From positions 39,703 to 103,702 of the forward strand of contig NIVC01003333.1 of NCBI GenBank assembly GCA_002269645.1: DNA of 64,000 nt. Direction: 5' to 3'. The translations under genes were made by a program, and so were the position numbers. This DNA comes from Macrostomum lignano. Lineage: Eukaryota. The notes under the pieces are model-generated. The model was not told the DNA's origin. It worked only from the letters and a program-made list of their open reading frames with translations, and did not search any database. Below are positions 1 to 64,000 of the stretch, in pieces; the first letter of the stretch is position 1, and every line of letters starts with the position of its first letter.

Positions 1-46
1 TGTCGGCCCAGACGACTAGAATCGCCGAGACATTCGCTGTGCCACT

Positions 47-865
47 ATGTTCCGGTATGTCATTGAGTGCTGCTTTGCTGCCATTAGGCAGGACAAATGT
101 TTTAACGAGAGGCACAAACCGAATCAGTGGCTGCAGTCAGCTGGCTTCAGCGAGCGCAGCCAATTAGACGTTATCGAGAACTCGATGGCAAAGTACAATC
201 GGGCGTTTCCACGTTTTGAATCATTTAAACAGCTGCCAACGTCATGGACAGGGCTATCGTTGTTCGAATTCGGTCAGAAGTTCATGCGCCGAGTGCTCTT
301 GTCCAATAAACTGGACGAAATTGAGCAGCTGCACTTCAACTGTGATCTGACGCGTGTCCCCCCTGCTAACACAACGGCATGGATTGCCGAAAACCCGCTG
401 GATCCAAAAAGCTCGGGGTTCCCCGAATTCACACAGAATCTGACAGATGTTTCGGTGGGTCCGTATCAACTATATCAAGCCGATGATTACATTCAAAACA
501 TTCGTGTCAATGAGGTTCTCGGTCTACGAAGGTGACTCCTGGAGAGACTTTGAGTCACTCACATCCGAACTTCCGAGCCACCTCAAGTATTGGAAGTTTC
601 GGTAAGAGACGCAGCCAGAAAACTGGAGCAACCGATTCGGTCGGTGGCATCCGTCTTGGATTTTTTCTAGCTGTCGTTTTCTCGCTCCATAATTCGAAAT
701 CCTACCGCGTGATTCTTAAGAGTGAGTGACAGCAGCGGACAATCGCTTTGGTTTTAGAGATCCAGGATTGCAACTTCTTCATGGCTACTACTCGTCAGCA
801 AAAGCTGGAGGTAGGACTGCAGGCTGCGATTGTCATGTAATGGCAGTGCTCAAACTCCTGGACTG
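47..865 (+). pseudogene. Decayed DDE_Tnp_4-like transposase C-terminus plus SWIM-like Zn finger (element copy 1)
   Basis: FRYVIECCFAAIRQ resembles the RWVVE..NGRLKQ third-acidic-residue motif. FPEFTQNLTDVSVGPYQLYQADDYIQ, SLHNSKSYRVIL and HGYYSSAKAGGRTAGCDCHVMAVLKLL (degenerate CxC..CxH) follow in order across frameshifts. Recognised by eye. Confidence 0.6.
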
Positions 866-1080
866 CTACGCTTACCACCAAGATAGCTATCGAAGGTCTG
901 GTACTAGCCTTCGCTTTGTTGATTCCGCTCTTCCACGCAGCCTTCCTTGTTGCCAGTCTTCATGCCAGAGAAAATGCTTTACCACAGCAGCGAAAGCCTA
1001 CTGAGCAACAGTTTAGCGGCCAGCAAGAGGCGTTTCAGTCAGCCAGCAGAAGCTCAGGATCCAAGCCTCAGTCTTCAAGA

Positions 1081-1775
1081 GTCTTTGGTCTTCAAAACCA
1101 TGGTCAGCAGTGCTACGCAATTGTTTTTGTACTGCTTCACTGCATCAGCAGCAAAGTCCAGCTCTTTCAGCCGCTCAGAGGTGGGGCAGTGAACATCGCA
1201 ATGACAAACCTGATGACGTCTATGGCGACTGAGCAAGCGTAGATCAACTTTTCGAAGCCAACCGAAGCCGATATCCGCAGCAGTTTGCGCCAAGACAGCA
1301 ACACTGCTGCTAACAGTGCATTCTGCCAGAGTCGCAGCAGCAGCGTCATTGCCTAATCGAATTTACACGTGCGGTAGTTGCCTGACTAGCACGGATGAGC
1401 TGCCCATAGGAGTTCTGGATAGTCGTATCCTCAGCATCTCCTTGCAGGAGTTTTCAACCGCGCCGTTAATTCTAGACGGTCTCTACGCTGCTTTTACGGC
1501 ACCAAAGCACGTCCCATGCACCAACACCAACTGTGCAGCTGATCAGGTCTCTAACGGCAGAGTGACCCTGATGCATATAGATCGCATTGGAACCGATGGT
1601 CAAAAACTGAATACGCAAGTCTGTTGGACAATCCGAGCAGGTAACATCTCCAGCTTGGGATGTCCAATGTTCACAGTGTCCCATTACGGTATAGTACGCC
1701 CTTGGAAGGGCACTATACATCTTGTGTCCTGAAAGATAGAGTATGGAATAAGCTGGACGACATGAGAGTTCCAAA
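1081..1775 (+). pseudogene. Decayed ubiquitin-specific protease (peptidase C19/USP) domain (element copy 1)
   Basis: Cys box GLQNHGQQCY, then TCGSC, LMHIDR..G.KLNTQV, VSHYG and, after a frameshift, His box GHYTSCV...WNKLDDMRV. Cys, His and Asp appear in USP order; stops and frameshifts are present. Confidence 0.7.
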
Positions 1776-2263
1776 AAACTACAATCCATTCGTTCATGAG
1801 CAATCCAAGGACCACTGAAGTCACTTCATTAAACTTAGTTGTCCTTGGAGCCCTGCTGCAAGTATAAAGAGACCCATGGGATCATCTGCGAGAATGTTTA
1901 CACAAAAACCCTTTCTGCAAACTAATGACCATACCGTTTCATTTTGTTTAAAAAAGCATCCGGAGCCTTGCTTTGGGCTCCATTCTAGAGACTTAAGTTG
2001 ACATGAGATTCCCATTTTATCCCCTTTATCCCCTGGGACCCCAAGGAAGGGACCCGGATGGGATGTCTCGGCGATTCTAGTCGTCTGGGCCGACAAGTTA
2101 TCGATTGCAGTCGGTTTGGTCCGGAGCTGAACTTCGGGCTCCATTCTGGTGCTTAAGTTGACATCCCCTTTGCTCTCAGAGTTTCTTCCCCAAAACAAAA
2201 AAAGCCAAGAAACAGCGCTTAATGCAATCACCGAAGTGAACTCGGATATTCGAAAAGTCACTG

Positions 2264-2269
2264 TTTATT
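2264..2269 (-). terminator. Polyadenylation signal AATAAA of the peptide gene (same position in all six copies)
   Basis: TTTATT on + strand, about 100 nt downstream of the peptide stop codon. Confidence 0.6.
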
Positions 2270-2369
2270 TTTCATATTCCACACAGAGATCTTTCAGTAA
2301 GTATTGTCAGTAGCATTCTGACGGCGTGAGCTGTGCAGAACGCAGAATAGAACTCGTTGCTTTTCATCT

Positions 2370-2519
2370 CTACCTCCTGCAAGTGTCGCCCTTGCATGAC
2401 GGCGAATCACCGAGGCAGATCTCGTTTATGCAGTAACAGAGTGGACCACAGAGATCATCTGCATTTACAGTTGCCAACAGCGCAACGATGAGGACCAACA
2501 GAGCAAACAGAACTCGCAT
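2370..2519 (-). CDS. Secreted six-cysteine peptide precursor, copy 1 (49 aa)
   Basis: MRVLFALLVLIVALLATVNA-DDLCGPLCYCINEICLGDSPSCKGDTCRR*. Classic signal peptide ending V-N-A, six Cys, C-terminal RR, upstream TATAAATA, downstream AATAAA, no intron. Confidence 0.85.
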   Translation of the reverse strand: MRVLFALLVLIVALLATVNADDLCGPLCYCINEICLGDSPSCKGDTCRR

Positions 2520-2606
2520 GCTGTTTCTTGAAGATGTGAACTTGTTGCAGCCGATAATCTTGTAGGAGGATTTGTAGGCTTGATTTTGTGCCATTGCTCA
2601 GTGTTA

Positions 2607-2614
2607 TATTTATA
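2607..2614 (-). promoter_or_regulatory. TATA box of the peptide gene (conserved in all six copies)
   Basis: TATAAATA on minus strand, about 90 nt upstream of the MRVLF ATG. The predicted TSS (~2580) excludes the upstream MAQNQ ATG at 2594. Confidence 0.7.
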
Positions 2615-3674
2615 GATTCAAGATCCCATAAAACACGGCTGCAATCGTTTAAATCACGCACTGCTTGTCAAGCAGCTCCCAGAAAATTATTCGACTTTCT
2701 GCTCAGGTTGCAATAAATTTTCATGTCCCTGGATTGAGTTTGATTGATGAAGCAGAGTTAATTCGCATGGCGTTAACTAAGATTTGAAATTTTCTCCACG
2801 CCTGCAAAAATAAGCGAAACTGGCTTAGATGCAATCCATCTGCTTTTGAGCTGTGTGCTGGCACGCTGGAGGCTGTTCATACGGACTTTTGTTCGTTACC
2901 ATGACAACAAAATCTCAATCTTTTGCGGTTCCTCCAAAATCTCCTAAAAATCTACCTGTAAATGTTCATATACTACATATACTATATACTATACTCATAT
3001 ACTATACTAGCTAAACAGAGTTTCATGATTGACAAGCTCTTAATCTCTGAAGCTCTTAGATTCCAAGTTCGATGCAAAACAACTCAAGAAGGCGCTATCG
3101 AACGTGACAGAAGCACATGACCGTTGGCCCTGCTTTCAGGAAGCGGCACTGAGCTGGCAACATAAAATTTTGTACAAATTTAGTCGAAAATTAAAAAATC
3201 GATCACATATATCTACCGACAAACCATTTTTAGTACGAGTATAGTGTGTTAAATCGACTAACTCTTCGAAACCAACAAGTAATTAAGTAGGCAAAATCGG
3301 ATGTCTGTAGCCTTCAATACCTCTGCGTTCTCGCGAACGCAAACAAAACAAACAAGTTAGCAAAAACACGCTTACCAAAAATCACGCCTTTTTTAATTAT
3401 TATTTAACGTGGGGTGGGGTTAGCAAATTGAGGGGGTTGGCTCATGTACATTAAATCAAGAAAAAATACATGTACAATTAACTAAGTAAAACCCCAAAAA
3501 TATGACAAACAATGAACCTTCAGAACATAGTGGAACTTAAATTTTAACCAAATAATACATACAAGTTCCTCTTATAGACTTTTTATTACATGTATGTCTT
3601 AGAATGGAATCCGAATTTAATGTGTCATATCTCATACAAAATGATAAGAGAAATGATAAGAGTCTGCAGAATTC

Positions 3675-5700
3675 GAGTCAGTAGAGTCGCAGTCAGCAGA
3701 GGCCCAGTCCGAAGAATCCCTGTCAGCAGAGGCCCAGTCAGCAGAGGCCCAGTCAGTAGAGTCCCAGTCAGCAGAGGCCCAGTCAGTAGAGTCGCAGTCA
3801 GCAGAGGCCCAGTCAGTAGAGTCGCAGTCAGCAGAGGCCCAGTCAGCAGAGTCCCAGTCAGCAGAGGCCCAGTCAGCAGAGGCCCAGTCAGCAGAGTCCC
3901 AGTCAGCAGAGGCCCAGTCAGCAGAGGCCCAGTCAGTAGAGTCCCAGTCAGCAAAGGCCCAGTCAGTAGAGTCCCAGTCAGCAGAGGCCCAGTCATAGAG
4001 TCCCAGTCAGCAGAGGCCCAGTCAGTAGAGTCGCAGTCAGCAGAGACCCAGTCAGTAGAGTCCCAGTCAGCAGAGGCCCAGTCAGTAGAGTCCCAGTCAG
4101 CAGAGGCCCAGTCAGTAGAGTCCCAGTCAGCAGAGTCCCAGTCAGTAGAGTCCCAGTCAGCAGAGTCCCAGTCATAGAGTCCCAGTCAGTAGAGTCCCAG
4201 TCAGCAGATTCCCAGTCAGCAGAGGCCCAGTCAGTAGAGTCCCAGTCAGTAGAGTCCCAGTCGGCAGAGGCCCAGTCCTGCAGTAGAGTCCCAGTCAGTA
4301 GAGTCCCAGTCGGCAGAGGCCCAGTCAGTAGAGTCCCAGTCAGTAGAGTCCCAGTCAGTAGAGTCCCAGTCAGTAGAGTCCCAGTCAGCAGAGTCCCAGT
4401 CAGTAGAGTCCCAGTCAGTAGAGTCCCAGTCAGTAGAGTCCCAGTCAGTAGAGTCCCAGTCGGCAGAGGCCCAGTCCTGCAGTAGAGTCCCAGTCAGTAG
4501 AGTCCCAGTCGGCAGAGGCCCAGTCAGTAGAGTCCCAGTCAGTAGAGTCCCAGTCAGTAGAGTCCCAGTCAGTAGAGTCCCAGTCAGCAGAGTCCCAGTC
4601 AGTAGAGTCCCAGTCAGTAGAGTCCCAGTCAGTAGAGTCCCAGTCAGCAGAGTCCCAGTCATAGAGTCACAGTCAGTAGAGTCCCAGTCAGTAGAGTCCC
4701 AGTCAGCAGAGGCCCAGTCAGCAGAGGCCCAGTCAGTAGAGTCGCAGTCAGCAGAGGCCCAGTCAGTAGAGTCCCAGACAGTAGAGTCCCAGTCGGCAGA
4801 GGCCCAGTCAGTAGAGTCCCAGTCAGTAGAGTCCCAGTCAGTAGAGTCCCAGTCAGTAGAGTCCCAGTCAGTAGAGTCCCAGTCAGTAGAGTCCCAGTCA
4901 GTAGAGTCCCAGTCAGTAGAGTCCCAGTCAGTAGAGTCCCAGTCAGTAGAGTCCCAGTCAGTAGAGTCCCAGTCAGTAGAGTCCCAGTCAGTAGAGTCCC
5001 AGTCAGTAGAGTCCCAGTCAGTAGAGTCCCAGTCAGTAGAGTCCCAGTCAGTAGAGTCCCAGTCAGTAGAGTCCCAGTCAGCAGAGTCCCAGTCAGTAGA
5101 GTCCCAGTCAGTAGAGTCCCAGTCAGCAGAGTCCCAGTCATAGAGTCACAGTCAGTAGAGTCCCAGTCAGTAGAGTCCCAGTCAGCAGAGGCCCAGTCAG
5201 TAGAGTCCCAGTCAGCAGAGGCCCAGTCAGCAGAGGCCCAGTCAGTAGAGTCGCAGTCAGCAGAGGCCCAGTCAGTAGAGTCCCAGTCAGTAGAGTCCCA
5301 GTCGGCAGAGGCCCAGTCAGTAGAGTCCCAGTCAGTAGAGTCCCAGTCAGTAGAGTCCCAGTCAGTAGAGTCCCAGTCAGTAGAGTCCCAGTCAGTAGAG
5401 TCCCAGTCAGTAGAGTCCCAGTCAGTAGAGTCCCAGTCAGTAGAGTCCCAGTCAGTAGAGTCCCAGTCAGTAGAGTCCCAGTCAGTAGAGTCCCAGTCAG
5501 TAGAGTCCCAGTCAGTAGAGTCCCAGTCAGTAGAGTCCCAGTCAGTAGAGTCCCAGTCAGCAGAGTCCCAGTCAGTAGAGTCCCAGTCAGCAGAGGCCCA
5601 GTCAGTAGAGTCCCAGTCAGCAAAGGCCCAGTCAGTAGAGTCCCAGTCAGCAGAGTCCCAGTCAGTAGAGTCCCAGTCAGCAGAGGCCCAGTCAGTAGAG
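3675..5700. repeat. 15-bp satellite (CCCAGTCAGTAGAGT)n, ~2 kb
   Basis: Direct tandem array with internal higher-order duplications (e.g. ATAGAGTCACAG variant at ~4661 and ~5140). Confidence 0.95.
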
Positions 5701-6037
5701 TTTTTAATTACGACTTTACTCTCAGAGCTGCTCTCAGAAGTTCGTGAAAGCACGAAAGGGGATGTCAACTTAAGCACCAGAATGGAGCCCGAAGTTCAGC
5801 TCCGGACCAAACCGACTGCAATCGATAACTTGTCGGCCCAGACGACTAGAATCGCCGAGACATCCCATCCGGGTCTTTTCCTTGGGGTCCCAGGGGATAA
5901 AGGGGATAAAATGGGGATCTCATGTCAACTTAAGGTTCTGGAATGGAGCCCGAAGTTCAGCTCGGGACCAAAGCGACTGCAATCGATAACTTGTCGGCCC
6001 AGACGACTAGAATCGCCGAGACATTCGCTGTGCCACT

Positions 6038-6857
6038 ATGTTCCGGTATGTCATTGAGTGCTGCTTTGCTGCCATTAGGCAGGACAAATGTTTTAACGAG
6101 AGGCACAAACCGAATCAGTGGCTGCAGTCAGCTGGCTTCAGCGAGCGCAGCCAATTAGACGTTATCGAGAACTCGATGGCAAAGTACAATCGGGCGTTTC
6201 CACGTTTTGAATCATTTAAACAGCTGCCAACGTCATGGACAGGGCTATCGTTGTTCGAATTCGGTCAGAAGTTCATGCGCCGAGTGCTCTTGTCCAATAA
6301 ACTGGACGAAATTGAGCAGCTGCACTTCAACTGTGATCTGACGCGTGTCCCCCCTGCTAACACAACGGCATGGATTGCCGAAAACCCGCTGGATCCAAAA
6401 AGCTCGGGGTTCCCCCGAATTCACACAGAATCTGACAGATGTTTCGGTGGGTCCGTATCAACTATATCAAGCCGATGATTACATTCAAAACATTCGTGTC
6501 AATGAGGTTCTCGGTCTACGAAGGTGACTCCTGGAGAGACTTTGAGTCACTCACATCCGAACTTCCGAGCCACCTCAAGTATTGGAAGTTTCGGTAAGAG
6601 ACGCAGCCAGAAAACTGGAGCAACCGATTCGGTCGGTGGCATCCGTCTTGGATTTTTTCTAGCTGTCGTTTTCTCGCTCCATAATTCGAAATCCTACCGC
6701 GTGATTCTTAAGAGTGAGTGACAGCAGCGGACAATCGCTTTGGTTTTAGAGATCCAGGATTGCAACTTCTTCATGGCTACTACTCGTCAGCAAAAGCTGG
6801 AGGTAGGACTGCAGGCTGCGATTGTCATGTAATGGCAGTGCTCAAACTCCTGGACTG
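6038..6857 (+). pseudogene. Decayed DDE C-terminus plus SWIM-like remnant (copy 2)
   Basis: As copy 1, with one extra C in a C-run (GGGGTTCCCCCG) that shifts the frame. Confidence 0.6.
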
Positions 6858-7072
6858 CTACGCTTACCACCAAGATAGCTATCGAAGGTCTGGTACTAGC
6901 CTTCGCTTTGTTGATTCCGCTCTTCCACGCAGCCTTCCTTGTTGCCAGTCTTCATGCCAGAGAAAATGCTTTACCACAGCAGCGAAAGCCTACTGAGCAA
7001 CAGTTTAGCGGCCAGCAAGAGGCGTTTCAGTCAGCCAGCAGAAGCTCAGGATCCAAGCCTCAGTCTTCAAGA

Positions 7073-7767
7073 GTCTTTGGTCTTCAAAACCATGGTCAGC
7101 AGTGCTACGCAATTGTTTTTGTACTGCTTCACTGCATCAGCAGCAAAGTCCAGCTCTTTCAGCCGCTCAGAGGTGGGGCAGTGAACATCGCAATGACAAA
7201 CCTGATGACGTCTATGGCGACTGAGCAAGCGTAGATCAACTTTTCGAAGCCAACCGAAGCCGATATCCGCAGCAGTTTGCGCCAAGACAGCAACACTGCT
7301 GCTAACAGTGCATTCTGCCAGAGTCGCAGCAGCAGCGTCATTGCCTAATCGAATTTACACGTGCGGTAGTTGCCTGACTAGCACGGATGAGCTGCCCATA
7401 GGAGTTCTGGATAGTCGTATCCTCAGCATCTCCTTGCAGGAGTTTTCAACCGCGCCGTTAATTCTAGACGGTCTCTACGCTGCTTTTACGGCACCAAAGC
7501 ACGTCCCATGCACCAACACCAACTGTGCAGCTGATCAGGTCTCTAACGGCAGAGTGACCCTGATGCATATAGATCGCATTGGAACCGATGGTCAAAAACT
7601 GAATACGCAAGTCTGTTGGACAATCCGAGCAGGTAACATCTCCAGCTTGGGATGTCCAATGTTCACAGTGTCCCATTACGGTATAGTACGCCCTTGGAAG
7701 GGCACTATACATCTTGTGTCCTGAAAGATAGAGTATGGAATAAGCTGGACGACATGAGAGTTCCAAA
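7073..7767 (+). pseudogene. Decayed USP/C19 peptidase remnant (copy 2)
   Basis: Same Cys box and His box as copy 1. Confidence 0.7.
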
Positions 7768-8361
7768 AAACTACAATCCATTCGTTCATGAGCAATCCAA
7801 GGACCACTGAAGTCACTTCATTAAACTTAGTTGTCCTTGGAGCCCTGCTGCAAGTATAAAGAGACCCATGGGATCATCTGCGAGAATGTTTACACAAAAA
7901 CCCTTTCTGCAAACTAATGACCATACCGTTTCATTTTGTTTAAAAAAGCATCCGGAGCCTTGCTTTGGGCTCCATTCTAGAGACTTAAGTTGACATGAGA
8001 TTCCCATTTTATCCCCTTTATCCCCTGGGACCCCAAGGAAGGGACCCGGATGGGATGTCTCGGCGATTCTAGTCGTCTGGGCCGACAAGTTATCGATTGC
8101 AGTCGGTTTGGTCCGGAGCTGAACTTCGGGCTCCATTCTGGTGCTTAAGTTGACATCCCCTTTGCTCTCAGAGTTTCTTCCCCAAAACAAGAAAAGCCAA
8201 GAAACAGCGCTTAATGCAATCACCGAAGTGAACTCGGATATTCGAAAAGTCACTGTTTATTTTTCATATTCCACACAGAGATCTTTCAGTAAGTATTGTC
8301 AGTAGCATTCTGACGGCGTGAGCTGTGCAGAACGCAGAATAGAACTCGTTGCTTTTCATCT

Positions 8362-8511
8362 CTACCTCCTGCAAGTGTCGCCCTTGCATGACGGCGAATC
8401 ACCGAGGCAGATCTCGTTTATGCAGTAACAGAGTGGACCACAGAGATCATCTGCATTTACAGTTGCCAACAGCGCAACGATGAGGACCAACAGAGCAAAC
8501 AGAACTCGCAT
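8362..8511 (-). CDS. Secreted six-cysteine peptide precursor, copy 2
   Basis: Translation identical to copy 1. Confidence 0.85.
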   Translation of the reverse strand: MRVLFALLVLIVALLATVNADDLCGPLCYCINEICLGDSPSCKGDTCRR

Positions 8512-9665
8512 GCTGTTTCTTGAAGATGTGAACTTGTTGCAGCCGATAATCTTGTAGGAGGATTTGTAGGCTTGATTTTGTGCCATTGCTCAGTGTTATA
8601 TTTATAGATTCAAGATCCCATAAAACACGGCTGCAATCGTTTAAATCACGCACTGCTTGTCAAGCAGCTCCCAGAAAATTATTCGACTTTCTGCTCAGGT
8701 TGCAATAAATTTTCATGTCCCTGGATTGAGTTTGATTGATGAAGCAGAGTTAATTCGCATGGCGTTAACTAAGATTTGAAATTTTCTCCACGCCTGCAAA
8801 AATAAGCGAAACTGGCTTAGATGCAATCCATCTGCTTTTGAGCTGTGTGCTGGCACGCTGGAGGCTGTTCATACGGACTTTTGTTCGTTACCATGACAAC
8901 AAAATCTCAATCTTTTGCGGTTCCTCCAAAATCTCCTAAAAATCTACCTGTAAATGTTCATATACTACATATACTATATACTATACTCATATACTATACT
9001 AGCTAAACAGAGTTTCATGATTGACAAGCTCTTAATCTCTGAAGCTCTTAGATTCCAAGTTCGATGCAAAACAACTCAAGAAGGCGCTATCGAACGTGAC
9101 AGAAGCACATGACCGTTGGCCCTGCTTTCAGGAAGCGGCACTGAGCTGGCAACATAAAATTTTGTACAAATTTAGTCGAAAATTAAAAAATCGATCACAT
9201 ATATCTACCGACAAACCATTTTTAGTACGAGTATAGTGTGTTAAATCGACTAACTCTTCGAAACCAACAAGTAATTAAGTAGGCAAAATCGGATGTCTGT
9301 AGCCTTCAATACCTCTGCGTTCTCGCGAACGCAAACAAAACAAACAAGTTAGCAAAAACACGCTTACCAAAAATCACGCCTTTTTAAATTATTATTTAAC
9401 GTGGGGTGGGGTTAGCAAATTGAGGGGGTTGGCTCATGTACATTAAATCAAGAAAAAATACATGTACAATTAACTAAGTAAAACCCCAAAAATATGACAA
9501 ACAATGAACCTTCAGAACATAGTGGAACTTAAATTTTAACCAAATAATACATACAAGTTCCTCTTATAGACTTTTTATTACATGTATGTCTTGGAATGGA
9601 ATCCGAATTTAATATGTCATATCTCATACAAAATGATAAGAGAAATGATAAGAGTCTGCAGAATT

Positions 9666-9916
9666 CGAGTCAGAAGAGTCCCAGTCAGCAGAGGCCCAGT
9701 CAGCAGAGGCCCAGTCAGCAGAGGCCCAGTCAGTAGATTCCCAGTCAGCAGAGGCCCAGTCAGCAGAGGCCCAGTCAGTAGAGTCCCAGTCAGCAGAGGC
9801 CCAGTCAGTAGAGTCCCAGTCAGCAGAGTCCCAGTCAGCAGAGGCCCAGTCATAGAGTCCCAGTCAGCAGAGGCCCAGTCATAGAGTCCCAGTCAGCAGA
9901 GGCCCAGTCAGTAGAG
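9666..9916. repeat. 15-bp satellite array (short)
   Basis: Same unit as 3675-5700, ending at the same GAG|TTTTTAATTACGAC junction. Confidence 0.95.
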
Positions 9917-10414
9917 TTTTTAATTACGACTTTACTCTCAGAGCTGCTCTCAGAAGTTCGTGAAAGCACGAAAGGGGATGTCAACTTAAGCACCAGAATG
10001 GTGCCCGAAGTTCAGCTCCGGACCAAAGCGACTGCAATCGATAACTTGTCGGCCCAGACGACTAGAATCGCCGAGACATCCCATCCGGGTCCCTTCCTTG
10101 GGGTCCCAGGGGATAAAGGGGATAAAATGGGAATCTCATGTCAACTTAAGGCTCTGGAATGGAGCCCAAAGCAAGGCTCCGGACCAAACCGACTGCAATC
10201 GATAACTTGTCGGCCCAGACGACTAGAATCGCCGAGACATCCCATCTGGGTCTTTTCCTTGGGGTCCCAGGGGATAAAGGGGATAAAATGGGGATCTCAT
10301 GTCAACTTAAGGCTCTGGAATGGAGCCCGAAGTTCAGCTCGGGACCAAAGCGACTGCAATCGATAACTTGTCGGCCCAGACGACTAGAATCGCCGAGACA
10401 TTCGCTGTGCCACT

Positions 10415-11234
10415 ATGTTCCGGTATGTCATTGAGTGCTGCTTTGCTGCCATTAGGCAGGACAAATGTTTTAACGAGAGGCACAAACCGAATCAGTGGCT
10501 GCAGTCAGCCGGCTTCAGCGAGCGCAGCCAATTAGACGTTATCGAGAACTCGATGGCAAAGTACAATCGGGCGTTTCCACGTTTTGAATCATTTAAACAG
10601 CTGCCAACGTCATGGACAGGGCTATCGTTGTTCGAATTCGGTCAGAAGTTCATGCGCCGAGTGCTCTTGTCCAATAAACTGGACGAAATTGAGCAGCTGC
10701 ACTTCAACTGTGATCTGACGCGTGTCCCCCCTGCTAACACAACGGCATGGATTGCCGAAAACCCGCTGGATCCAAAAAGCTCGGGGTTCCCCCGAATTCA
10801 CACAGAATTTGACAGATGTTTCGGTGGGTCCGTATCAACTATATCAAGCCGATGATTACATTCAAAACATTCGTGTCAATGAGGTTCTCGGTCTACGAAG
10901 GTGACTCCTGGAGAGACTTTGAGTCGCTCACATCCGAACTTCCGAGCCACCTCAAGTATTGGAAGTTTCGGTAAGAGACGCAGCCAGAAAACTGGAGCAA
11001 CCGATTCGGTCGGTGGCATCCGTCTTGGATTTTTTCTAGCTGTCGTTTTCTCGCTCCATAATTCGAAATCCTACCGCGTGATTCTTAAGAGTGAGTGACA
11101 GCAGCGGACAATCGCTTTGGTTTTAGAGATCCAGGATTGCAACTTCTTCATGGCTACTACTCGTCAGCAAAAGCTGGAGGTAGGACTGCAGGCTGCGATT
11201 GTCATGTAATGGCAGTGCTCAAACTCCTGGGCTG
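10415..11234 (+). pseudogene. Decayed DDE C-terminus plus SWIM-like remnant (copy 3)
   Basis: Near-identical to copy 2. Confidence 0.6.
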
Positions 11235-11449
11235 CTACGCTTACCACCAAGATAGCTATCGAAGGTCTGGTACTAGCCTTCGCTTTGTTGATTCCGCTCT
11301 TCCACGCAGCCTTCCTTGTTGCCAGTCTTCATGCCAGAGAAAATGCTTTACCACAGCAGCGAAAGCCTACTGAGCAACAGTTTAGCGGCCAGCAAGAGGC
11401 GTTTCAGTCAGCCAGCAGAAGCTCAGGATCCAAGCCTCAGTCTTCAAGA

Positions 11450-12144
11450 GTCTTTGGTCTTCAAAACCATGGTCAGCAGTGCTACGCAATTGTTTTTGTA
11501 CTGCTTCACTGCATCAGCAGCAAAGTCCAGCTCTTTCAGCCGCTCAGAGGTGGGGCAGTGAACATCGCAATGACAAACCTGATGACGTCTATGGCGACTG
11601 AGCAAGCGTAGATCAACTTTTCGAAGCCAACCGAAGCCGATATCCGCAGCAGTTTGCGCCAAGACAGCAACACTGCTGCTAACAGTGCATTCTGCCAGAG
11701 TCGCAGCAGCAGCGTCATTGCCTAATCGAATTTACACGTGCGGTAGTTGCCTGACTAGCACGGATGAGCTGCCCATAGGAGTTCTGGATAGTCGTATCCT
11801 CAGCATCTCCTTGCAGGAGTTTTCAACCGCGCCGTTAATTCTAGACGGTCTCTACGCTGCTTTTACGGCACCAAAGCACGTCCCATGCACCAACACCAAC
11901 TGTGCAGCTGATCAGGTCTCTAACGGCAGAGTGACCCTGATGCATATAGATCGCATTGGAACCGATGGTCAAAAACTGAATACGCAAGTCTGTTGGACAA
12001 TCCGAGCAGGTAACATCTCCAGCTTGGGATGTCCAATGTTCACAGTGTCCCATTACGGTATAGTACGCCCTTGGAAGGGCACTATACATCTTGTGTCCTG
12101 AAAGATAGAGTATGGAATAAGCTGGACGACATGAGAGTTCCAAA
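11450..12144 (+). pseudogene. Decayed USP/C19 peptidase remnant (copy 3)
   Basis: Same Cys box and His box as copy 1. Confidence 0.7.
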
Positions 12145-12738
12145 AAACTACAATCCATTCGTTCATGAGCAATCCAAGGACCACTGAAGTCACTTCATTA
12201 AACTTAGTTGTCCTTGGAGCCCTGCTGCAAGTATAAAGAGACCCATGGGATCATCTGCGAGAATGTTTACACAAAAACCCTTTCTGCAAACTAATGACCA
12301 TACCGTTTCATTTTGTTTAAAAAAGCATCCGGAGCCTTGCTTTGGGCTCCATTCTAGAGACTTAAGTTGACATGAGATTCCCATTTTATCCCCTTTATCC
12401 CCTGGGACCCCAAGGAAGGGACCCGGATGGGATGTCTCGGCGATTCTAGTCGTCTGGGCCGACAAGTTATCGATTGCAGTCGGTTTGGTCCGGAGCTGAA
12501 CTTCGGGCTCCATTCTGGTGCTTAAGTTGACATCCCCTTTGCTCTCAGAGTTTCTTCCCCAAAACAAGAAAAGCCAAGAAACAGCGCTTAATGCAATCAC
12601 CGAAGTGAACTCGGATATTCGAAAAGTCACTGTTTATTTTTCATATTCCACACAGAGATCTTTCAGTAAGTATTGTCAGTAGCATTCTGACGGCGTGAGC
12701 TGTGCAGAACGCAGAATAGAACTCGTTGCTTTTCATCT

Positions 12739-12888
12739 CTACCTCCTGCAAGTGTCGCCCTTGCATGACGGCGAATCACCGAGGCAGATCTCGTTTATGC
12801 AGTAACAGAGTGGACCACAGAGATCATCTGCATTTACAGTTGCCAACAGCGCAACGATGAGGACCAACAGAGCAAACAGAACTCGCAT
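12739..12888 (-). CDS. Secreted six-cysteine peptide precursor, copy 3
   Basis: Translation identical to copy 1. Confidence 0.85.
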   Translation of the reverse strand: MRVLFALLVLIVALLATVNADDLCGPLCYCINEICLGDSPSCKGDTCRR

Positions 12889-14043
12889 GCTGTTTCTTGA
12901 AGATGTGAACTTGTTGCAGCCGATAATCTTGTAGGAGGATTTGTAGGCTTGATTTTGTGCCATTGCTCAGTGTTATATTTATAGATTCAAGATCCCATAA
13001 AACACGGCTGCAATCGTTTAAATCACGCACTGCTTGTCAAGCAGCTCCCAGAAAATTATTCGACTTTCTGCTCAGGTTGCAATAAATTTTCATGTCCCTG
13101 GATTGAGTTTGATTGATGAAGCAGAGTTAATTCGCATGGCGTTAACTAAGATTTGAAATTTTCTCCACGCCTGCAAAAATAAGCGAAACTGGCTTAGATG
13201 CAATCCATCTGCTTTTGAGCTGTGTGCTGGCACGCTGGAGGCTGTTCATACGGACTTTTGTTCGTTACCATGACAACAAAATCTCAATCTTTTGCGGTTC
13301 CTCCAAAATCTCCTAAAAATCTACCTGTAAATGTTCATATACTACATATACTATATACTATACTCATATACTATACTAGCTAAACAGAGTTTCATGATTG
13401 ACAAGCTCTTAATCTCTGAAGCTCTTAGATTCCAAGTTCGATGCAAAACAACTCAAGAAGGCGCTATCGAACGTGACAGAAGCACATGACCGTTGGCCCT
13501 GCTTTCAGGAAGCGGCACTGAGCTGGCAACATAAAATTTTGTACAAATTTAGTCGAAAATTAAAAAATCGATCACATATATCTACCGACAAACCATTTTT
13601 AGTACGAGTATAGTGTGTTAAATCGACTAACTCTTCGAAACCAACAAGTAATTAAGTAGGCAAAATCGGATGTCTGTAGCCTTCAATACCTCTGCGTTCT
13701 CGCGAACGCAAACAAAACAAACAAGTTAGCAAAAACACGCTTACCAAAAATCACGCCTTTTTTAATTATTATTTAACGTGGGGTGGGGTTAGCAAATTGA
13801 GGGGGTTGGCTCATGTACATTAAATCAAGAAAAAATACATGTACAATTAACTAAGTAAAACCCCAAAAATATGACAAACAATGAACCTTCAGAACATAGT
13901 GGAACTTAAATTTTAACCAAATAATACATACAAGTTCCTCTTATAGACTTTTTATTACATGTATGTCTTAGAATGGAATCCGAATTTAATATGTCATATC
14001 TCATACAAAATGATAAGAGAAATGATAAGAGTCTGCAGAATTC

Positions 14044-14295
14044 GAGTCAGAAGAGTCCCAGTCAGCAGAGGCCCAGTCAGCAGAGGCCCAGTCAGCAGAG
14101 GCCCAGTCAGTAGAGTCCCAGTCAGTAGAGTCCTAGTCAGCAGAGGCCCAGTCAGCAGAGTCCCAGTCAGTAGAGTCCCAGTCAGTAGAGTCCCAGTCAG
14201 TAGAGTCCCAGTCAGTAGAGTCCCAGTCAGTAGAGTCCCAGTCAGCAGAGTCCCAGTCAGTAGAGTCCCAGTCAGCAGAGGCCCAGTCAGTAGAG
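14044..14295. repeat. 15-bp satellite array (short)
   Basis: Same unit. Confidence 0.95.
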
Positions 14296-14553
14296 TTTTT
14301 AATTATGACTTTACTCTCAGAGCTGCTCTCAGAAGTTCGTGAAAGCACGAAATTTGCTCTCAGAGTTTCTTCCCCAAAACAAAAAAAGCCAAGAAACAGC
14401 GCTTAATGCAATCACCGAAGTGAACTCGGATATTCGAAAAGTCACTGTTTATTTTTCATATTCCACACAGAGATCTTTCAGTAAGTATTGTCAGTAGCAT
14501 TCTGACGGCGTGAGCTGTGCAGAACGCAGAATAGAACTCGTTGCTTTTCATCT

Positions 14554-14703
14554 CTACCTCCTGCAAGTGTCGCCCTTGCATGACGGCGAATCACCGAGGC
14601 AGATCTCGTTTATGCAGTAACAGAGTGGACCACAGAGATCATCTGCATTTACAGTTGCCAACAGCGCAACGATGAGGACCAACAGAGCAAACAGAACTCG
14701 CAT
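14554..14703 (-). CDS. Secreted six-cysteine peptide precursor, copy 4 (unit without the Spy-like insertion)
   Basis: Identical translation; AAATTT site empty at 14350-14355. Confidence 0.85.
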   Translation of the reverse strand: MRVLFALLVLIVALLATVNADDLCGPLCYCINEICLGDSPSCKGDTCRR

Positions 14704-15534
14704 GCTGTTTCTTGAAGATGTGAACTTGTTGCAGCCGATAATCTTGTAGGAGGATTTGTAGGCTTGATTTTGTGCCATTGCTCAGTGTTATATTTATAGA
14801 TTCAAGATCCCATAAAACACGGCTGCAATCGTTTAAATCACGCACTGCTTCTCAAGCAGCTCCCAGAAAATTATTCGACTTTCTGCTCAGGTTGCAATAA
14901 ATTTTCATGTCCCTGGATTGAGTTTGATTGGTGTATTAGAGTTATTTTGGATACATACATGTAGATAGATACCTACCGACAAACAATTTTTAACATATTG
15001 ACTAGCCATTTAGCCCCCCCCCGGCTGGGGGGCCATAAAAATGACACAAATTGGTTTTTATTTTGGCCCAAAGGTAACCATTAATTTCCATTTCCATTAA
15101 TAAAAAATTAAGTTTTCTGATTTTGGCAAAAATAAATTGACATGAATCAAAACTTACACCAGCCAAAAAAGTTTCCTTCATCAGGCCAAAACCCTTTTTC
15201 AATCAGCAAATATTCTTATCCTTTCAAGCACAAACTCTTAAAACATGTCGTCATTGGCCTGGGCATATTCTGGTCCGCAGCAGGAGCTCAATATGCCAAT
15301 CCCTGACGGCCTTACACCTCTCTTTTTTAGCCAAAGTCAAAGAACCAATAAGCATTAACCTTCAATAAATACGCTGGTATTTCCTATATTTCCTATTAGC
15401 AGAAATCAGCATCACTTGTGTGTACTATTTCAATATCAAATATTCAAATTAAATGAGCTACTTGTGCCATACTACTTGACGATCTGACAATCGCTCAACA
15501 ATCCAACCCCCTCCCCCAACAATTCAGCGATCCT

Positions 15535-16140
15535 TCATGAGCCTTGATATCTCAGCAATTCCCCCAGTAAGCCTCGAAATCGCAGCAATTAATCATCTAC
15601 GCAATTCTCCCAGCCCAGTAAACTTTGACATGTCAGCAATTCCCTCAGGAAGCCTTGAAATCTCAGCAATTTCCTCAATAAGCCTCGACATCGCAGCAAT
15701 TACTTCAGCCTTGACATCTTCGCAATTCTCCCAGCCCAGTAAGCCTTGACATACATCCCAACAACCCAACTCCCCTCCCCCAACAATTCAGCCATCCCCC
15801 ATGAGCCTTAATATATCAATAATTAAGTCATCTCCCATGAGCCTTGATACCTCAGCAATTCCCATAGTAAGTCTTGACATCTCAGAAATTTCCTCAGTAA
15901 GCCTTGGCATCTCAGCGATTCCCCCAGTAGGCCTTGGCATCTCAGAAATTTCATCAGTGAGCCTTGACATCTCAGCGATTCCCCCAGTAAGCCTTGGCAT
16001 CTCAGAAATTTTATCAGTGAGCCTTGACATCTCAGCGATTCCCCCAGTAAGCCTTGGCATCTCAGAAATTTTATCAGTGAGCCTTGACATCTCAGCGATT
16101 CCCCCAGTAAGCCTTGAAATCTCAGAAATTTCTTCAGTAA
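15535..16140 (+). repeat. 30/60-bp minisatellite (AGCCTTGACATCTCAGCGATTCCCCCAGTA / AGCCTTGGCATCTCAGAAATTTTATCAGTG)
   Basis: Alternating 30-bp subunits, more degenerate at the left. Confidence 0.9.
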
Positions 16141-17384
16141 GACTTGGCGGCATCATGGCGGTGAACCATTGCTAAACTGCTGGTGAACCATTGCTAAAGT
16201 GATAGGGAACCACTGTACTTTTTTTATAAATCCTACTTTAAACAAAAGAAAACACAACGAAAGAAAAAGCGAAAAAGAATCACCATGTCAACCATAAAAA
16301 AGCGGTCTGTCGAGCATAAAAGACTCCATGGGAATTGCTAAAATGTCTGGGCTGGTATGGGAAATTGCTTTGATGTCAAGACTCATATAGGAGAATTTCC
16401 AAGATCTCAAGGCTTAGGGGGGAATTGCTATAATGATTTGATTCTGGGGAGAATCGCTTTGATTTCAAGTTTCATTTGTGAAATTGCTGAGTTATATAAA
16501 GGCTCATTGGAAAATTGCTTTGCTGTCAAAGCTCATTGGGATAATTACTGGAATGCTGTGGCTGTTGGGGAATGGCATAGATTGATAGGGTAAGGTATAT
16601 GTAAGGGTTAAACCATAAATGAATCGGCCTGTCAAACATTAAGACTCATCAAGGAATGTCAAAGCTCATGGGGGATATCTGGATTATACTGTGGCTCAAG
16701 GCTCAGGGAAACGCTGTGATTGCAAGACTTGGGGATATTGCCTAAATTTTGTGGCTCAATTTGGAGTTTCTGAGATATCAAGGCTCATTATGGAATCATG
16801 AAATGTCAATGCTCACGGGGGATCCCTGTAATGCTGTAGACTGTGGCTCTTTGGGTATTGCTGAGATGCTAAGGTTTACAGGACACATGAGACTGGCTGA
16901 GATGTCAAAGGCTCATAAGGGAATAGCTGAAATTCACGAATTGTCAAGAGTAATTGCTGAAATTCTGTAGTTCATATTGAGAATTGCTGAGATGCTGTGA
17001 CTTGGCAGGTTTAGGGTTAGGGTTCAACAATAAGACTCATGTAAATTGCCAAGATATCAAAAGGTTAGCCGCTAAATTTTAAGGCTCATTGGGGAAAGTT
17101 TTAGATTTCAAAAGCTCATGGTGGAATTGCTGAAATTCTTGGGCTGAGAAGGAGCTGCTGAACTGCTGTGACTCGGCTGCAGGTTAAGGGCTATGGTTTG
17201 GGTTCAATTATAAAACAATCGTCGTGTCAGACATAAAGGATTCCTGGTGGAATTGCTAAGATTAAAGGCTCATGGGGTGAATTATTATACTTACAGATAA
17301 ATGCTTTGTCTTGCTTGCAGAATTGCTTGCAGGTCAAAGCTTTCGGCGAAATATAGATTTAAAGGCATATGAGGCTTATGATAA

Positions 17385-17780
17385 TTGATGAGATGCCAAG
17401 GCTTACTGGGGGAATCGCTGAGATGTTAAGGCTTACTGAGGAAATTTCTGAGATGCCAAGGCTTACTGGGGGAATCGCTGAGATGTCAAGGCTTACTGAT
17501 GAAATTTCTGAGATTCCAAGGCTTACTGGGGGAATCGCTGAGATGTCAAGGCTTACTGATGAAATTTCTGAGATTTCAAGGCTTACTGGGGAATCGCTGA
17601 GATGTCAAGGCTTACTGATGAAATTTCTGAGATTTCAAGGCTTACTGGGGGAATCGCTGAGATGTCAAGGCTTACTGATGAAATTTCTGAGATTTCAAGG
17701 CTTACTGGGGGAATCGCTGAGATGTCAAGGCTTACTGATGAAATTTCTGAGATGCCAAGGCTTACTGATGAAATTTCTGG
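17385..17780 (-). repeat. Same 30/60-bp minisatellite in inverted orientation
   Basis: GCTTACTGGGGGAATCGCTGAGATGTCAAG is the reverse complement of the 15535-16140 unit. Confidence 0.9.
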
Positions 17781-18193
17781 CAATGGTTCACTGGCACTGT
17801 TCCGCAAAATCTGCAAGCAGATGGTCACTCATCTCCATATGCTTCTTCAATAATCAAAACCATTCGAAATATTTGCAACTTGCACTTTAAATTTGATTTG
17901 CAATCCTCTTGCATTTTTATTACTTCATTGTAAGTCAGATTAGCACTGCTCACCCAGATTACTAATACCCTTAGCAAATTAGCACATACAGCAGATTAGC
18001 ACTGCTCTAGAATACTAACGCGGCCCCTAGCAAAAGTATCTTTTAATTAAATGTTTAACATCTCCATGAATCTGCATCGGATACAATCATTATTATCACA
18101 GGTCACAAAGAAAAATTCTTTGCTTCAATGCAGACTCGAACTCGACATTCTGCTTAGCTTCTGCCTGATACTGACTGCCTACTGCGGCTATTG

Positions 18194-18388
18194 TGCCAGT
18201 CAGTAGAGTCCCAGTCAGTAGAGTCCCAGTCAGCAGAGGCCCAGTCAGCAGAGGCCCAGTCAGCAGAGGACCAGTCAGCAGAGTCCCAGTCAGCAGAGGC
18301 CCAGTCAGCAGAGGCCCAGTCAGCAGAGGACCAGTCAGCAGAGTCCCAGTCAGTAGAGTCCCAGTCAGTAGAGTCCCAGTCAGTAGAG
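18194..18388. repeat. 15-bp satellite array
   Basis: Same unit, followed by the same anchor and an empty AAATTT site (18443-18448). Confidence 0.95.
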
Positions 18389-18566
18389 TTTTTAATTATG
18401 ACTTTACTCTCAGAGTTGCTCTCAGAAGTTCGTGAAAGCACGAAATTTGCTCTCAGAGTTTCTTCCCCAAAACATAAAAGCCAAGAAACAGCGCTTAATG
18501 CAATCACCGAAGTGAACTCGGATATTCGAAAAGTCTTCATTAAAGCTAACAAACGGTCGATACCAG

Positions 18567-19631
18567 GTGGGTATTCCTTGGAAGCCAGAGGCAAAAGTTC
18601 ACTCGAATAACTATGAGATGGCAATCAAACGGCTTTGCAACACGGAGACCCGGTTGAAGAAGGATCTGGAGGTGGAAAAGCAATACCAAGCATGTCTAGA
18701 GCGATATGAGCAGCAATGTTACATCTGGCGCGTTGCAGCAGAAGAGCTCTCGGCCAGAAGGTGTTTCCTGCCGCATTTCCCGATCTACAAGCTGACGACA
18801 GAGGTTCGGATCGTCTTCAATGCCTCAGCGGACTTCAGCAAGCCTGTTCAAATTTTCGAGTTCAACCGCATCGTTTTCGGCAACTTGAGCTCGCCGTTTC
18901 TTGCTCAGTTCGTAGTTCGTGAGCATGCAGAACGCCTGAAAGAAGAGCTGTCGTTAGCTGCAGATGCTGTTCTCAACTCCACCAATGTGGACGATTGCTT
19001 AGATTCGGTCGGGTCAAAGACTGAGGCGATCCAGCTGTTTCAAGAGTTGAAGACTCCCTGGGAGCGTGCAGGCATGCACCGCAGGAAATGGATGTCCAAT
19101 TTGCGAGAACTGTTGAGCAGAGTGCCACCAGAAGATCCAGTAGCGGAAGTAACATTGGAAGTGACACCGGCGCCATCCGTCAAGACGCTTGGTGTAGGAT
19201 GGAGAGGCGATCGGAACGAGTGCGCTTTTAAAGTTGACCAACCGTTAGCTGCGAACCGCATCGGAGAGACCAAGTCCGTCAGAGATCCGGACCAGTGGAG
19301 GTGTGTCACGACCGAAGTCCATCCAGCCGACGCGTTGTCTCGAGGCACTTCAGCGAAGCAGCTGACGGAGGCTGACAGCTGGTGGCATGGACAAAGGGTG
19401 ACTGGTCGGAGCACAGTCGTTAGCATCAATGAGGAACGATCGGCGGTCAGACGATCAGACCCGGCCATGGCGACCAGGTTCTCGAGCTCAAAGCGGCGCA
19501 TCTGCATGCAAGGCGAGGCAGCTCGATTCGCGACCACCCGCTGGCTGCCGCGGAGAGACGGGTGCGAGTTGCAAATGAGCAGCTGGTTGGCAAGGCCCCC
19601 GCGAGGCCGACTGCGAGGCTGCGTCCGCTAA
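18567..19631 (+). pseudogene. Internally deleted BEL/Pao LTR-retrotransposon pol fragment (RT plus RNase H/A17 region)
   Basis: [49 protein letters not shown] (YVDD equivalent), KWMSN, KTLGVGW, HPADALSRG...WWHG. These are Pao-typical motifs with large internal deletions. Confidence 0.85.
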
Positions 19632-20684
19632 TCACGAAGGGAGGCTTGAGAGCTGACTGACTAAGTTGAGATTTTGGACAAACTTTAATTTATTGAAAGT
19701 TGTGCGACTTAGCGATTATTTACTCAACTTTTGATTAGCTGTTGTGTGCGTTTCAATTTTCAATGTTTGCAGGGTTTCAAGCGATTTTGGTGATGAGATA
19801 ACGCAAATTTTTCTCTTGTTGCTTTCAAAAGTTTTGCTTCCCTGCGCATAAAATCCGTTTTTTGGTTCTATCAAATTGTATTTTTGTGTTTTCGCTATGG
19901 TTTGTTGTGTTTGCTTTTTCCGCCTTTTTGTTTTCTGCGCGTTTTTGTTATCAGTGTTTTGCTATTTTGCGTACTTTGCGAAGTTTTCCCATACTCTGTT
20001 CGACAAGTTTTCCTATTTTTCAGCGCTTATCCTGCTCATTTCAATCACAATGTAGGCTACGTTTCAGATGCAACCCCGTTTGTTAATCCAGTTCGAATAT
20101 TTATCGCGTCCCCGTGATTCGTTTACTGCACCTACGAGCGTAATTATTTGATCCTATTTTCACTTTGTCATTTTGTCGAGCGTATTTCATCCTAGCGATT
20201 CAACTTTTTCCTGACAAGTACGCGGTAATAATTTAGGTTTTCAATTTTCGTGATCTTTGTTCGAGGTGCTCTTTGTTTTGTTGGCATGTGCTCATGCCAA
20301 GAAGGGAGGTATGGATTGAAGGGTAAAGGTTTTCTTTGCATCATTTTATGAGTACGACTGCACTGACTCAAAATCGTTGATTGTACGTCTGTACTTTTAC
20401 TCATACTCATGCTTCGCCTATTGCACCTGCCCCCCTCCGCGCCTCACGCCTTCATATTGATTTATTAATACGTACATTGCAAGTCATGCGTACTTACAAC
20501 CCCCCCCCGCTAAAGCCTGTGTCAACATCGCCATATACTACATTGAGAATAAATATATCTAGCTCAGGGTAGACTGCGCGATACCCTTTGATTTTGTTGT
20601 CTGCTACGATTGTCAATTGCGAGGCCAGCCGCCAAGTGCTGAGTTCTCGATTCTTGGGATTCTCTTGTCAACACTCATGACAGC

Positions 20685-21107
20685 GTAGCGCTGGAGACTG
20701 TAGCCGTGATGCCAATAGCGCTCATTACAGTTAGCGCTGGAGACAGTGGCCGTGATGCCAATAGCGCTCATTACAGTTAGCGCTGGAGACAGTAGCCGTG
20801 ATGCCAATAGCGCTCATTACAGTTAGCGCTGGAGACAGTGGCCGTGATGCCAATAGCGCTCATTACAGTTAGCGCTGGAGACAGTGGCCGTGATGCCAAT
20901 AGCGCTCATTACAGTTAGCGCTGGAGACAGTAGCCGTGATGCCAATAGCGCTCATTACAGTTAGCGCTGGAGACTGTAGCCGTGATGCCAATAGCGCTCA
21001 TTACAGTTAGCGCTGGAGACTGTAGCCGTGATGCCAATAGCGCTCATTACAGTTAGCGCTGGAGACAGTAGCCGTGATGCCAATAGCGCTCATTACAGTT
21101 AGCGCTG
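20685..21107. repeat. 46-bp tandem repeat (~9 copies)
   Basis: CTGGAGACAGTAGCCGTGATGCCAATAGCGCTCATTACAGTTAGCG; period 46 measured at 20705/20751/20797. Confidence 0.95.
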
Positions 21108-21816
21108 AAGCTCGCTGGTGAAGGATGCTGAGACTCTCTGAGCTGCTTTCGCACGACTCCACACGCCCTTCCCTCTGCCTACCCTCCCGCTTTGTACGAT
21201 TCTGATGTACATGTCTAGGCGGCATCTATAGGATGTTTACACACACGGCTCAGAGCCCCAGGTAGACAGGTGTAAGCGGGTACAGCCACAGGGGTGTTTT
21301 TATAACGAGCTGAGTCAATTACGAGCTGTTACTGAAGTCAGCGTGGCTGAATCGCTTCCCACACGAAAGTGAACATGCAGGACACAGAGTGCACCTAAGT
21401 TTCAGACAGAATATTTGCTCTGAATTAGCAATTCAGAGGCTTGTAAATGCAACTTTGCAAAATTTTTATCAATTCTAAAGAAACTAAAGAAATCTCAATT
21501 GATTTTCTAAGCGATCTAGCAATGAAAACGCGATTGTAGCAGATAAAACGGCAAAAAGTTTTTAATTACGACTTTACTCTCAGAGTTGCTCTCAGAAGTT
21601 CGTGAAAGTACGAAATTTGCTCTCAGAGTTTCTTCCCCAAAACAAGAAAAGCCAAGAAACAGCGCTTAATGCAATCACCGAAGTGAACTCGGATATTCGA
21701 AAAGTCACTGTTTATTTTTCATATTCCACACAGAGATCTTTCAGTAAGTATTGTCAGTAGCATTCTGACGGCGTGAGCTGTGCAGAACGCAGAATAGAAC
21801 TCGTTGCTTTTCATCT

Positions 21817-21966
21817 CTACCTCCTGCAAGTGTCGCCCTTGCATGACGGCGAATCACCGAGGCAGATCTCGTTTATGCAGTAACAGAGTGGACCACAGAG
21901 ATCATCTGCATTTACAGTTGCCAACAGCGCAACGATGAGGACCAACAGAGCAAACAGAACTCGCAT
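21817..21966 (-). CDS. Secreted six-cysteine peptide precursor, copy 5 (type-B unit)
   Basis: Identical translation; empty AAATTT site at 21613-21618. Confidence 0.85.
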   Translation of the reverse strand: MRVLFALLVLIVALLATVNADDLCGPLCYCINEICLGDSPSCKGDTCRR

Positions 21967-22780
21967 GCTGTTTCTTGAAGATGTGAACTTGTTGCAGCCG
22001 ATAATCTTGTAGGAGGATTTGTAGGCTTGATTTTGTGCCATTGCTCAGTGTTATATTTATAGATTCAAGATCCCATAAAACACGGCTGCAATCGTTTAAA
22101 TCACGCACTGCTTGTCAAGCAGCTCCCAGAAAATTATTCGACTTTCTGCTCAGGTTGCAATAAATTTTCATGTCCCTGGATTGAGCTTGATTGATGGTTT
22201 AGAGTTAATTCGCATGGCGTTAACTAACATTTGACATTTTCTCCACCCCTGCAAAATAAGCGAAACTGCATTTGAACTGTGCGCAGGCACGCTGGAGGCT
22301 GTTCACAAGGACTTTTTCTCGTTGCCGAGGCATCAAAACTCTCACCTGCGTGCCGGTTCCTCCAAAATCTAAAAATCGACCTGTAAATGTTCACATACGC
22401 TCGTAAGCTAAACAGATTTTGATGGATTGACAAGCTCTTAATCTCTTAAGCTCTTAGATTTCAACTTCGATGCAAAGCAACTCAAGGGGGCGCTAACGCA
22501 CATGACGGAAGCACATGACCGTTGGTTCTGCTTTCAGGAAGCGACACTGAGCTGCCCACATAACATTTTGTACAAATTGAGTCTCAAATTCTGAATTCAA
22601 TCGCACATTCCTACCGACAAATCAATTTTAGTACGAGTATATAGAATTTAAATTTTCACACAATAACAGATAAAAGAATTCCTTTATAGAATTTTCATTC
22701 ATGTCGTAGAATGAAATTCGTATGTAATGTGTCATATCTCATACACACTGATAAGAGAAATGATAAGAGTCTGCAGAATT

Positions 22781-22941
22781 TCAGTCAGTAGAGTCCCAGT
22801 CAGTACAGTCCCAGTCAGCAGAGTCCCAGTCAGCAGAATTCCAGTCAGTAGAGTGCCAGTCAGCAGAGTGCCAGTCAGTAGAGTGCCAGTCATTAGAGTG
22901 CCAGTCAGTACAGTCCCAGCCAGCAGAGTCCCAGTCAGTAG
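22781..22941. repeat. 15-bp satellite, diverged short array
   Basis: CCAGTCAGTAGAGT(C/G) units. Confidence 0.9.
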
Positions 22942-23189
22942 AAAAACTGTGAAGTTAAGTTCAGTGTGTTGGCGCAGCTCCACACAGCTTCTCCTTTGAT
23001 GAGGATGCATGCTCCGCGCCGTGGGCTTGCCTTGGCGGCTTTTCTTTCAGCGAGGCCACTTCTGCTGTCTAAGGCCCTGCCTGACCGAGAGAGGGCCTTG
23101 GTGAGAGTCACTGTCAGTTTTGGTATCACTGTCTTATGATGAGAGTCACCGTCCATCTTGGCGGGTATCGGTGTCTCTCATGATTAGAG

Positions 23190-23890
23190 TCACTGCAGTA
23201 TCTCTTGGTGAATTTCACTGTCTCGCATGGTGAGTGTCACTGTCTCTCATGGTGCGTGTCACTGTCTCTCATGGTGAGTGTCACTGTCTCTCATGATGAG
23301 TGTCACTGTCTCTCATGGTGCGTGTCACTGTCTCTCATAGTGAGTGTCACTGTCTCTCATGGTGCGTGTCACTGTCTCTCATGGTGAGTGTCACTGTCTC
23401 TCATGATGAGTGTCACTGTCTCTCATGGTGCGTGTCACTGTCTCTCATAGTGAGTGTCACTGTCTCTCATGGTGAATTTCGCTATCTCTCATGGTCAGTG
23501 TCACTGTCTCTCATGGTGAGTGTCACTGTCTCTCATGGTGCGTGTCACTGTCTCTCATGGTGAATTTCGCTGTCTCTCATGGTGAATTTCGCTGTCTCTC
23601 ATGGTTAGTGTCACTGTCTCTCATGGTGCGTGTCACTGTCTCTCATGGTGAGTGTCACTGTCTCTCATGGTGAATTTCACTTTCACTCATGGTGAGTGTC
23701 ACTCTCTCTCATTGTGAATTTCACTGTCACTCATGGTGAATTTCACTGTCTCTCATGGTGAGTGTCACTGTCACTCATGGTGAGTGTCACTGTCTCTCAT
23801 GGTGAATTTCACTGTCACTCATGGTGAGTGTCACTGTCAGTTTAAGTGAGCGCCACTGTCTCATGATGAGTGCCTCATCTCTGGTGAGTG
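23190..23890. repeat. 22-bp satellite (CTGTCTCTCATGGTGAGTGTCA)n
   Basis: Tandem 22-mers with variants. Confidence 0.9.
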
Positions 23891-23925
23891 TCAGTAGTTT
23901 CTCTTTTGGGGAGTGTCACTTCAGT

Positions 23926-24310
23926 TAGCCCTGGAGACAGTAGCGGTGATGTCAATAGCACTCATGACAGCCCTGGAGACAGTAGCGGTGATGTCAATAG
24001 CAATCATGACAGCCCTGGAGACAGTAGCGGTGATGTCAATAGCACTCATGACAGCCCTGGAGACAGTAGCGGTGATGTCAATAGCACTCATGACAGCCCT
24101 GGAGACAGTAGCGGTGATGTCAATAGCACTCATGACAGCCCTGGAGACAGTAGCGGTGATGTCAATAGCACTCATGACAGCCCTGGAGACAGTAGCGGTG
24201 ATGTCAATAGCACTCATGACAGCCCTGGAGACAGTACCGGTGATGTCAATAGCACTCATGACAGCCCTGGAGACAGTAGCGGTGATGTCAATAGCAGCTC
24301 ATGACAGCCT
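23926..24310. repeat. 42-bp tandem repeat (~9 copies)
   Basis: GCCCTGGAGACAGTAGCGGTGATGTCAATAGCACTCATGACA. Confidence 0.95.
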
Positions 24311-24794
24311 ATGCCTTCCTATGCCTGAATCGCTTCTCACACGAAAGTGAACATGCAGGACACAGAGTGCACCAAAGTTTTGGACAGAATATTTGCTCTG
24401 AATTAGCAATTCAGAGGCTTGTAAATGCAACTTTGGAAAATTTTTATCAATTCTGAAGAAACTAAAGAAATCTCAATTGATTTTCTAAGCGATCTAGCAA
24501 TGAAAACGCGATTGTAGCAGATAAAACGGCAAAAAGTTTTTAATTACGACTTTACTCTCAGAGTTGCTCTCAGAAGTTCGTGAAAGTACGAAATTTGCTC
24601 TCAGAGTTTCTTCCCCAAAACAAGAAAAGCCAAGAAACAGCGCTTAATGCAATCACCGAAGTGAACTCGGATATTCGAAAAGTCACTGTTTATTTTTCAT
24701 ATTCCACACAGAGATCTTTCAGTAAGTATTGTCAGTAGCATTCTGACGGCGTGAGCTGTGCAGAACGCAGAATAGAACTCGTTGCTTTTCATCT

Positions 24795-24944
24795 CTACCT
24801 CCTGCAAGTGTCGCCCTTGCATGACGGCGAATCACCGAGGCAGATCTCGTTTATGCAGTAACAGAGTGGACCACAGAGATCATCTGCATTTACAGTTGCC
24901 AACAGCGCAACGATGAGGACCAACAGAGCAAACAGAACTCGCAT
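24795..24944 (-). CDS. Secreted six-cysteine peptide precursor, copy 6 (type-B unit)
   Basis: Identical translation; 2978 bp from copy 5; empty AAATTT site at 24591-24596. Confidence 0.85.
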   Translation of the reverse strand: MRVLFALLVLIVALLATVNADDLCGPLCYCINEICLGDSPSCKGDTCRR

Positions 24945-25758
24945 GCTGTTTCTTGAAGATGTGAACTTGTTGCAGCCGATAATCTTGTAGGAGGATTTGT
25001 AGGCTTGATTTTGTGCCATTGCTCAGTGTTATATTTATAGATTCAAGATCCCATAAAACACGGCTGCAATCGTTTAAATCACGCACTGCTTGTCAAGCAG
25101 CTCCCAGAAAATTATTCGACTTTCTGCTCAGGTTGCAATAAATTTTCATGTCCCTGGATTGAGCTTGATTGATGGTTTAGAGTTAATTCGCATGGCGTTA
25201 ACTAACATTTGACATTTTCTCCACCCCTGCAAAATAAGCGAAACTGCATTTGAACTGTGCGCAGGCACGCTGGAGGCTGTTCACAAGGACTTTTTCTCGT
25301 TGCCGAGGCATCAAAACTCTCACCTGCGTGCCGGTTCCTCCAAAATCTAAAAATCGACCTGTAAATGTTCACATACGCTCGTAAGCTAAACAGATTTTGA
25401 TGGATTGACAAGCTCTTAATCTCTTAAGCTCTTAGATTTCAACTTCGATGCAAAGCAACTCAAGGGGGCGCTAACGCACATGACGGAAGCACATGACCGT
25501 TGGTTCTGCTTTCAGGAAGCGACACTGAGCTGCCCACATAACATTTTGTACAAATTGAGTCTCAAATTCTGAATTCAATCGCACATTCCTACCGACAAAT
25601 CAATTTTAGTACGAGTATATAGAATTTAAATTTTCACACAATAACAGATAAAAGAATTCCTTTATAGAATTTTCATTCATGTCGTAGAATGAAATTCGTA
25701 TGTAATGTGTCATATCTCATACACACTGATAAGAGAAATGATAAGAGTCTGCAGAATT

Positions 25759-25919
25759 TCAGTCAGTAGAGTCCCAGTCAGTACAGTCCCAGTCAGCAGA
25801 GTCCCAGTCAGCAGAATTCCAGTCAGTAGAGTGCCAGTCAGCAGAGTGCCAGTCAGTAGAGTGCCAGTCATTAGAGTGCCAGTCAGTACAGTCCCAGCCA
25901 GCAGAGTCCCAGTCAGTAG
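25759..25919. repeat. 15-bp satellite, diverged short array
   Basis: Duplicate of 22781-22941. Confidence 0.9.
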
Positions 25920-26169
25920 AAAAACTGTGAAGTTAAGTTCAGTGTGTTGGCGCAGCTCCACACAGCTTCTCCTTTGATGAGGATGTATGCTCCGCGCCGT
26001 GGGCTTGCCTTGGCGGCTTTTCTTTCAGCGAGGCCACTTCTGCTGTCTAAGGCCCTGCCTGACCGAGAGAGGGCCTTGGTGAGAGTCACTGTCAGTTTTG
26101 GTATCACTGTCTTATGATGAGAGTCACCGTCCATCTTGGCGGGTATCGGTGTCTCTCATGATTAGAGTC

Positions 26170-26765
26170 ACTGCAGTATCTCTTGGTGAATTTCACTGTC
26201 TCGCATGGTGAGTGTCACTGTCTCTCATGGTGCGTGTCACTGTCTCTCATGGTGAGTGTCACTGTCTCTCATGATGAGTGTCACTGTCTCTCATGGTGCG
26301 TGTCACTGTCTCTCATAGTGAGTGTCACTGTCTCTCATGGTGCGTGTCACTGTCTCTCATGGTGAGTGTCACTGTCTCTCATGATGAGTGTCACTGTCTC
26401 TCATGGTGCGTGTCACTGTCTCTCATGGTGAATTTCGCTGTCTCTCATGGTGAATTTCGCTGTCTCTCATGGTTAGTGTCACTGTCTCTCATGGTGCGTG
26501 TCACTGTCTCTCATGGTGAGTGTCACTGTCTCTCATGGTGAATTTCACTTTCACTCATGCTGAGTGTCACTCTCTCTCATTGTGAATTTCACTGTCACTC
26601 ATGGTGAATTTCACTGTCTCTCATGGTGAGTGTCACTGTCACTCATGGTGAGTGTCACTGTCTCTCATGGTGAATTTCACTGTCACTCATGGTGAGAGTC
26701 ACTGTCAGTTTAAGTGAGCGCCACTGTCTCATGATGAGTGCCTCATCTCTGGTGAGTGTCAGTAG
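26170..26765. repeat. 22-bp satellite
   Basis: Duplicate of 23190-23890 with fewer units. Confidence 0.9.
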
Positions 26766-26794
26766 TTTCTCTTTTGGGGGAGTGTCACTTCAGT

Positions 26795-27180
26795 TAGCCC
26801 TGGAGACAGTAGCGGTGATGTCAATAGCACTCATGACAGCCCTGGAGACAGTAGCGGTGATGTCAATAGCACTCATGACAGCCCTGGAGACAGTAGCGGT
26901 GATGTCAATAGCACTCATGACAGCCCTGGAGACAGTAGCGGTGATGTCAATAGCACTCATGACAGCCCTGGAGACAGTAGCGGTGATGTCAATAGCACTC
27001 ATGACAGCCCTGGAGACAGTAGCGGTGATGTCAATAGCACTCATGACAGCCCTGGAGACAGTAGCGGTGATGTCAATAGCACTCATGACAGCCCTGGAGA
27101 CAGTAGCGGTGATGTCAATAGCACTCATGACAGCCCTGGAGACAGTACCGGTGATGTCAATAGCAGCTCATGACAGCCTA
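26795..27180. repeat. 42-bp tandem repeat
   Basis: Duplicate of 23926-24310. Confidence 0.95.
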
Positions 27181-28147
27181 TGCCTTCCTATGCCTGAATC
27201 GCTTCTCACACGAAAGTGAACATGCAGGACACAGAGTGCACCAAAGTTTTGGACAGAATATTTGCTCTGAATTTGCAATTCAGAGGCTTGTAAATGAAAC
27301 TTTGCACAATATTGTATCAGTTCTTAAGAAACTAAAGAAATCTCTTGATTTTCTAAGCGATCTAGCAATGAAAACGCGATTGTAGCAGTTAACGGCTAAG
27401 AAGTTTCTAATTATGACTTGTTGAAGAATTCCTTGGACGAAGCTTAACAGATCGATTAGAAAAGTCAGTTAAGAATAAAAATCGGCACGCTCAAGGCTTA
27501 AAGGTTACTTTTGAATTGTGAAAATAAAAAATATGAGTACCGATCAATCAGTCAACATATTAATTTATTCGAAATGTCTATTTCCAAAATCAGTAAAACA
27601 ACAAAAGCCGATTGATTTGCAACTCGAGTCTGAAGTTTAACAGCTTAATTAACTTTTCGACGCTGATTCGGCCGCGGCAAACAGAGGGAATGAATAGAAA
27701 ACAAGGGGATATCCAATGCCTCGGAGTTACATGTACATAGGACTAATAATCCACGGCATCAGAGGTGCATGGCCTTTGGGATTAGGAGATCACATGATGG
27801 ATTCAATGTAACAGAATGTGCGCAGTACAGTCTACGGTAAGCACTGACTAAAAGCTTCCATTGCAGACTTTTACACACTCATAACTACAGGCCATCACGC
27901 AAAATATTTTATCCTTATAATTTTTAATATCTAAAACTCAAGGCACACAAAGTCACAACACATTCGCGAATTGAAGCTTGAAATCTGAGACAGCAGGTGC
28001 AACAACTGCTGACTGGCACTGGAGTGTATTTGCAGCCCTCATTTGATTGAATTATTGGCAACTGTTGCTGCTGTGAAAGATTGACAGGTGAATCACAGCA
28101 AGGAATTCATGACTGTAAAGAATGCAGTAAACAGATGAGAGTAACGG

Positions 28148-28335
28148 TACAGTGTACATTGTGGGGGGTGGGGTGAGGCAGGGCAGAGTGTACATTGTGA
28201 GGGATGGGGTGAGGCAGGGCAGAGTGTACATTGTGAGGGATGGGGTGAGGCAGGGCAGAGTGTACATTGTGGGGGATGGGGTGAGGCAGGGCAGAGTGTA
28301 CATTGTGGGGGATGGGGTGAGGCAGAGCAGAGTGC
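28148..28335. repeat. 36-bp G-rich minisatellite (~5 copies)
   Basis: GTGTACATTGTGGGGGATGGGGTGAGGCAGGGCAGA. Confidence 0.9.
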
Positions 28336-28760
28336 TCACTGTAGGGTCAGACAGGGCAAAAAGTACGAGTACATTGGGAGATTGGAGCTGACAGGGAATT
28401 GTGTGTGTGCAGTTTGAACAATCTCGAAAACGCCAAAAATCGCTACGGGATTTAAAAAGTTGAAAACTTATGGCGCAATTAAAAAAATTTGAAAACAAAA
28501 TTGAAACCAATTCCGACATTGCAGAGCGACAATCGAGAACCAAACCAGACAAGGGCTAATTTGATTGTGGAAACAAGGCCCAGACAACGGAAGAATTCCA
28601 CGGAACCCATGGAATCAATTAAGGTGCCAATCATTAGGGATACAGAAGTACAAACTCGTTTCTGATTAGCAAGATTAGCGAAGTGGTGAGCAGCGGGAGA
28701 TAAGCGACTTGGCCCTCGGTCAGGCAGTGGAGAGACTGAGTCAGTCTGTCTTGCACAAGT

Positions 28761-31700
28761 TTACAGGTCGTCATCGCCGATGGCGTGCACGAAGGAGTCG
28801 TTGTCGGCCACGGTGGCAGCGGCGCCGGCGGCGGAGTCGGCTGCGGACCAGTGCGCCAGCCGCTGCGCCAGGCTCTGGTGGTCCTCGGCGCCGCCCACTC
28901 GCCGGGTGAACGGCCGCTGCCGGTCCACGAAGTCGTTTAAGTCGGCGGGGTCGCGGCCGCGGTCCCGGTCGGCCGGGGTTCGAATCTGGCCGCCTGCCTT
29001 CTTCATGACCACCTCGTCGACCACGGACTGGAGGCAGAGACTGAGCAGCACGGCCTGGTGGGTGTTGATGCGGAACCATTTGAGCGAGTCGGGGGCCACC
29101 AGGTACTCGAAGCTGAGCTCGTGGCAGGGCACGCTGTCGCCCCGGCTGTTCGGCGCGGTGGCGCCAGGCGCGCTCGGGTTGAGAGGCGCCAACGGCGCAT
29201 CCGCACAACCCTGAAGACGCCTTCGGTGCGCGCGGACTGCGGCCTGACAACCAGCTCCTTGTTGCCAATCCACACCTGGCTCAGAGGAGGATTGCGGGCG
29301 CGATAGAAAAGCGAAGTGAATCATTTTGAGCCACACTGTTTTCCAGGATATTTAAAGCAAAAATTCCCAAAAATGGCATTCTCATAAAGGTTGTCAAACT
29401 CGGTATGTCCTACTTCAGCCAAGCGATGAAACTGGCATCCGGAATCCCGTCTAGGGATCCAGAGGGACGGAGAACCGACACCCTAAGCCAACAATCCTCT
29501 TAAAACCAACAGAGCTCACCACAGCCGGCGTGTCGGGCGTTGGCCAGTCGGCAAAGCAGTCGGGGAACGGCAGGAAGCCGTAGAAGCGGCAGGTCCGCGC
29601 CAGCCGCAGGAAATCCCGACGCGACCTGGACTGGCGGTAGTCGGCAAGGCGGTCCGCCTGCTCCCGGCTGGGCAGGATCCAGCCGTTGTCCAGGTCGGCG
29701 CATGCCTGGGCGTGGGTTATTGCGGGAGGCGGAACTGGCTGAAAAGCTGGCCCAGCAGCTGAGGATCTGGGAGGCTGGCCCAGCAACTGAGGATCTGGGA
29801 GGCTGGCCCAGCAGCTGAGGATCTGGGACGCTGGCCCGGCCACTGAGGATCTGGGAGTCTGGCCCGGTAGCTGAGGATCTGCGAGGCTGGCCCAGCAACT
29901 GAGGATCTGGGAGGCTGGCCCGGCAACTGAGGATCTGAGAGGCTGGCCCGGCAACTGAGGATCTGGGAGGCTGGCCCAGCAGCTGAGGATATGGGAGGCT
30001 GGCCCGGCAACTGAGGATCTGAGAGGCTGGCCCGGCAACTGAGGATCTGGGAGGCTGGCCAGGCAACTGAGGATCTGGGAGGCTGGCCAGGCAACTGAGG
30101 ATCTGGGAGGCTGGCCCAGCAGCTGAGGATCTGGGAGGCTGGCCCAGCAGCTGAGGATATGGGAGGCTGGCCCGGCAACTGAGGATCTGGCAGGATGGCC
30201 CTGAAGCCTGGAGGCCAGGTCCATGACGCAACAATGTCAGGTGCCGCAAAGCCCATTACCTGAGCATAGAGCAGTCGCAGCGCCGCAGGCTCATCGTACA
30301 ATTCATTCTCCAGCAGGGAGTCCCAGAAGGCCTTGCGCACAACCAGCCGGGCCGATTCGGCCTCCTGCTGCGCGGCGGCCAGAGACACGCAGGGCAGCTC
30401 AAAGTCCTGCAGGCGGCGGAGCACAGCGGGCTGGCCGGAGGCGCCGGTCGCCACCAAGAACAGGCCGAAGTAGTAGGCGAACCGCTCGCTGAGGCCGGCG
30501 GTCTTGGCGAAGGCCTCCAACACGTCATCGGTGCGGTCGGTGTTGAGCACGGATAGGCAGCAGCGCTTGCCGGTCATGAGGCCGATCTGCAGTTCGACGG
30601 GCTCCGGCCTTAGGCCGCGGCTCGCCTTCTGCGCACCCTGCAGGAACGTCTGGAAGCGGCCGCCCAGCGCCGGGTCCTGGCTCACCTGCGGACCGCGAGG
30701 GCGAGAGTGAAATGCGTCTGATTGTGCATAGCAACAATGTAGAGATCTGGATTAACACTTTAGCACCGCAGAAGTACTTTTATGATCGCGCAAGCGGATG
30801 ACCAAATCTATCAGCAGCCGAAATGCGAGTGCACTGCGAGCTCGGATTTCCGGCTACAGTTGCTGACATGCCTATGCTCAAATGGGGTTGCTGAGATGCC
30901 AATGCTCAAATGGAGTTACTGACATGCCAATGCTCAAATGGGGTTGCTGAGATGCCTATGCTCAAATGGAGTTGCTGAGATGCCAATGCTCAAATGGGGT
31001 TGCTGACATGCCAATGCTCAAATGGAGTTGCTGAGATGCCTATGCTCAAATGGGGTTGCTGAGATGCCTATGCTCAAATGGGGTTGCTGAGATGCCTTTG
31101 CTCAAATGGGGTTGCTGAGATGCCAATGCTCAAATGGGGTTGCTGAGATGCCTATGCTCAAATGGGGTTGCTGAGATGCCTTTGCTCAAATGGGGTTGCT
31201 GAGATGCCAATGCTCAAATGGGGTTGCTGAGATGCCAATGCTCAATGGGGTTGCTGAGATGCCTATGCTCAAATGGGGTTGCTGAGATGCCTTTGCTCAA
31301 ATGGGGTTGCTGAGATGCCTATGCTCAAATGGGGTTGCTGAGATGCCAATGCTCAAATGCTCAATTTGATATATGAATATACCTGCCCTAATGGACTCAG
31401 TCGAAGGACTGGGGGTCGCCACACACACACACACACACACACCTTCAATTACCCCAGCAAATGCTGGCACCCATTTCACAGCTGGGTGAACTGAAGCAAT
31501 GGAGTTAAGTGTCTTGCTCAAGGACACAAATTGTTCCGAGTGTGTCTAGAATCGAACCCCTGACCTTTCAGTAGTGAGTCTGACGCTCTAACCATTAAGC
31601 CTCAACCCCCTTATTAAAACAAAGCCTGGTAAAAAAGAGAAACTGAGCACAAAAAAGCAAACAGAAGAGCTGAATTGAATCTAAATTGTCATAAATTGTT

Positions 31701-32675
31701 CAAGAAAAATCCCAAGGATACTCAGGAGCTCAGAGGCATAAACTATCTTGAAAAAGAGCTTCAGACCAAAAAAATTAAAGATAAAATTTAAAAAAATCTT
31801 GTTCCAGTGCCACCTACTGAAGCTCACAGATAGGCATAAATCCCGTGACATGGGGGCTCCTCAGCCCCCGCAACCCAAGCTGAAATAAGATTGACAACCT
31901 GTGCTCCGAGAAAAGCTGGGAGATTTTTCCTGTCTGATTTATGCCCTGCTTCAACTGTCGCTGAAAACTCTTTTGCTTCACAGTTTGCTTTGATTTAAGA
32001 TTTCATTTCTTCAGAGAGTTACCAGTCACTGCTTGTCAATTTGTGCACAAGACAGACTACTTTTAGCCGCTGAAAAGTAGCAATACAGAAATTTTATTGG
32101 TAAATTTGACTCTCTTCAAACCATCGACAAGTGAATGCAGAGTCTGGGGCGATTCTAATTTCAATACAAGGCGGCTTTTATAAGACAGCACAGGGAATTC
32201 AGTCTGAGCAATCCCAACTGACACACTGCATCAGGGGGAATTCAGTCTGAGCAATCCCAACTGACACACTGCATCAAGGGGAATTCAGTCTGAGCAATCC
32301 CAACTGACACACTGCATCAGGGGGAATTCAGTCTGAGCAATCCCAACTGACACACTGCATCAGGAGGAATTCAGTCTGAGCAATCCCAACTGACACACCG
32401 CATCAGGGACACGCCAGTCTCACCTGCTGCACGAACAGCTCAAGCTGGGCCCGCCGTTCACCCAACTGCGAGGCGGTGAGTCCGAAGAGCCGCTTTGGCG
32501 GGAAGGCCGGCACCGCCCTGGCGCCGTGACCCTCAACCAGCGCGTCATAGAAGCTGCGCAGCTCGCTGAACCTGGTGGAGCAGTGGAACACGCCGTTCAC
32601 GTAGATCTTGTAGCTGGTGTAGCTGGCCCCGTCCGAGTCCGACACCTGCTCGTACTCGGGTATGGAGAAGTGCAT
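28761..32675 (-). CDS. SNX17: Sorting nexin-17 family (PX plus FERM-like). Exons 32675-32424, 30685-30260, 29705-29520, 29275-28761
   Basis: MHFSIPE...YKIYVNGVFHCSTRFSELRSF...FPPKRLF PX domain; RRLQDFELPCVS, VVRKAFWD, LYAQ; FLRLARTCRFYG; ELSFEYLV...LKWFRI.THQAVLLSLCLQSVVDE; C-terminus IGDDDL. All three introns are GT-AG phase 0. One apparent 1-nt frameshift in exon 4 (~29170-29200). Confidence 0.9.
29745..30195. repeat. 28-bp minisatellite in SNX17 intron 2
   Basis: GGCCCAGCAGCTGAGGATCTGGGAGGCT units. Confidence 0.95.
30858..31360. repeat. 28-bp minisatellite in SNX17 intron 1
   Basis: GCTGAGATGCCAATGCTCAAATGGGGTT units. Confidence 0.95.
31400..31605 (-). mobile_element. tRNA-derived SINE with CORE-like domain
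   Basis: Minus strand: A-box-like GGCTTAATGGTTAGAGCG, B-box GGTTCGATTC, then TGTGTCCTTGAGCAAGACACTTAAC...CAGCTGTGAAATGGG resembling the MIR CORE, followed by (GT)n. Confidence 0.75.
32192..32408. repeat. 43-bp tandem repeat (5 copies) next to the SNX17 exon 1 donor
   Basis: GAATTC period 43 at 32195/32238/32281. Confidence 0.95.
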
Positions 32676-32829
32676 CGGACTGCACAGAGCCCCAATCAGA
32701 TCTGCCACAGGTGAACCAATTGAAGCGAATGCAAACAGTTTTGCTTGTCCAGTCTGGATGTCAGCAGTGTTCAATAGTGGCGACTCATGCAATGGGATCA
32801 GCAAGTTATAAGACTGTCAAAATCCCTAC

Positions 32830-33026
32830 CCCAGTGATCTTTGAACCTCAGGATCCCGATCCCAGAATCCCAACCCTAGTGATCCTTGAACCTCAGGGTC
32901 TCAGCCCTAGTGATCCTTGAACCTCAGGGTCTCAGCCCTAGTGATCCTTGAACCTCAGGGTCTCAGCCCTAGTGATCCTTGAACCTCAGGGTCTCAGCCC
33001 TAGTGATCCTCGAACCTCTGGGTCTC
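32830..33026. repeat. 31-bp minisatellite, left part (split by the hAT insertion)
   Basis: CCTAGTGATCCTTGAACCTCAGGGTCTCAGC; resumes at 37062. Confidence 0.9.
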
Positions 33027-33829
33027 CCAGTGCTGTGACAGGCTGCGTTTTTCACGCATCTGCGTGTTTTTGTCAGATTTCTGCGTGTCTGCGTGTTTTT
33101 CTGCGTGTTTTTTTTCCTGCGTGCTTTTTATTTTTCAAGTTGTTGCCCTCATACCATCGCTTGTTATGCCATCCTGTAATGCCACTTGGGTGAATCAATT
33201 GATGCAAGGGAAATAAAAATAAGAAAATGGGGAAAAAAGTGCAAATTGTTTGTCTTTGGCTTCCTGTTATTAATTTCATTGATTAATTTATATTTCCCTG
33301 CCTTAAAGACCTCAGGTCCTTAGTCTAGGGCTCTAGGTTATCCTAGTAACAATTAGCGATTGTGAAAGTTCCATGGACTGGTTTTATGTACAGTGGATAT
33401 GACAGACTGCCAATGGACATTGGTTACAAGTTCATTGTTCACTGGAGTGTTCCACCAGTGCCAAAATTAAAGAGTGTCACAAACGAGGCACACAATCACC
33501 CATGGTATGTATGTATTCGAATATGTATACCTGTCTAGGGCTTAGGGCCTAGGCTATCCTACGACGTAGTATTGTAGTAACAATTGCCAACTGCGAGAGT
33601 TACATGCCACTCTTTCATTGTGGTTTTCATCATTTAGGCATATTTTTAATAGTCATTAGAACCTTAGTTGTTCGTGACAGTTATTTAGTAATCCTATTTA
33701 GTAAAGAGCTGGGGCAAGGTTTAATAATAGTAAATTGCTTTCATTTTACATAAGCTTCAGGGGAACCTGCAATCTATTACAGCAAGTCACCAAAGAGTCG
33801 ACACCAACTGAGCCGACTATCGTCATCCC

Positions 33830-36729
33830 ATGTCATTATCAAAGATCCGCTCCACGAAGTTCATCGATGCCTGGCGCAATCGCACCATCCATGGCCAGAA
33901 GTGCGAAATCTGGCTACATGCTGATCCACAGGATGACACGAAGGCTATCTGTACCCTTTGCTCAAAGGCGCTGCATATAGGATCTGCCGGATTTGGTGCT
34001 GTTGAGTGCCATGCCAAGACAAAGAAGCATATAGATATGTATGCTGTTCGAATGGGCTTTGGATCGCAAGAGGCAGCAGCAAAGCCGATTGACTCATATT
34101 TCAAGCCCACGGCTGCGACTGGAGGAAGTGGCAATGCCGGCACAAGTAAGCTGCAAGCTCAAGTCATGGAAGCTGAACTGCGTCATTCCCTGTCGGTTGT
34201 CGAACACCACCAATCGTTTGCAAAGTCTGACCATGAGGTCTACAGGGAGAGGTGGGCTAACGCCCCCGACTGCCGGCAATCCGCGCGGCTGTCCCCTGTC
34301 CCTCCCCCGCCCTTCGCAGGGCCCTGCTTGGACTCAACCGCAGGGACATCAGGGCGGTTACCATGGCCCTCTCGGTCATGGCTGCTTTGCCAGGCATCGT
34401 TACCTCCAGGAGAAAATCCGCAGTGAGGAATGCCCTTTCTGCCTCTCCGGTGTCGAGAATGCGGAGCACTTCATCTGTGAATGCCCCGCCTTTACTCAGG
34501 ACAGGCTCACCTACCTCGGCCCAAACCCGGACCTCTCCGACGTTTTCAGGCCCGAGAATCTCTGCCAGCTCGTCCGCTACCTAAGGGCTACCGGGCGAGC
34601 GACAATCCACCTCCTGGACTCTCCGGAGGGGGACCGCGCTGCGGACGCCGGCGCCACCGGAACTCCCTGCGCGACACCGCAGCACTAGCTGCCCGTGGTC
34701 GCCAGGGGTTAGCGAAATAAGCGGCAACGCCTCCTCGCTGTTTCCGGACGCACGGAGCCCCCTGCAGCTAAGTCAAGTAAGTCAAGAGGTCTACAAGGCT
34801 ATGTTTCCTGACAGCCAAATCGCAATGAAGTTTTGCTGCAAACGGAACAAGACATCGTATCTTGTTACCGATGCTATTGCCCCAGTGCTGCGAGAGGAAA
34901 TTGTGCAGGACCTTAATTCCGGCAGTGGATTCTTCAGCCTAGGAATTGACGAGTCAAACGAGATCATGAGTGCGCGGAAGTTTCTAGTAGTCGTGATTTT
35001 CGTCGTTTCCATCAAGCGCAAGCAGCTTTTGTCCATTCCCCTGCAGACAGTTCAGGTGACAGATGGAAAGGCAGCAACCTTGGAGACTGCAGTACTTGAG
35101 GCCTGTTCTGATTTGTCGCTTCCACTTCGCAACTGCGTTTCAATAATGTCGGATGGTCCGTCCGTCATGGTGGGGCGACACAAAGGCTTTCACACGCTGA
35201 TTCGAAAGCATGCTCCTCAGCTGCTAGAGATGAACACCTGCATTTTGCACCACGTTTCCAACGCTGTTCGGCAAGCTTGCGACAAGCTTGGAAAGGACGC
35301 AGAGAATCTTGCGGATCTGGTGCACTCCTACTTCAACTATACTTCACGATGGACTGACTACGAGCACACCCAAAGCCTTCTTGACCTTCAACGCCAACGC
35401 TTCCTGCGGCGTGTGGAAACCCGCTGGGTGCAGCTTTTGCCGGTTGCCAACCGACTTGTCGAGCAATTGCCAGGCTTGCGCGAATAGCCGAATACTTCAA
35501 GAAACATCGCAGGTCAAATGCCCAAGGAAACTTTGAAAACGGGCAAGTCCAGCGCATCTGCGAGCTACTCAAGGACAAGGAGGTGGAGTTTGACATTTTA
35601 TTTTTGCAAGCAGTTTTGCCGATGCTCGACGCGTTTGAGAAGGAATACCAGCAAAAGAAGGTGCTTATTCACAAGATGTACGCGACTGTTCGGCAATTTT
35701 TTCGAGAAGTGCTGAGCTGCTTTATGAAGGTGGACTACATTAGTGCCAATTCATCGCATTTGACTAGAATGAAAATTGACTTCGAGCACTGCCTTTCTGA
35801 CCGCGACATCTTCGTTGGTGAGAAGGCTCGGGCTTTGCTGTCAGACTGTTCTAAAAGGATACAAAAGCAGTGCATTGTCCGTGCGAGACAGTTTTACATG
35901 GAGCTTGCCGTGTACCTGCAATCGCATCTTCCTCTGGCCGATGCCACCCTAAGGCAGGCCCAGTTTCTCAATCCTGCAACGATTTCAGAGACTTCCTCCG
36001 ATTTTCCGACTAAGTTGGCCAAGACATTGAAGTTTGCTGAAGACGAGGTGACGGCAATTGACCGAAAATGGCGTGCACTTACCCTTTCTGTTGCTACCAA
36101 CGAACTACGCATCCCCTTAGACCAGGCTGAATCAAGTGCATTGGACTTTTGGTTCTCGGTGGCCGAACACAAGGGCTTGTCTGGAGAGCCGAAGTTTCCG
36201 AACCTGTGGCGACTTGCTTCGGCCATTCTAACAGTTCCTCATGGTAACTCTGATGCGGAACGCGCCTTCTCAGCAGCCTGTAGATCTGCTGGCTAGAAAA
36301 CGCAACTCCTTGTATTCCTTCACAGTCGACGCATGCCTGTTGATCAACGGGTTTCTGAAGGCTACGGGTCTTACTTGCGAAACGTTTGAGTTTGGCCCGA
36401 GGTACATCGCCGAGGGCTTCAATGCCAGACAAAACCTGTCTGTTAGACAGCGGCGCATGCAGAGGGAAGAAGAGCTTCGCGAGGCACGCCTGGCACAAGA
36501 AGCTGCCAGTAGTGCTAGATCGGAGAAGGAAGGAAGGCTGGCAGAGAAGATGCTGCAGCATAAGGATAAGCAGCGGCTGCTTGATGCCGAAACGGAGAAG
36601 GCAAACGCCCTGCTAGAAGAATACCAGCGAAAGATGCTCGCCCAGCAAGTGAAGCGAAAGACGCTCGAGAAGGAAGGAAAGCAGTTGGCTGAGAAGAAGC
36701 GCAAAACATCTGGTGCACACAAAAATTGA
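33830..36729 (+). pseudogene. hAT transposase, disrupted by a LINE insertion, an 8-bp insertion and a frameshift
   Basis: BED-like CTLC...H..TKKH; FSLGIDES (first catalytic D); SIMSDG; CILHHV; VETRW; FW...FPNL.RLA.AILTVPHGNSDAERAFS dimerisation motif. Removing 34245-34795 restores SDHEVY-KAMFPDS in frame. Confidence 0.9.
34245..34785 (+). mobile_element. 5'-truncated non-LTR retrotransposon (I/Loa/R1-like 3' end) nested in the hAT
   Basis: 10-bp TSD GAGGTCTACA (34235-34244 and 34786-34795); (TAAGTCAAG)-type tail; encodes [16 protein letters not shown]...[17 protein letters not shown] domain. Confidence 0.85.
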
Positions 36730-37061
36730 AAAGGGAGATGAACTATGAACATATGTCATGTGCACATGTGCACACAAAAATTGAAAAGGGAGATGAACTA
36801 TGAACAAATGTCATGTGCAGATGACGGGGAAGCGTGGTGTGCTACTAATGTACTATTTGCTACTCTGCTATGACTGGTATTATGGTATTAGTACTATGGT
36901 ACAACTTTCTTCTCACTTGTCGCTTTCCCACGAGTAGGGGTGTTTGTATGTATATTCCGAAAAAATAATATGCGAAGCATACAGTTCATGTAAGATTGGA
37001 AAAGTGCGTGCGTGTTTTTTTTACACTGCATCTTTTTAATTTTTTGTCTGTCACAGCACTG

Positions 37062-37212
37062 GTCTCAGCCCTAGTGATAATTGAACCTCAGGGTCTCAAT
37101 CCTAGTGATCATTGAACCTCAGGGTCTCAACCCTAGTGATCCTTGAACCTCAGGGTCTCAACCCTAGTGATCCTTGAACCTCAGGGTCCCAACCCTAGTG
37201 ATCCTCGAACCT
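37062..37212. repeat. 31-bp minisatellite, right part
   Basis: Continuation of 32830-33026. Confidence 0.9.
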
Positions 37213-38175
37213 CAAAATTTCAATCTCAAAATCCCAGGGTTTTTCAATATACACATTTTTTCATCTCTAATGCAATTGTCAAAAAAGTAAAATGGCAATG
37301 GTGGGATGTTTTTTTATATATAAAAAAATAATATTGACAATATAGAATGACAACCAAAACACTAAGGGCTTTTGATATTGTACTTTTTACAAAATTAACT
37401 TAATTTACTTTACTAACAAAGTTATTTTAGATAAGACAAAAATACTGATGGTTAGAACACTTTGTGCTTTCAAAAAGAAAATATACCTATATAGATTATT
37501 CATTATTTAATATGGGATGCATAGAATGCTGTGCATTTACAAGCTGCTTTATTTAAACTAGAAAAAGCTCCAAATGCTTAGTTAATTGCAAATCATAAAA
37601 TAATTGGACAAATATGAAACAGCAAAAATAGTGTGTGATTACTATTAATAGTGGTAATAATTTTATCAGAAATTTTTTGTTTAAATATTCTTTAAAGTGA
37701 ATATTAAAATTAAAGTATTTTTTTAATCTTCTAACATTCACATTAAATTTGCCTATGTTTTTAAAGTGAAAATTAATATTCACCCTATTTTGTTATAATG
37801 CTTATTTGTTTAAATCATGTCTCAGAATTAATATTGACTATGTCCTCCAAATAGTATAAATAGATGCAAGCTGTTAGCAAAATTTTATTCTAAGACACAC
37901 ACAGGAAAAATAGACCATTCATTAAATAATAATATTGCTACCAATAAAGAATACAGAATGCTCCAGATATTTACTTAGATATATTATTAGATTTACACTT
38001 AGACCTATTATGAAATAAGCCAAGTCATGCTAGTTGCAATTAGCTACAAAAACTCTTAGACCCAGGCACTAGGTAAACAAGTCAATATATATATATATAT
38101 ATTTATATATTTTGTTGAGAACTCCATTGTATATAGAAAGGGTGTAGGCAGTATACACAGAAGTACACAAAACTA

Positions 38176-39363
38176 TGAGGGGTGTCCCAAAAGTCGGTGC
38201 ACTTTCTTCGCTACAGCCTTTTCTGACCAATCAGAAATATTTATTTTGTAGCAGTTAACAAGAGAATTATCTGCCCGTTAAAATGACTTTCTATTTATTT
38301 CTGTATCTGCTGGCATTCTTGAGATATGAGCACTTTTCTGCCCCAACCCCTGTGCTACTTCTACAAATTGCCATAGACCAAAGCTTTGTACCTGATGCAC
38401 GAAACAACGAAACATTCAACGAATCAATAAAACATCTGCAACATGAAAGCTGAAGAAAGAACAGTCAGAAGTTAATCATCAACATTGTCCTGAGGCTTCT
38501 CCACATAGTCACCACTGCGCTGCACACACTTCTGCCATCAGCTGTGCATGTCGTCAAGGGCATCAGCAATGGCATCGACAGATTCAGGAATTGCTTGACA
38601 CTGATGCCAGACTGACAGTTCATGAGATTGCGGACATGCTTGGCAGTCCAAAGTTCACTGTTCCACACCGCACGATGACTGCGGAGTTGGAACTGCCAAA
38701 GATCTCGGCCCGCTAGGTACCGCAGCTCCGCACCTTCTGCACCATGACAACGCAAGTCCCCACATGGCCAAGAATACGGAGGAGATGATCGAGCAGGCAA
38801 ATTTTGAGCTGCTCTCACACCCACGCCTTCTCTCCGGATTTGTCACCAGCTGACTTTTCCATCTTTCCAAAGATGAAGAAGCTGCTGCATGGACGAATCT
38901 TTGCTTGTTGTGGGAGCCTGGAAGCATTGACTCGCCAAGTTCTCCTTCATGAGATGCCGCGCTCAGATTTTGCTGATGCCCTTGACGACATGCACAGCCA
39001 ATGGTAGAAGTGTGTGCAGCGCAGTGGTGACTATGTGGAGAAGCCTCAGGACAATGTTGATGATTAACTTCTGACTGTTCTTTCCTCAGCTTTCATGTTG
39101 CGGATGTTTTATTGATTCATTGAATGTTTCGTTGTTTCGTGCATCAGGTACAAAGCTTTGGTCTATGGCAATTTGTAGAAGTAGCACAGGGGTTGGGGCA
39201 GAAAAGTGCTCATATCTCAAGAATGCCAGCAGATACAGAAATAAATAGAAAGTCATTTTAATGGGCAGATAATTCTCTTGTTAACTGCTACAAAATAAAT
39301 ATTTCTGATTGGTCAGAAAAGGCTGTAGCGAAGAAAGTGCACCGACTTTAGGGACACCCCTTG
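38176..39363 (+). mobile_element. Non-autonomous mariner derivative with ~395-bp inverted arms
   Basis: TA TSD; ends TGAGGGGTGTCCCAAAAGTCGGTGCAC / GTGCACCGACTTTAGGGACACCCCTTG; remnants RLTVHEIADMLG..KISAR*VP, HHDNASPH, SPDLSPADFSIFPKMK, KCVQRSGDYVEK. Confidence 0.9.
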
Positions 39364-40316
39364 TACAAAAGTAAATATTAGAGCACACAAGCCACACATA
39401 AGAAGACATATACTCAGACTTATACTGAGACTAATACTCAGACTAATACCCAGGCCCTATTCTAAGATCTATGCTCATTAGTTAATTATAGTTTACTACA
39501 ACTTTGGTGACAGCTACATGGGATAATTTTTAAGACAACAAAAATCCCTGTCAAAACTTTGGTAGCTTAACAATAGGATAGAAGAACAAGCCCTATAACA
39601 ACTTAATGGCTTAGTGGTAGAATTCAAGAAGTCACCCCTTTATCAATAGCTATAAGTGTAAAAAATAAAAGATGTCAAATTTAACTATCTAAAAATTTAT
39701 AAATAATGTGAATATAACATACTACTTATAAGTGCAAAAGCATCTGCATAATCATTCTTTTTAAGTAGCTCTAATATTGGTTAGGGTCAATGAATTTGTA
39801 TGATTTTTTTGCACTTGATTTCAATGTAATGGTATAACAGTAGTTAGATATAAATTCAAGCTTTTTGTCCTATCTCCTTAAGGGCATTGCAAATGTTCTC
39901 ATTTGTCTACACCTTGCAAGCAATCTAAGGCATTGTCAAAGTTGCAGCAGCTACTCCTTTGTTTTAATATTGGCTATGGAGTCTAGTAGAAACATTAATA
40001 ATGCCCATCCAGTCTTTGGCTATGATTTAAGGCTTCATGTAGTGTTTCTAGCTATCAAAAGTGCTTTTCTAACCAAATATGTTTTAGCAGTTCTCAAATA
40101 CTCATTCTATCAAAAATATCATGTGCTGTTTGTCTTTTAAGATCAAGCAAGATAGGTAAAAGGTATTAAATAAAGAGCAAAGATTCTATAAGACAAAAAT
40201 CACTTTCCTTTTTAGAGGGCTAATATAATAAGCAAGTTTTTTGCATAAACTTTAGAAATACAGGTGAATTTCTTTATGAATTAGTTTTCAAAAGTGGCCT
40301 ATAAATATATTTTACT

Positions 40317-40535
40317 TTATAGTAGTACTAACAGTTTCATTGGTTGCATCCACATTAATGTCAAGGAAAGGGGAGCTTTCTGCAGTCTGCTTCTTCCTTT
40401 AACAGTGAATTGGATATTTGCATAGGTAGAGTTAATGGCTTCAAAAAACTCATCCTTCTTAGTTTCATCTTCAAAGATAGTGAAAGCATCATCAACATAA
40501 CATTTGTAGAAGCTAAGAGTGCAAGAAAGAGTCAT
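40317..40535 (-). pseudogene. Penelope-like element reverse transcriptase fragment
   Basis: YVDDAFTIF...DEFFEAINSTYANIQFTV followed, after frameshifts, by LP-FLDINV; matches the PLE RT C-terminal motifs. Confidence 0.7.
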
Positions 40536-40582
40536 CTAGTTCTTTTCTCAATGAGCCATGCAAAGATTAGCCAAGGTAAGAG

Positions 40583-40772
40583 CAAGGAGTTCTATAATTA
40601 GCAATCTGGAGTGGAAACGGTTTTACCTCATGAGGCCACGCAAATTGTTAAGATAAGGAGCCAGCACTGAATGTCTATGGCTCTGTTGGACTCTGTCTAT
40701 GCTAGTCTGGGCTCATGAGGTAAAAGTGAAAAACTCGTTTCCACTCCAGGTTGCTAATTATAGAACTCCTTG
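40583..40772. mobile_element. 190-bp MITE with long TIRs
   Basis: CAAGGAGTTCTATAATTAGCAATCTGGAGTGGAAACG / CGTTTCCACTCCAGGTTGCTAATTATAGAACTCCTTG; TSD GTAAGAG (7 bp), or GGTAAGAGC (9 bp) if the ends are one base shorter. Confidence 0.8.
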
Positions 40773-41065
40773 GTAAGAGCCAGGGGACTGTCTATGGCAC
40801 AGCTATTAATCTGCCTATAATATTGTGTTGGAAAAGAAACATGCCCAAAGTGGCAGAGCCAAAACATTGAAAATTGCATTGATAACTATTAGAGTCAAGG
40901 GGTATTTTTATTAGCAGTCTACTGTAACTATATAATATCCTGATTTTGGTAAGGGTCCATTTTGGTGACAACTTTTTTGGCAACATTGTTGATATATTCC
41001 ATTATAAACAAATTGTAATGATCTCTCTCTCACTCTTTTTCTCATTGAAAAGTAATTAAATAATA

Positions 41066-41332
41066 AATGACAAAATTACCTTAGCTGCAGGGTTGTCTGA
41101 AGAATGACAAATTACCTTAGCTGCAGGGTTGCCTGAAGAATGACAAATTACCTTAGCTGCAGGATTGTCTAAAGAATGACAAATTACCTTAGCTATAGGG
41201 TTATCCAAAGAATGACAAATTACCTTAGCTGCAGGGTTGTCCAAAGAATGATAAATTACCTTAGCTGCAGGGTTGTCCAAAGAATGATAAATTACCTTAG
41301 CTGTAGGGTTGTCCAAAGAATGACAAATTACC
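41066..41332. repeat. 36-bp tandem repeat (~7 copies)
   Basis: AAGAATGACAAATTACCTTAGCTGCAGGGTTGTCCA. Confidence 0.9.
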
Positions 41333-42579
41333 ACATGTGTTATAAACAAATCGTAATTAACTCTCTGCCTATGTATTGTTGAAAAGTACAATTACATAAT
41401 ATATTTATAATTATATTTATTAATTTATTTGTTTAGACAGAAGGAGATATAGGGCAAGAGCAAGTAAATTAGAACATATATGTTGTGGCTGCTGGCCAAA
41501 TGAATAAAATCAATTCACTTGAGATGAAGGAGAGGAGAGGTGCGGAGAGGTAGCTCTCTACTAGTGAATATATATATTATATGACTGATACTCATAGATG
41601 TACATCAGTGCATGTACATTGCATAATGCACATACACAACAAAGTATTGTATATATTATATAATGTATATGCTGTATATATAGGCTTTGTTTTACCATGT
41701 TTATTGTTTTTATCATGTTTTATTACATGGCTTTGTTATATCTGTGCTGATTTATTGCAATCAACTAGGCCTATTGAGGCACTCCTGCTTGCTTGCAGCC
41801 ACTTAAATATACTTATAGAATAGTAAATTATATTATTTTTGCTTTATTTTTATTTTATTTGTAATTTTATTTGCTAATTTTTTTATTATAACCTACTGCA
41901 TTGGTACTATGAGTCTGTTGCCAAAAAGTTTGTTGCTATAATGACTAATGCTGAAATTGTTTATTGCCAAAATTGACCAGATTCCTGATTTTTACCCATT
42001 AGCCAATATGACAAACATAGTATAGAAATTTAACATAATTATAACTAAAGTGTTTATACAAGATAGTGGCAATCCTTTGGTTTATGATTACCTCAAATAG
42101 GGACAATCACCATATAAAAAGTTATAAAACATAAAAACCAATGGTAGTTTCAAATAATCATAAATGTTTTCAAATGTCAAATGTTTGCTAGTAGTAATAT
42201 ATCACCTTTGCTTTATGATCATCCAAATGTACATTTCTTATTCAAATGATTGTAAACCAAAGCTGGCTATAGAAAACCATGTCAAATAGTCACAGAAAAC
42301 CATTGCTCATTCATTTTGGAAAGGCATATTTGAAACTAACAAAAAGATGCAAAATTAAAAGTCTGCAAAGCAATTTATTGGACAATACTTATATATCAAC
42401 TTCAGTTTATGATCATTTGAATGTGTTACACATATAAAAATGATTGTGAACCAATGCTGGGTAAAAGTTAAGAGCTTCCAATTCCATTATGCTTCTATTT
42501 AGGAGTTTATGAACAATATATGGCATAGAATTGGAAGCCACAGTATAGTGCTTTCAATATTTCATATTTCAATACCCAT

Positions 42580-45500
42580 CCCGATCAAAAAGAAGTTGTC
42601 TTAAGACGTCTTAGAATGGTCTTAAGATGGCTAAAGACACCTCAAGACAATTTCAAGATATCTTCCACTTTGCTTCCACAAGCTATCCTGATAAAGTTGT
42701 CTTGAAGATGACTTGAAATTGACTTTTATGAGATGTCTTGTTGAAGACATCTTTAAGACATCACCTTAAAGACTAAAAATTTACATAAACAACTGTTTCT
42801 ACTGTAAGTAGGAAGTTTCAGATACAAATTTATCTAGATCGTTAAAATCAATAAATAATAAAACAAGCAACTATTGTGACATTTATCAAAAAATTTTGTT
42901 GTATTGTAGTCTGTGGAAGGTGTGCCTATTATTAAAAATCCTTTACGCTTTTGGAGTGCAATTATATGCAATTTTTTGTATTGAGTCGTTACAAACTCTG
43001 AGACAAAGTTTAACTACAACAGTTTTGATTGGAGTAAATATATTTACAAAATTCTAAACAGCTAAGCATTAAAAAAGACTAAGTTGCAATATATATCGGT
43101 GATGCTTTTGTTAAAAACAGCTAAAATCAATATGGCGGAACGACATTTTTAAAAAGGACTAAAAGACAACCTTGTTGGGTCGTTCTCAAAGCTAGGTCAC
43201 AACTTTTTGTTATTGCAAAAAAAGTTTATACATCGACCAATAATCGTACAAAAAAAATTCTTTTGACAATTTCTGTAAGAAGCTGCTACTAAAACCACAA
43301 GAAAACTTGAAATTGAGAAGAAATCAAGGCTATTTGTTATTCTTTGTTGCGGAAAATAAACGACAAAAATATTAAAGAGAAAATAAAATTTTCTTCCATT
43401 TTTATTTTAAATATGCAGTTAAATTTCTTTTGCAAAAATAAAAGAACAAGAAATTGACATAGGAAATGTTTTTGAGCACAGCATTTTGTTACTCTGCTCT
43501 AAATCCCAGACATTTAAAATTATCGTGTGCGAAAAAGTGCGAAATTATTATAGCATGCACTCGAAAGAACTTCGATCAGTTTAACTAATCACTGAATTGA
43601 GAAGTCTAAATAAGTCTTGAAAGGTTGAATTAAAAATCAAGTTTTCACTATGTATCTTTTCAAAGGCAAGATGATTCGACAAATAAAGAATGTTCATTTT
43701 TACCTTGAATAGAATTGTTCATTTTTACATTAAATATAATAAAATCTAACTAATAATAGAAAAAGTCAGGGAACTATCCTTGAACACCAAAAAGCACATT
43801 GTGGATTTAATATCGACTGCATGTTCCTTAATAAAGGAATTCAGATACTAGTATATATTTGATTATTTGTAGCATAATTTCTGAAAACTATAACTTGCTT
43901 GATTTTACTTTAAGTACTCATTACATTAATACTTATACCAAAGCTACATGTACTTAAAATAAAAAATCATAGTTACTTATTAGACATTTTACTCCAATTA
44001 ACTTAAAATAATTCAAATTTATTTTAATTAATTCATTTTTTGAAACTTTTTGGAAAATAGACAAAATTGAATTATTTAATTACCAAAAACCTACTAGCTT
44101 AACTAAAATAGCAATTAGTCTTTAAGAAAAGATTTCACTTGTTAATTGAGAAAAATGAGGATGTGCGAGGTGTAAAAATGCGAAAGAGCATGCAGGAAAC
44201 AGAGACAAACAAAAATGTAGGTAAAAGACACTGCACATGCACATAATATGATAACCAGACATAATGCGCACACTGAAACACCAGTAGCAATGACGCCCAA
44301 GCTTTTGATGATCACAAGCGAAAAGGCAAAACCCAGCCATCAATCAGAGAAGTAGACTATAGCACGCATCTTGAGTGCATCACGCATTTTTTGCAGAGAA
44401 GCTCGAAAATTAACATTGTATTCTGTGCACAACCACCAACTGCGACAGGGTCTTCCGGGGGATTTGTGGGCACGCGGTCGCGGATACAAATCGGAGGAGT
44501 CGCTGACCATTCTGAAATTACTAGCTAGTACATGTAATTTTGTGTATTAATATATTTAGCCCGCTTTATTTCTATGCTCTCGTCTGCCTCTCGTTAATGC
44601 ATCCCCAGACTCATGCAATAATCAAACTTATGATCGAACTATGCATGGCTTCCGTCCCTCGCTTTGAATCTCTCACCTCCCCATAGTTCCATCAACCTTA
44701 CCGTAGTGGCTTCCTATGCAAAAATCATCCCTCCGCATCTTACACAGGCTACTTCAGGCTGTAGACTGTACTACACTATTAATTAGTTGCGCTAAGGAAT
44801 CTACATGTATTTGCTCGCAGCGCAGCGCGCTGCTCAAAGAAGTTTAGACTTTAGATCTGTCTAGATATTCTAGTAATTTCAGGTTTGTCCATAGACTAGA
44901 GCTCATGAGATGAGAATTCCATTAACTAGTACGTTTAATGTGAATGAACTGCGTGTGTGTGTGCTGTGCATACATATGTATAATATACAAGTAGTTTATG
45001 GGCCAAATTATTGTGTGGCACAATTCTTGGCATCACTCAGCAGGCACAAGATGCAGTTAAGCAGCGCACGAAAATTCTACAAAAGAAATTGAGCCTGGTT
45101 GAGGTGATGCGAGGAGGCAGATCCACACAATCTCAGTGAATACACCAGACTGCACCAGATACGAGTCCAGTCGAATGTGCGCACTGGTCTAAGCAGCACA
45201 CGCATGTCCTCCTGACAATGACGGCACCTAGCTTCGTCCAAGCCTTTGCCAGCGTCACTGACAGCGTCAATACTACCATGCAGTGCCACCTGCAGCACCG
45301 ACAACGGCAATTCCTCCAGTTAGCCCACAACAGTGGCTAAACTGAGGGACAGGGAACCTACCCACAGAAGACACACACATACACACACAGCACCGGCAGC
45401 AGCACTCTGACAGCATAACCCAAAGCTCCATGAGCTCAGTTTTCAAGCATTGAAGAAGCAGAAGCAGTCATCTTGGATCCAGGGATCAGGAAGAGTGTTG

Positions 45501-48500
45501 CATGTCCGACATGTGCTGTTTCCGTGGCAAAAGGTGATGGAGCAAATTAATCAACACTTACTATCTAGCTCGTATTAAGACTAAAAAACTGAGGCAAGCT
45601 GGGATTAAACCAAAGAAAATTTTTTACTATACTTTTTTACCATATACTTTTACTATACTTCTATAGTATAGTAGAGAGGTACTCTATTTAAATGCAGTAA
45701 GAAGTGAAACAAATTTATATATTTAATTATTAAATTAAATTAATTCAAGGTAAATAACTAATTTAACCAATTTATTAGGAGTATTTAATATTATAATAAA
45801 TTGATTTTTATACCTTACACGAAATAAGCTCTACATTCATTTCTTAGCTTGGGGCCCATCTGTATAAGGTCAGTTTCTTCAAAATGCTGATTAATTAATT
45901 AAGGCCTGTTGTCTTTACTTAAATTTATAAGGGCATCTTAGAAGTTAATATTACTATATAATACATGTATAATATTATTACTATATTATAATAATATAGT
46001 TGTAATTTTAATGACTATTGAATAAATCTAAATGCTTCCCCTATTGACTCTAAATACATGGTATCTTTCCCTTCAGAAAAAATTAGCATAGAATGACTTG
46101 ATGAAAACAAAAAAAATCATTTCGAGATACACATTTGCTGATCATTCAGGTCAAATTTCAAGGTCCAGTTTTGCATATGTTTCTCTGTAGCTTGGTTACA
46201 AGGATTCTAATAAAAATATAATAAATATGTCCAATGAACTAACTGATACATAGCCAAATTGAAGTATTTTCAAAAACAAAAAAAATCATTTGCTCAGTTT
46301 ACTTTACTGGATATCTGTGTAAAATTTCAGCTCAAAAGGTGCTCCATGGAGAATGCTAGTGTGGTTACAGGATATGTATTTTGTGCTTCAAAGTAGGAGT
46401 TTATTGCGATGCATGGTTGCTTTTAATTATTTTTATCAACAATAGTGCTCTATTTCATAACAATTTTTTACAAAAAGATAATAAGACATGTTTTTCTAAT
46501 TATCTGCATCAAAATGTATCATTTTAAGCGCACATTCTAGACGTCAGCTGAAAAATACATTTTGTGAGACGCAAAGAGGCTATCCCACTGGAAATGCTAG
46601 GCGTACAGTTAAGCGTCTATAAAATCATTTATAGTGCAGTTTATTAAGCTTTAAAAAAAATCTTAAATTAAATTTATATAAGCTTTCATTTTAAATGTAA
46701 TATAGCAAGTTTTCAACTCAACAACAACTTTTTTTAGCTACAGACATCATAGTGTCAAAAATTAGGACATCGGTGAAGTGATTGAATTTGAATTTTTTCA
46801 TCACCTAATATCGCCTAATACCGCAAGACAACTTAAAACACTTTTGCAACATAAATTTCAACCCAAAAATTATCTTTATTCACAGATGAAAGTGTCCTAT
46901 TATTTTCAATACGGCAGTAACAATAGTAAATGTTCCGAAAATTGTTAAAATTTTCGCTCCTCCCAGAATTTGAGAACGACCCTGTTCACCGTGAAGGCCG
47001 CCTAATTCTCGAACACTTGCTTCTATCTTTTGTAATAAGTTTCAATTTTTCATTGGCTGCTATAGCCTATATAGATTTCTGGTGTAAGCCCTACCCTAGA
47101 TTTATCTTTACTTAATGCGATAGTGTATTACTATTTGTGATGATACATCTACTATCCTCAAATTAAACCTTCCTAATCGGTAATCCTAGTAGTATTTTTT
47201 ACTAATTCTTCCTTGGATAGCTAATAGCTTCTAGGATTGTATTTCATATTCTAGTGCCAGGTGCCAGCAAAAAACCCAGATTGGCCAGAAATGTTTTTAT
47301 GCAATAGGCAATAGGGATGCTATGTAACATCCTGACTTAAAAATTACAATTTTAAATTGGACCTTGGATCATTTGGATGCAATGTTTTTTTAGTTAGGCC
47401 TACTGCATATCTATTGCTATGCCTAGCACTAGTAAGCACTAGTTAACTAATGCATAGTCATGTGGACATTTTAAGTTAGGCCTTAAAAGATTCCGGCATT
47501 AACTAGAGGCCCATGTACTAGGCCTAAAACTAAAAATATATGTTTTATTTACTTCTAGCTTTTTAAAGTCAAAGTTTTATAGTTGTTGAATTGGCTTATT
47601 AGGCTATTTTGTTCTGTTGTTAGTGTTGTAGGCCTCTTAGCCTTAGATAGGCCCTAGCTTCTTCCTTAGGCCTAAATAGTTTTTGTTTTGATTTTTATGT
47701 CAAAAGTAATAAATAATTTCCATGAGCCTATAGCTAGGTTTATTTTTTATATGTAAAGTGTATATATGCACTTTTAATTTAAAATTGCACCCAGAAATTG
47801 AAAATTGCAATTTAGGGACAGTCCTATAACCTGATTTTCTGTTAAACTTGAAGCCTCATTTGCATTGCCCTAAAAATAAAATAAGAAAAATAAGAAATTG
47901 CACTTTGAGCCTTAAAATTGCACTATAAAAATGAGTATAGAATGCACTTTTGTACCTTGTCTCTGGCAAAAAAGAAAACCTTGGCCTATAGGCCTTTATA
48001 TATTGCTTCCTCTTTGCCTTTATTATTGGCTAATGGCATATATATGATGTTTTCAATATATCAATATTTTGAATATTAGGCCTAGTCATTAGTGCTTTTT
48101 TCTTGGCTAGGCCAATGAAAATTTAAATAAAAAATAGATATAGCCTTATAATTTATTATTAGGCCTATATCACATTCAAAAATTAGATTAGGCCTAATAG
48201 AGAATAAATAGAGTTGGTATGCCTAGAAGTTTTATATAAAATTGATATTCTAATCTTTTTATTTTGCTTTGAGATTAGGCCCTAAGCTTTAGCCTATGTA
48301 TTTAAGCCTAAGGCAAAGTTATTGTATAATACACTTGTGTGAATATATAGTAGGGGCCTAGGCAATTTATTTATTAGATTTTTAATGTATATTAGTATAA
48401 TAATCTATTATTTATTATTTTTTGTTTTTTTACTTATGAATTTCAAATTATTTCAGCCTAACAACCTATAAACTATAACCTTTATTAAACTTATCCTTTT

Positions 48501-49215
48501 CAGCCTTATCAACACATGCTATCCATCATAGTGGAAGCTAACCTGGATCTTGAATCTTCCTGGATTGAGCTAATTCTAAACTAGTAGTTGGCTAGCAAAG
48601 GATCAATTTACAGCAAGTTTTCCACTAAGCAATGAGCAACTTGGTCATTATTGCATTAACCAAGTATTTCCATGCAATGACTGGGTATGATGCATTATAA
48701 AATTATACACTTGCACTTGAGTATTTTTGCATTTTTATTTAGTGTATTTTAACTTGTTTTTGATTCACCATTTTATTGCTTGTGACTTTTAAACTGTCCC
48801 TTTTATAAAATGAAAATATAAATCATAAATCATAAATTACATTGAACCATGTTTAGAAGCCTACTAAATAGCTTCTCTTTCATATCAATATTGCCTGAAA
48901 CGAAACAAAAGAGTGCTGTAATATTTTTAGTCATTTTTCTTTTAAACAACTGTGATTGCAATGGCAACAGCATTTCTTAAATGATCTTGGGCAAGATGTC
49001 TTCTGCAAGTCATCTGGAAGATGTCTTTAAGTAGATTTTAAGATGTCTTGAAGATGTCTGAAGACGTCTTTAAGTTATCTCTAAGTTGTCTACAAGTGTT
49101 GCAAGGAGCCAATTTTTAGACCGAATTAAGTCAATTGTAAGATGTCTTGAAGACATCTTTCTGTCTTATGCAAGACATCTTCAAGACATAATTAAGCCAA
49201 CTTTTTTTGATCGGG
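42580..49215. mobile_element. Putative EnSpm/CMC-type non-autonomous element (~6.6 kb)
   Basis: TIR CCCGATCAAAAAGAAGTTG / CAACTTTTTTTGATCGGG; AT dinucleotide on both sides (2-bp TSD); ~200 bp of AAGACGTCTT/AAGATGTCTT subterminal motifs at each end; no intact ORF seen. Confidence 0.65.
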
Positions 49216-49422
49216 ATGATCTGGAATGAGTAGCAGTTTTCTATTACTATTTGACATGCTTTTCTATAGCCAGCTTTGGTTCAAGATAATTTTAATGAGA
49301 AATATATGCTTGGGTGATGGTAAAACAAAGGTGATATATAAGCTATTAGCAAACTGATATTTGAAAACATTTCACATTTGAAAGTATTTATAATCATTTG
49401 AAACTACTGTCAATTTTTATGT

Positions 49423-51078
49423 CAAGGATGACTTAAGTAGAAAGAAAGGAAACCTTGTTTCTTAAAAATTTAAAGGCAGGTTTTCCAAAAAATATCTAGT
49501 ATTTAGAGATAGGAAATTTTCATTTTCAGCATAAAAAATGTTATTGCTTTTGATAGAAGGCAGATCCAGTGTTTATCTTTCAATATATTGTTCTTTTTTA
49601 ATTTTTATTGCTCTATCAATATTCATAAAGCTTTTTGTTCAAAGAATTAGGATTCTATGTTAATTTTTATTCTATGTTTATTTGCATGTATCTTATACCT
49701 AAAAACTATTAAAATGGCATGGCTCAGCTCTTTGGTTTTATGAGTCTATATTATCATTATTAGCAGACTGTATAACAAATATTTGTAACAGAGATGATAA
49801 AATAGCTTTATAAAACCAAAGGTTGGAGCTGTGCCATGCATTTTTATAATTGTTAGGTATGGGAACTGTATGTAAAATAAAAAATTAACATAGTGAGACA
49901 GGCATTAATAATAGCTTTAATACTTTTAAATTTTACTTGTTTTATGTTTGCCTTTCTTAGAAAAACCTCTATTCAAATCCGCATGAAATATATATATTAT
50001 TCTTTGAATAATTGTTTGAATGTTGTGGTTTGCAAAAACATTTCCGCAATTATCATTTTGTTTAAACTGTAATTAATTTCTAGTATAAATAGATGTGCTG
50101 AGCAGGTTTGAAGAGTCAACCATTTGCTGCCTCTTGGTTTTTAATAAGCAAACTTAGTTCGTTCTAAATATTGCAATCACTTAAAGGCTTGGTTATTTGC
50201 TAAGAGTAAAGATCTTCATATTGAGAGTAGTAATAGACTGCTAAAAAGCGAGAACCACCTTAGGGCAATAACCTCAGAGAGTGTATAAATTGCCTCAGGG
50301 CTGAGAAAATGCTTCACAGTAGTAAATTTGCCTCAGGGTAGAAGAACCGCTTAAAGCAAGAGAATCTGCCCCAGGGTGGGGAAAACATGTAAAGCTGTGA
50401 CCTTCTGATCCTAGGAACGCTAGGACTGAGTGAGAAATAGAATAGATAGTAAATAGACAGTGCCATTAGACTGCTCAGGCCAAGAATATAGTACATGACA
50501 ACCACTACCATTAGATAAATAGACGCTACCAATAGAAGTAGATAAGTAGATGCTACCAGTGATAATAGTACATTTATGCAAGGTTATATTAAGTAGAAAG
50601 ATAGAAGTTTAACACTAGCACAACTTGGTGACAGCAAGTAAGACTAACAAAAGAATAATTAAGAGCCCTGGGACAGCTTTTGGTGGCTAATCAGTGGGAT
50701 TTTGTATTGTACAGGAACACCGTTATGACAACTTTGGTGTTAGCAATTGAGATTTTAATAGAGCCAGAAACTGCTATGACAGTTTTTAGATTTGGTACCA
50801 ACGGTAAGATAATTTCAGTGAGAGCAATAACCTCTGTTACAATAGAATCCTAATTATTTGAACAAAAAACTTTATGAATATTGATAAAGCAATAAGAAAG
50901 GCATAATATATCAAAAGATAAACATAGGATCTGCCTCATATCAAAAGCAATAACAATTTTTGTGCTAAAAAACTTCTCATCTCTATAGTATATATTTTTT
51001 TCTTTTCAGAAAAACCTGCCTTCAAAAAATTTCCAAGAAATGAGGTTTCCTGTCTTTCTACTTTAAGTTGTTCTTGTT
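49423..51078. mobile_element. Old fold-back element with degenerate ~240-bp inverted arms
   Basis: 49423-49660 is the imperfect reverse complement of 50840-51078 (e.g. AAGGCAGGTTTT / AAAACCTGCCTT; TTAGGATTCTA / TAGAATCCTAA). Confidence 0.5.
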
Positions 51079-51128
51079 TTCTGTCTTATAAAGAGTAAAA
51101 TATAAGGTGATCATAAACCAGTCTAGAA

Positions 51129-51551
51129 TAGATGTCGGACGGGATCCCGATCCCGATCCCGAAATCTCGGGATCCCAAGGAAAATTGGATTCCTGCGGGA
51201 CTAGAATCCCGACCCTAAAAAACACGAGAAACGGGAACAGGTCTTTTGATTAAAATTTATAGAATTAATGATTACTTGAATGTATTTTGTTTTACCTTGT
51301 ACTCATTATATTGTTAATTTGTTGGTTACAAAACTTTGCATCAATTTTGTTGTATTCTACTTTTTGATCTTGACATTTTTAGCTCAATTTTGTTTAACTT
51401 TATATGGACCTACAAGCTACAATACACTAAAAGACCTGATCCCAATTCCCTAATCCCGATCCCAAGTAAAAATTATTCCCGATCCCGATATTCCCGATTC
51501 CCGGTCTTATTTGAAATCCCACCCGAAGATTTCAATCCCGTCCAACCTCTA
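51129..51551. mobile_element. hAT (Ac-like) MITE, 423 bp
   Basis: 8-bp TSD GTCTAGAA; TIR TAGATGTCGGACGGGAT / ATCCCGTCCAACCTCTA; ATCCCG subterminal repeats. Confidence 0.85.
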
Positions 51552-52488
51552 GTCTAGAACTAACAAAATAGAGGTTATTGTAAAGTAAACTGAAGGATTG
51601 CCTAAGATAGCTTTGCTCTATGCCTCTATATGCAATCTAAACCTTTTTTGTTTTTGTCTACAAACATTAAAATATTGTTTAAAAAACATAAAACGTTTGA
51701 TTTATTTTTTGCTCATTTTTATCTAATCTATTGCTTTTTTATTTTCAAGTATTATTTATTTATTATTATTGAATATTGTTAATTTCTTTTTGTTTTTATA
51801 TATCTTCAAAAATGCCACTTGGTTGATATCTAAGAAGATACCTACTTTGGCCACATTGTAAACTAGCTAGATTGGCCAAGTTGGTAGGGACATGAATGCT
51901 AATAGAATTTTTTTAATGTTTAGCTCAAATATTATTAGCAGCAAAATAAAAGACTAGGCCTAGCTTTGGTGTATAGTCATAGTCATTTTGTCTATTACTC
52001 TTTTGTCTGTCAATAGGCAATAGGGAAAACAATTTTCCAAAAAACATTAAAATATACTTAATATAGTCACATGTAGATGTAGCCATCGGATTGTATTTGT
52101 TAGAATCAGCCCTGTTTTTAGTTTCTAGCTTACTCTTAGCTAAGGAACTTGGAATTGTTGATGATAGGATGGTTAGTTTGTTTATCTAAGCTAAATAATA
52201 GATTTCGCCTGATGTATCATTCAGTACCATTGACATACCAATTAATTAGCTTGTTAGGTATGTGAGGGTTCCCCGACAGATATTCGCGACTTCTAATTGC
52301 AAGTTCGCTAATTGCTAAGTTTCTTCTTGGATTTGCGTAGTTTAAAAAAGCTGATAAATAAAACAAAGTTTCCTTCATAAATAAACTTTGTAGGTCAGAA
52401 AAAGTAGAAAAGTCTGTTTTAAACATAGAACAACATATTTTGCAAAGTAATAATCATTCTTTCATTTGTGTCATTGATAGTTTATACT

Positions 52489-52502
52489 GTTGCTGTAGCA
52501 AT
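52489..52502. promoter_or_regulatory. RFX X-box-like near-palindrome upstream of the ciliary gene
   Basis: GTTGCTGTAGCAAT about 110 bp upstream of the CIMIP2C ATG; imperfect match to GTNRCC-N(0-3)-RGYAAC. Confidence 0.35.
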
Positions 52503-52610
52503 TTGGTTTTTTAACAAGACATTTGATTTTGAATTTCGGGAAATAATTCTGCCAAAGATCTGATTTAATTACCCAAAACATTTTGTCGCCTCAATTAGAC
52601 TACACCAAAA

Positions 52611-53463
52611 ATGTCGAAAGCTGCTAATACTCTAGTGACGACCAACAATGCAACGTACATTGATCCGCGATTTATGCCTGGGTAAGTAATCGCGCATCTT
52701 TTGCTTTTTGTCTTATTTGAACCAGAGATACTGCACACGAAGACAAATATAGAACATTGTAATAAAGTTTACAAGGTTTCACAAACTTGTAAAGCTTAAA
52801 AATCTTGATTTTCTACTAGATCTGTTATCTTGTCTAACATGTCTGATCTGGACACACATATTTTACATGCATGATACACACATTACACCTTTAAGTTTTG
52901 CAGTCTTCGCTTGACTTGTACAGTAAAAATTCGCGAAGTCATTGATTCGAATCACAAATAAATTTTTCCTCGTAGATACCGAGGCCACGTTCCCGCAATG
53001 AAGTTTGACTACGGGGAAACCTACGGAAATCACACTGCGAAGTACTTCCAGGACTACCGTTCGGAGGTGCTGAACAGCAGCAAGACGCCGTATGCCGACC
53101 GTGGCGGCGTGTTCCCTACATTTTACTCGCACAATCCTGAGACCGTCATCGGCAACAGGTCGCGAACCCGGGACCGCTACCTGGACAGGGCTCACTATGA
53201 GCTTCACAATCGGGACTTCGATCGTACTCAAGAGCTCAAACGTTTCTCTGCAGTGAGTTTATTTTCTGGGTTACAGTCAATTATTCCAGGTTAGGAACAT
53301 TGAAGCTCATAAAACATGGAGCTTCTTCTTTCACTCAATTGCATAGCTGTCGGACAGTCACCGAGAGTGCTACAAGGACAAGACTGGAACTCTGAAGCCG
53401 GTGTCGGAATTCCAGCTGCCCTCCAGCAACGAGCAAGTTGTTGAGGAACGCCTTGGCTACTGA
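52611..53463 (+). CDS. CIMIP2C: Ciliary microtubule inner protein 2C / FAM166C (C2orf70, UPF0573) homolog, 154 aa. Exons 52611-52681, 52976-53252, 53347-53463
   Basis: YIDPRFMPG|YRGHVPAMKFDYGETYGNHTAKYFQD PGYxGHVP motif; ...HRECYKDKTG. GT-AG introns join in frame (465 nt). Confidence 0.8.
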
Positions 53464-53804
53464 GGCTTTTGTTTGTCCCGCATGAGCTCGAATCACTGAG
53501 CTTCGGCGTTTAATAATCTTTCCTAAAAAATGAAACTGCTAAGCTTTAATTTCTACTCTGTGCACAGTACCCGTTCTGCGATTTTCTATTTTCATTAAAC
53601 CTGTCACGCGTGACTTCTAAATATAACTGATAGATACAGCAGCCAGTAAAACGCATTGGCTTCTGAAACTTTGAAGTTTAAAGTTCATGCCATCTATAAA
53701 TTACTTAAATTTAATACGCAAGCGACAAAGCTCTCAAAGGTTCAGTACACCCAACCTGCTACAAAAAGAAGCGTCCACCAGCTTTCTCCGGCATTCACAA
53801 ATTC

Positions 53805-54800
53805 CCCCTGCATCCACAGCTTCCTCCTGCATCCTCAGCTTCTTCCTGCATCCTCAGCTTCCTCCTGCATCCACAGCTTCCTTCTGCATCGACAACCTGT
53901 TCTTGCATCTATACAGCCTGCTTGCATCTATACAGCATCTTGCATCTATACAGCATATATAGATGAAGAGATACAGCTCTTGTATCTATACATCTATACA
54001 TGCTGTCCTGCATCCCCAGCTTCCTTCTGCATCCACTGCTTCCTCCTGCATCTTCAGCTTCCTCCTGTATTCACAACTTCCTCCTGCATCCTCAGCTTCC
54101 TGCATCCAAAACTTCCTCCTGCATACACAGCATCCTTCTGCATCCACAGCTTCCTGCATCCACAGCTTCCTTCTGCATCCACAGCTTCCTTCTGCATCCA
54201 CATCTTCCTCCTGCATCCTCAGCTTCCTCCTGCATCCACAGCTTCCTTCTGCATCCACAGCTTCCTCCTGCATCCACAGATTCCTCCTGCATCCACAGAT
54301 TCCTCCTGCATCCACAGATTCCTTCTGCATTCAAAGCTTCCTCCTGCATCTACAGATTCCTCCTGCATCCACAGATTCCTTCTGCATCCACATCTTCCTC
54401 CTGCATCCTCAGCTTCCTCATGCATACACAGCATCCTTCTGCATCCACAGCTTCCTTCTGCATCCACAGCTTCCTTCTGCATCCACAGCTTCCTTCTGCA
54501 TCCACATCTTCCTCCTGCATCCTCAGCTTCCTCCTGCATCCACAGCTTCCTTCTGCATCCACAGCTTCCTCCTGCATCCACAGATTCCTCCTGCATCCTC
54601 AGCTTCCTCCTGCATCCACAGCTTCCTCCTGCATCCACAGATTCCTTCTGCATTCACAGCTTCCTCCTGCATCTACAGATTCCTCCTGCATCCTCAGCTT
54701 CCTTCTGCATCCACAGATTCCTCCTGCATCCTCAGCTTCCTTCTGCATCCACAACCTTTCTCTTGCATCCACAGCTTCCTTCTGCATCCACAACCTGCTG
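53805..54800. repeat. ~19-bp pyrimidine-rich minisatellite (CTTCCTCCTGCATCCACAG)n
   Basis: About 1 kb of degenerate tandem units. Confidence 0.95.
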
Positions 54801-55492
54801 CTGCATTCTGAATTCAAGCTGTTTCTGTTCGCTATCGGGCTACACACCTTAAAGCGAAACAAACCCCGCATGACCTCTCCAGTTTAGTGTCGATATTTAC
54901 GAAAGATGCGTAATTTTTTTAATATTTTTACGTCTCTCTCAGCATGTTGAATCGTTTTGCACTTTTTTCATTTAATAGAGCAGATGAGCAGGGAGCTGAG
55001 GCTGAAATTCCAGCTCATTTGAACGTTCCTGTCGTTTTTAACAAACGCAGTAAGAACAGTCCGAATTGAACTGTTGCAACAAACCTGCATATTGTGTCCG
55101 AAGTCCAACTAACAAATCTATGCGGCTAAGAGCAGGTCATACAGATGCTGAAATTCAAATATATTTAATACTGAAGAGAGCACTGCAACAGACAGCGAGT
55201 TTCTATCACAAGATACGTCTATAGCTAATGTTAATCAGACAGGAAACTAAAGTTTGAGGACTGGATTGATTAGTGAATTGCTTGCGCACTCTAACTGTAC
55301 TATTTATTGATAGTACTGCACCTATTACAAAGCTATAGCACGCAAGTTTTCACTAATTATGCAGATTACATGTAGTATTTCTAGCTAGCATTCACGCGGC
55401 ACAAGTTAACTTTGTACATGCAGACCAGGGGCTGCAGAAGATGCCTCTCGATGGTTGCGGCTGGCAGTCTTTAGAAATGCAGCTCCGCTGAG

Positions 55493-56218
55493 CTACTGCA
55501 GCAAGCCGGTCCAGCCGCTGCAGTGGCAGCCCTGCCGCCTCAGCGCGTCCAGCTCAGTGCGCAGCCGAGCGGCCAGTCGGCCGAGCTCGCCGTTCCGCTT
55601 GCGCAGCTCCCCGGCGCGCTCGTCCAGGCAGCGCAGTCGCTCGAGTTTGCGCTCGCGGCACCGGCGCGCGGCGTCGCGATTGCGACGTCGTTTTCGCTCC
55701 AGCCGCGAGGTGCCCGCGCCTGTGGAGCAGCTGGCCTGGGTTGCCATCGAACTCAGCTGGAGCTGCTTGTCCGATGAGTCGGCCATCCAGTCTTCGTCAG
55801 CGTCGTCGGTTTCGGCGGGTTCCTCCAGCTCCTGGTCAGCGCCGGCGGTCGGTAGCATCACCTCGGAGGACATCAGGTGCTGCAGCTTCTCGTCAAAGTT
55901 CCTTAAATAACAGTTCGAATAAAATAGTATACAAAATTGATTGATAAGCATCTCGGACATTCACGCCTCAGAGACAAATTATGCTAGCTCTCGCTTACGT
56001 GACAAAGTCCCTCTGCTCCTCGGTGACGAAACTCGGATTCAGGAAGCTGGTGGGGGTGAGCAGCAGCTCGGCCGTGGAGGCGGCCATCGACAGTCCGCCA
56101 GTTGGCGACAGAAAGCCAAGGCTGGCTAGCAGGTCGGGAGTTGCGGCGCTTGCCGACTGCTGCTGCGGCTGCGACGGCTGCAGAGAGGCAGCGTCATGGA
56201 GCACTTCAGGCTGTGCAT
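55493..56218 (-). CDS. JUN: Jun-family bZIP transcription factor. Exons 56218-55999 and 55901-55493 (97-bp phase-2 intron)
   Basis: TPTSFLNPSFVTEEQRDFVT|NFDEKL aligns to Jun [22 protein letters not shown]; bZIP RLERKRRRNRDAARRCRERKLERL..L; N-terminal LKCSMTLPL resembles the Jun delta domain but needs a 1-nt correction at ~56180-56190. Family-level call only. Confidence 0.75.
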
Positions 56219-56327
56219 TCTGGTAGGATTCTTGAGAGAGCGAATATTTCACAGGCAAAGCGGTTGCAGCTGCGCTGTTCACAAGTGCTTCGGTTAGTCT
56301 GACCAAGTCCCACACTGGCCTGAGCGC

Positions 56328-56335
56328 TATTTATG
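56328..56335 (-). promoter_or_regulatory. TATA-like box of the Jun gene
   Basis: CATAAATA on minus strand, about 110 nt upstream of the proposed ATG. Confidence 0.45.
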
Positions 56336-56357
56336 CTGGCGAGAGTGTGTCACCGAG

Positions 56358-56367
56358 CTATTTTTAG
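56358..56367. promoter_or_regulatory. MEF2 consensus site (proximal)
   Basis: CTATTTTTAG is an exact YTA(A/T)4TAR match. Confidence 0.6.
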
Positions 56368-56529
56368 ATAACTTCGCCATTGGCAAGCCACCCCCAGTTG
56401 GGAGTGTACGCTGAGAAAGCACTGCCCTCTCTGCCCTCTCTGTCCGTATCCAATAGCAACCGATATCGACCGTCGCCAGCCCTGTGCCCAAAAATGCGCC
56501 ACGTACAATTGCCGCCTGACTACCCAGGG

Positions 56530-56539
56530 CTATTTTTAG
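56530..56539. promoter_or_regulatory. MEF2 consensus site (distal)
   Basis: GGGCTATTTTTAG, a second exact match. Confidence 0.55.
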
Positions 56540-57174
56540 CATCTGGCTCAGTTTCCCAACTTGGATCGGGATTGACAGAAAATGCCTTCCCATGTTCAGC
56601 GCGTCCGCTGATTCCGTATTGCTATTGCTATGGCAAACAGTGCAGAGCTGTCTTGGGAAATCTATTTTTGTAGCCATTGCCTTCTGCAGTGCTTCTACGT
56701 ATTAACTGGAACATTTGATACAGAGAATTCAAAAGCGAGATGATTCTCGCTATTGTTGAATGCTTTTTTTCCAAGTCAAATGAAGATTCTGTCGCAGTTT
56801 GCATTCGCTACTGATATGAGTAGTAAAAGATTATTAGTCGACAGATTTTCGTCGCAAGTTTGATCTTAGAAGTTCTAGGCTTTGAGTTCTCGTGGCTAAA
56901 GTTTTTCTGAAACTAATGGCAATGGTCTCGCGGAACAGTTTGGTATATTTGAACAGCGATAGTTGGCTAGTAGAGGTAGAATGTTGAATGGAAAGATACG
57001 CGCACGAGTGTCTATGGCGTTGTTGCACGCGCAAGCCGTGCTTCTATCACATTATCATATAGTCTAGCCAACAGTGGCTATTCATTTTTGTCTATGGCAA
57101 TTTGCAAAGAACAGGGTTGAGGGAGGCAAGGAATATCTTTCTCTCCACTACAGCGCGATATTTGTTCGTCTCAG

Positions 57175-57475
57175 TGTGCTTTCATTTGAAAACACGATTC
57201 ATGTGTCTCAATTCCCTGACAATTGCATAACCGGCTTGACTACGGCGGAAATCGAGAAGCATGTAGAGCTCATGGACAGAAATTCGTTGATCGAGCGGAC
57301 GATGTTCGATGATGAGCCGCTCCTACCTACTCTGGAAGAACTGTTCAATCTGATTCCCTTGGTGGAGGGTGAAGACTCGGAATCAATTCCGGATGTTGGA
57401 GGGTCCAAAATGTCAAGGTTGACGGTCAAGCATTTTCGGCCGATAGTGTTCGACCGGAGCTACATATTCATCTGA
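57175..57475 (+). CDS. Possible coding exon of unknown product, divergent from Jun
   Basis: Open frame with protein-like composition (EIEKHVELMDRNSLIERTMFDDEPLLPTLEELFNLIP...FRPIVFDRSYIFI*) after the acceptor-like TTTGTTCGTCTCAG; no family recognised. Confidence 0.35.
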
Positions 57476-59386
57476 GTGGTAGTTTCAGCAATTGCAACTT
57501 CAAATTCGGTGATCAGTGAGTACTGATGAGTACTGAGTGAGTTACTGAGTTTTCGAGTTACTACTAGAGCGCTGACTACTAGACAAAGAGCTCGTTAAAA
57601 AATGTTCAACTATTTGCTACGCTTGCTTTTCGTAAAATATAAAGTTTTTGTTGTTGCATTCTTGCACCCTGATGTCATTTGTCTATGGTAAAATCTCCAT
57701 TATTTTGACTCACTTGTTGGCTAGACTATATGATAATGAAAAAAATCTATTTACAGTGCACAGCGATTAAAAATAACAGAATACTGAAGTTTACAGATAT
57801 TTGGACAACCGTCAAACTCACTGGGTATGAAGGAAAAATGTCTATGGCGAAAAATGATTGCTGATTCACTGGATTGCACTGGAAATTCATGCTGATATTT
57901 ATTCCAAAAATAAATCGAATATACGCCAAGGTTTGCACAGACGAGTGCAAGTAGGACATTCACCATGTCGTGAAAGTATGACTGAATCGAGATGATTTGG
58001 AAGCGATGGCGAACTCCATTCGGCGAAAGCTAGGATTTTCATAAGGTAGTCGTAAGGTTACGTTACTTATAGCTGTAAAAGTCATTATCTAGAGAGAAGT
58101 TTAAGCCAACGCAGGTTGAAACCACCGTCGAGAGTCGAGGGTTGTGGATACCACAATCAGCAGGAATCCAGCACATGCAAGCGCACGGATACTGCGCGCA
58201 GGCATACACAGCACACACTCCTACACACACTCACACAGGCTGTACAGAGGCCCTGACTTCTTACTGTCAGACATTGCATGCACACTCTGTGCATTGGGGC
58301 TGGCCCTCATGTGTGTGCCTCCCTTGACAACCCCGGCCAATTTCCATGCCCTACAGGAATGGGAACGCGCACTGAATCGAACCAGAGGTCGTGGAGCATT
58401 GATTTTACGCTTGCTATTGCAAAGCACCGGCTCACACAGGTGGGTCTCAAATTGGCTCAACTGCATCAAAAAAGAACTTTAAGAAGAGGTTCTTGTGATG
58501 AAAAAAAGCTCTTTAGTATTCGACAACGAATCACGCGAGAAAATAGCTGCCCGAACTGGGGCCCGCAATGAGAACCGAGAGAAGAGGCAGTAGTACAATG
58601 GCTATGCCTACTTCAGACTCGTACTTCAATGACGTCAATGGATGGTTAGCCGTCCGACTGCTGCAGGTGGCCTCATCAAGCCAGTACGCTGAAGTGGTAA
58701 CGATGTAGTGTGCTGAGGTTACTTGCTAGCTGAGCCTAGCGGCACTTTAGTAAGCTAGTCCAATCTCATATGCTTGCGGAATGGGGGCGAGACTATGGAC
58801 TACAGTATAGAGCCAGCCTGTCTTTCACGCAGCTTGCTGCCGCCTCATTGTCAGCTTATGCCCCAGGCAAGCAATCCTTGTGGTACCACCAGCCTTTTAT
58901 TACTTTTTTAAGCCCATCGTCTTGTGTATTCCGTCGCCTGTCTTCAGCCTCGGTTTCTCTGCGAATTCTCTTAACTCATCCCCCATTTGTGTTTTTCTTC
59001 TCTGGAGCATTTCTTCATTTCTGTGGGGTATTTGAATCTGTTTGTTTGCTCCGTAAGTAGTCAGGTGATCTGAGTGGGTGTGTTGAGGGTCTGCCAGCCA
59101 GCCATTTCTTTTGCTAGCAGTTTGTCTATTCCAGCTACTGACTAGCTTGCGTCATTTCAGCTAATGTTTCACACTGGTTTAACTGGTTTAGAGTGCGTGC
59201 TGCGTGTTATGCTAATTTTCAATTCTGAAAGAACATGGTGAGCCACTTGTTGAGAAAGCGGCTTGGTACTTCACTGGTGGGAGCTCGATCGCTGCGCCAA
59301 ACGAATGCTTATTCAATTAGAAATTTCGCACAAAGCTGAGCTAGTAATTTTTCGCCCAGAATAATTTATAAACTAAACTCACCGAT

Positions 59387-61712
59387 TCAAACATAAACAA
59401 TGGTGGTGTCAGTTGGCACACTCTTCAGCTCCTCCAGCTCGCTGCCGTCATCCAGTTTCACTGACTGTCTTCTGTAGCGCCAGAAAAGACAGCACAGACG
59501 GATGGAAGCTGGAAAAATCAGCACAAAAATTAGGCACAGGCTTGGAAGCATCCATTGCTTGTCCATTGCTGCTTGAGTAGTCCAAGCTCCATCAGCGTCT
59601 TCTGTCGGAGCCAGTGTAACAATTGTTTCTTTTGCAATGCTTTGTTGTTCCTTGACCGTGTATTCTGCAGTTGGTGCTTGTGTGGCAGCCACAGCCGTTG
59701 CAGTTCCCGCCTGGCACCGGGTCTGCTGCGAATCTGGCAGTTGCACCAGCCGATGCCGCCAATCGCACAGACACTCCGCTCCGCTGCTGTTGTGCCACAC
59801 TGGCAGGCAGATCTGATCGCACGCGCACGAGGCCAGTGGCGCTGATCTGTCTGACTCTTCAGTCATGTTAAATGACACTGCGGCGAACATTGTCACCACC
59901 AGTCCAGGAAATTCGACAAAAGAGAGGCTACTAATGTCGGTGGGGCCTGACGAAGTTGGAAGCTTGCGTACGGACCAGACAGCATCAGCTGCAATCGCCG
60001 CCAGGTACAACCCGCTGTCTTCGACAACGAGGCGAGCGGTTTCAATGCCCGGATGTCTGTCCGGCCAGGCGAAATGCTGCCTCACGTCGCCACCGTCTTC
60101 CAGGCGGATGCTGAAAACCCCCATCCGTCCGGCGTCGGTCCAGTAGAGGCGATGAGGCCGCCTGATTGAATCGAAGACAAAGCGGACCGGCCTCCCAACC
60201 AGCTCGGAACCCAGCAGCAGTCGCAACTCGCGACCATCCATGCTCAGCCGATAAATTCCAGGTGAAGGGCCGCAGGAGAGGGCTAAAAATAGAAAGGCGG
60301 CCTCCGGATGAACCAGCAGACCGCGCGGACAGTCGAGCAACCGCAGGGTGGCCCGCCAGCCCGCATCGACCGCAATGACCCCCACGGATTCGTCGATTGC
60401 TGAGGTGTAGAACAGAAGTCGGCGCGTAGAGTCATAAGCAGATTCAAAGATTTCGAGTCCGTTGCCAAGGTTGACATTCAGGACCTCCTGGGTAAAGCTG
60501 AGTTTTTCGGAGGCTATGAGCCAACTGATGCTTCTCAAGTGGCCCAAGCGCTCATCGAACAGAAAGGCTCGACCCGTGGATTCGTCGATGGCTAGCATCG
60601 TCCCGGTAAAATTGGAGGACCGTTTAGTGCTAATAGAGAGATTTTTTCCGTTTGGTGAGGCAATGAGATACAGAGACTGTTGTCCAGATGTTCTGTCGAT
60701 CGTGGCCACAGCAATTCGAGCTGCTGAATTGGGCTGCTCTTCAGCTGTACTTTTGCGATCAGATACTGTAGTCGACTCAGGCTGTTTCGTTGGCTTTGCA
60801 GTCTTAATTATGCTGCTGTCATCGTCATTGAAGGCGTCCGGACAGTCTCGCTCGTCTGAGCCATCAGCGCAGTCAGCGAAACCGTCGCAAAGATGCTCAA
60901 GGCTGGAGCATTCGGCCGAGCTGTTAGCAGAGACAGGTTCGCCGGTGGGGCAGTCGGTCTCATCCGAGCGATCGTCCAGACCCGGCCGTCGGCAATCGTA
61001 GAAGCCGTCGCAGCGCCGCGTCGCGGGCAAGCAGTGGCCAGGCGATCGGCAGGCAAAGAGGCCTGGTGGACAAGGCGCCCGATACTGGCACAGCTGCGGG
61101 GATTCGTCATCGCCCAGTGGGCAGTGGAGCCTGCCGTCGCAGAGAAGATGGTCGGCCAGACAGATCGACTGCTGAGGAGGTCGGTCGGGGCGACTCTCGC
61201 ACTGGAATAATCCCGCGGAGCAGTTCCTCCCTGTAGATTCGATGCCAGAAAGGTGAAGCAGTTAGCGATGAGAAGCGACGAATCCTTCAGTTAAAGAAAG
61301 AAAACTACTCGAAAGCTCACGTGAGTGCAGACAGTTGAGCAGCGCATCGTTGGCGCAGTGGATTTTGCAGCGCAATGCCACGGAAAGGCAGCTGATCGCG
61401 CCGGTGTCGATATCGACGCACGGGAAAAAGCCAGTGCTCAGCTTGCAGTAGGGCGGCAAGTCTGGGGATGGTCGGTCATTAAAATTGCAGCTAGTAGCAG
61501 CTGGAAACATTAGAACTATTAGATAATTAACGTTACACACAACTCCTCTTACCTTTGAATTCAGACTCACTCAGTGAAAAAGTTGGCACCTGAACTGCGC
61601 CGACACGCGAACTCAGTCTGGGTGACGTCATCAATGCAGACAGTACAAAGCTGATTGGCAAAATTCTGAAGATAGTTTTAGTGAAGAAAGCATGGCTGCT
61701 TCTACAAGCCAT
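59387..61712 (-). CDS. LDL-receptor-family type I membrane protein, ~727 aa. Exons 61712-61553, 61500-61321, 61230-59387
   Basis: N-terminal hydrophobic leader; LDLa repeats (CDGRLHCPLGDDE, CDGFYDC..SDETDC, CDGFADCADGSDERDC); YWTD propeller (FYTS, LYWTDAG); EGF module; Thr/Ala stalk; TM helix; short tail ending IVYV. Phase-1 GT-AG introns join in frame (2184 nt). Confidence 0.85.
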
Positions 61713-62215
61713 ATATGCTCACAGATTTCTTGTTGTTTTCACTTCAGCTTCGCCGAAATATACCGAATGAGTGAATGGCATTCATTCGTCACTGTCGACT
61801 GCAAAACTCTGTCGGAGTGACTCTCGCGCTCTCTCTGTGCGTTAAATATTTGGGGCTTGAGGCCGAAACTTCACATGGACGCGGGGGATGTACGAGTATC
61901 TAGCCGCAGGTGCAGCTCAACCGCTAACTGAATTTGGTTGGTCGAGAAAACTTTTTTTACTTTTAAAGTTTAAAAAATTTTAAAAACTTTTAGCGCGTAC
62001 TACTGCTAGAAGTAGTCATTGGGCTGGCTACGACATCTTCATAGTTTGTCATTACTGCATGAAAGTTCGTGTCTTGACCGATGAAACCTGTCTCTCGGAT
62101 TCTAGTTGGGTTGTTTTTCAAATGAAAGCAAATAAATATTATTTGGTTGGGCCGAATCGCACGCGTGACATTGGGGCGCGCTGAGTTTTGCTGGCGCTTC
62201 AAGCTTTTTTGATCC

Positions 62216-62616
62216 AGCTATCAAGCTATCAAGCTATCAAGCTATCAAGCTATCAAGCTATCAAGCTATCAAGCTATCAAGCTATCAAGCTATCAAGCTA
62301 TCAAGCTATCAAGCTATCAAGCTATCAAGCTATCAAGCTATCAAGCTATCAAGCTATCAAGCTATCAAGCTATCAAGCTATCAAGCTATCAAGCTATCAA
62401 GCTATCAAGCTATCAAGCTATCAAGCTATCAAGCTATCAAGCTATCAAGCTATCAAGCTATCAAGCTATCAAGCTATCAAGCTATCAAGCTATCAAGCTA
62501 TCAAGCTATCAAGCTATCAAGCTATCAAGCTATCAAGCTATCAAGCTATCAAGCTATCAAGCTATCAAGCTATCAAGCTATCAAGCTATCAAGCTATCAA
62601 GCTATCAAGCTATCAA
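62216..62616. repeat. 8-bp perfect microsatellite (TCAAGCTA)n, ~50 copies
   Basis: Uninterrupted 8-mer array. Confidence 0.98.
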
Positions 62617-63341
62617 GGAGTCAGGGAGTCAAGCAGTCAAGGCTGTTTCAGTGACCGCTGAACGGTCTCGACGCTGGTCTTTGCATCTGATTTCTGTTGG
62701 CTCATTTTGTAGCGCATGTCATTAAACATGCTATATTCAAAATACGCCTCACTTAAATATAAGCCTGACCCATTTTAACAAAACAACAAGACGGTGGCTC
62801 ACATTGAAGCGGGATACTACAGTATGCGGCTCAATAGTAAACCACAAGCATTATTCTCGCTCTGATCTTCAATTCTGTCTGCCCGAGCTTCTCTCACTGC
62901 TTTCCCTGCGCAGTCGCACAATGAACTTCACCCTGAGCACGTTCGAAGCGCAGCTCTGCCCCGACTGAGGACGGCTAACTTGAGCCTCGCCCCAGTGACC
63001 ACACGGCTGTGCGCGACCGAAGGGCATTTTCAGAAGCAGGGCATTAAACTGCTTTGCTCTTTCTTTGCATTTACTCTTGAGGCAGGCATTGTCAAGCGAT
63101 TGTTGTCCAGCGCCCAACCTCGCCGCCCATAATTCCTTGCGCTGGCACTCAAGGCGTACGCAGGAGCAATTATTGTTCGTCTCCGACCAACTCAAACAGA
63201 GCGGAGGCCAATGGAAACGGGGAAAGGAAACGCAGGTTGAGCCTTCGCCACTCAAAAGCTCAATATATATTTCTTTCTCAACAGAAATGCTTCACTTTTT
63301 TATTTCAAAAATTTAAGCACAGCTCTCTTTGAGTCTTCAGG

Positions 63342-63940
63342 ATGCAATCTGTTGCAGCAATCGGGCAGACAGGCTCTCCTGCTGCCTGCTTCTGTTTTGC
63401 CTGCAGGCAAGCGCAGGCCGTCTACTACTACTACTACTACTACCGCTCCTACCGCTACACCTACAGCAGCAGAATCTACATCGGTTACTACTATACTGGC
63501 ACTGTCATCTCCGTTGGCGCATCATCGGCGCCGTGGTCGGCGCGCTCACCTTCATCGGCCTGGTGGTCGGCCTCATCGTCTTCCTGTGCTGCCTGCGCAA
63601 GCGGCGCGCGCGGCCAGCGGCGGTGTGGTTAGGGCGCCGCCCCCGGTGCCCATGACAGTCGGCGGGCCGGCCGCCATCTCTACGGTGTCGCCGCCAGGCG
63701 GATATCCGGCCGCGCCCGCCGGCGGCCAGCCGTCCGACAACCCCAAGCAGGACGGCTATCCGGCGTGTCGCCACCGCCGCCCTACGAGGGCTCCGGGCCG
63801 GCCATGGGCTACTCGAACGGGCCGCTGATTACCAAGGCAACGCGAACTACGGCTACCAGAACGGGCAGCAGGCGCCGTACCCGACAACCGCCCGACTCGC
63901 AGATGCCGCGCCGCTGCCGCTGAGCAGCAGAGGTACTAGG
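63342..63940 (+). CDS. Tyr-rich single-pass membrane protein with Pro-rich PPxY tail (CYYR1/Shisa-like); broken by several frameshifts
   Basis: ATG right after acceptor TCTTCAG|G; YYYYYYYRSYRYTYSSRIYIGYYYTG; TM IIGAVVGALTFIGLVVGLIVFLCCLRKRR; PPPVPM..PPGGYP..PPPPYEG..NYGYQNG. The pieces lie in different frames. Confidence 0.6.
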
Positions 63941-64000
63941 CTGTGCTGGGCGACTCGAATGGCTTATTTTACGAGCTAATACTCTATGAAAATGAAAGCA

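What the first reader, a model, noticed from the sequence alone, without database searches (positions are those of the whole stretch)
2370..24944. Six-copy amplified gene for an unrecognised secreted six-cysteine peptide
Seen: six copies (ATG at 2519, 8511, 12888, 14703, 21966, 24944) encode an identical 49-aa precursor: a 20-aa signal peptide plus DDLCGPLCYCINEICLGDSPSCKGDTCRR. Each copy keeps its TATA box and AATAAA and has no intron. The mature peptide is 29 aa, with Cys spacing C-x3-C-x-C-x4-C-x6-C-x4-C, five acidic and three basic residues, and a C-terminal RR that carboxypeptidase could trim. I do not recognise the family. Inference: it is net anionic, so not a typical cationic antimicrobial. 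A toxin, pheromone, seminal-fluid factor or protease inhibitor under dosage selection is plausible. It is the only intact gene in a 27-kb block of satellites and dead transposons, and ORF callers would mis-start it at MAQNQ.
Basis: partly seen in the sequence, partly recalled or inferred. Interest (0 to 1): 0.85.

Follow-up and report, generated by a model that had tools for sequence, protein, structure and literature searches.

The report
Tandem array of orphan secreted peptide gene
A flatworm (Macrostomum lignano) genome segment carries six identical, complete copies of a tiny gene for a secreted six-cysteine peptide with no known relatives; the copies are kept identical by gene conversion, and the peptide's job is still unknown.

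Summary
Six identical 49-codon ORFs lie on the minus strand at the stated positions. Each sits in a 585-bp core holding a TATA box, a signal peptide, six Cys, a stop and AATAAA. A seventh, truncated copy lies at 18446-18535.

The window is the last 64 kb of Macrostomum lignano contig NIVC01003333.1. A second, colinear contig (NIVC01000907.1) carries seven more copies.

The core is 99.3-100% identical in 12 copies. Homologous flanks are only about 80-88% identical or unrelated. This points to gene conversion centred on the transcription unit.

GenBank already lists the gene as a 74-aa hypothetical protein (Mlig011948, e.g. PAA75019.1).

Pfam, two protein databases (5.8 billion cluster representatives by word index; 1.84 billion by HMMER), PDB sequences and Foldseek gave no credible relative. 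However, the databases appear to hold no other macrostomid.

The six copies are duplicates, and no nucleotide varies inside the CDS, so selection on the coding sequence cannot be shown. Expression site and function are untested.

Verdict: a real, lineage-restricted gene array for a secreted disulfide-rich peptide.

The parts
2169..2753 (-). Core unit, copy 1 (585 bp): about 140 bp of proximal promoter, TATA, 5'UTR, CDS, 3'UTR, AATAAA and a T/GT-rich downstream element
   Evidence: Defined from the 12-copy alignment and by BLAST of the core
2370..2519 (-). CDS of copy 1, 49 codons plus TAG: signal peptide MRVLFALLVLIVALLATVNA, then the 29-aa six-Cys peptide
   Evidence: AF2 models residues 2-20 as a helix and 28-31/34-37 as a beta-hairpin, pLDDT 78
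2607..2614 (-). TATAAATA box of copy 1. It lies 20 nt upstream of the annotated MAQNQ ATG (2594) and 95 nt upstream of the MRVLF ATG (2519)
   Evidence: invariant in all copies
2264..2269 (-). AATAAA polyadenylation signal of copy 1, about 100 nt after the stop codon
8161..8745 (-). Core unit, copy 2 (CDS 8362-8511)
   Evidence: 99.8% identical to copy 1 over 585 bp
12538..13122 (-). Core unit, copy 3 (CDS 12739-12888)
   Evidence: 99.8% over 585 bp
14353..14930 (-). Core unit, copy 4 (CDS 14554-14703); unrelated upstream flank (type B)
   Evidence: 99.8% over 578 bp; flank type
18446..18535 (-). Truncated seventh copy: only core positions 495-585 (3' end), next to an ORF with a weak RT match
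   Evidence: 97.8% over 91 bp; RVT_1, E = 0.023, below threshold. The same fragment is present in the sister contig
21616..22196 (-). Core unit, copy 5 (CDS 21817-21966); upstream flank type A' (about 80-88% identical to type A)
24594..25174 (-). Core unit, copy 6 (CDS 24795-24944); flank type A'
1..14295 (-). Three head-to-tail segmental units (1-3926, 5992-9916, 10369-14295) about 99.3% identical. Each holds one gene, a 161-bp repeat downstream of it and a 15-bp satellite upstream of it
3676..5701 (.). 15-bp satellite (AGTCAGTAGAGTCCC, 135 copies). Shorter arrays of the same satellite lie 0.8-1.2 kb upstream of every copy and beside the truncated one (9668-9916, 14045-14296, 18196-18389, 22782-22942, 25760-25920)
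28761..30685 (-). Exons of a sorting nexin 17-like gene, on the same strand, bounding the array on its upstream side (context only)
   Evidence: Pfam SNX17 F1 FERM 3e-25 and FERM_C 1e-11; same neighbour in the sister contig

Best explanation
This is a real, lineage-restricted gene family of Macrostomum lignano (annotated locus group Mlig011948). It is arranged as a head-to-tail array of small single-exon transcription units inside satellite-rich segmental duplications downstream of an SNX17-like gene. Shown: six complete copies plus one truncated copy in the window, seven more in a colinear sister contig, and a 585-bp core that is essentially identical in all copies while the flanks are diverged or unrelated. 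Inferred: each unit is transcribed from its own TATA promoter, starting at about window 2584 in copy 1, into an mRNA of about 340 nt that ends some 15-30 nt after the AATAAA. Translation then starts at the MRVLF ATG (A at -3), because the MAQNQ ATG lies only 20 nt from the TATA box and is probably upstream of the transcription start. The 20-residue signal peptide is cut after VNA (the -3/-1 rule). The 29-residue peptide folds around a CYCI-NE-ICLG beta-hairpin with three disulfides, may lose its C-terminal RR to a carboxypeptidase, and is secreted as an acidic mini-protein of 2.8-3.1 kDa. The copies are kept identical by gene conversion and unequal crossing-over whose tract coincides with promoter plus transcript. 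This preserves many equivalent templates, so the likely benefit is high output of one invariant product rather than diversification. The invariance and the net negative charge argue against a cationic membrane-lytic antimicrobial peptide and against an arms-race toxin family. An abundant gland secretion acting extracellularly as a ligand, competitor or inhibitor is my best guess. Which gland and which target are unknown.
For: Six identical ORFs at the stated coordinates. No other ORF with a signal-like N-terminus and six or more Cys in 64 kb. TATA, ATG context, signal peptide, even Cys count, stop, AATAAA and a T/GT-rich tail are all present and invariant. The core is 99.3-100% identical in 12 copies, while type A versus type A' upstream flanks are 80-88% identical with indels and downstream flanks are unrelated. 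At 15% flank divergence about 87 differences would be expected in 581 bp, but at most 2 are seen (P about 5e-35). The edge copy g8 is identical for core positions 1-378 and then about 7% diverged, which is the pattern expected when array ends escape homogenisation. The exact protein is annotated in GenBank/UniProt as BOX15_Mlig011948g8. That annotation derives from transcript assemblies (de novo transcripts or StringTie models at RPKM of at least 0.5), with repeat-overlapping models removed (PMC5730564). The sister contig NIVC01000907.1 is colinear at about 98-99% identity and has the same order of junction types. AF2 single-sequence models reach pLDDT 76-78 with a signal helix and a hairpin.
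Against: No direct RNA or peptide evidence could be reached. The locus name was not found in any paper's main text or in the held supplements of six papers. No nucleotide varies within the CDS among the 12 core-identical copies, so purifying selection on the protein cannot be demonstrated. The five or so variable core sites all fall outside the CDS, which is not significant (P about 0.23 by my own hand calculation). The identity is equally compatible with neutral gene conversion. No homologue was found in any database, so there is no cross-species conservation. The upstream MAQNQ ATG has a strong Kozak context (G at -3, G at +4), and the transcript-based annotation used it. Signal-peptide cleavage, disulfides and RR trimming are inferred; no SignalP run was possible.
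Confidence: 0.7

Rival explanations
1. The ORF is a non-functional passenger. A chance or decayed ORF sits in a repeat unit that was recently amplified and is homogenised neutrally by gene conversion. Any transcripts are low-level read-through, and no peptide is made.
For: No CDS site varies, so there is no selection signal. The region is packed with satellites and duplications, where conversion and unequal crossing-over are expected anyway. No homologue was found anywhere. No expression record was found in the papers searched.
Against: The homogenised tract coincides with a complete promoter-to-poly(A) unit rather than with the duplication units, whose flanks differ by type. A canonical signal peptide, a -3/-1 cleavage site, an even number of Cys, TATA and AATAAA at the right distances are unlikely to occur together by chance; there were no other such ORFs in 64 kb. 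The gene model passed a transcript-based annotation that discarded repeat-overlapping models.
Confidence: 0.15
2. The annotated 74-aa protein (start MAQNQ) is the true product. The hydrophobic stretch then lies 27 residues from the N-terminus and acts as a signal anchor or a late-cleaved signal, giving a membrane-tethered or differently processed protein.
For: The GenBank/UniProt model is 74 aa. The upstream ATG has G at -3 and G at +4. The transcript models used for annotation evidently included it.
Against: That ATG begins only 20 nt after the first T of TATAAATA. By general knowledge of TATA promoters, metazoan transcription starts about 28-33 nt downstream of that T, so the ATG is probably not in the mRNA. 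TransDecoder simply takes the longest ORF, and transcript models in arrays can start upstream through read-through. The 25-residue extension has an odd Cys and no recognisable feature, and the 74-aa form gets no Pfam hit. If the VNA/DD site is still cleaved, the mature peptide is the same.
Confidence: 0.15
3. The array is an assembly expansion of one or two real copies.
For: Within-class copies are about 99.3% identical. The Mlig_3_7 assembly is known to contain redundant scaffolds (PMC8629364).
Against: Copies have distinct junction classes: upstream types A, A' and B, and downstream types X and Y. An independently assembled contig shows the same order of classes, with different satellite lengths and 1-2% divergence. 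The truncated copy is shared by both contigs.
Confidence: 0.03
4. The ORF is a fragment of a transposable element or of a larger known protein.
For: A sub-threshold RT-like ORF (18567-19631), unassigned ORFs on the opposite strand (47-1732 and its repeats) and a hAT element lie in or near the array.
Against: The ORF is closed by in-frame stops on both sides. The opposite-strand ORFs occur in only three of the six units. There is no Pfam hit and no credible database hit. The single sub-threshold-looking hit, P0003, is a 2-Cys repeat protein that scores only by summing eight repeats. No terminal repeats or element boundaries are shared by the copies.
Confidence: 0.03

Closest known systems
Dosage-type tandem arrays of near-identical small secreted-protein genes (human alpha-defensin DEFA1A3 repeat, fish antifreeze-protein arrays). 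Named from my own knowledge, not from a tool result.
   Same: Head-to-tail copies on one strand. Each copy is a complete small gene for a signal-peptide-bearing, disulfide-rich or abundant secreted product. Copies are kept nearly identical, and unit lengths differ between the two assembled versions of the locus.
   Different: No sequence relationship. The peptide here is acidic and has no propeptide. Copy-number polymorphism and a dosage effect were not measured. Homogenisation is confined to a 585-bp core inside heterogeneous units rather than covering the whole repeat unit.
Inhibitor-cystine-knot (knottin) and conotoxin-type six-Cys mini-proteins
   Same: About 30 residues, six Cys, secreted through a signal peptide, and a predicted beta-hairpin core.
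   Different: The loop lengths 3-1-4-6-4 violate the knottin consensus CX3-7CX3-6CX0-5CX1-4CX4-13C, recalled from memory, at loops 2 and 4. There is no Pfam toxin, knottin or conotoxin hit at E up to 10, no PDB sequence hit and no Foldseek hit. There is no propeptide, and the paralogues are not hypervariable.
Lineage-restricted secreted gland transcripts of M. lignano (for example the prostate-limited putative seminal-fluid transcripts of Weber et al. 2018, PMC5977470)
   Same: Same organism. These are generally secreted products without known relatives, reported from gland cells (abstract seen).
   Different: Neither the peptide, its DNA nor the locus name occurs in the three held supplementary files of that paper. 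The tissue of expression of this gene is unknown.

Membership tests
Inhibitor cystine knot / knottin | Six Cys with loop lengths within CX3-7CX3-6CX0-5CX1-4CX4-13C (consensus recalled from memory) | tested here: not met
   The observed loops are 3,1,4,6,4. Loop 2 is too short and loop 4 too long.
Inhibitor cystine knot / knottin | I-IV, II-V, III-VI disulfide connectivity with a knotted topology | not testable with these tools
   The AF2 output gives only secondary structure. Foldseek against PDB returned nothing, which is uninformative for a 30-mer.
Curated families of toxins, defensins, conotoxins, pacifastin, Kazal and disintegrins (Pfam-A) | A match to any Pfam profile | tested here: not met
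   hmmscan of the 49-aa and 74-aa forms at E up to 10 found 0 families.
CS-alpha-beta defensins | Cys pattern C...CxxxC...C...CxC (recalled from memory) | tested here: not met
   Here the CxxxC and CxC motifs overlap at the N-terminus (C4-x3-C8-x-C10), and three more Cys follow.
Secretory-pathway precursor (classical signal peptide) | Basic n-region, hydrophobic h-region of 7-15 or more residues, and small residues at -3/-1 of the cleavage site | tested here: met
   M-R; VLFALLVLIVALLATV (mean Kyte-Doolittle hydropathy 3.2); V-N-A before DD. AF2 models residues 2-20 as a helix. No SignalP run was possible.
Concertedly evolving tandem gene array | Paralogues far more similar to each other than their homologous flanks are | tested here: met
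   The core is 100/100 identical in five consecutive 100-bp windows, against 80-92% identity or unalignable sequence in the flanks. Twelve copies are 99.3-100% identical. The edge copy is diverged only in its outer half.
Concertedly evolving tandem gene array | Amplification serves dosage, i.e. expression scales with copy number | not testable with these tools
   No expression or read-depth data were accessible.
Expressed protein-coding gene | Transcript evidence | tested here: inconclusive
   A GenBank CDS exists (PAA75019.1), and that annotation was built from transcript assemblies. No reads, expression values or in situ data for this locus could be retrieved.
Expressed protein-coding gene | Purifying selection on the CDS (dN/dS below 1) or conservation in other species | tested here: inconclusive
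   There are no substitutions in the CDS among 12 copies. The only change is the last codon of g8, RR to RV. The databases appear to hold no other macrostomid: a control query with the neighbouring LDLa-domain gene returned only M. lignano entries.

The most novel reading that the evidence does not exclude
The peptide could be the still-unidentified small negatively charged releasing factor of the flatworm duo-gland adhesive system. The current model for M. lignano proposes that the releasing gland secretes an unknown negatively charged substance that displaces the positively charged cohesive protein Mlig-ap1 (PMC9229212). A secreted, disulfide-stabilised acidic mini-protein (pI about 4; net charge about -2, or about -4 after RR trimming) made from many identical gene copies fits the broad description. 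More generally, it may be a new disulfide-rich fold that arose de novo in satellite-rich DNA. Nothing here ties it to the tail plate. Its charge density is far below that of heparin, which was used as the mimic in that work.
Probability: 0.04. Interest if true: 0.8.

Novelty: new variant of a known kind. Interest (0 to 1): 0.35.

Why it matters
If expressed as inferred, this is an uncharacterised disulfide-rich mini-protein scaffold with an unusual Cys framework (3-1-4-6-4), made by a genetically tractable flatworm in which transgenesis, RNAi and in situ hybridisation are routine. It is also a clean small example of gene conversion confined to a promoter-plus-transcript core inside otherwise diverging duplications. 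Finally, it is a case where the public annotation probably has the wrong start codon, which hides the signal peptide from secretome screens. It does not by itself answer a long-standing question. Its value depends on where it is expressed.

Tried and rejected
1. Word-index protein search with the 49-aa precursor at E up to 10: only the window's own 74-aa protein.
2. Full HMMER scan of 1.84 billion cluster representatives: self plus P0003. P0003 is a 627-aa protein with eight 'ACGTLGYSFQKICLQNK' repeats and only two Cys per repeat. I rejected it as a summed low-complexity match.
3. Pfam at E up to 10, PDB sequences at E up to 10, and Foldseek against PDB with both the precursor and the mature models: nothing.
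4. tblastn of the precursor against the window and all fetched loci for diverged paralogues: only noise.
5. Rfam and tRNA scans, to test whether the core is an RNA gene: nothing.
6. Test for spliced-leader content: one 11-nt match, no full leader.
7. Literature. 'Mlig011948' occurs in no paper's main text. It does not occur in the held supplements of PMC5730564, PMC7336406, PMC12896417, PMC5946080, PMC5977470 or PMC5816591. Three further papers had no supplements held. Two broader keyword searches gave nothing relevant.
8. Attempt to reach a third homeologous array through SNX17: the query found no M. lignano protein, which I cannot explain.
9. Exact look-up of the 49-aa form and of the bZIP ORF in the contig index: not on record.
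10. Pfam on the ORFs between the copies, to verify 'dead transposons': only a sub-threshold RVT_1 match.
11. The KGD tripeptide in the C22-C27 loop recalls KGD disintegrins. There is no Pfam disintegrin match, and a 3-mer is too weak to build on, so I kept it only as a lead.

Full report
**1. Observation**

Reading the minus strand at 2200-2700 shows, in order:
- TATAAATA at 2614-2607
- an ATG at 2594 (MAQNQ...)
- a second ATG at 2519 (MRVLF...)
- a TAG at 2372-2370
- AATAAA at 2269-2264
- a T/GT-rich stretch after that

Six-frame translation finds the exact 29-residue peptide six times, all on the minus strand. The ATGs are at 2519, 8511, 12888, 14703, 21966 and 24944.

I scanned every ATG-started ORF of 35-120 aa in all six frames for a hydrophobic N-terminus plus at least six (even-numbered) Cys. 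Only these six ORFs came back, so the combination is not background noise in this sequence. The six are copies of one sequence and count as one observation.

**2. Source**

The exact 74-aa ORF is held in NCBI assembly GCA_002269645.1, contig NIVC01000907.1. Papers identify that assembly as Macrostomum lignano Mlig_3_7.

A neighbouring LDLa-domain ORF in the window is 100% identical to BOX15_Mlig028963g1 on contig NIVC01003333.1, which is 103,702 bp long. The fetched piece of that contig matches window 57,387-63,712 at 100%. The window is therefore the last 64 kb of NIVC01003333.1, and window position 1 is contig position 39,703.

The array runs to the window's left edge: position 1 lies inside a repeat unit. 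It may continue into the 39.7 kb that I could not fetch.

**3. Architecture**

- Three units (1-3926, 5992-9916, 10369-14295) are about 99.3% identical.
- Copies 5 and 6 form a second pair.
- Copy 4 has its own upstream flank.
- A 15-bp satellite lies 0.8-1.2 kb upstream of each gene. A 161-bp repeat lies downstream of copies 1-3.

Aligning the six window copies with six from the other contig defines a 585-bp core (window 2753-2169 in copy 1) shared by all. In core coordinates:

| Feature | Core position |
|---|---|
| TATA box | 140 |
| Upstream ATG (MAQNQ) | 160 |
| MRVLF ATG | 235 |
| Stop codon | 382-384 |
| AATAAA | 485 |

- A truncated seventh copy (core 495-585) lies at 18446-18535, next to an ORF with a sub-threshold reverse-transcriptase match.
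- An SNX17-like gene bounds the array upstream on the same strand, in both contigs.

**4. Second array**

NIVC01000907.1 is colinear with the reverse of the window at about 98-99% identity. It differs mainly in satellite lengths. It carries seven copies, with ORF starts near 33.0, 36.6, 44.1, 48.5, 72.9, 77.2 and 83.3 kb.

The Mlig_3_7 assembly is known to contain duplicated large-chromosome sequence and redundant scaffolds (PMC8629364). The two arrays may therefore be homeologous or allelic versions of one locus, and 13 is not a haploid copy count.

The shared order of distinct junction classes argues against an assembly expansion.

**5. Concerted evolution**

Between a type A unit (copy 1) and a type A' unit (copy 5):
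- Five consecutive 100-bp windows across the core are 100% identical.
- The homologous upstream flank is 80-92% identical with large indels.
- The downstream flank is unrelated.

At 15% divergence about 87 differences would be expected in 581 bp. At most 2 are seen (P about 5e-35).

Synonymous sites and UTRs are identical too, so purifying selection alone cannot explain this. Gene conversion or unequal exchange must be homogenising the core.

The terminal copy of the other array (g8, PAA75019.1) is identical for core positions 1-378. It then shows 13 mismatches and 2 gaps over the 3'UTR, starting in the last codon (RR to RV). This is what is expected of an array edge that escapes homogenisation on its outer side.

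The homogenised tract coincides with promoter plus transcript. That is suggestive of selection for intact units, but it is not proof.

**6. Is it a gene?**

*For*
- The full set of signals is present at sensible spacings: TATA, A at -3 of the MRVLF ATG, a canonical signal peptide with V-N-A before the cleavage site, an even Cys count, a stop, AATAAA about 100 nt later, and a T/GT-rich downstream element.
- GenBank carries a CDS for it, and the Mlig_3_7 annotation was derived from transcript assemblies. TransDecoder called the ORFs, and repeat-overlapping models were removed (PMC5730564).
- The locus name ends in g8, which implies at least eight loci in one 95%-identity transcript cluster.

*Against or unknown*
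- I could not retrieve any read-level, expression-level or in situ evidence. The locus name occurs in no main text and in none of the supplements held.
- No CDS site varies among 12 copies. The roughly five variable core sites all fall outside the CDS, which is not significant (P about 0.23 by my own arithmetic).

**7. Which start codon?**

The annotated 74-aa form starts at the upstream ATG, which has a strong context (G at -3, G at +4). However, that ATG begins only 20 nt after the first T of the TATA box.

From general knowledge of TATA promoters, transcription starts about 28-33 nt downstream of that T. The upstream ATG is therefore probably not in the mRNA.

If the VNA/DD site is cleaved, the mature peptide is the same under either start.

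**8. Relatives**

No credible relative was found by any method:
- Word-index protein search: self only.
- Full HMMER scan of 1.84 billion representatives: self plus one spurious repeat protein.
- Pfam at E up to 10: none.
- PDB sequences: none.
- Foldseek against PDB with two AF2 models (pLDDT 78 and 76): none.
- tblastn against all DNA held for diverged paralogues: none.

One caveat matters. A control query with the neighbouring LDLa-domain gene returned only M. lignano entries from NCBI and UniRef. The databases therefore seem to lack other macrostomids and transcriptome-derived proteins. 'Orphan' here means no relative outside the species in databases without close relatives. In addition, a 29-residue query has little power against billions of sequences.

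**9. Comparison with known kinds**

The product resembles knottin- or conotoxin-type six-Cys mini-proteins in size and secretion. Its loops (3-1-4-6-4) break the knottin consensus, and no profile matches. I therefore do not file it in any family.

The genomic arrangement works like the dosage-type arrays of near-identical small secreted-protein genes, such as human DEFA1A3 or fish antifreeze arrays (named from my own knowledge). The dosage effect itself is untested.

The invariance of the copies and the net negative charge (pI about 4.4) argue against a cationic antimicrobial peptide or a diversifying toxin family.

**10. Function**

I commit to this much: it is a secreted, disulfide-stabilised acidic mini-protein made in quantity by some gland and acting extracellularly.

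The most novel reading not excluded is that it is the unknown negatively charged releasing substance postulated for temporary adhesion in M. lignano (PMC9229212). I give this about 4%, because nothing links the gene to the tail plate.

A KGD tripeptide in the C22-C27 loop recalls KGD disintegrins. It is only a 3-mer, and there is no profile match.

**11. Verdict**

- The gene exists in public annotation as a hypothetical protein, probably with the wrong start.
- It represents a new variant of a familiar kind: a lineage-restricted secreted Cys-rich peptide in a concertedly evolving tandem array.
- Interest is moderate (0.35).
- The decisive data are RNA 5' and 3' ends, in situ pattern, congeneric transcriptomes and mass spectrometry. 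All are standard for this model organism, and none was reachable here.

Noticed in passing
window 2709-2719 and the same core position in all six copies (8701, 13078, 14893, 22156, 25134): An 11-nt string AATTTATTGCA, identical to part of the M. lignano spliced leader (CGGTCTCTTACTGCGAAGACTCAATTTATTGCATG, PMC8629364), sits about 100 nt upstream of the TATA box and is preceded by AAACTCAAT (the leader has AGACTCAAT). It occurs nowhere else in the window (expected 0.03). There is no full leader: 0 hits for the 18-mer at up to 3 mismatches. Probably coincidence.
   Followed up: partly
window 18446-19631: A truncated seventh gene copy (only the last 91 bp of the core) abuts a 354-aa ORF on the plus strand with a sub-threshold RVT_1 match (E = 0.023). 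To my eye the ORF looks BEL/Pao-like ('VRIVFNASA'). The same truncated fragment exists in the sister contig, so the disruption predates the split between the two loci.
   Followed up: partly
window 47-1732 (+), repeated at 6038-7724 and 10415-12101: A run of ORFs of 92-162 aa on the strand opposite the peptide gene, present only in the three type A units. They have no Pfam match even at E up to 10. One contains a CxC...CxxxH motif reminiscent of a SWIM finger. Origin unknown.
   Followed up: partly
window 3676-5701; sister contig loci L002 (from about 13.0 kb to its end) and L001 (start to about 8.9 kb): The 15-bp satellite AGTCAGTAGAGTCCC is 2 kb long in the window. In NIVC01000907.1 it spans at least 7 kb and 9 kb at the two ends of an unfetched gap. 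This is a large length difference between the two versions of the locus.
   Followed up: partly
window 29451-30685 (-): The ORF that carries the SNX17 F1 FERM exon runs straight into a translated 28-bp tandem repeat (29746-30201). The repeat is presumably intronic, and ORF lists here are inflated by satellites.
   Followed up: no
window 33830-36729 (+): A hAT-family transposon remnant (Dimer_Tnp_hAT, E = 8e-6) split over several ORFs.
   Followed up: no
window 55493-55960 (-) and 59387-61030 (-): A bZIP-domain ORF (E = 8e-9) and a large exon of an LDLa-domain protein. The latter is annotated as BOX15_Mlig028963g1, and a 97%-identical copy (g3) sits on a 316-kb contig, which implies a third version of this chromosomal region.
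   Followed up: partly
window 62212-62617 and 53774-54792: An almost perfect 8-bp microsatellite (ATCAAGCT, 51 copies, 99% matches) and a 19-bp repeat array of 53 copies.
   Followed up: no
SNX17 exon, window 29717-30685; locus L004 1-2085: A 135-aa query from the SNX17 F1 FERM exon found no M. lignano protein in the 5.8-billion-cluster protein database. This is odd, because a 495-aa SNX17 product is on record as a called gene in the sister contig. I have no explanation for this gap in the database or index.
   Followed up: no

What the first reader, a model, noticed from the sequence alone, without database searches (positions are those of the whole stretch)
5758..8160. TSD-less AAA|TTT (Spy-like) transposon carrying SWIM and USP deubiquitinase cargo, with filled and empty sites side by side
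Seen: filled sites read GCACGAAA-GGGGATGTCAAC...GTTGACATCCCC-TTTGCTCTC (both junctions at 5758-8160 and 9974-12537; right junction at 2168). Four empty sites read CGAAATTTGCTCTC (14350, 18443, 21613, 24591). The element therefore inserted between AAA and TTT with no duplication. Established: this is the defining behaviour of Spy elements (PHIS group). Motif inference: the interior holds the C-terminal part of a DDE_Tnp_4-like transposase, a SWIM-like finger, and a USP/C19 domain with recognisable Cys box (GLQNHGQQCY) and His box (GHYTSCV..WNKLDD). Ulp1 and OTU proteases are known TE cargo, but I do not recall a C19 USP in a Spy-type element. This may be an undescribed lineage whose autonomous parent encodes its own deubiquitinase.
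Basis: partly seen in the sequence, partly recalled or inferred. Interest (0 to 1): 0.8.

Follow-up and report, generated by a model that had tools for sequence, protein, structure and literature searches.

The report
Dead Spy-like transposon with deubiquitinase remnant
A decayed, non-autonomous cut-and-paste transposon in a flatworm-like genome inserted between AAA and TTT without duplicating its target, as Spy elements do, and its broken gene is the tail of an unusual transposase that appears to be fused to a ubiquitin-specific protease.

Summary
A 2,403-bp element (5758-8160) has 210-bp inverted ends and lies exactly between AAA and TTT, and four paralogous empty sites read AAATTT.

- **One insertion event.** The three filled sites come from one insertion that was copied along with its host repeat unit.
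- **Interior.** It is the 3' two-thirds of a single transposase gene, running from the catalytic R-x3-E motif onward. It is broken by 8 frame changes and at least one stop codon.
- **Intact relatives.** Relatives from a JGI metagenome, Logan assemblies and Tara Oceans samples carry a C2H2 finger, HTH_Tnp_4, a weak DDE_Tnp_4 match and a conserved C-terminal Cys/His domain.
- **USP part.** It follows the Cys/His domain in the same reading direction and recurs in a 71%-identical copy. Pfam UCH passes its threshold only on a two-copy chimera (E 4e-6).
- **SWIM.** This is not confirmed.
- **Spy clade.** Membership by transposase phylogeny could not be tested. The DDE spacing, the zinc finger and the terminal motif all differ from published Spy elements.
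- **Second junction.** A left end in a related contig is also preceded by AAA.

Verdict: a new variant of a known kind, in a phylum where Spy has not been reported. The nearest named hit is Macrostomum lignano. Interest is moderate.

The parts
5755..5757 (.). Left half of the target site (AAA), host DNA
   Evidence: Filled and empty sites compared
5758..5967 (+). Left terminal inverted repeat, 210 nt, beginning GGGGATGTCAACTTAAG
   Evidence: pair I1, 94% complementary
5762..6024 (+). Subterminal 161-bp direct repeat, 1.6 copies here and 2.6 copies in copy 3. Each unit repeats the terminal ATGTCAACTTAAG motif.
   Evidence: D1; TRF period 161 at 9978-10401
6026..6936 (+). Remnant of the transposase gene, from the R-x3-E catalytic motif (RCATMFRYVIECCF, 6026-6067) through the conserved C-terminal domain (ENWSNRFGRWHPSWIF, 6610-6657). 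It contains five changes of reading phase and a TAA stop at 6595-6597. The zinc finger, the HTH and the first two catalytic Asp residues are deleted.
   Evidence: 50% identity to P0002 residues 366-524
6814..6831 (+). Relatives read C-x2-4-C...GCCSHV. In the window, L002 and L004 the first Cys pair is missing.
   Evidence: no Pfam SWIM match
6937..7069 (+). Q/S/P-rich linker between the transposase C-terminal domain and the USP part, containing one further change of reading phase
   Evidence: Alignment A1 with L004 and L002
7070..7810 (+). USP (peptidase C19) remnant. Motifs in order: Cys box RVFGLQNHGQQCYA (7070-7111), QQ box (7228-7296), CxxC YTCGSC (7356-7373), PCTNTNC (7506-7526), FTVSHYG (7662-7682), His box EGHYTSCV (7697-7720), WNKLDDMRV (7736-7762), stop at 7808-7810. 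It contains three changes of reading phase.
   Evidence: Pfam PF00443 E 0.016 for the window alone, E 0.0097 for L004, E 4.3e-6 and 27 bits for the chimera; the only PDB hits are USP14 chains; coordinates
7951..8160 (-). Right terminal inverted repeat, ending GTTGACATCCCC
8161..8163 (.). Right half of the target site (TTT), host DNA
1..2168 (+). Copy 1 of the same insertion, cut off by the start of the window. It lacks the 1-bp insertion at 6412, so an ORF of 162 aa (47-535) stays open.
9974..12537 (+). Copy 3 of the same insertion, 2,564 bp, with one extra 161-bp subterminal unit
14350..14355 (.). Paralogous empty site AAATTT
18443..18448 (.). Paralogous empty site AAATTT
21613..21618 (.). 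Paralogous empty site AAATTT, in a more diverged host unit
24591..24596 (.). Paralogous empty site AAATTT, in a unit whose compared flanks (590 bp right, 70 bp left) are identical to those of the unit at 21613

Best explanation
The element at 5758-8160 is a dead, non-autonomous deletion derivative of a cut-and-paste DNA transposon from a PHIS-like (PIF/Harbinger-ISL2EU-Spy) lineage.

**Parent element (inferred from relatives).** Its single long gene would encode, in order: a C2H2 zinc finger, an HTH_Tnp_4 DNA-binding domain, a divergent DDE catalytic core, a family-specific C-terminal domain with a Cys/His cluster, a Q-rich linker, and, at least in the flatworm-like sublineage, a USP-class deubiquitinase domain.

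**This copy (shown).** It lost roughly the first 360 codons and joins the left subterminal repeat directly to the codons just before the catalytic Glu. It keeps both 210-bp inverted ends, so it could only have moved using transposase supplied by a full-length copy. The coding remnant has since decayed.

**Insertion (shown).** It inserted once into the centre of an AAATTT inside a roughly 1.8-kb host repeat unit, without duplicating or deleting any host base. The unit plus element was then tandemly duplicated into three copies.

**Mechanism (inferred).** The transposase cuts both target strands flush between A3 and T3, as proposed for Spy, so no staggered gap is left to be filled. The USP domain would remove ubiquitin from the transposase or from host proteins at the integration site. 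This is by analogy with the OTU and VTD deubiquitinases of Helitrons and the Ulp1 proteases of MULEs.
For: **Termini, inverted repeats and junctions without a target duplication:**

**Single event plus duplication:** the elements are 99.4-99.9% identical. The host flanks of the filled units differ by 0-1 of 590 positions among themselves and by 5-6 from the empty units.

**Gene identity**
- An exhaustive HMMER search with ORF 47-535 found 8 proteins.
- P0002 (560 aa) is 50% identical over the whole ORF. It has a C2H2 finger, HTH_Tnp_4 at E 2e-4 and DDE_Tnp_4 at E 0.011.
- P0006 (1,043 aa, Tara Oceans) has DDE_Tnp_4 at E 0.025.
- The family profile matches C2H2 fingers in the PDB at E 4e-8.
- The motifs GDHTY, FDRGY and R-x3-E align across the relatives, and the window ORF starts at R-x3-E.

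**Family is multicopy.** P0001 (named by UniRef as Macrostomum lignano) and P0003 are gene models that read through other copies, including their inverted-repeat peptides.

**USP**
- L004 is a 71%-identical copy that starts at the same deletion breakpoint. One frame continues from GCDCHV through a Q-rich linker into PRVFGLRNRGLQCYANVVVQLF....
- Pfam UCH matches the N-terminal part in L004 (E 0.0097, profile positions 1-59) and the C-terminal part in the window (E 0.016, profile positions 204-236).
- The chimera of the two scores 27 bits against a threshold of 23.9.
- The only PDB hits are USP14 chains, with the Cys box and His box both aligned.

**Second junction.** L002 positions 99-119 read AAAGAGGATGTCAACTTAGGC. 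This matches the window's AAAGGGGATGTCAACTTAAGC at 19 of 21 positions. It lies on the coding strand, 798 bp upstream of the P0002 start codon.

**Literature.** Spy elements insert between AAA and TTT without a target duplication (PMC4122938, PMC11304231).
Against: - Only one complete insertion event and one half junction support the AAA|TTT rule. AAATTT occurs 81 times in this window.
- No reference Spy transposase was available, so placement in the Spy clade is untested.
- The relatives read D(93)D(80-85)E by my reading of the motifs. Published Spy elements have D(79-80)D(44-62)E.
- The relatives have a C2H2 finger, whereas most Spy transposases have none.
- The terminus GGGGATGTC fits the GGANNNNG consensus only with a 2-nt offset and one mismatch.
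- The inverted repeats have a sub-repeat structure, unlike the long Spy inverted repeats described so far.
- All Pfam matches to DDE_Tnp_4, HTH_Tnp_4 and UCH on natural sequences are below the curated thresholds. UCH passes only on a chimera that I assembled from two copies, choosing the frames by eye.
- No full-length copy with an intact transposase-USP reading frame was recovered. L002 ends inside the linker. L004 appears to belong to the same deletion subfamily as the window copy. The USP could therefore have been acquired by that subfamily alone.
- The more distant relatives (P0006, P0007, P0008) have no USP.
Confidence: 0.72

Rival explanations
1. The USP-like segment is a host-gene fragment captured once by the ancestor of this non-autonomous subfamily (transduplication). 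On this reading it is not part of the autonomous transposase.
For: The two copies that show the USP part are the window element and L004. Both start at the same 5' deletion breakpoint, so they may share one ancestor. The distant intact relatives P0006 and P0008 stop 41-53 residues after the Cys/His motif, and no USP lies downstream in L001.
Against: In L004 the USP part is in the same frame as the transposase C-terminal domain, joined by a Q-rich linker with a single stop. In L002, an autonomous-type copy with its 5' region and N-terminal domains, the frame stays open for 75 residues past GCDCHV. It runs into a similar S/Q/P-rich linker up to the end of the contig. That is further than where the distant relatives stop. 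The composite search that included the repaired USP region returned no host USP-like protein, only P0001, which matches the transposase part.
Confidence: 0.2
2. The element belongs to a separate PHIS-like or unclassified lineage, not to Spy. Insertion without a target duplication at AAA|TTT is then either convergent or an atypical single event.
For: The DDE spacing, the N-terminal C2H2 finger, the roughly 1,000-aa protein and the terminal motif all differ from published Spy features (PMC4122938). Spy has been reported only from arthropods, cnidarians, molluscs and a rotifer (PMC4122938, PMC11304231). Only one full event was observed.
Against: An insertion exactly at the centre of AAATTT with no duplication has a chance of about 0.1% per position in this window (81 sites in 64 kb). 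A related element in L002 also has AAA next to its terminus. The gene shows the PHIS hallmarks R-x3-E, HTH_Tnp_4 and DDE_Tnp_4, the element has a single ORF, and the inverted repeat starts with GG.
Confidence: 0.25
3. The three filled sites are three independent insertions by a target-specific element into the same site of a repeated host unit.
For: All three sit at the identical position of consecutive units.
Against: The filled units share host variants. They differ by 0-1 of 590 positions among themselves and by 5-6 from the empty units. The elements differ from each other no more than their flanks do. Copies 2 and 3 share the same frameshifts, and all three copies are equally decayed. This is not expected from separate recent transpositions.
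Confidence: 0.04
4. The USP resemblance is spurious, and 6937-7950 is non-coding filler.
For: There is no Pfam hit on the raw reading frames. Each natural sequence gives only sub-threshold hits. The PDB hits have E of about 1.
Against: Two diverged copies independently give UCH as the top Pfam family, at the correct N-terminal and C-terminal positions of the profile. Six USP motifs occur in the canonical order with normal spacing. The catalytic Cys, His and Asp are present. All four PDB hits are chains of USP14.
Confidence: 0.08

Closest known systems
Spy elements (PHIS superfamily; Han et al. 2014, PMC4122938; cgSpy, PMC11304231)
   Same: Insertion is exactly between AAA and TTT with no target-site duplication, verified here by paralogous empty sites, the same test used in the original paper. 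The element has terminal inverted repeats of a length within the published range (5-1,474 bp) that start with GG. It has a single-ORF architecture with an HTH plus a DDE core carrying R-x3-E. Non-autonomous deletion derivatives are common in Spy families too.
   Different: The host is flatworm-like, a phylum not reported for Spy. The relatives carry an N-terminal C2H2 zinc finger. The apparent spacing is D(93)D(80-85)E rather than D(79-80)D(44-62)E. There is a large conserved C-terminal Cys/His domain followed by a USP domain, giving a protein of about 1,000 aa rather than about 700 aa. The terminus GGGGATGTC is only an offset match to GGANNNNG. The inverted repeats contain 161-bp sub-repeats. 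Clade membership was not tested.
PIF/Harbinger and ISL2EU (the other PHIS groups)
   Same: They share the weak DDE_Tnp_4 and HTH_Tnp_4 similarity, the R-x3-E motif and inverted repeats that begin with GG.
   Different: Those groups make TWA (3-bp) or AT (2-bp) target duplications and need a second ORF (Myb/SANT or YqaJ). Here there is no duplication, and no second ORF was seen in L001 or L002.
Transposon-encoded proteases and deubiquitinases: OTU and VTD in Helitrons/Helentrons (PMC9741609), Ulp1 in MULEs (from my own knowledge)
   Same: In each case a papain-like ubiquitin or ubiquitin-like protease is carried within the transposon's own protein-coding region. This suggests the element benefits from removing ubiquitin-type modifications.
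   Different: Here the protease is of the USP (C19) class and is attached to a DDE cut-and-paste transposase. My literature searches found no USP-class domain reported in a DNA transposon. The absence of a report is not proof.
MULE / FAR1-type transposases with a C-terminal SWIM finger
   Same: Both have long inverted repeats and a Cys/His cluster C-terminal to the catalytic core. In the distant relatives this reads C-x2-4-C...C-x-H followed by a helix.
   Different: There is no 8-11-bp target duplication and no Pfam match to MULE or SWIM. The window copy lacks the first Cys pair. A predicted structure has no significant match in the PDB.

Membership tests
Spy group (PHIS) | [quoted passage not shown] | tested here: met
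   One complete event was compared with four paralogous empty sites. One further left junction, AAA|GAGGATGTCAAC, was found in related contig L002. The sample is small.
Spy group (PHIS) | Terminal inverted repeats with the terminal consensus 5'-GGANNNNG-3' | tested here: inconclusive
   Inverted repeats of 210 nt are present. The terminus is GGGGATGTCAAC. GGA starts at nt 3, and the eighth position of the motif is then A, not G. The paper calls this motif only 'relatively well conserved'.
Spy group (PHIS) | A single long ORF encoding a D(79-80)D(44-62)E transposase | tested here: not met
   The window copy lacks both Asp residues. The relatives P0002 and P0006 have a single ORF but read D(93)D(80)E and D(93)D(85)E by motif positions. 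The first Asp is anchored by the Pfam DDE_Tnp_4 alignment. My assignment of the second Asp is by eye.
Spy group (PHIS) | An N-terminal HTH and, in most members, no zinc finger | tested here: inconclusive
   P0002 has HTH_Tnp_4 at E 2e-4, below the threshold. P0002 and P0006 also have a C2H2 finger.
Spy group (PHIS) | The DDE core falls in the Spy clade, sister to ISL2EU, in a phylogeny | not testable with these tools
   No reference Spy, ISL2EU or Harbinger transposase sequences could be obtained. The paper supplements hold none.
PHIS superfamily / Pfam DDE_Tnp_4 | A DDE_Tnp_4-type catalytic core including the R-x3-E block | tested here: inconclusive
   R-x3-E is present in the window (RYVIE, within RCATMFRYVIECCF at 6026-6067) and in all relatives. 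PF13359 gives E 0.011 for P0002 and E 0.025 for P0006, both below the threshold of 24.8 bits. NCBIfam and the PDB give no transposase match.
USP / peptidase C19 (PF00443) | A Cys box with the catalytic Cys (G-L-x-N-x-G-N-T-C-Y) | tested here: met
   The window reads GLQNHGQQCY (within 7070-7111) and L004 reads GLRNRGLQCY. Pfam UCH profile positions 1-59 match L004 at E 0.0097. USP14 aligns over this box.
USP / peptidase C19 (PF00443) | A His box with the catalytic His and Asp/Asn (G-H-Y...W...D-D..V) | tested here: met
   EGHYTSCV...WNKLDDMRV lies at 7697-7762. Pfam UCH profile positions 204-236 match at E 0.016. USP14 aligns over this box.
USP / peptidase C19 (PF00443) | The whole domain reaches Pfam's curated score | tested here: inconclusive
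   The score is 27 bits against a threshold of 23.9, but only for a chimera of the L004 N-terminal part and the frame-repaired rest from the window. Each natural sequence alone scores 15-16 bits.
USP / peptidase C19 (PF00443) | Deubiquitinase activity | not testable with these tools
   This needs an intact family member and a biochemical assay.
SWIM zinc finger (PF04434) | The C-x-C-x(n)-C-x-H signature with a profile match | tested here: not met
   There is no Pfam SWIM match at E<=10 for the window or for the relatives. The window, L002 and L004 keep only GCDCH. The distant relatives have C-x2-4-C...GCCSH. An AlphaFold model (pLDDT 62) has no PDB match better than E 0.9.
Mutator-like elements (MULE) | An 8-11-bp target-site duplication and a MULE transposase domain | tested here: not met
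   There is no duplication and no MULE Pfam match.
Helitron | Insertion between A and T, no inverted repeats, and a Rep/helicase protein | tested here: not met
   Inverted repeats of 210 nt are present. The gene is DDE-like and there is no Rep/helicase match.

The most novel reading that the evidence does not exclude
A previously undescribed lineage, related to or sister of Spy, is present in flatworms and in marine plankton. Its autonomous transposase is naturally fused to a USP-class deubiquitinase. It would be the first cut-and-paste DDE transposase with a built-in C19 deubiquitinase, and it integrates flush between AAA and TTT without a target-site duplication.
Probability: 0.45. Interest if true: 0.7.

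Novelty: new variant of a known kind. Interest (0 to 1): 0.55.

Why it matters
Spy elements are the only eukaryotic cut-and-paste transposons known to integrate without a target-site duplication. One of them, cgSpy, is already being developed as a gene-transfer tool.

A related lineage with a different transposase architecture would matter in three ways:
- It would widen the known host range to a new phylum.
- It would provide a comparison for working out which protein features produce flush target cleavage.
- It would add the USP class to the set of ubiquitin-type proteases that transposons have recruited independently (Ulp1, OTU, VTD). That would strengthen the idea that escaping ubiquitin-dependent control is a recurring need of mobile DNA.

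The copy in this window is itself dead and has no function. Its value is as a pointer to the family.

Tried and rejected
**Searches that found nothing**
- Pfam on the three raw forward frames of 6025-7950 gave no hit even at E<=10.
- Pfam on the hand-repaired transposase/Cys-His region gave nothing.
- phmmer of the window-only repaired USP against the PDB gave nothing.
- The word-indexed protein search found nothing with ORF 47-535. It also found nothing with the inverted-repeat peptide, although P0001 contains that peptide. Its recall is clearly incomplete, and all three searches are now used.
- The look-up of encoding contigs has no record for P0001, so there is no DNA for the Macrostomum lignano copies.
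- The metagenome scan with a 22-nt inverted-repeat core found no match. The scan with alignment A1 matched 133 patterns but none was confirmed.
- NCBIfam gave no hit, and Rfam and tRNA scans were negative.
- The family profile against the PDB matched only C2H2 fingers.
- The AlphaFold model of the C-terminal domain (pLDDT 62) had no significant Foldseek match in the PDB.

**Attempts to find more element boundaries**
- No convincing inverted repeats were found in L001 or L002.
- L001 and L005 are collinear at 98.5% over 5 kb, and their 3' divergence point is ambiguous.
- L006, L007 and L008 are collinear to the ends of the contigs.

**Literature**
- No Spy transposase sequences are held in the supplements.
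- The Zisupton paper is not held in the library.

**Ideas considered and rejected**
- A MULE or Zisupton-type element: rejected because there is no target duplication and no domain match.
- A Helitron: rejected because inverted repeats are present.
- A 2-bp AT target duplication as in ISL2EU: rejected because the junction bases exclude it.
Full report
**1. The observation**

The terminal 12-mer GGGGATGTCAAC occurs five times in the window. It is on the + strand at 5758 and 9974, and as its reverse complement ending at 2168, 8160 and 12537. Shuffled sequence gives 0.16 expected. CGAAATTTGCTCTC occurs four times, at 14348, 18441, 21611 and 24589.

Reading the sequence and aligning the flanks gives these two forms:
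- filled: ...GTGAAAGCACGAAA|GGGGATGTCAAC...GTTGACATCCCC|TTTGCTCTCAGAG...
- empty: ...GTGAAAGCACGAAATTTGCTCTCAGAG...

The bases next to each boundary differ between element and host. The boundaries therefore cannot be shifted, and no host base is duplicated or lost. The element at 5758-8160 is 2,403 bp long. Its inverted ends are 210 nt and 94% complementary. Each end contains a 161-bp subterminal direct repeat that repeats the terminal ATGTCAACTTAAG motif. No other copy or fragment lies in the window.

**2. One event, not three**

Copies 1, 2 and 3 differ by five substitutions, a 1-bp indel at 6412 and one extra 161-bp unit in copy 3.

The host sequence is a tandem array of variable units that contain minisatellites. 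The 590 bp to the right of the three filled sites differ by 0-1 positions among themselves. They differ by 5-6 positions from the empty units. The two empty units at 21616 and 24594 are identical to each other.

The simplest reading is a single insertion followed by tandem duplication of unit plus element. The empty units remain valid paralogous empty sites, which is the same test used in the original Spy paper. However, the evidence for a target rule from this window is a single event. AAATTT is common here, at 81 copies in 64 kb. A random insertion point would hit the centre of one about 0.1% of the time.

**3. What the interior is**

The raw frames give no Pfam hit, and the word-indexed protein search with ORF 47-535 found nothing. 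A composite query then found P0001. This is a UniRef entry from Macrostomum lignano (Platyhelminthes). It is a gene model reading through another, shorter copy of the same element, and it includes peptides translated from the inverted repeat.

An exhaustive HMMER search with the intact 162-aa ORF of copy 1 found eight proteins:
- **P0002** (560 aa, JGI metagenome contig L002) is 50% identical across the whole ORF.
- **P0006/P0009** (1,043 aa) come from marine metagenome assemblies held in ENA. P0006's contig is a Tara Oceans scaffold.
- **P0007 and P0008** are more distant relatives. P0008's cluster lies on Tara Oceans contigs.
- **P0003** is a chimeric gene model that covers a third copy.
- **P0004 and P0005** lie on Logan contigs L003 and L004.

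P0002 and P0006 carry an N-terminal C2H2 finger. The family profile matches C2H2 fingers in the PDB at E 4e-8. P0002 also has HTH_Tnp_4 at E 2e-4. Both have weak DDE_Tnp_4 matches that start just after a GDHTY/YDHTY motif, at E 0.011 and 0.025.

The alignment shows conserved D (DHTY), D (FDRGY/FDKGY) and R-x3-E blocks. After these comes a conserved C-terminal domain that ends in G(Y/W)(A/G)C-x2-4-C-K-x-G-x-R-x-L-G-(C/M)-C-S-H.

The window ORF begins at RCATMFRYVIECCF, which is the R-x3-E block. About 360 N-terminal codons, which cover the finger, the HTH and both Asp residues, have been deleted. The breakpoint abuts the inner subterminal repeat at 6024/6026.

**4. State of the gene**

Using P0002, P0003, P0005 and L004 as guides, the coding path in copy 2 changes reading phase eight times:

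| Segment | Phase | Notable content |
|---|---|---|
| 6026-6412 | 2 | R-x3-E block |
| 6441-6515 | 0 | |
| 6517-6657 | 1 | TAA at 6595-6597, where relatives have Gln |
| 6656-6712 | 2 | |
| 6730-6936 | 1 | GCDCHV at 6814-6831 |
| 6995-7231 | 2 | Cys box |
| 7228-7296 | 1 | QQ box |
| 7356-7682 | 0 | CxxC motifs |
| 7697-7807 | 2 | His box; stop at 7808-7810 |

Copy 1 lacks the first frameshift. The element is a dead pseudogene copy. It lacks the catalytic Asp residues, so even before it decayed it could only have been moved by transposase supplied from another copy.

**5. The SWIM claim**

In the window, L002 and L004 the first Cys pair is absent (SSAKAGGRTAGCDCH). The distant relatives keep C-x2-4-C...C-C-S-H.

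No sequence gives a Pfam SWIM match at E<=10. An AlphaFold model of P0008 built on the family alignment has pLDDT 62, with residues 110-315 mostly at 70-90. It has no Foldseek match in the PDB better than E 0.9. I therefore describe this as a family-specific Cys/His domain. It resembles SWIM in its pattern only.

**6. The USP claim**

The decisive lead is L004, from a Logan assembly of run SRR31252258. It is 71% identical in nucleotides to 6026-6863 and starts exactly at the same deletion breakpoint. One frame continues from ...SSAKAGSRTAGCDCHVMAVL... through a Q-rich linker with one stop. It then reads PRVFGLRNRGLQCYANVVVQLFRCVDREVQAIQ...LQFPQQFQPQQQ, where the contig ends. This aligns collinearly with window 7070-7296. 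On its own it gives UCH at E 0.0097 over profile positions 1-59.

A chimera of the L004 N-terminal part and the rest from the window scores 27 bits at E 4.3e-6. That is above the curated 23.9 bits, and it matches in two stretches. The only PDB hits of the chimera are four USP14 sequences. They are weak (E about 1), but both the Cys box and the His box align. Six USP motifs occur in the canonical order, and the catalytic Cys, His and Asp are present.

I conclude that the USP remnant is real, with probability about 0.9, and that it is a feature of the family rather than of this one copy.

It lies in the same orientation and, in L004, in the same frame as the transposase tail. L002 is an autonomous-type copy with its 5' region and N-terminal domains. 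It stays open for 75 residues past the Cys/His motif and runs into a similar linker up to the end of the contig. A transposase-USP fusion is therefore the most likely reading.

It is not proven, for three reasons. No complete intact copy was recovered. L004 probably belongs to the same deletion subfamily as the window copy. The distant relatives end soon after the motif and have no USP.

**7. Is it Spy?**

The published defining features are these (PMC4122938):
- insertion at AAA|TTT with no target duplication;
- a single ORF with D(79-80)D(44-62)E;
- an N-terminal HTH, usually with no zinc finger;
- inverted repeats of 9-1,474 bp with a GGANNNNG terminus, and no sub-repeats in the long inverted repeats.

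cgSpy integrates between AAA and TTT in experiments, and Spy is reported from arthropods, cnidarians and molluscs (PMC11304231). A rotifer is also listed in PMC4122938.

The insertion behaviour is met here. A second, independent left junction supports it. L002 positions 99-119 read AAAGAGGATGTCAACTTAGGC, which matches window 5755-5775 at 19 of 21 positions. It is on the coding strand, 798 bp upstream of the start codon.

The single ORF, the HTH, the R-x3-E block and the GG start of the inverted repeat also fit PHIS. These features do not fit Spy as described:
- the apparent spacing D(93)D(80-85)E;
- the C2H2 finger;
- the protein of about 1,000 aa;
- the offset terminal motif;
- the sub-repeats in the inverted repeats.

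The decisive test is a phylogeny of the DDE core. It could not be run because no reference sequences were obtainable. I therefore say the element works like Spy. I classify it as a Spy-like PHIS lineage and not as a demonstrated member of Spy.

**8. Mechanism**

*Shown*
- The anatomy of the element.
- Flush insertion at the centre of AAATTT.
- The 5' deletion and the decay of the gene.
- Amplification by duplication of the host array.

*Inferred*
- Mobilisation by a full-length transposase that binds the repeated terminal motifs.
- Blunt cleavage of the target between A3 and T3, so no gap is filled.
- A deubiquitinating function for the USP domain. It might protect the transposase from degradation or act on ubiquitinated chromatin or repair factors at the integration site. 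This is by analogy with the OTU and VTD domains of Helitrons (PMC9741609) and Ulp1 in MULEs (my own knowledge).

**9. Novelty and score**

My literature searches found no USP-class domain in a DNA transposon and no description of Spy in flatworms. The kind of element is known, namely a Spy-like cut-and-paste transposon that makes no target duplication. The architecture and the host phylum appear to be new.

The copy in the window is a dead relic. The key claims rest on sub-threshold profile matches, one chimera and very few junctions. Interest is 0.55, and novelty is "new variant of a known kind".

Noticed in passing
window 15616-16148 and 17383-17779: There are inverted arrays of a 30/60-bp minisatellite (TGAGATGTCAAGGCTTACTGAGGAAATTTC). 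The arms are about 210 nt, 93% complementary and about 1.25 kb apart. This foldback-like structure sits in the stretch 14948-18195, which interrupts one host unit and has no counterpart in the other units.
   Followed up: partly
window 21344-27300: A 2,978-bp tandem duplication, 98-100% identical, carries two of the empty sites. It also carries 22-bp and 42-bp minisatellites. The array is evidently being remodelled by unequal exchange.
   Followed up: partly
window 3676-5701: A 15-bp minisatellite (AGTCAGTAGAGTCCC) has expanded to about 135 copies in one host unit, against about 17 copies in its neighbours. On the minus strand it gives a 372-aa open frame (DWDST repeats) that runs into the left end of the element.
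   Followed up: no
window 33830-36729 (+): A run of ORFs includes one with a hAT C-terminal dimerisation domain (PF05699, E 8e-6). This is probably a decayed hAT transposon.
   Followed up: no
window 59387-61030 (-): A 547-aa open frame has an LDL-receptor class A module (PF00057, E 8e-6). This is consistent with a metazoan host. ORF 63352-63828 also has a weak sub-threshold New_glue match.
   Followed up: no
L001 (2010-5141) and L005 (1256-4387): Two marine metagenome contigs held in ENA (L005 is a Tara Oceans scaffold) are 98.5% identical over 5 kb. Both encode an intact 1,043-aa relative of this transposase, with a C2H2 finger, a DDE-like core and the Cys/His domain but no USP. It may be a still-active element in an AT-rich planktonic eukaryote.
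   Followed up: partly
L006 (2-421 and 556-1548): In the P0008 group the FDRGY block and the R-x3-E block lie in separate ORFs. They are divided by an Arg/Gly-rich stretch and about 135 bp. This is either an intron or an insertion between the second Asp and the Glu.
   Followed up: no
P0001 and P0003 (Macrostomum lignano gene models): Public gene models translate straight through copies of this transposon, including its inverted repeats. P0003 fuses it with THAP, PRP4 and reverse-transcriptase-like pieces. These appear to be annotation artefacts caused by the inverted repeat being free of stop codons.
   Followed up: partly
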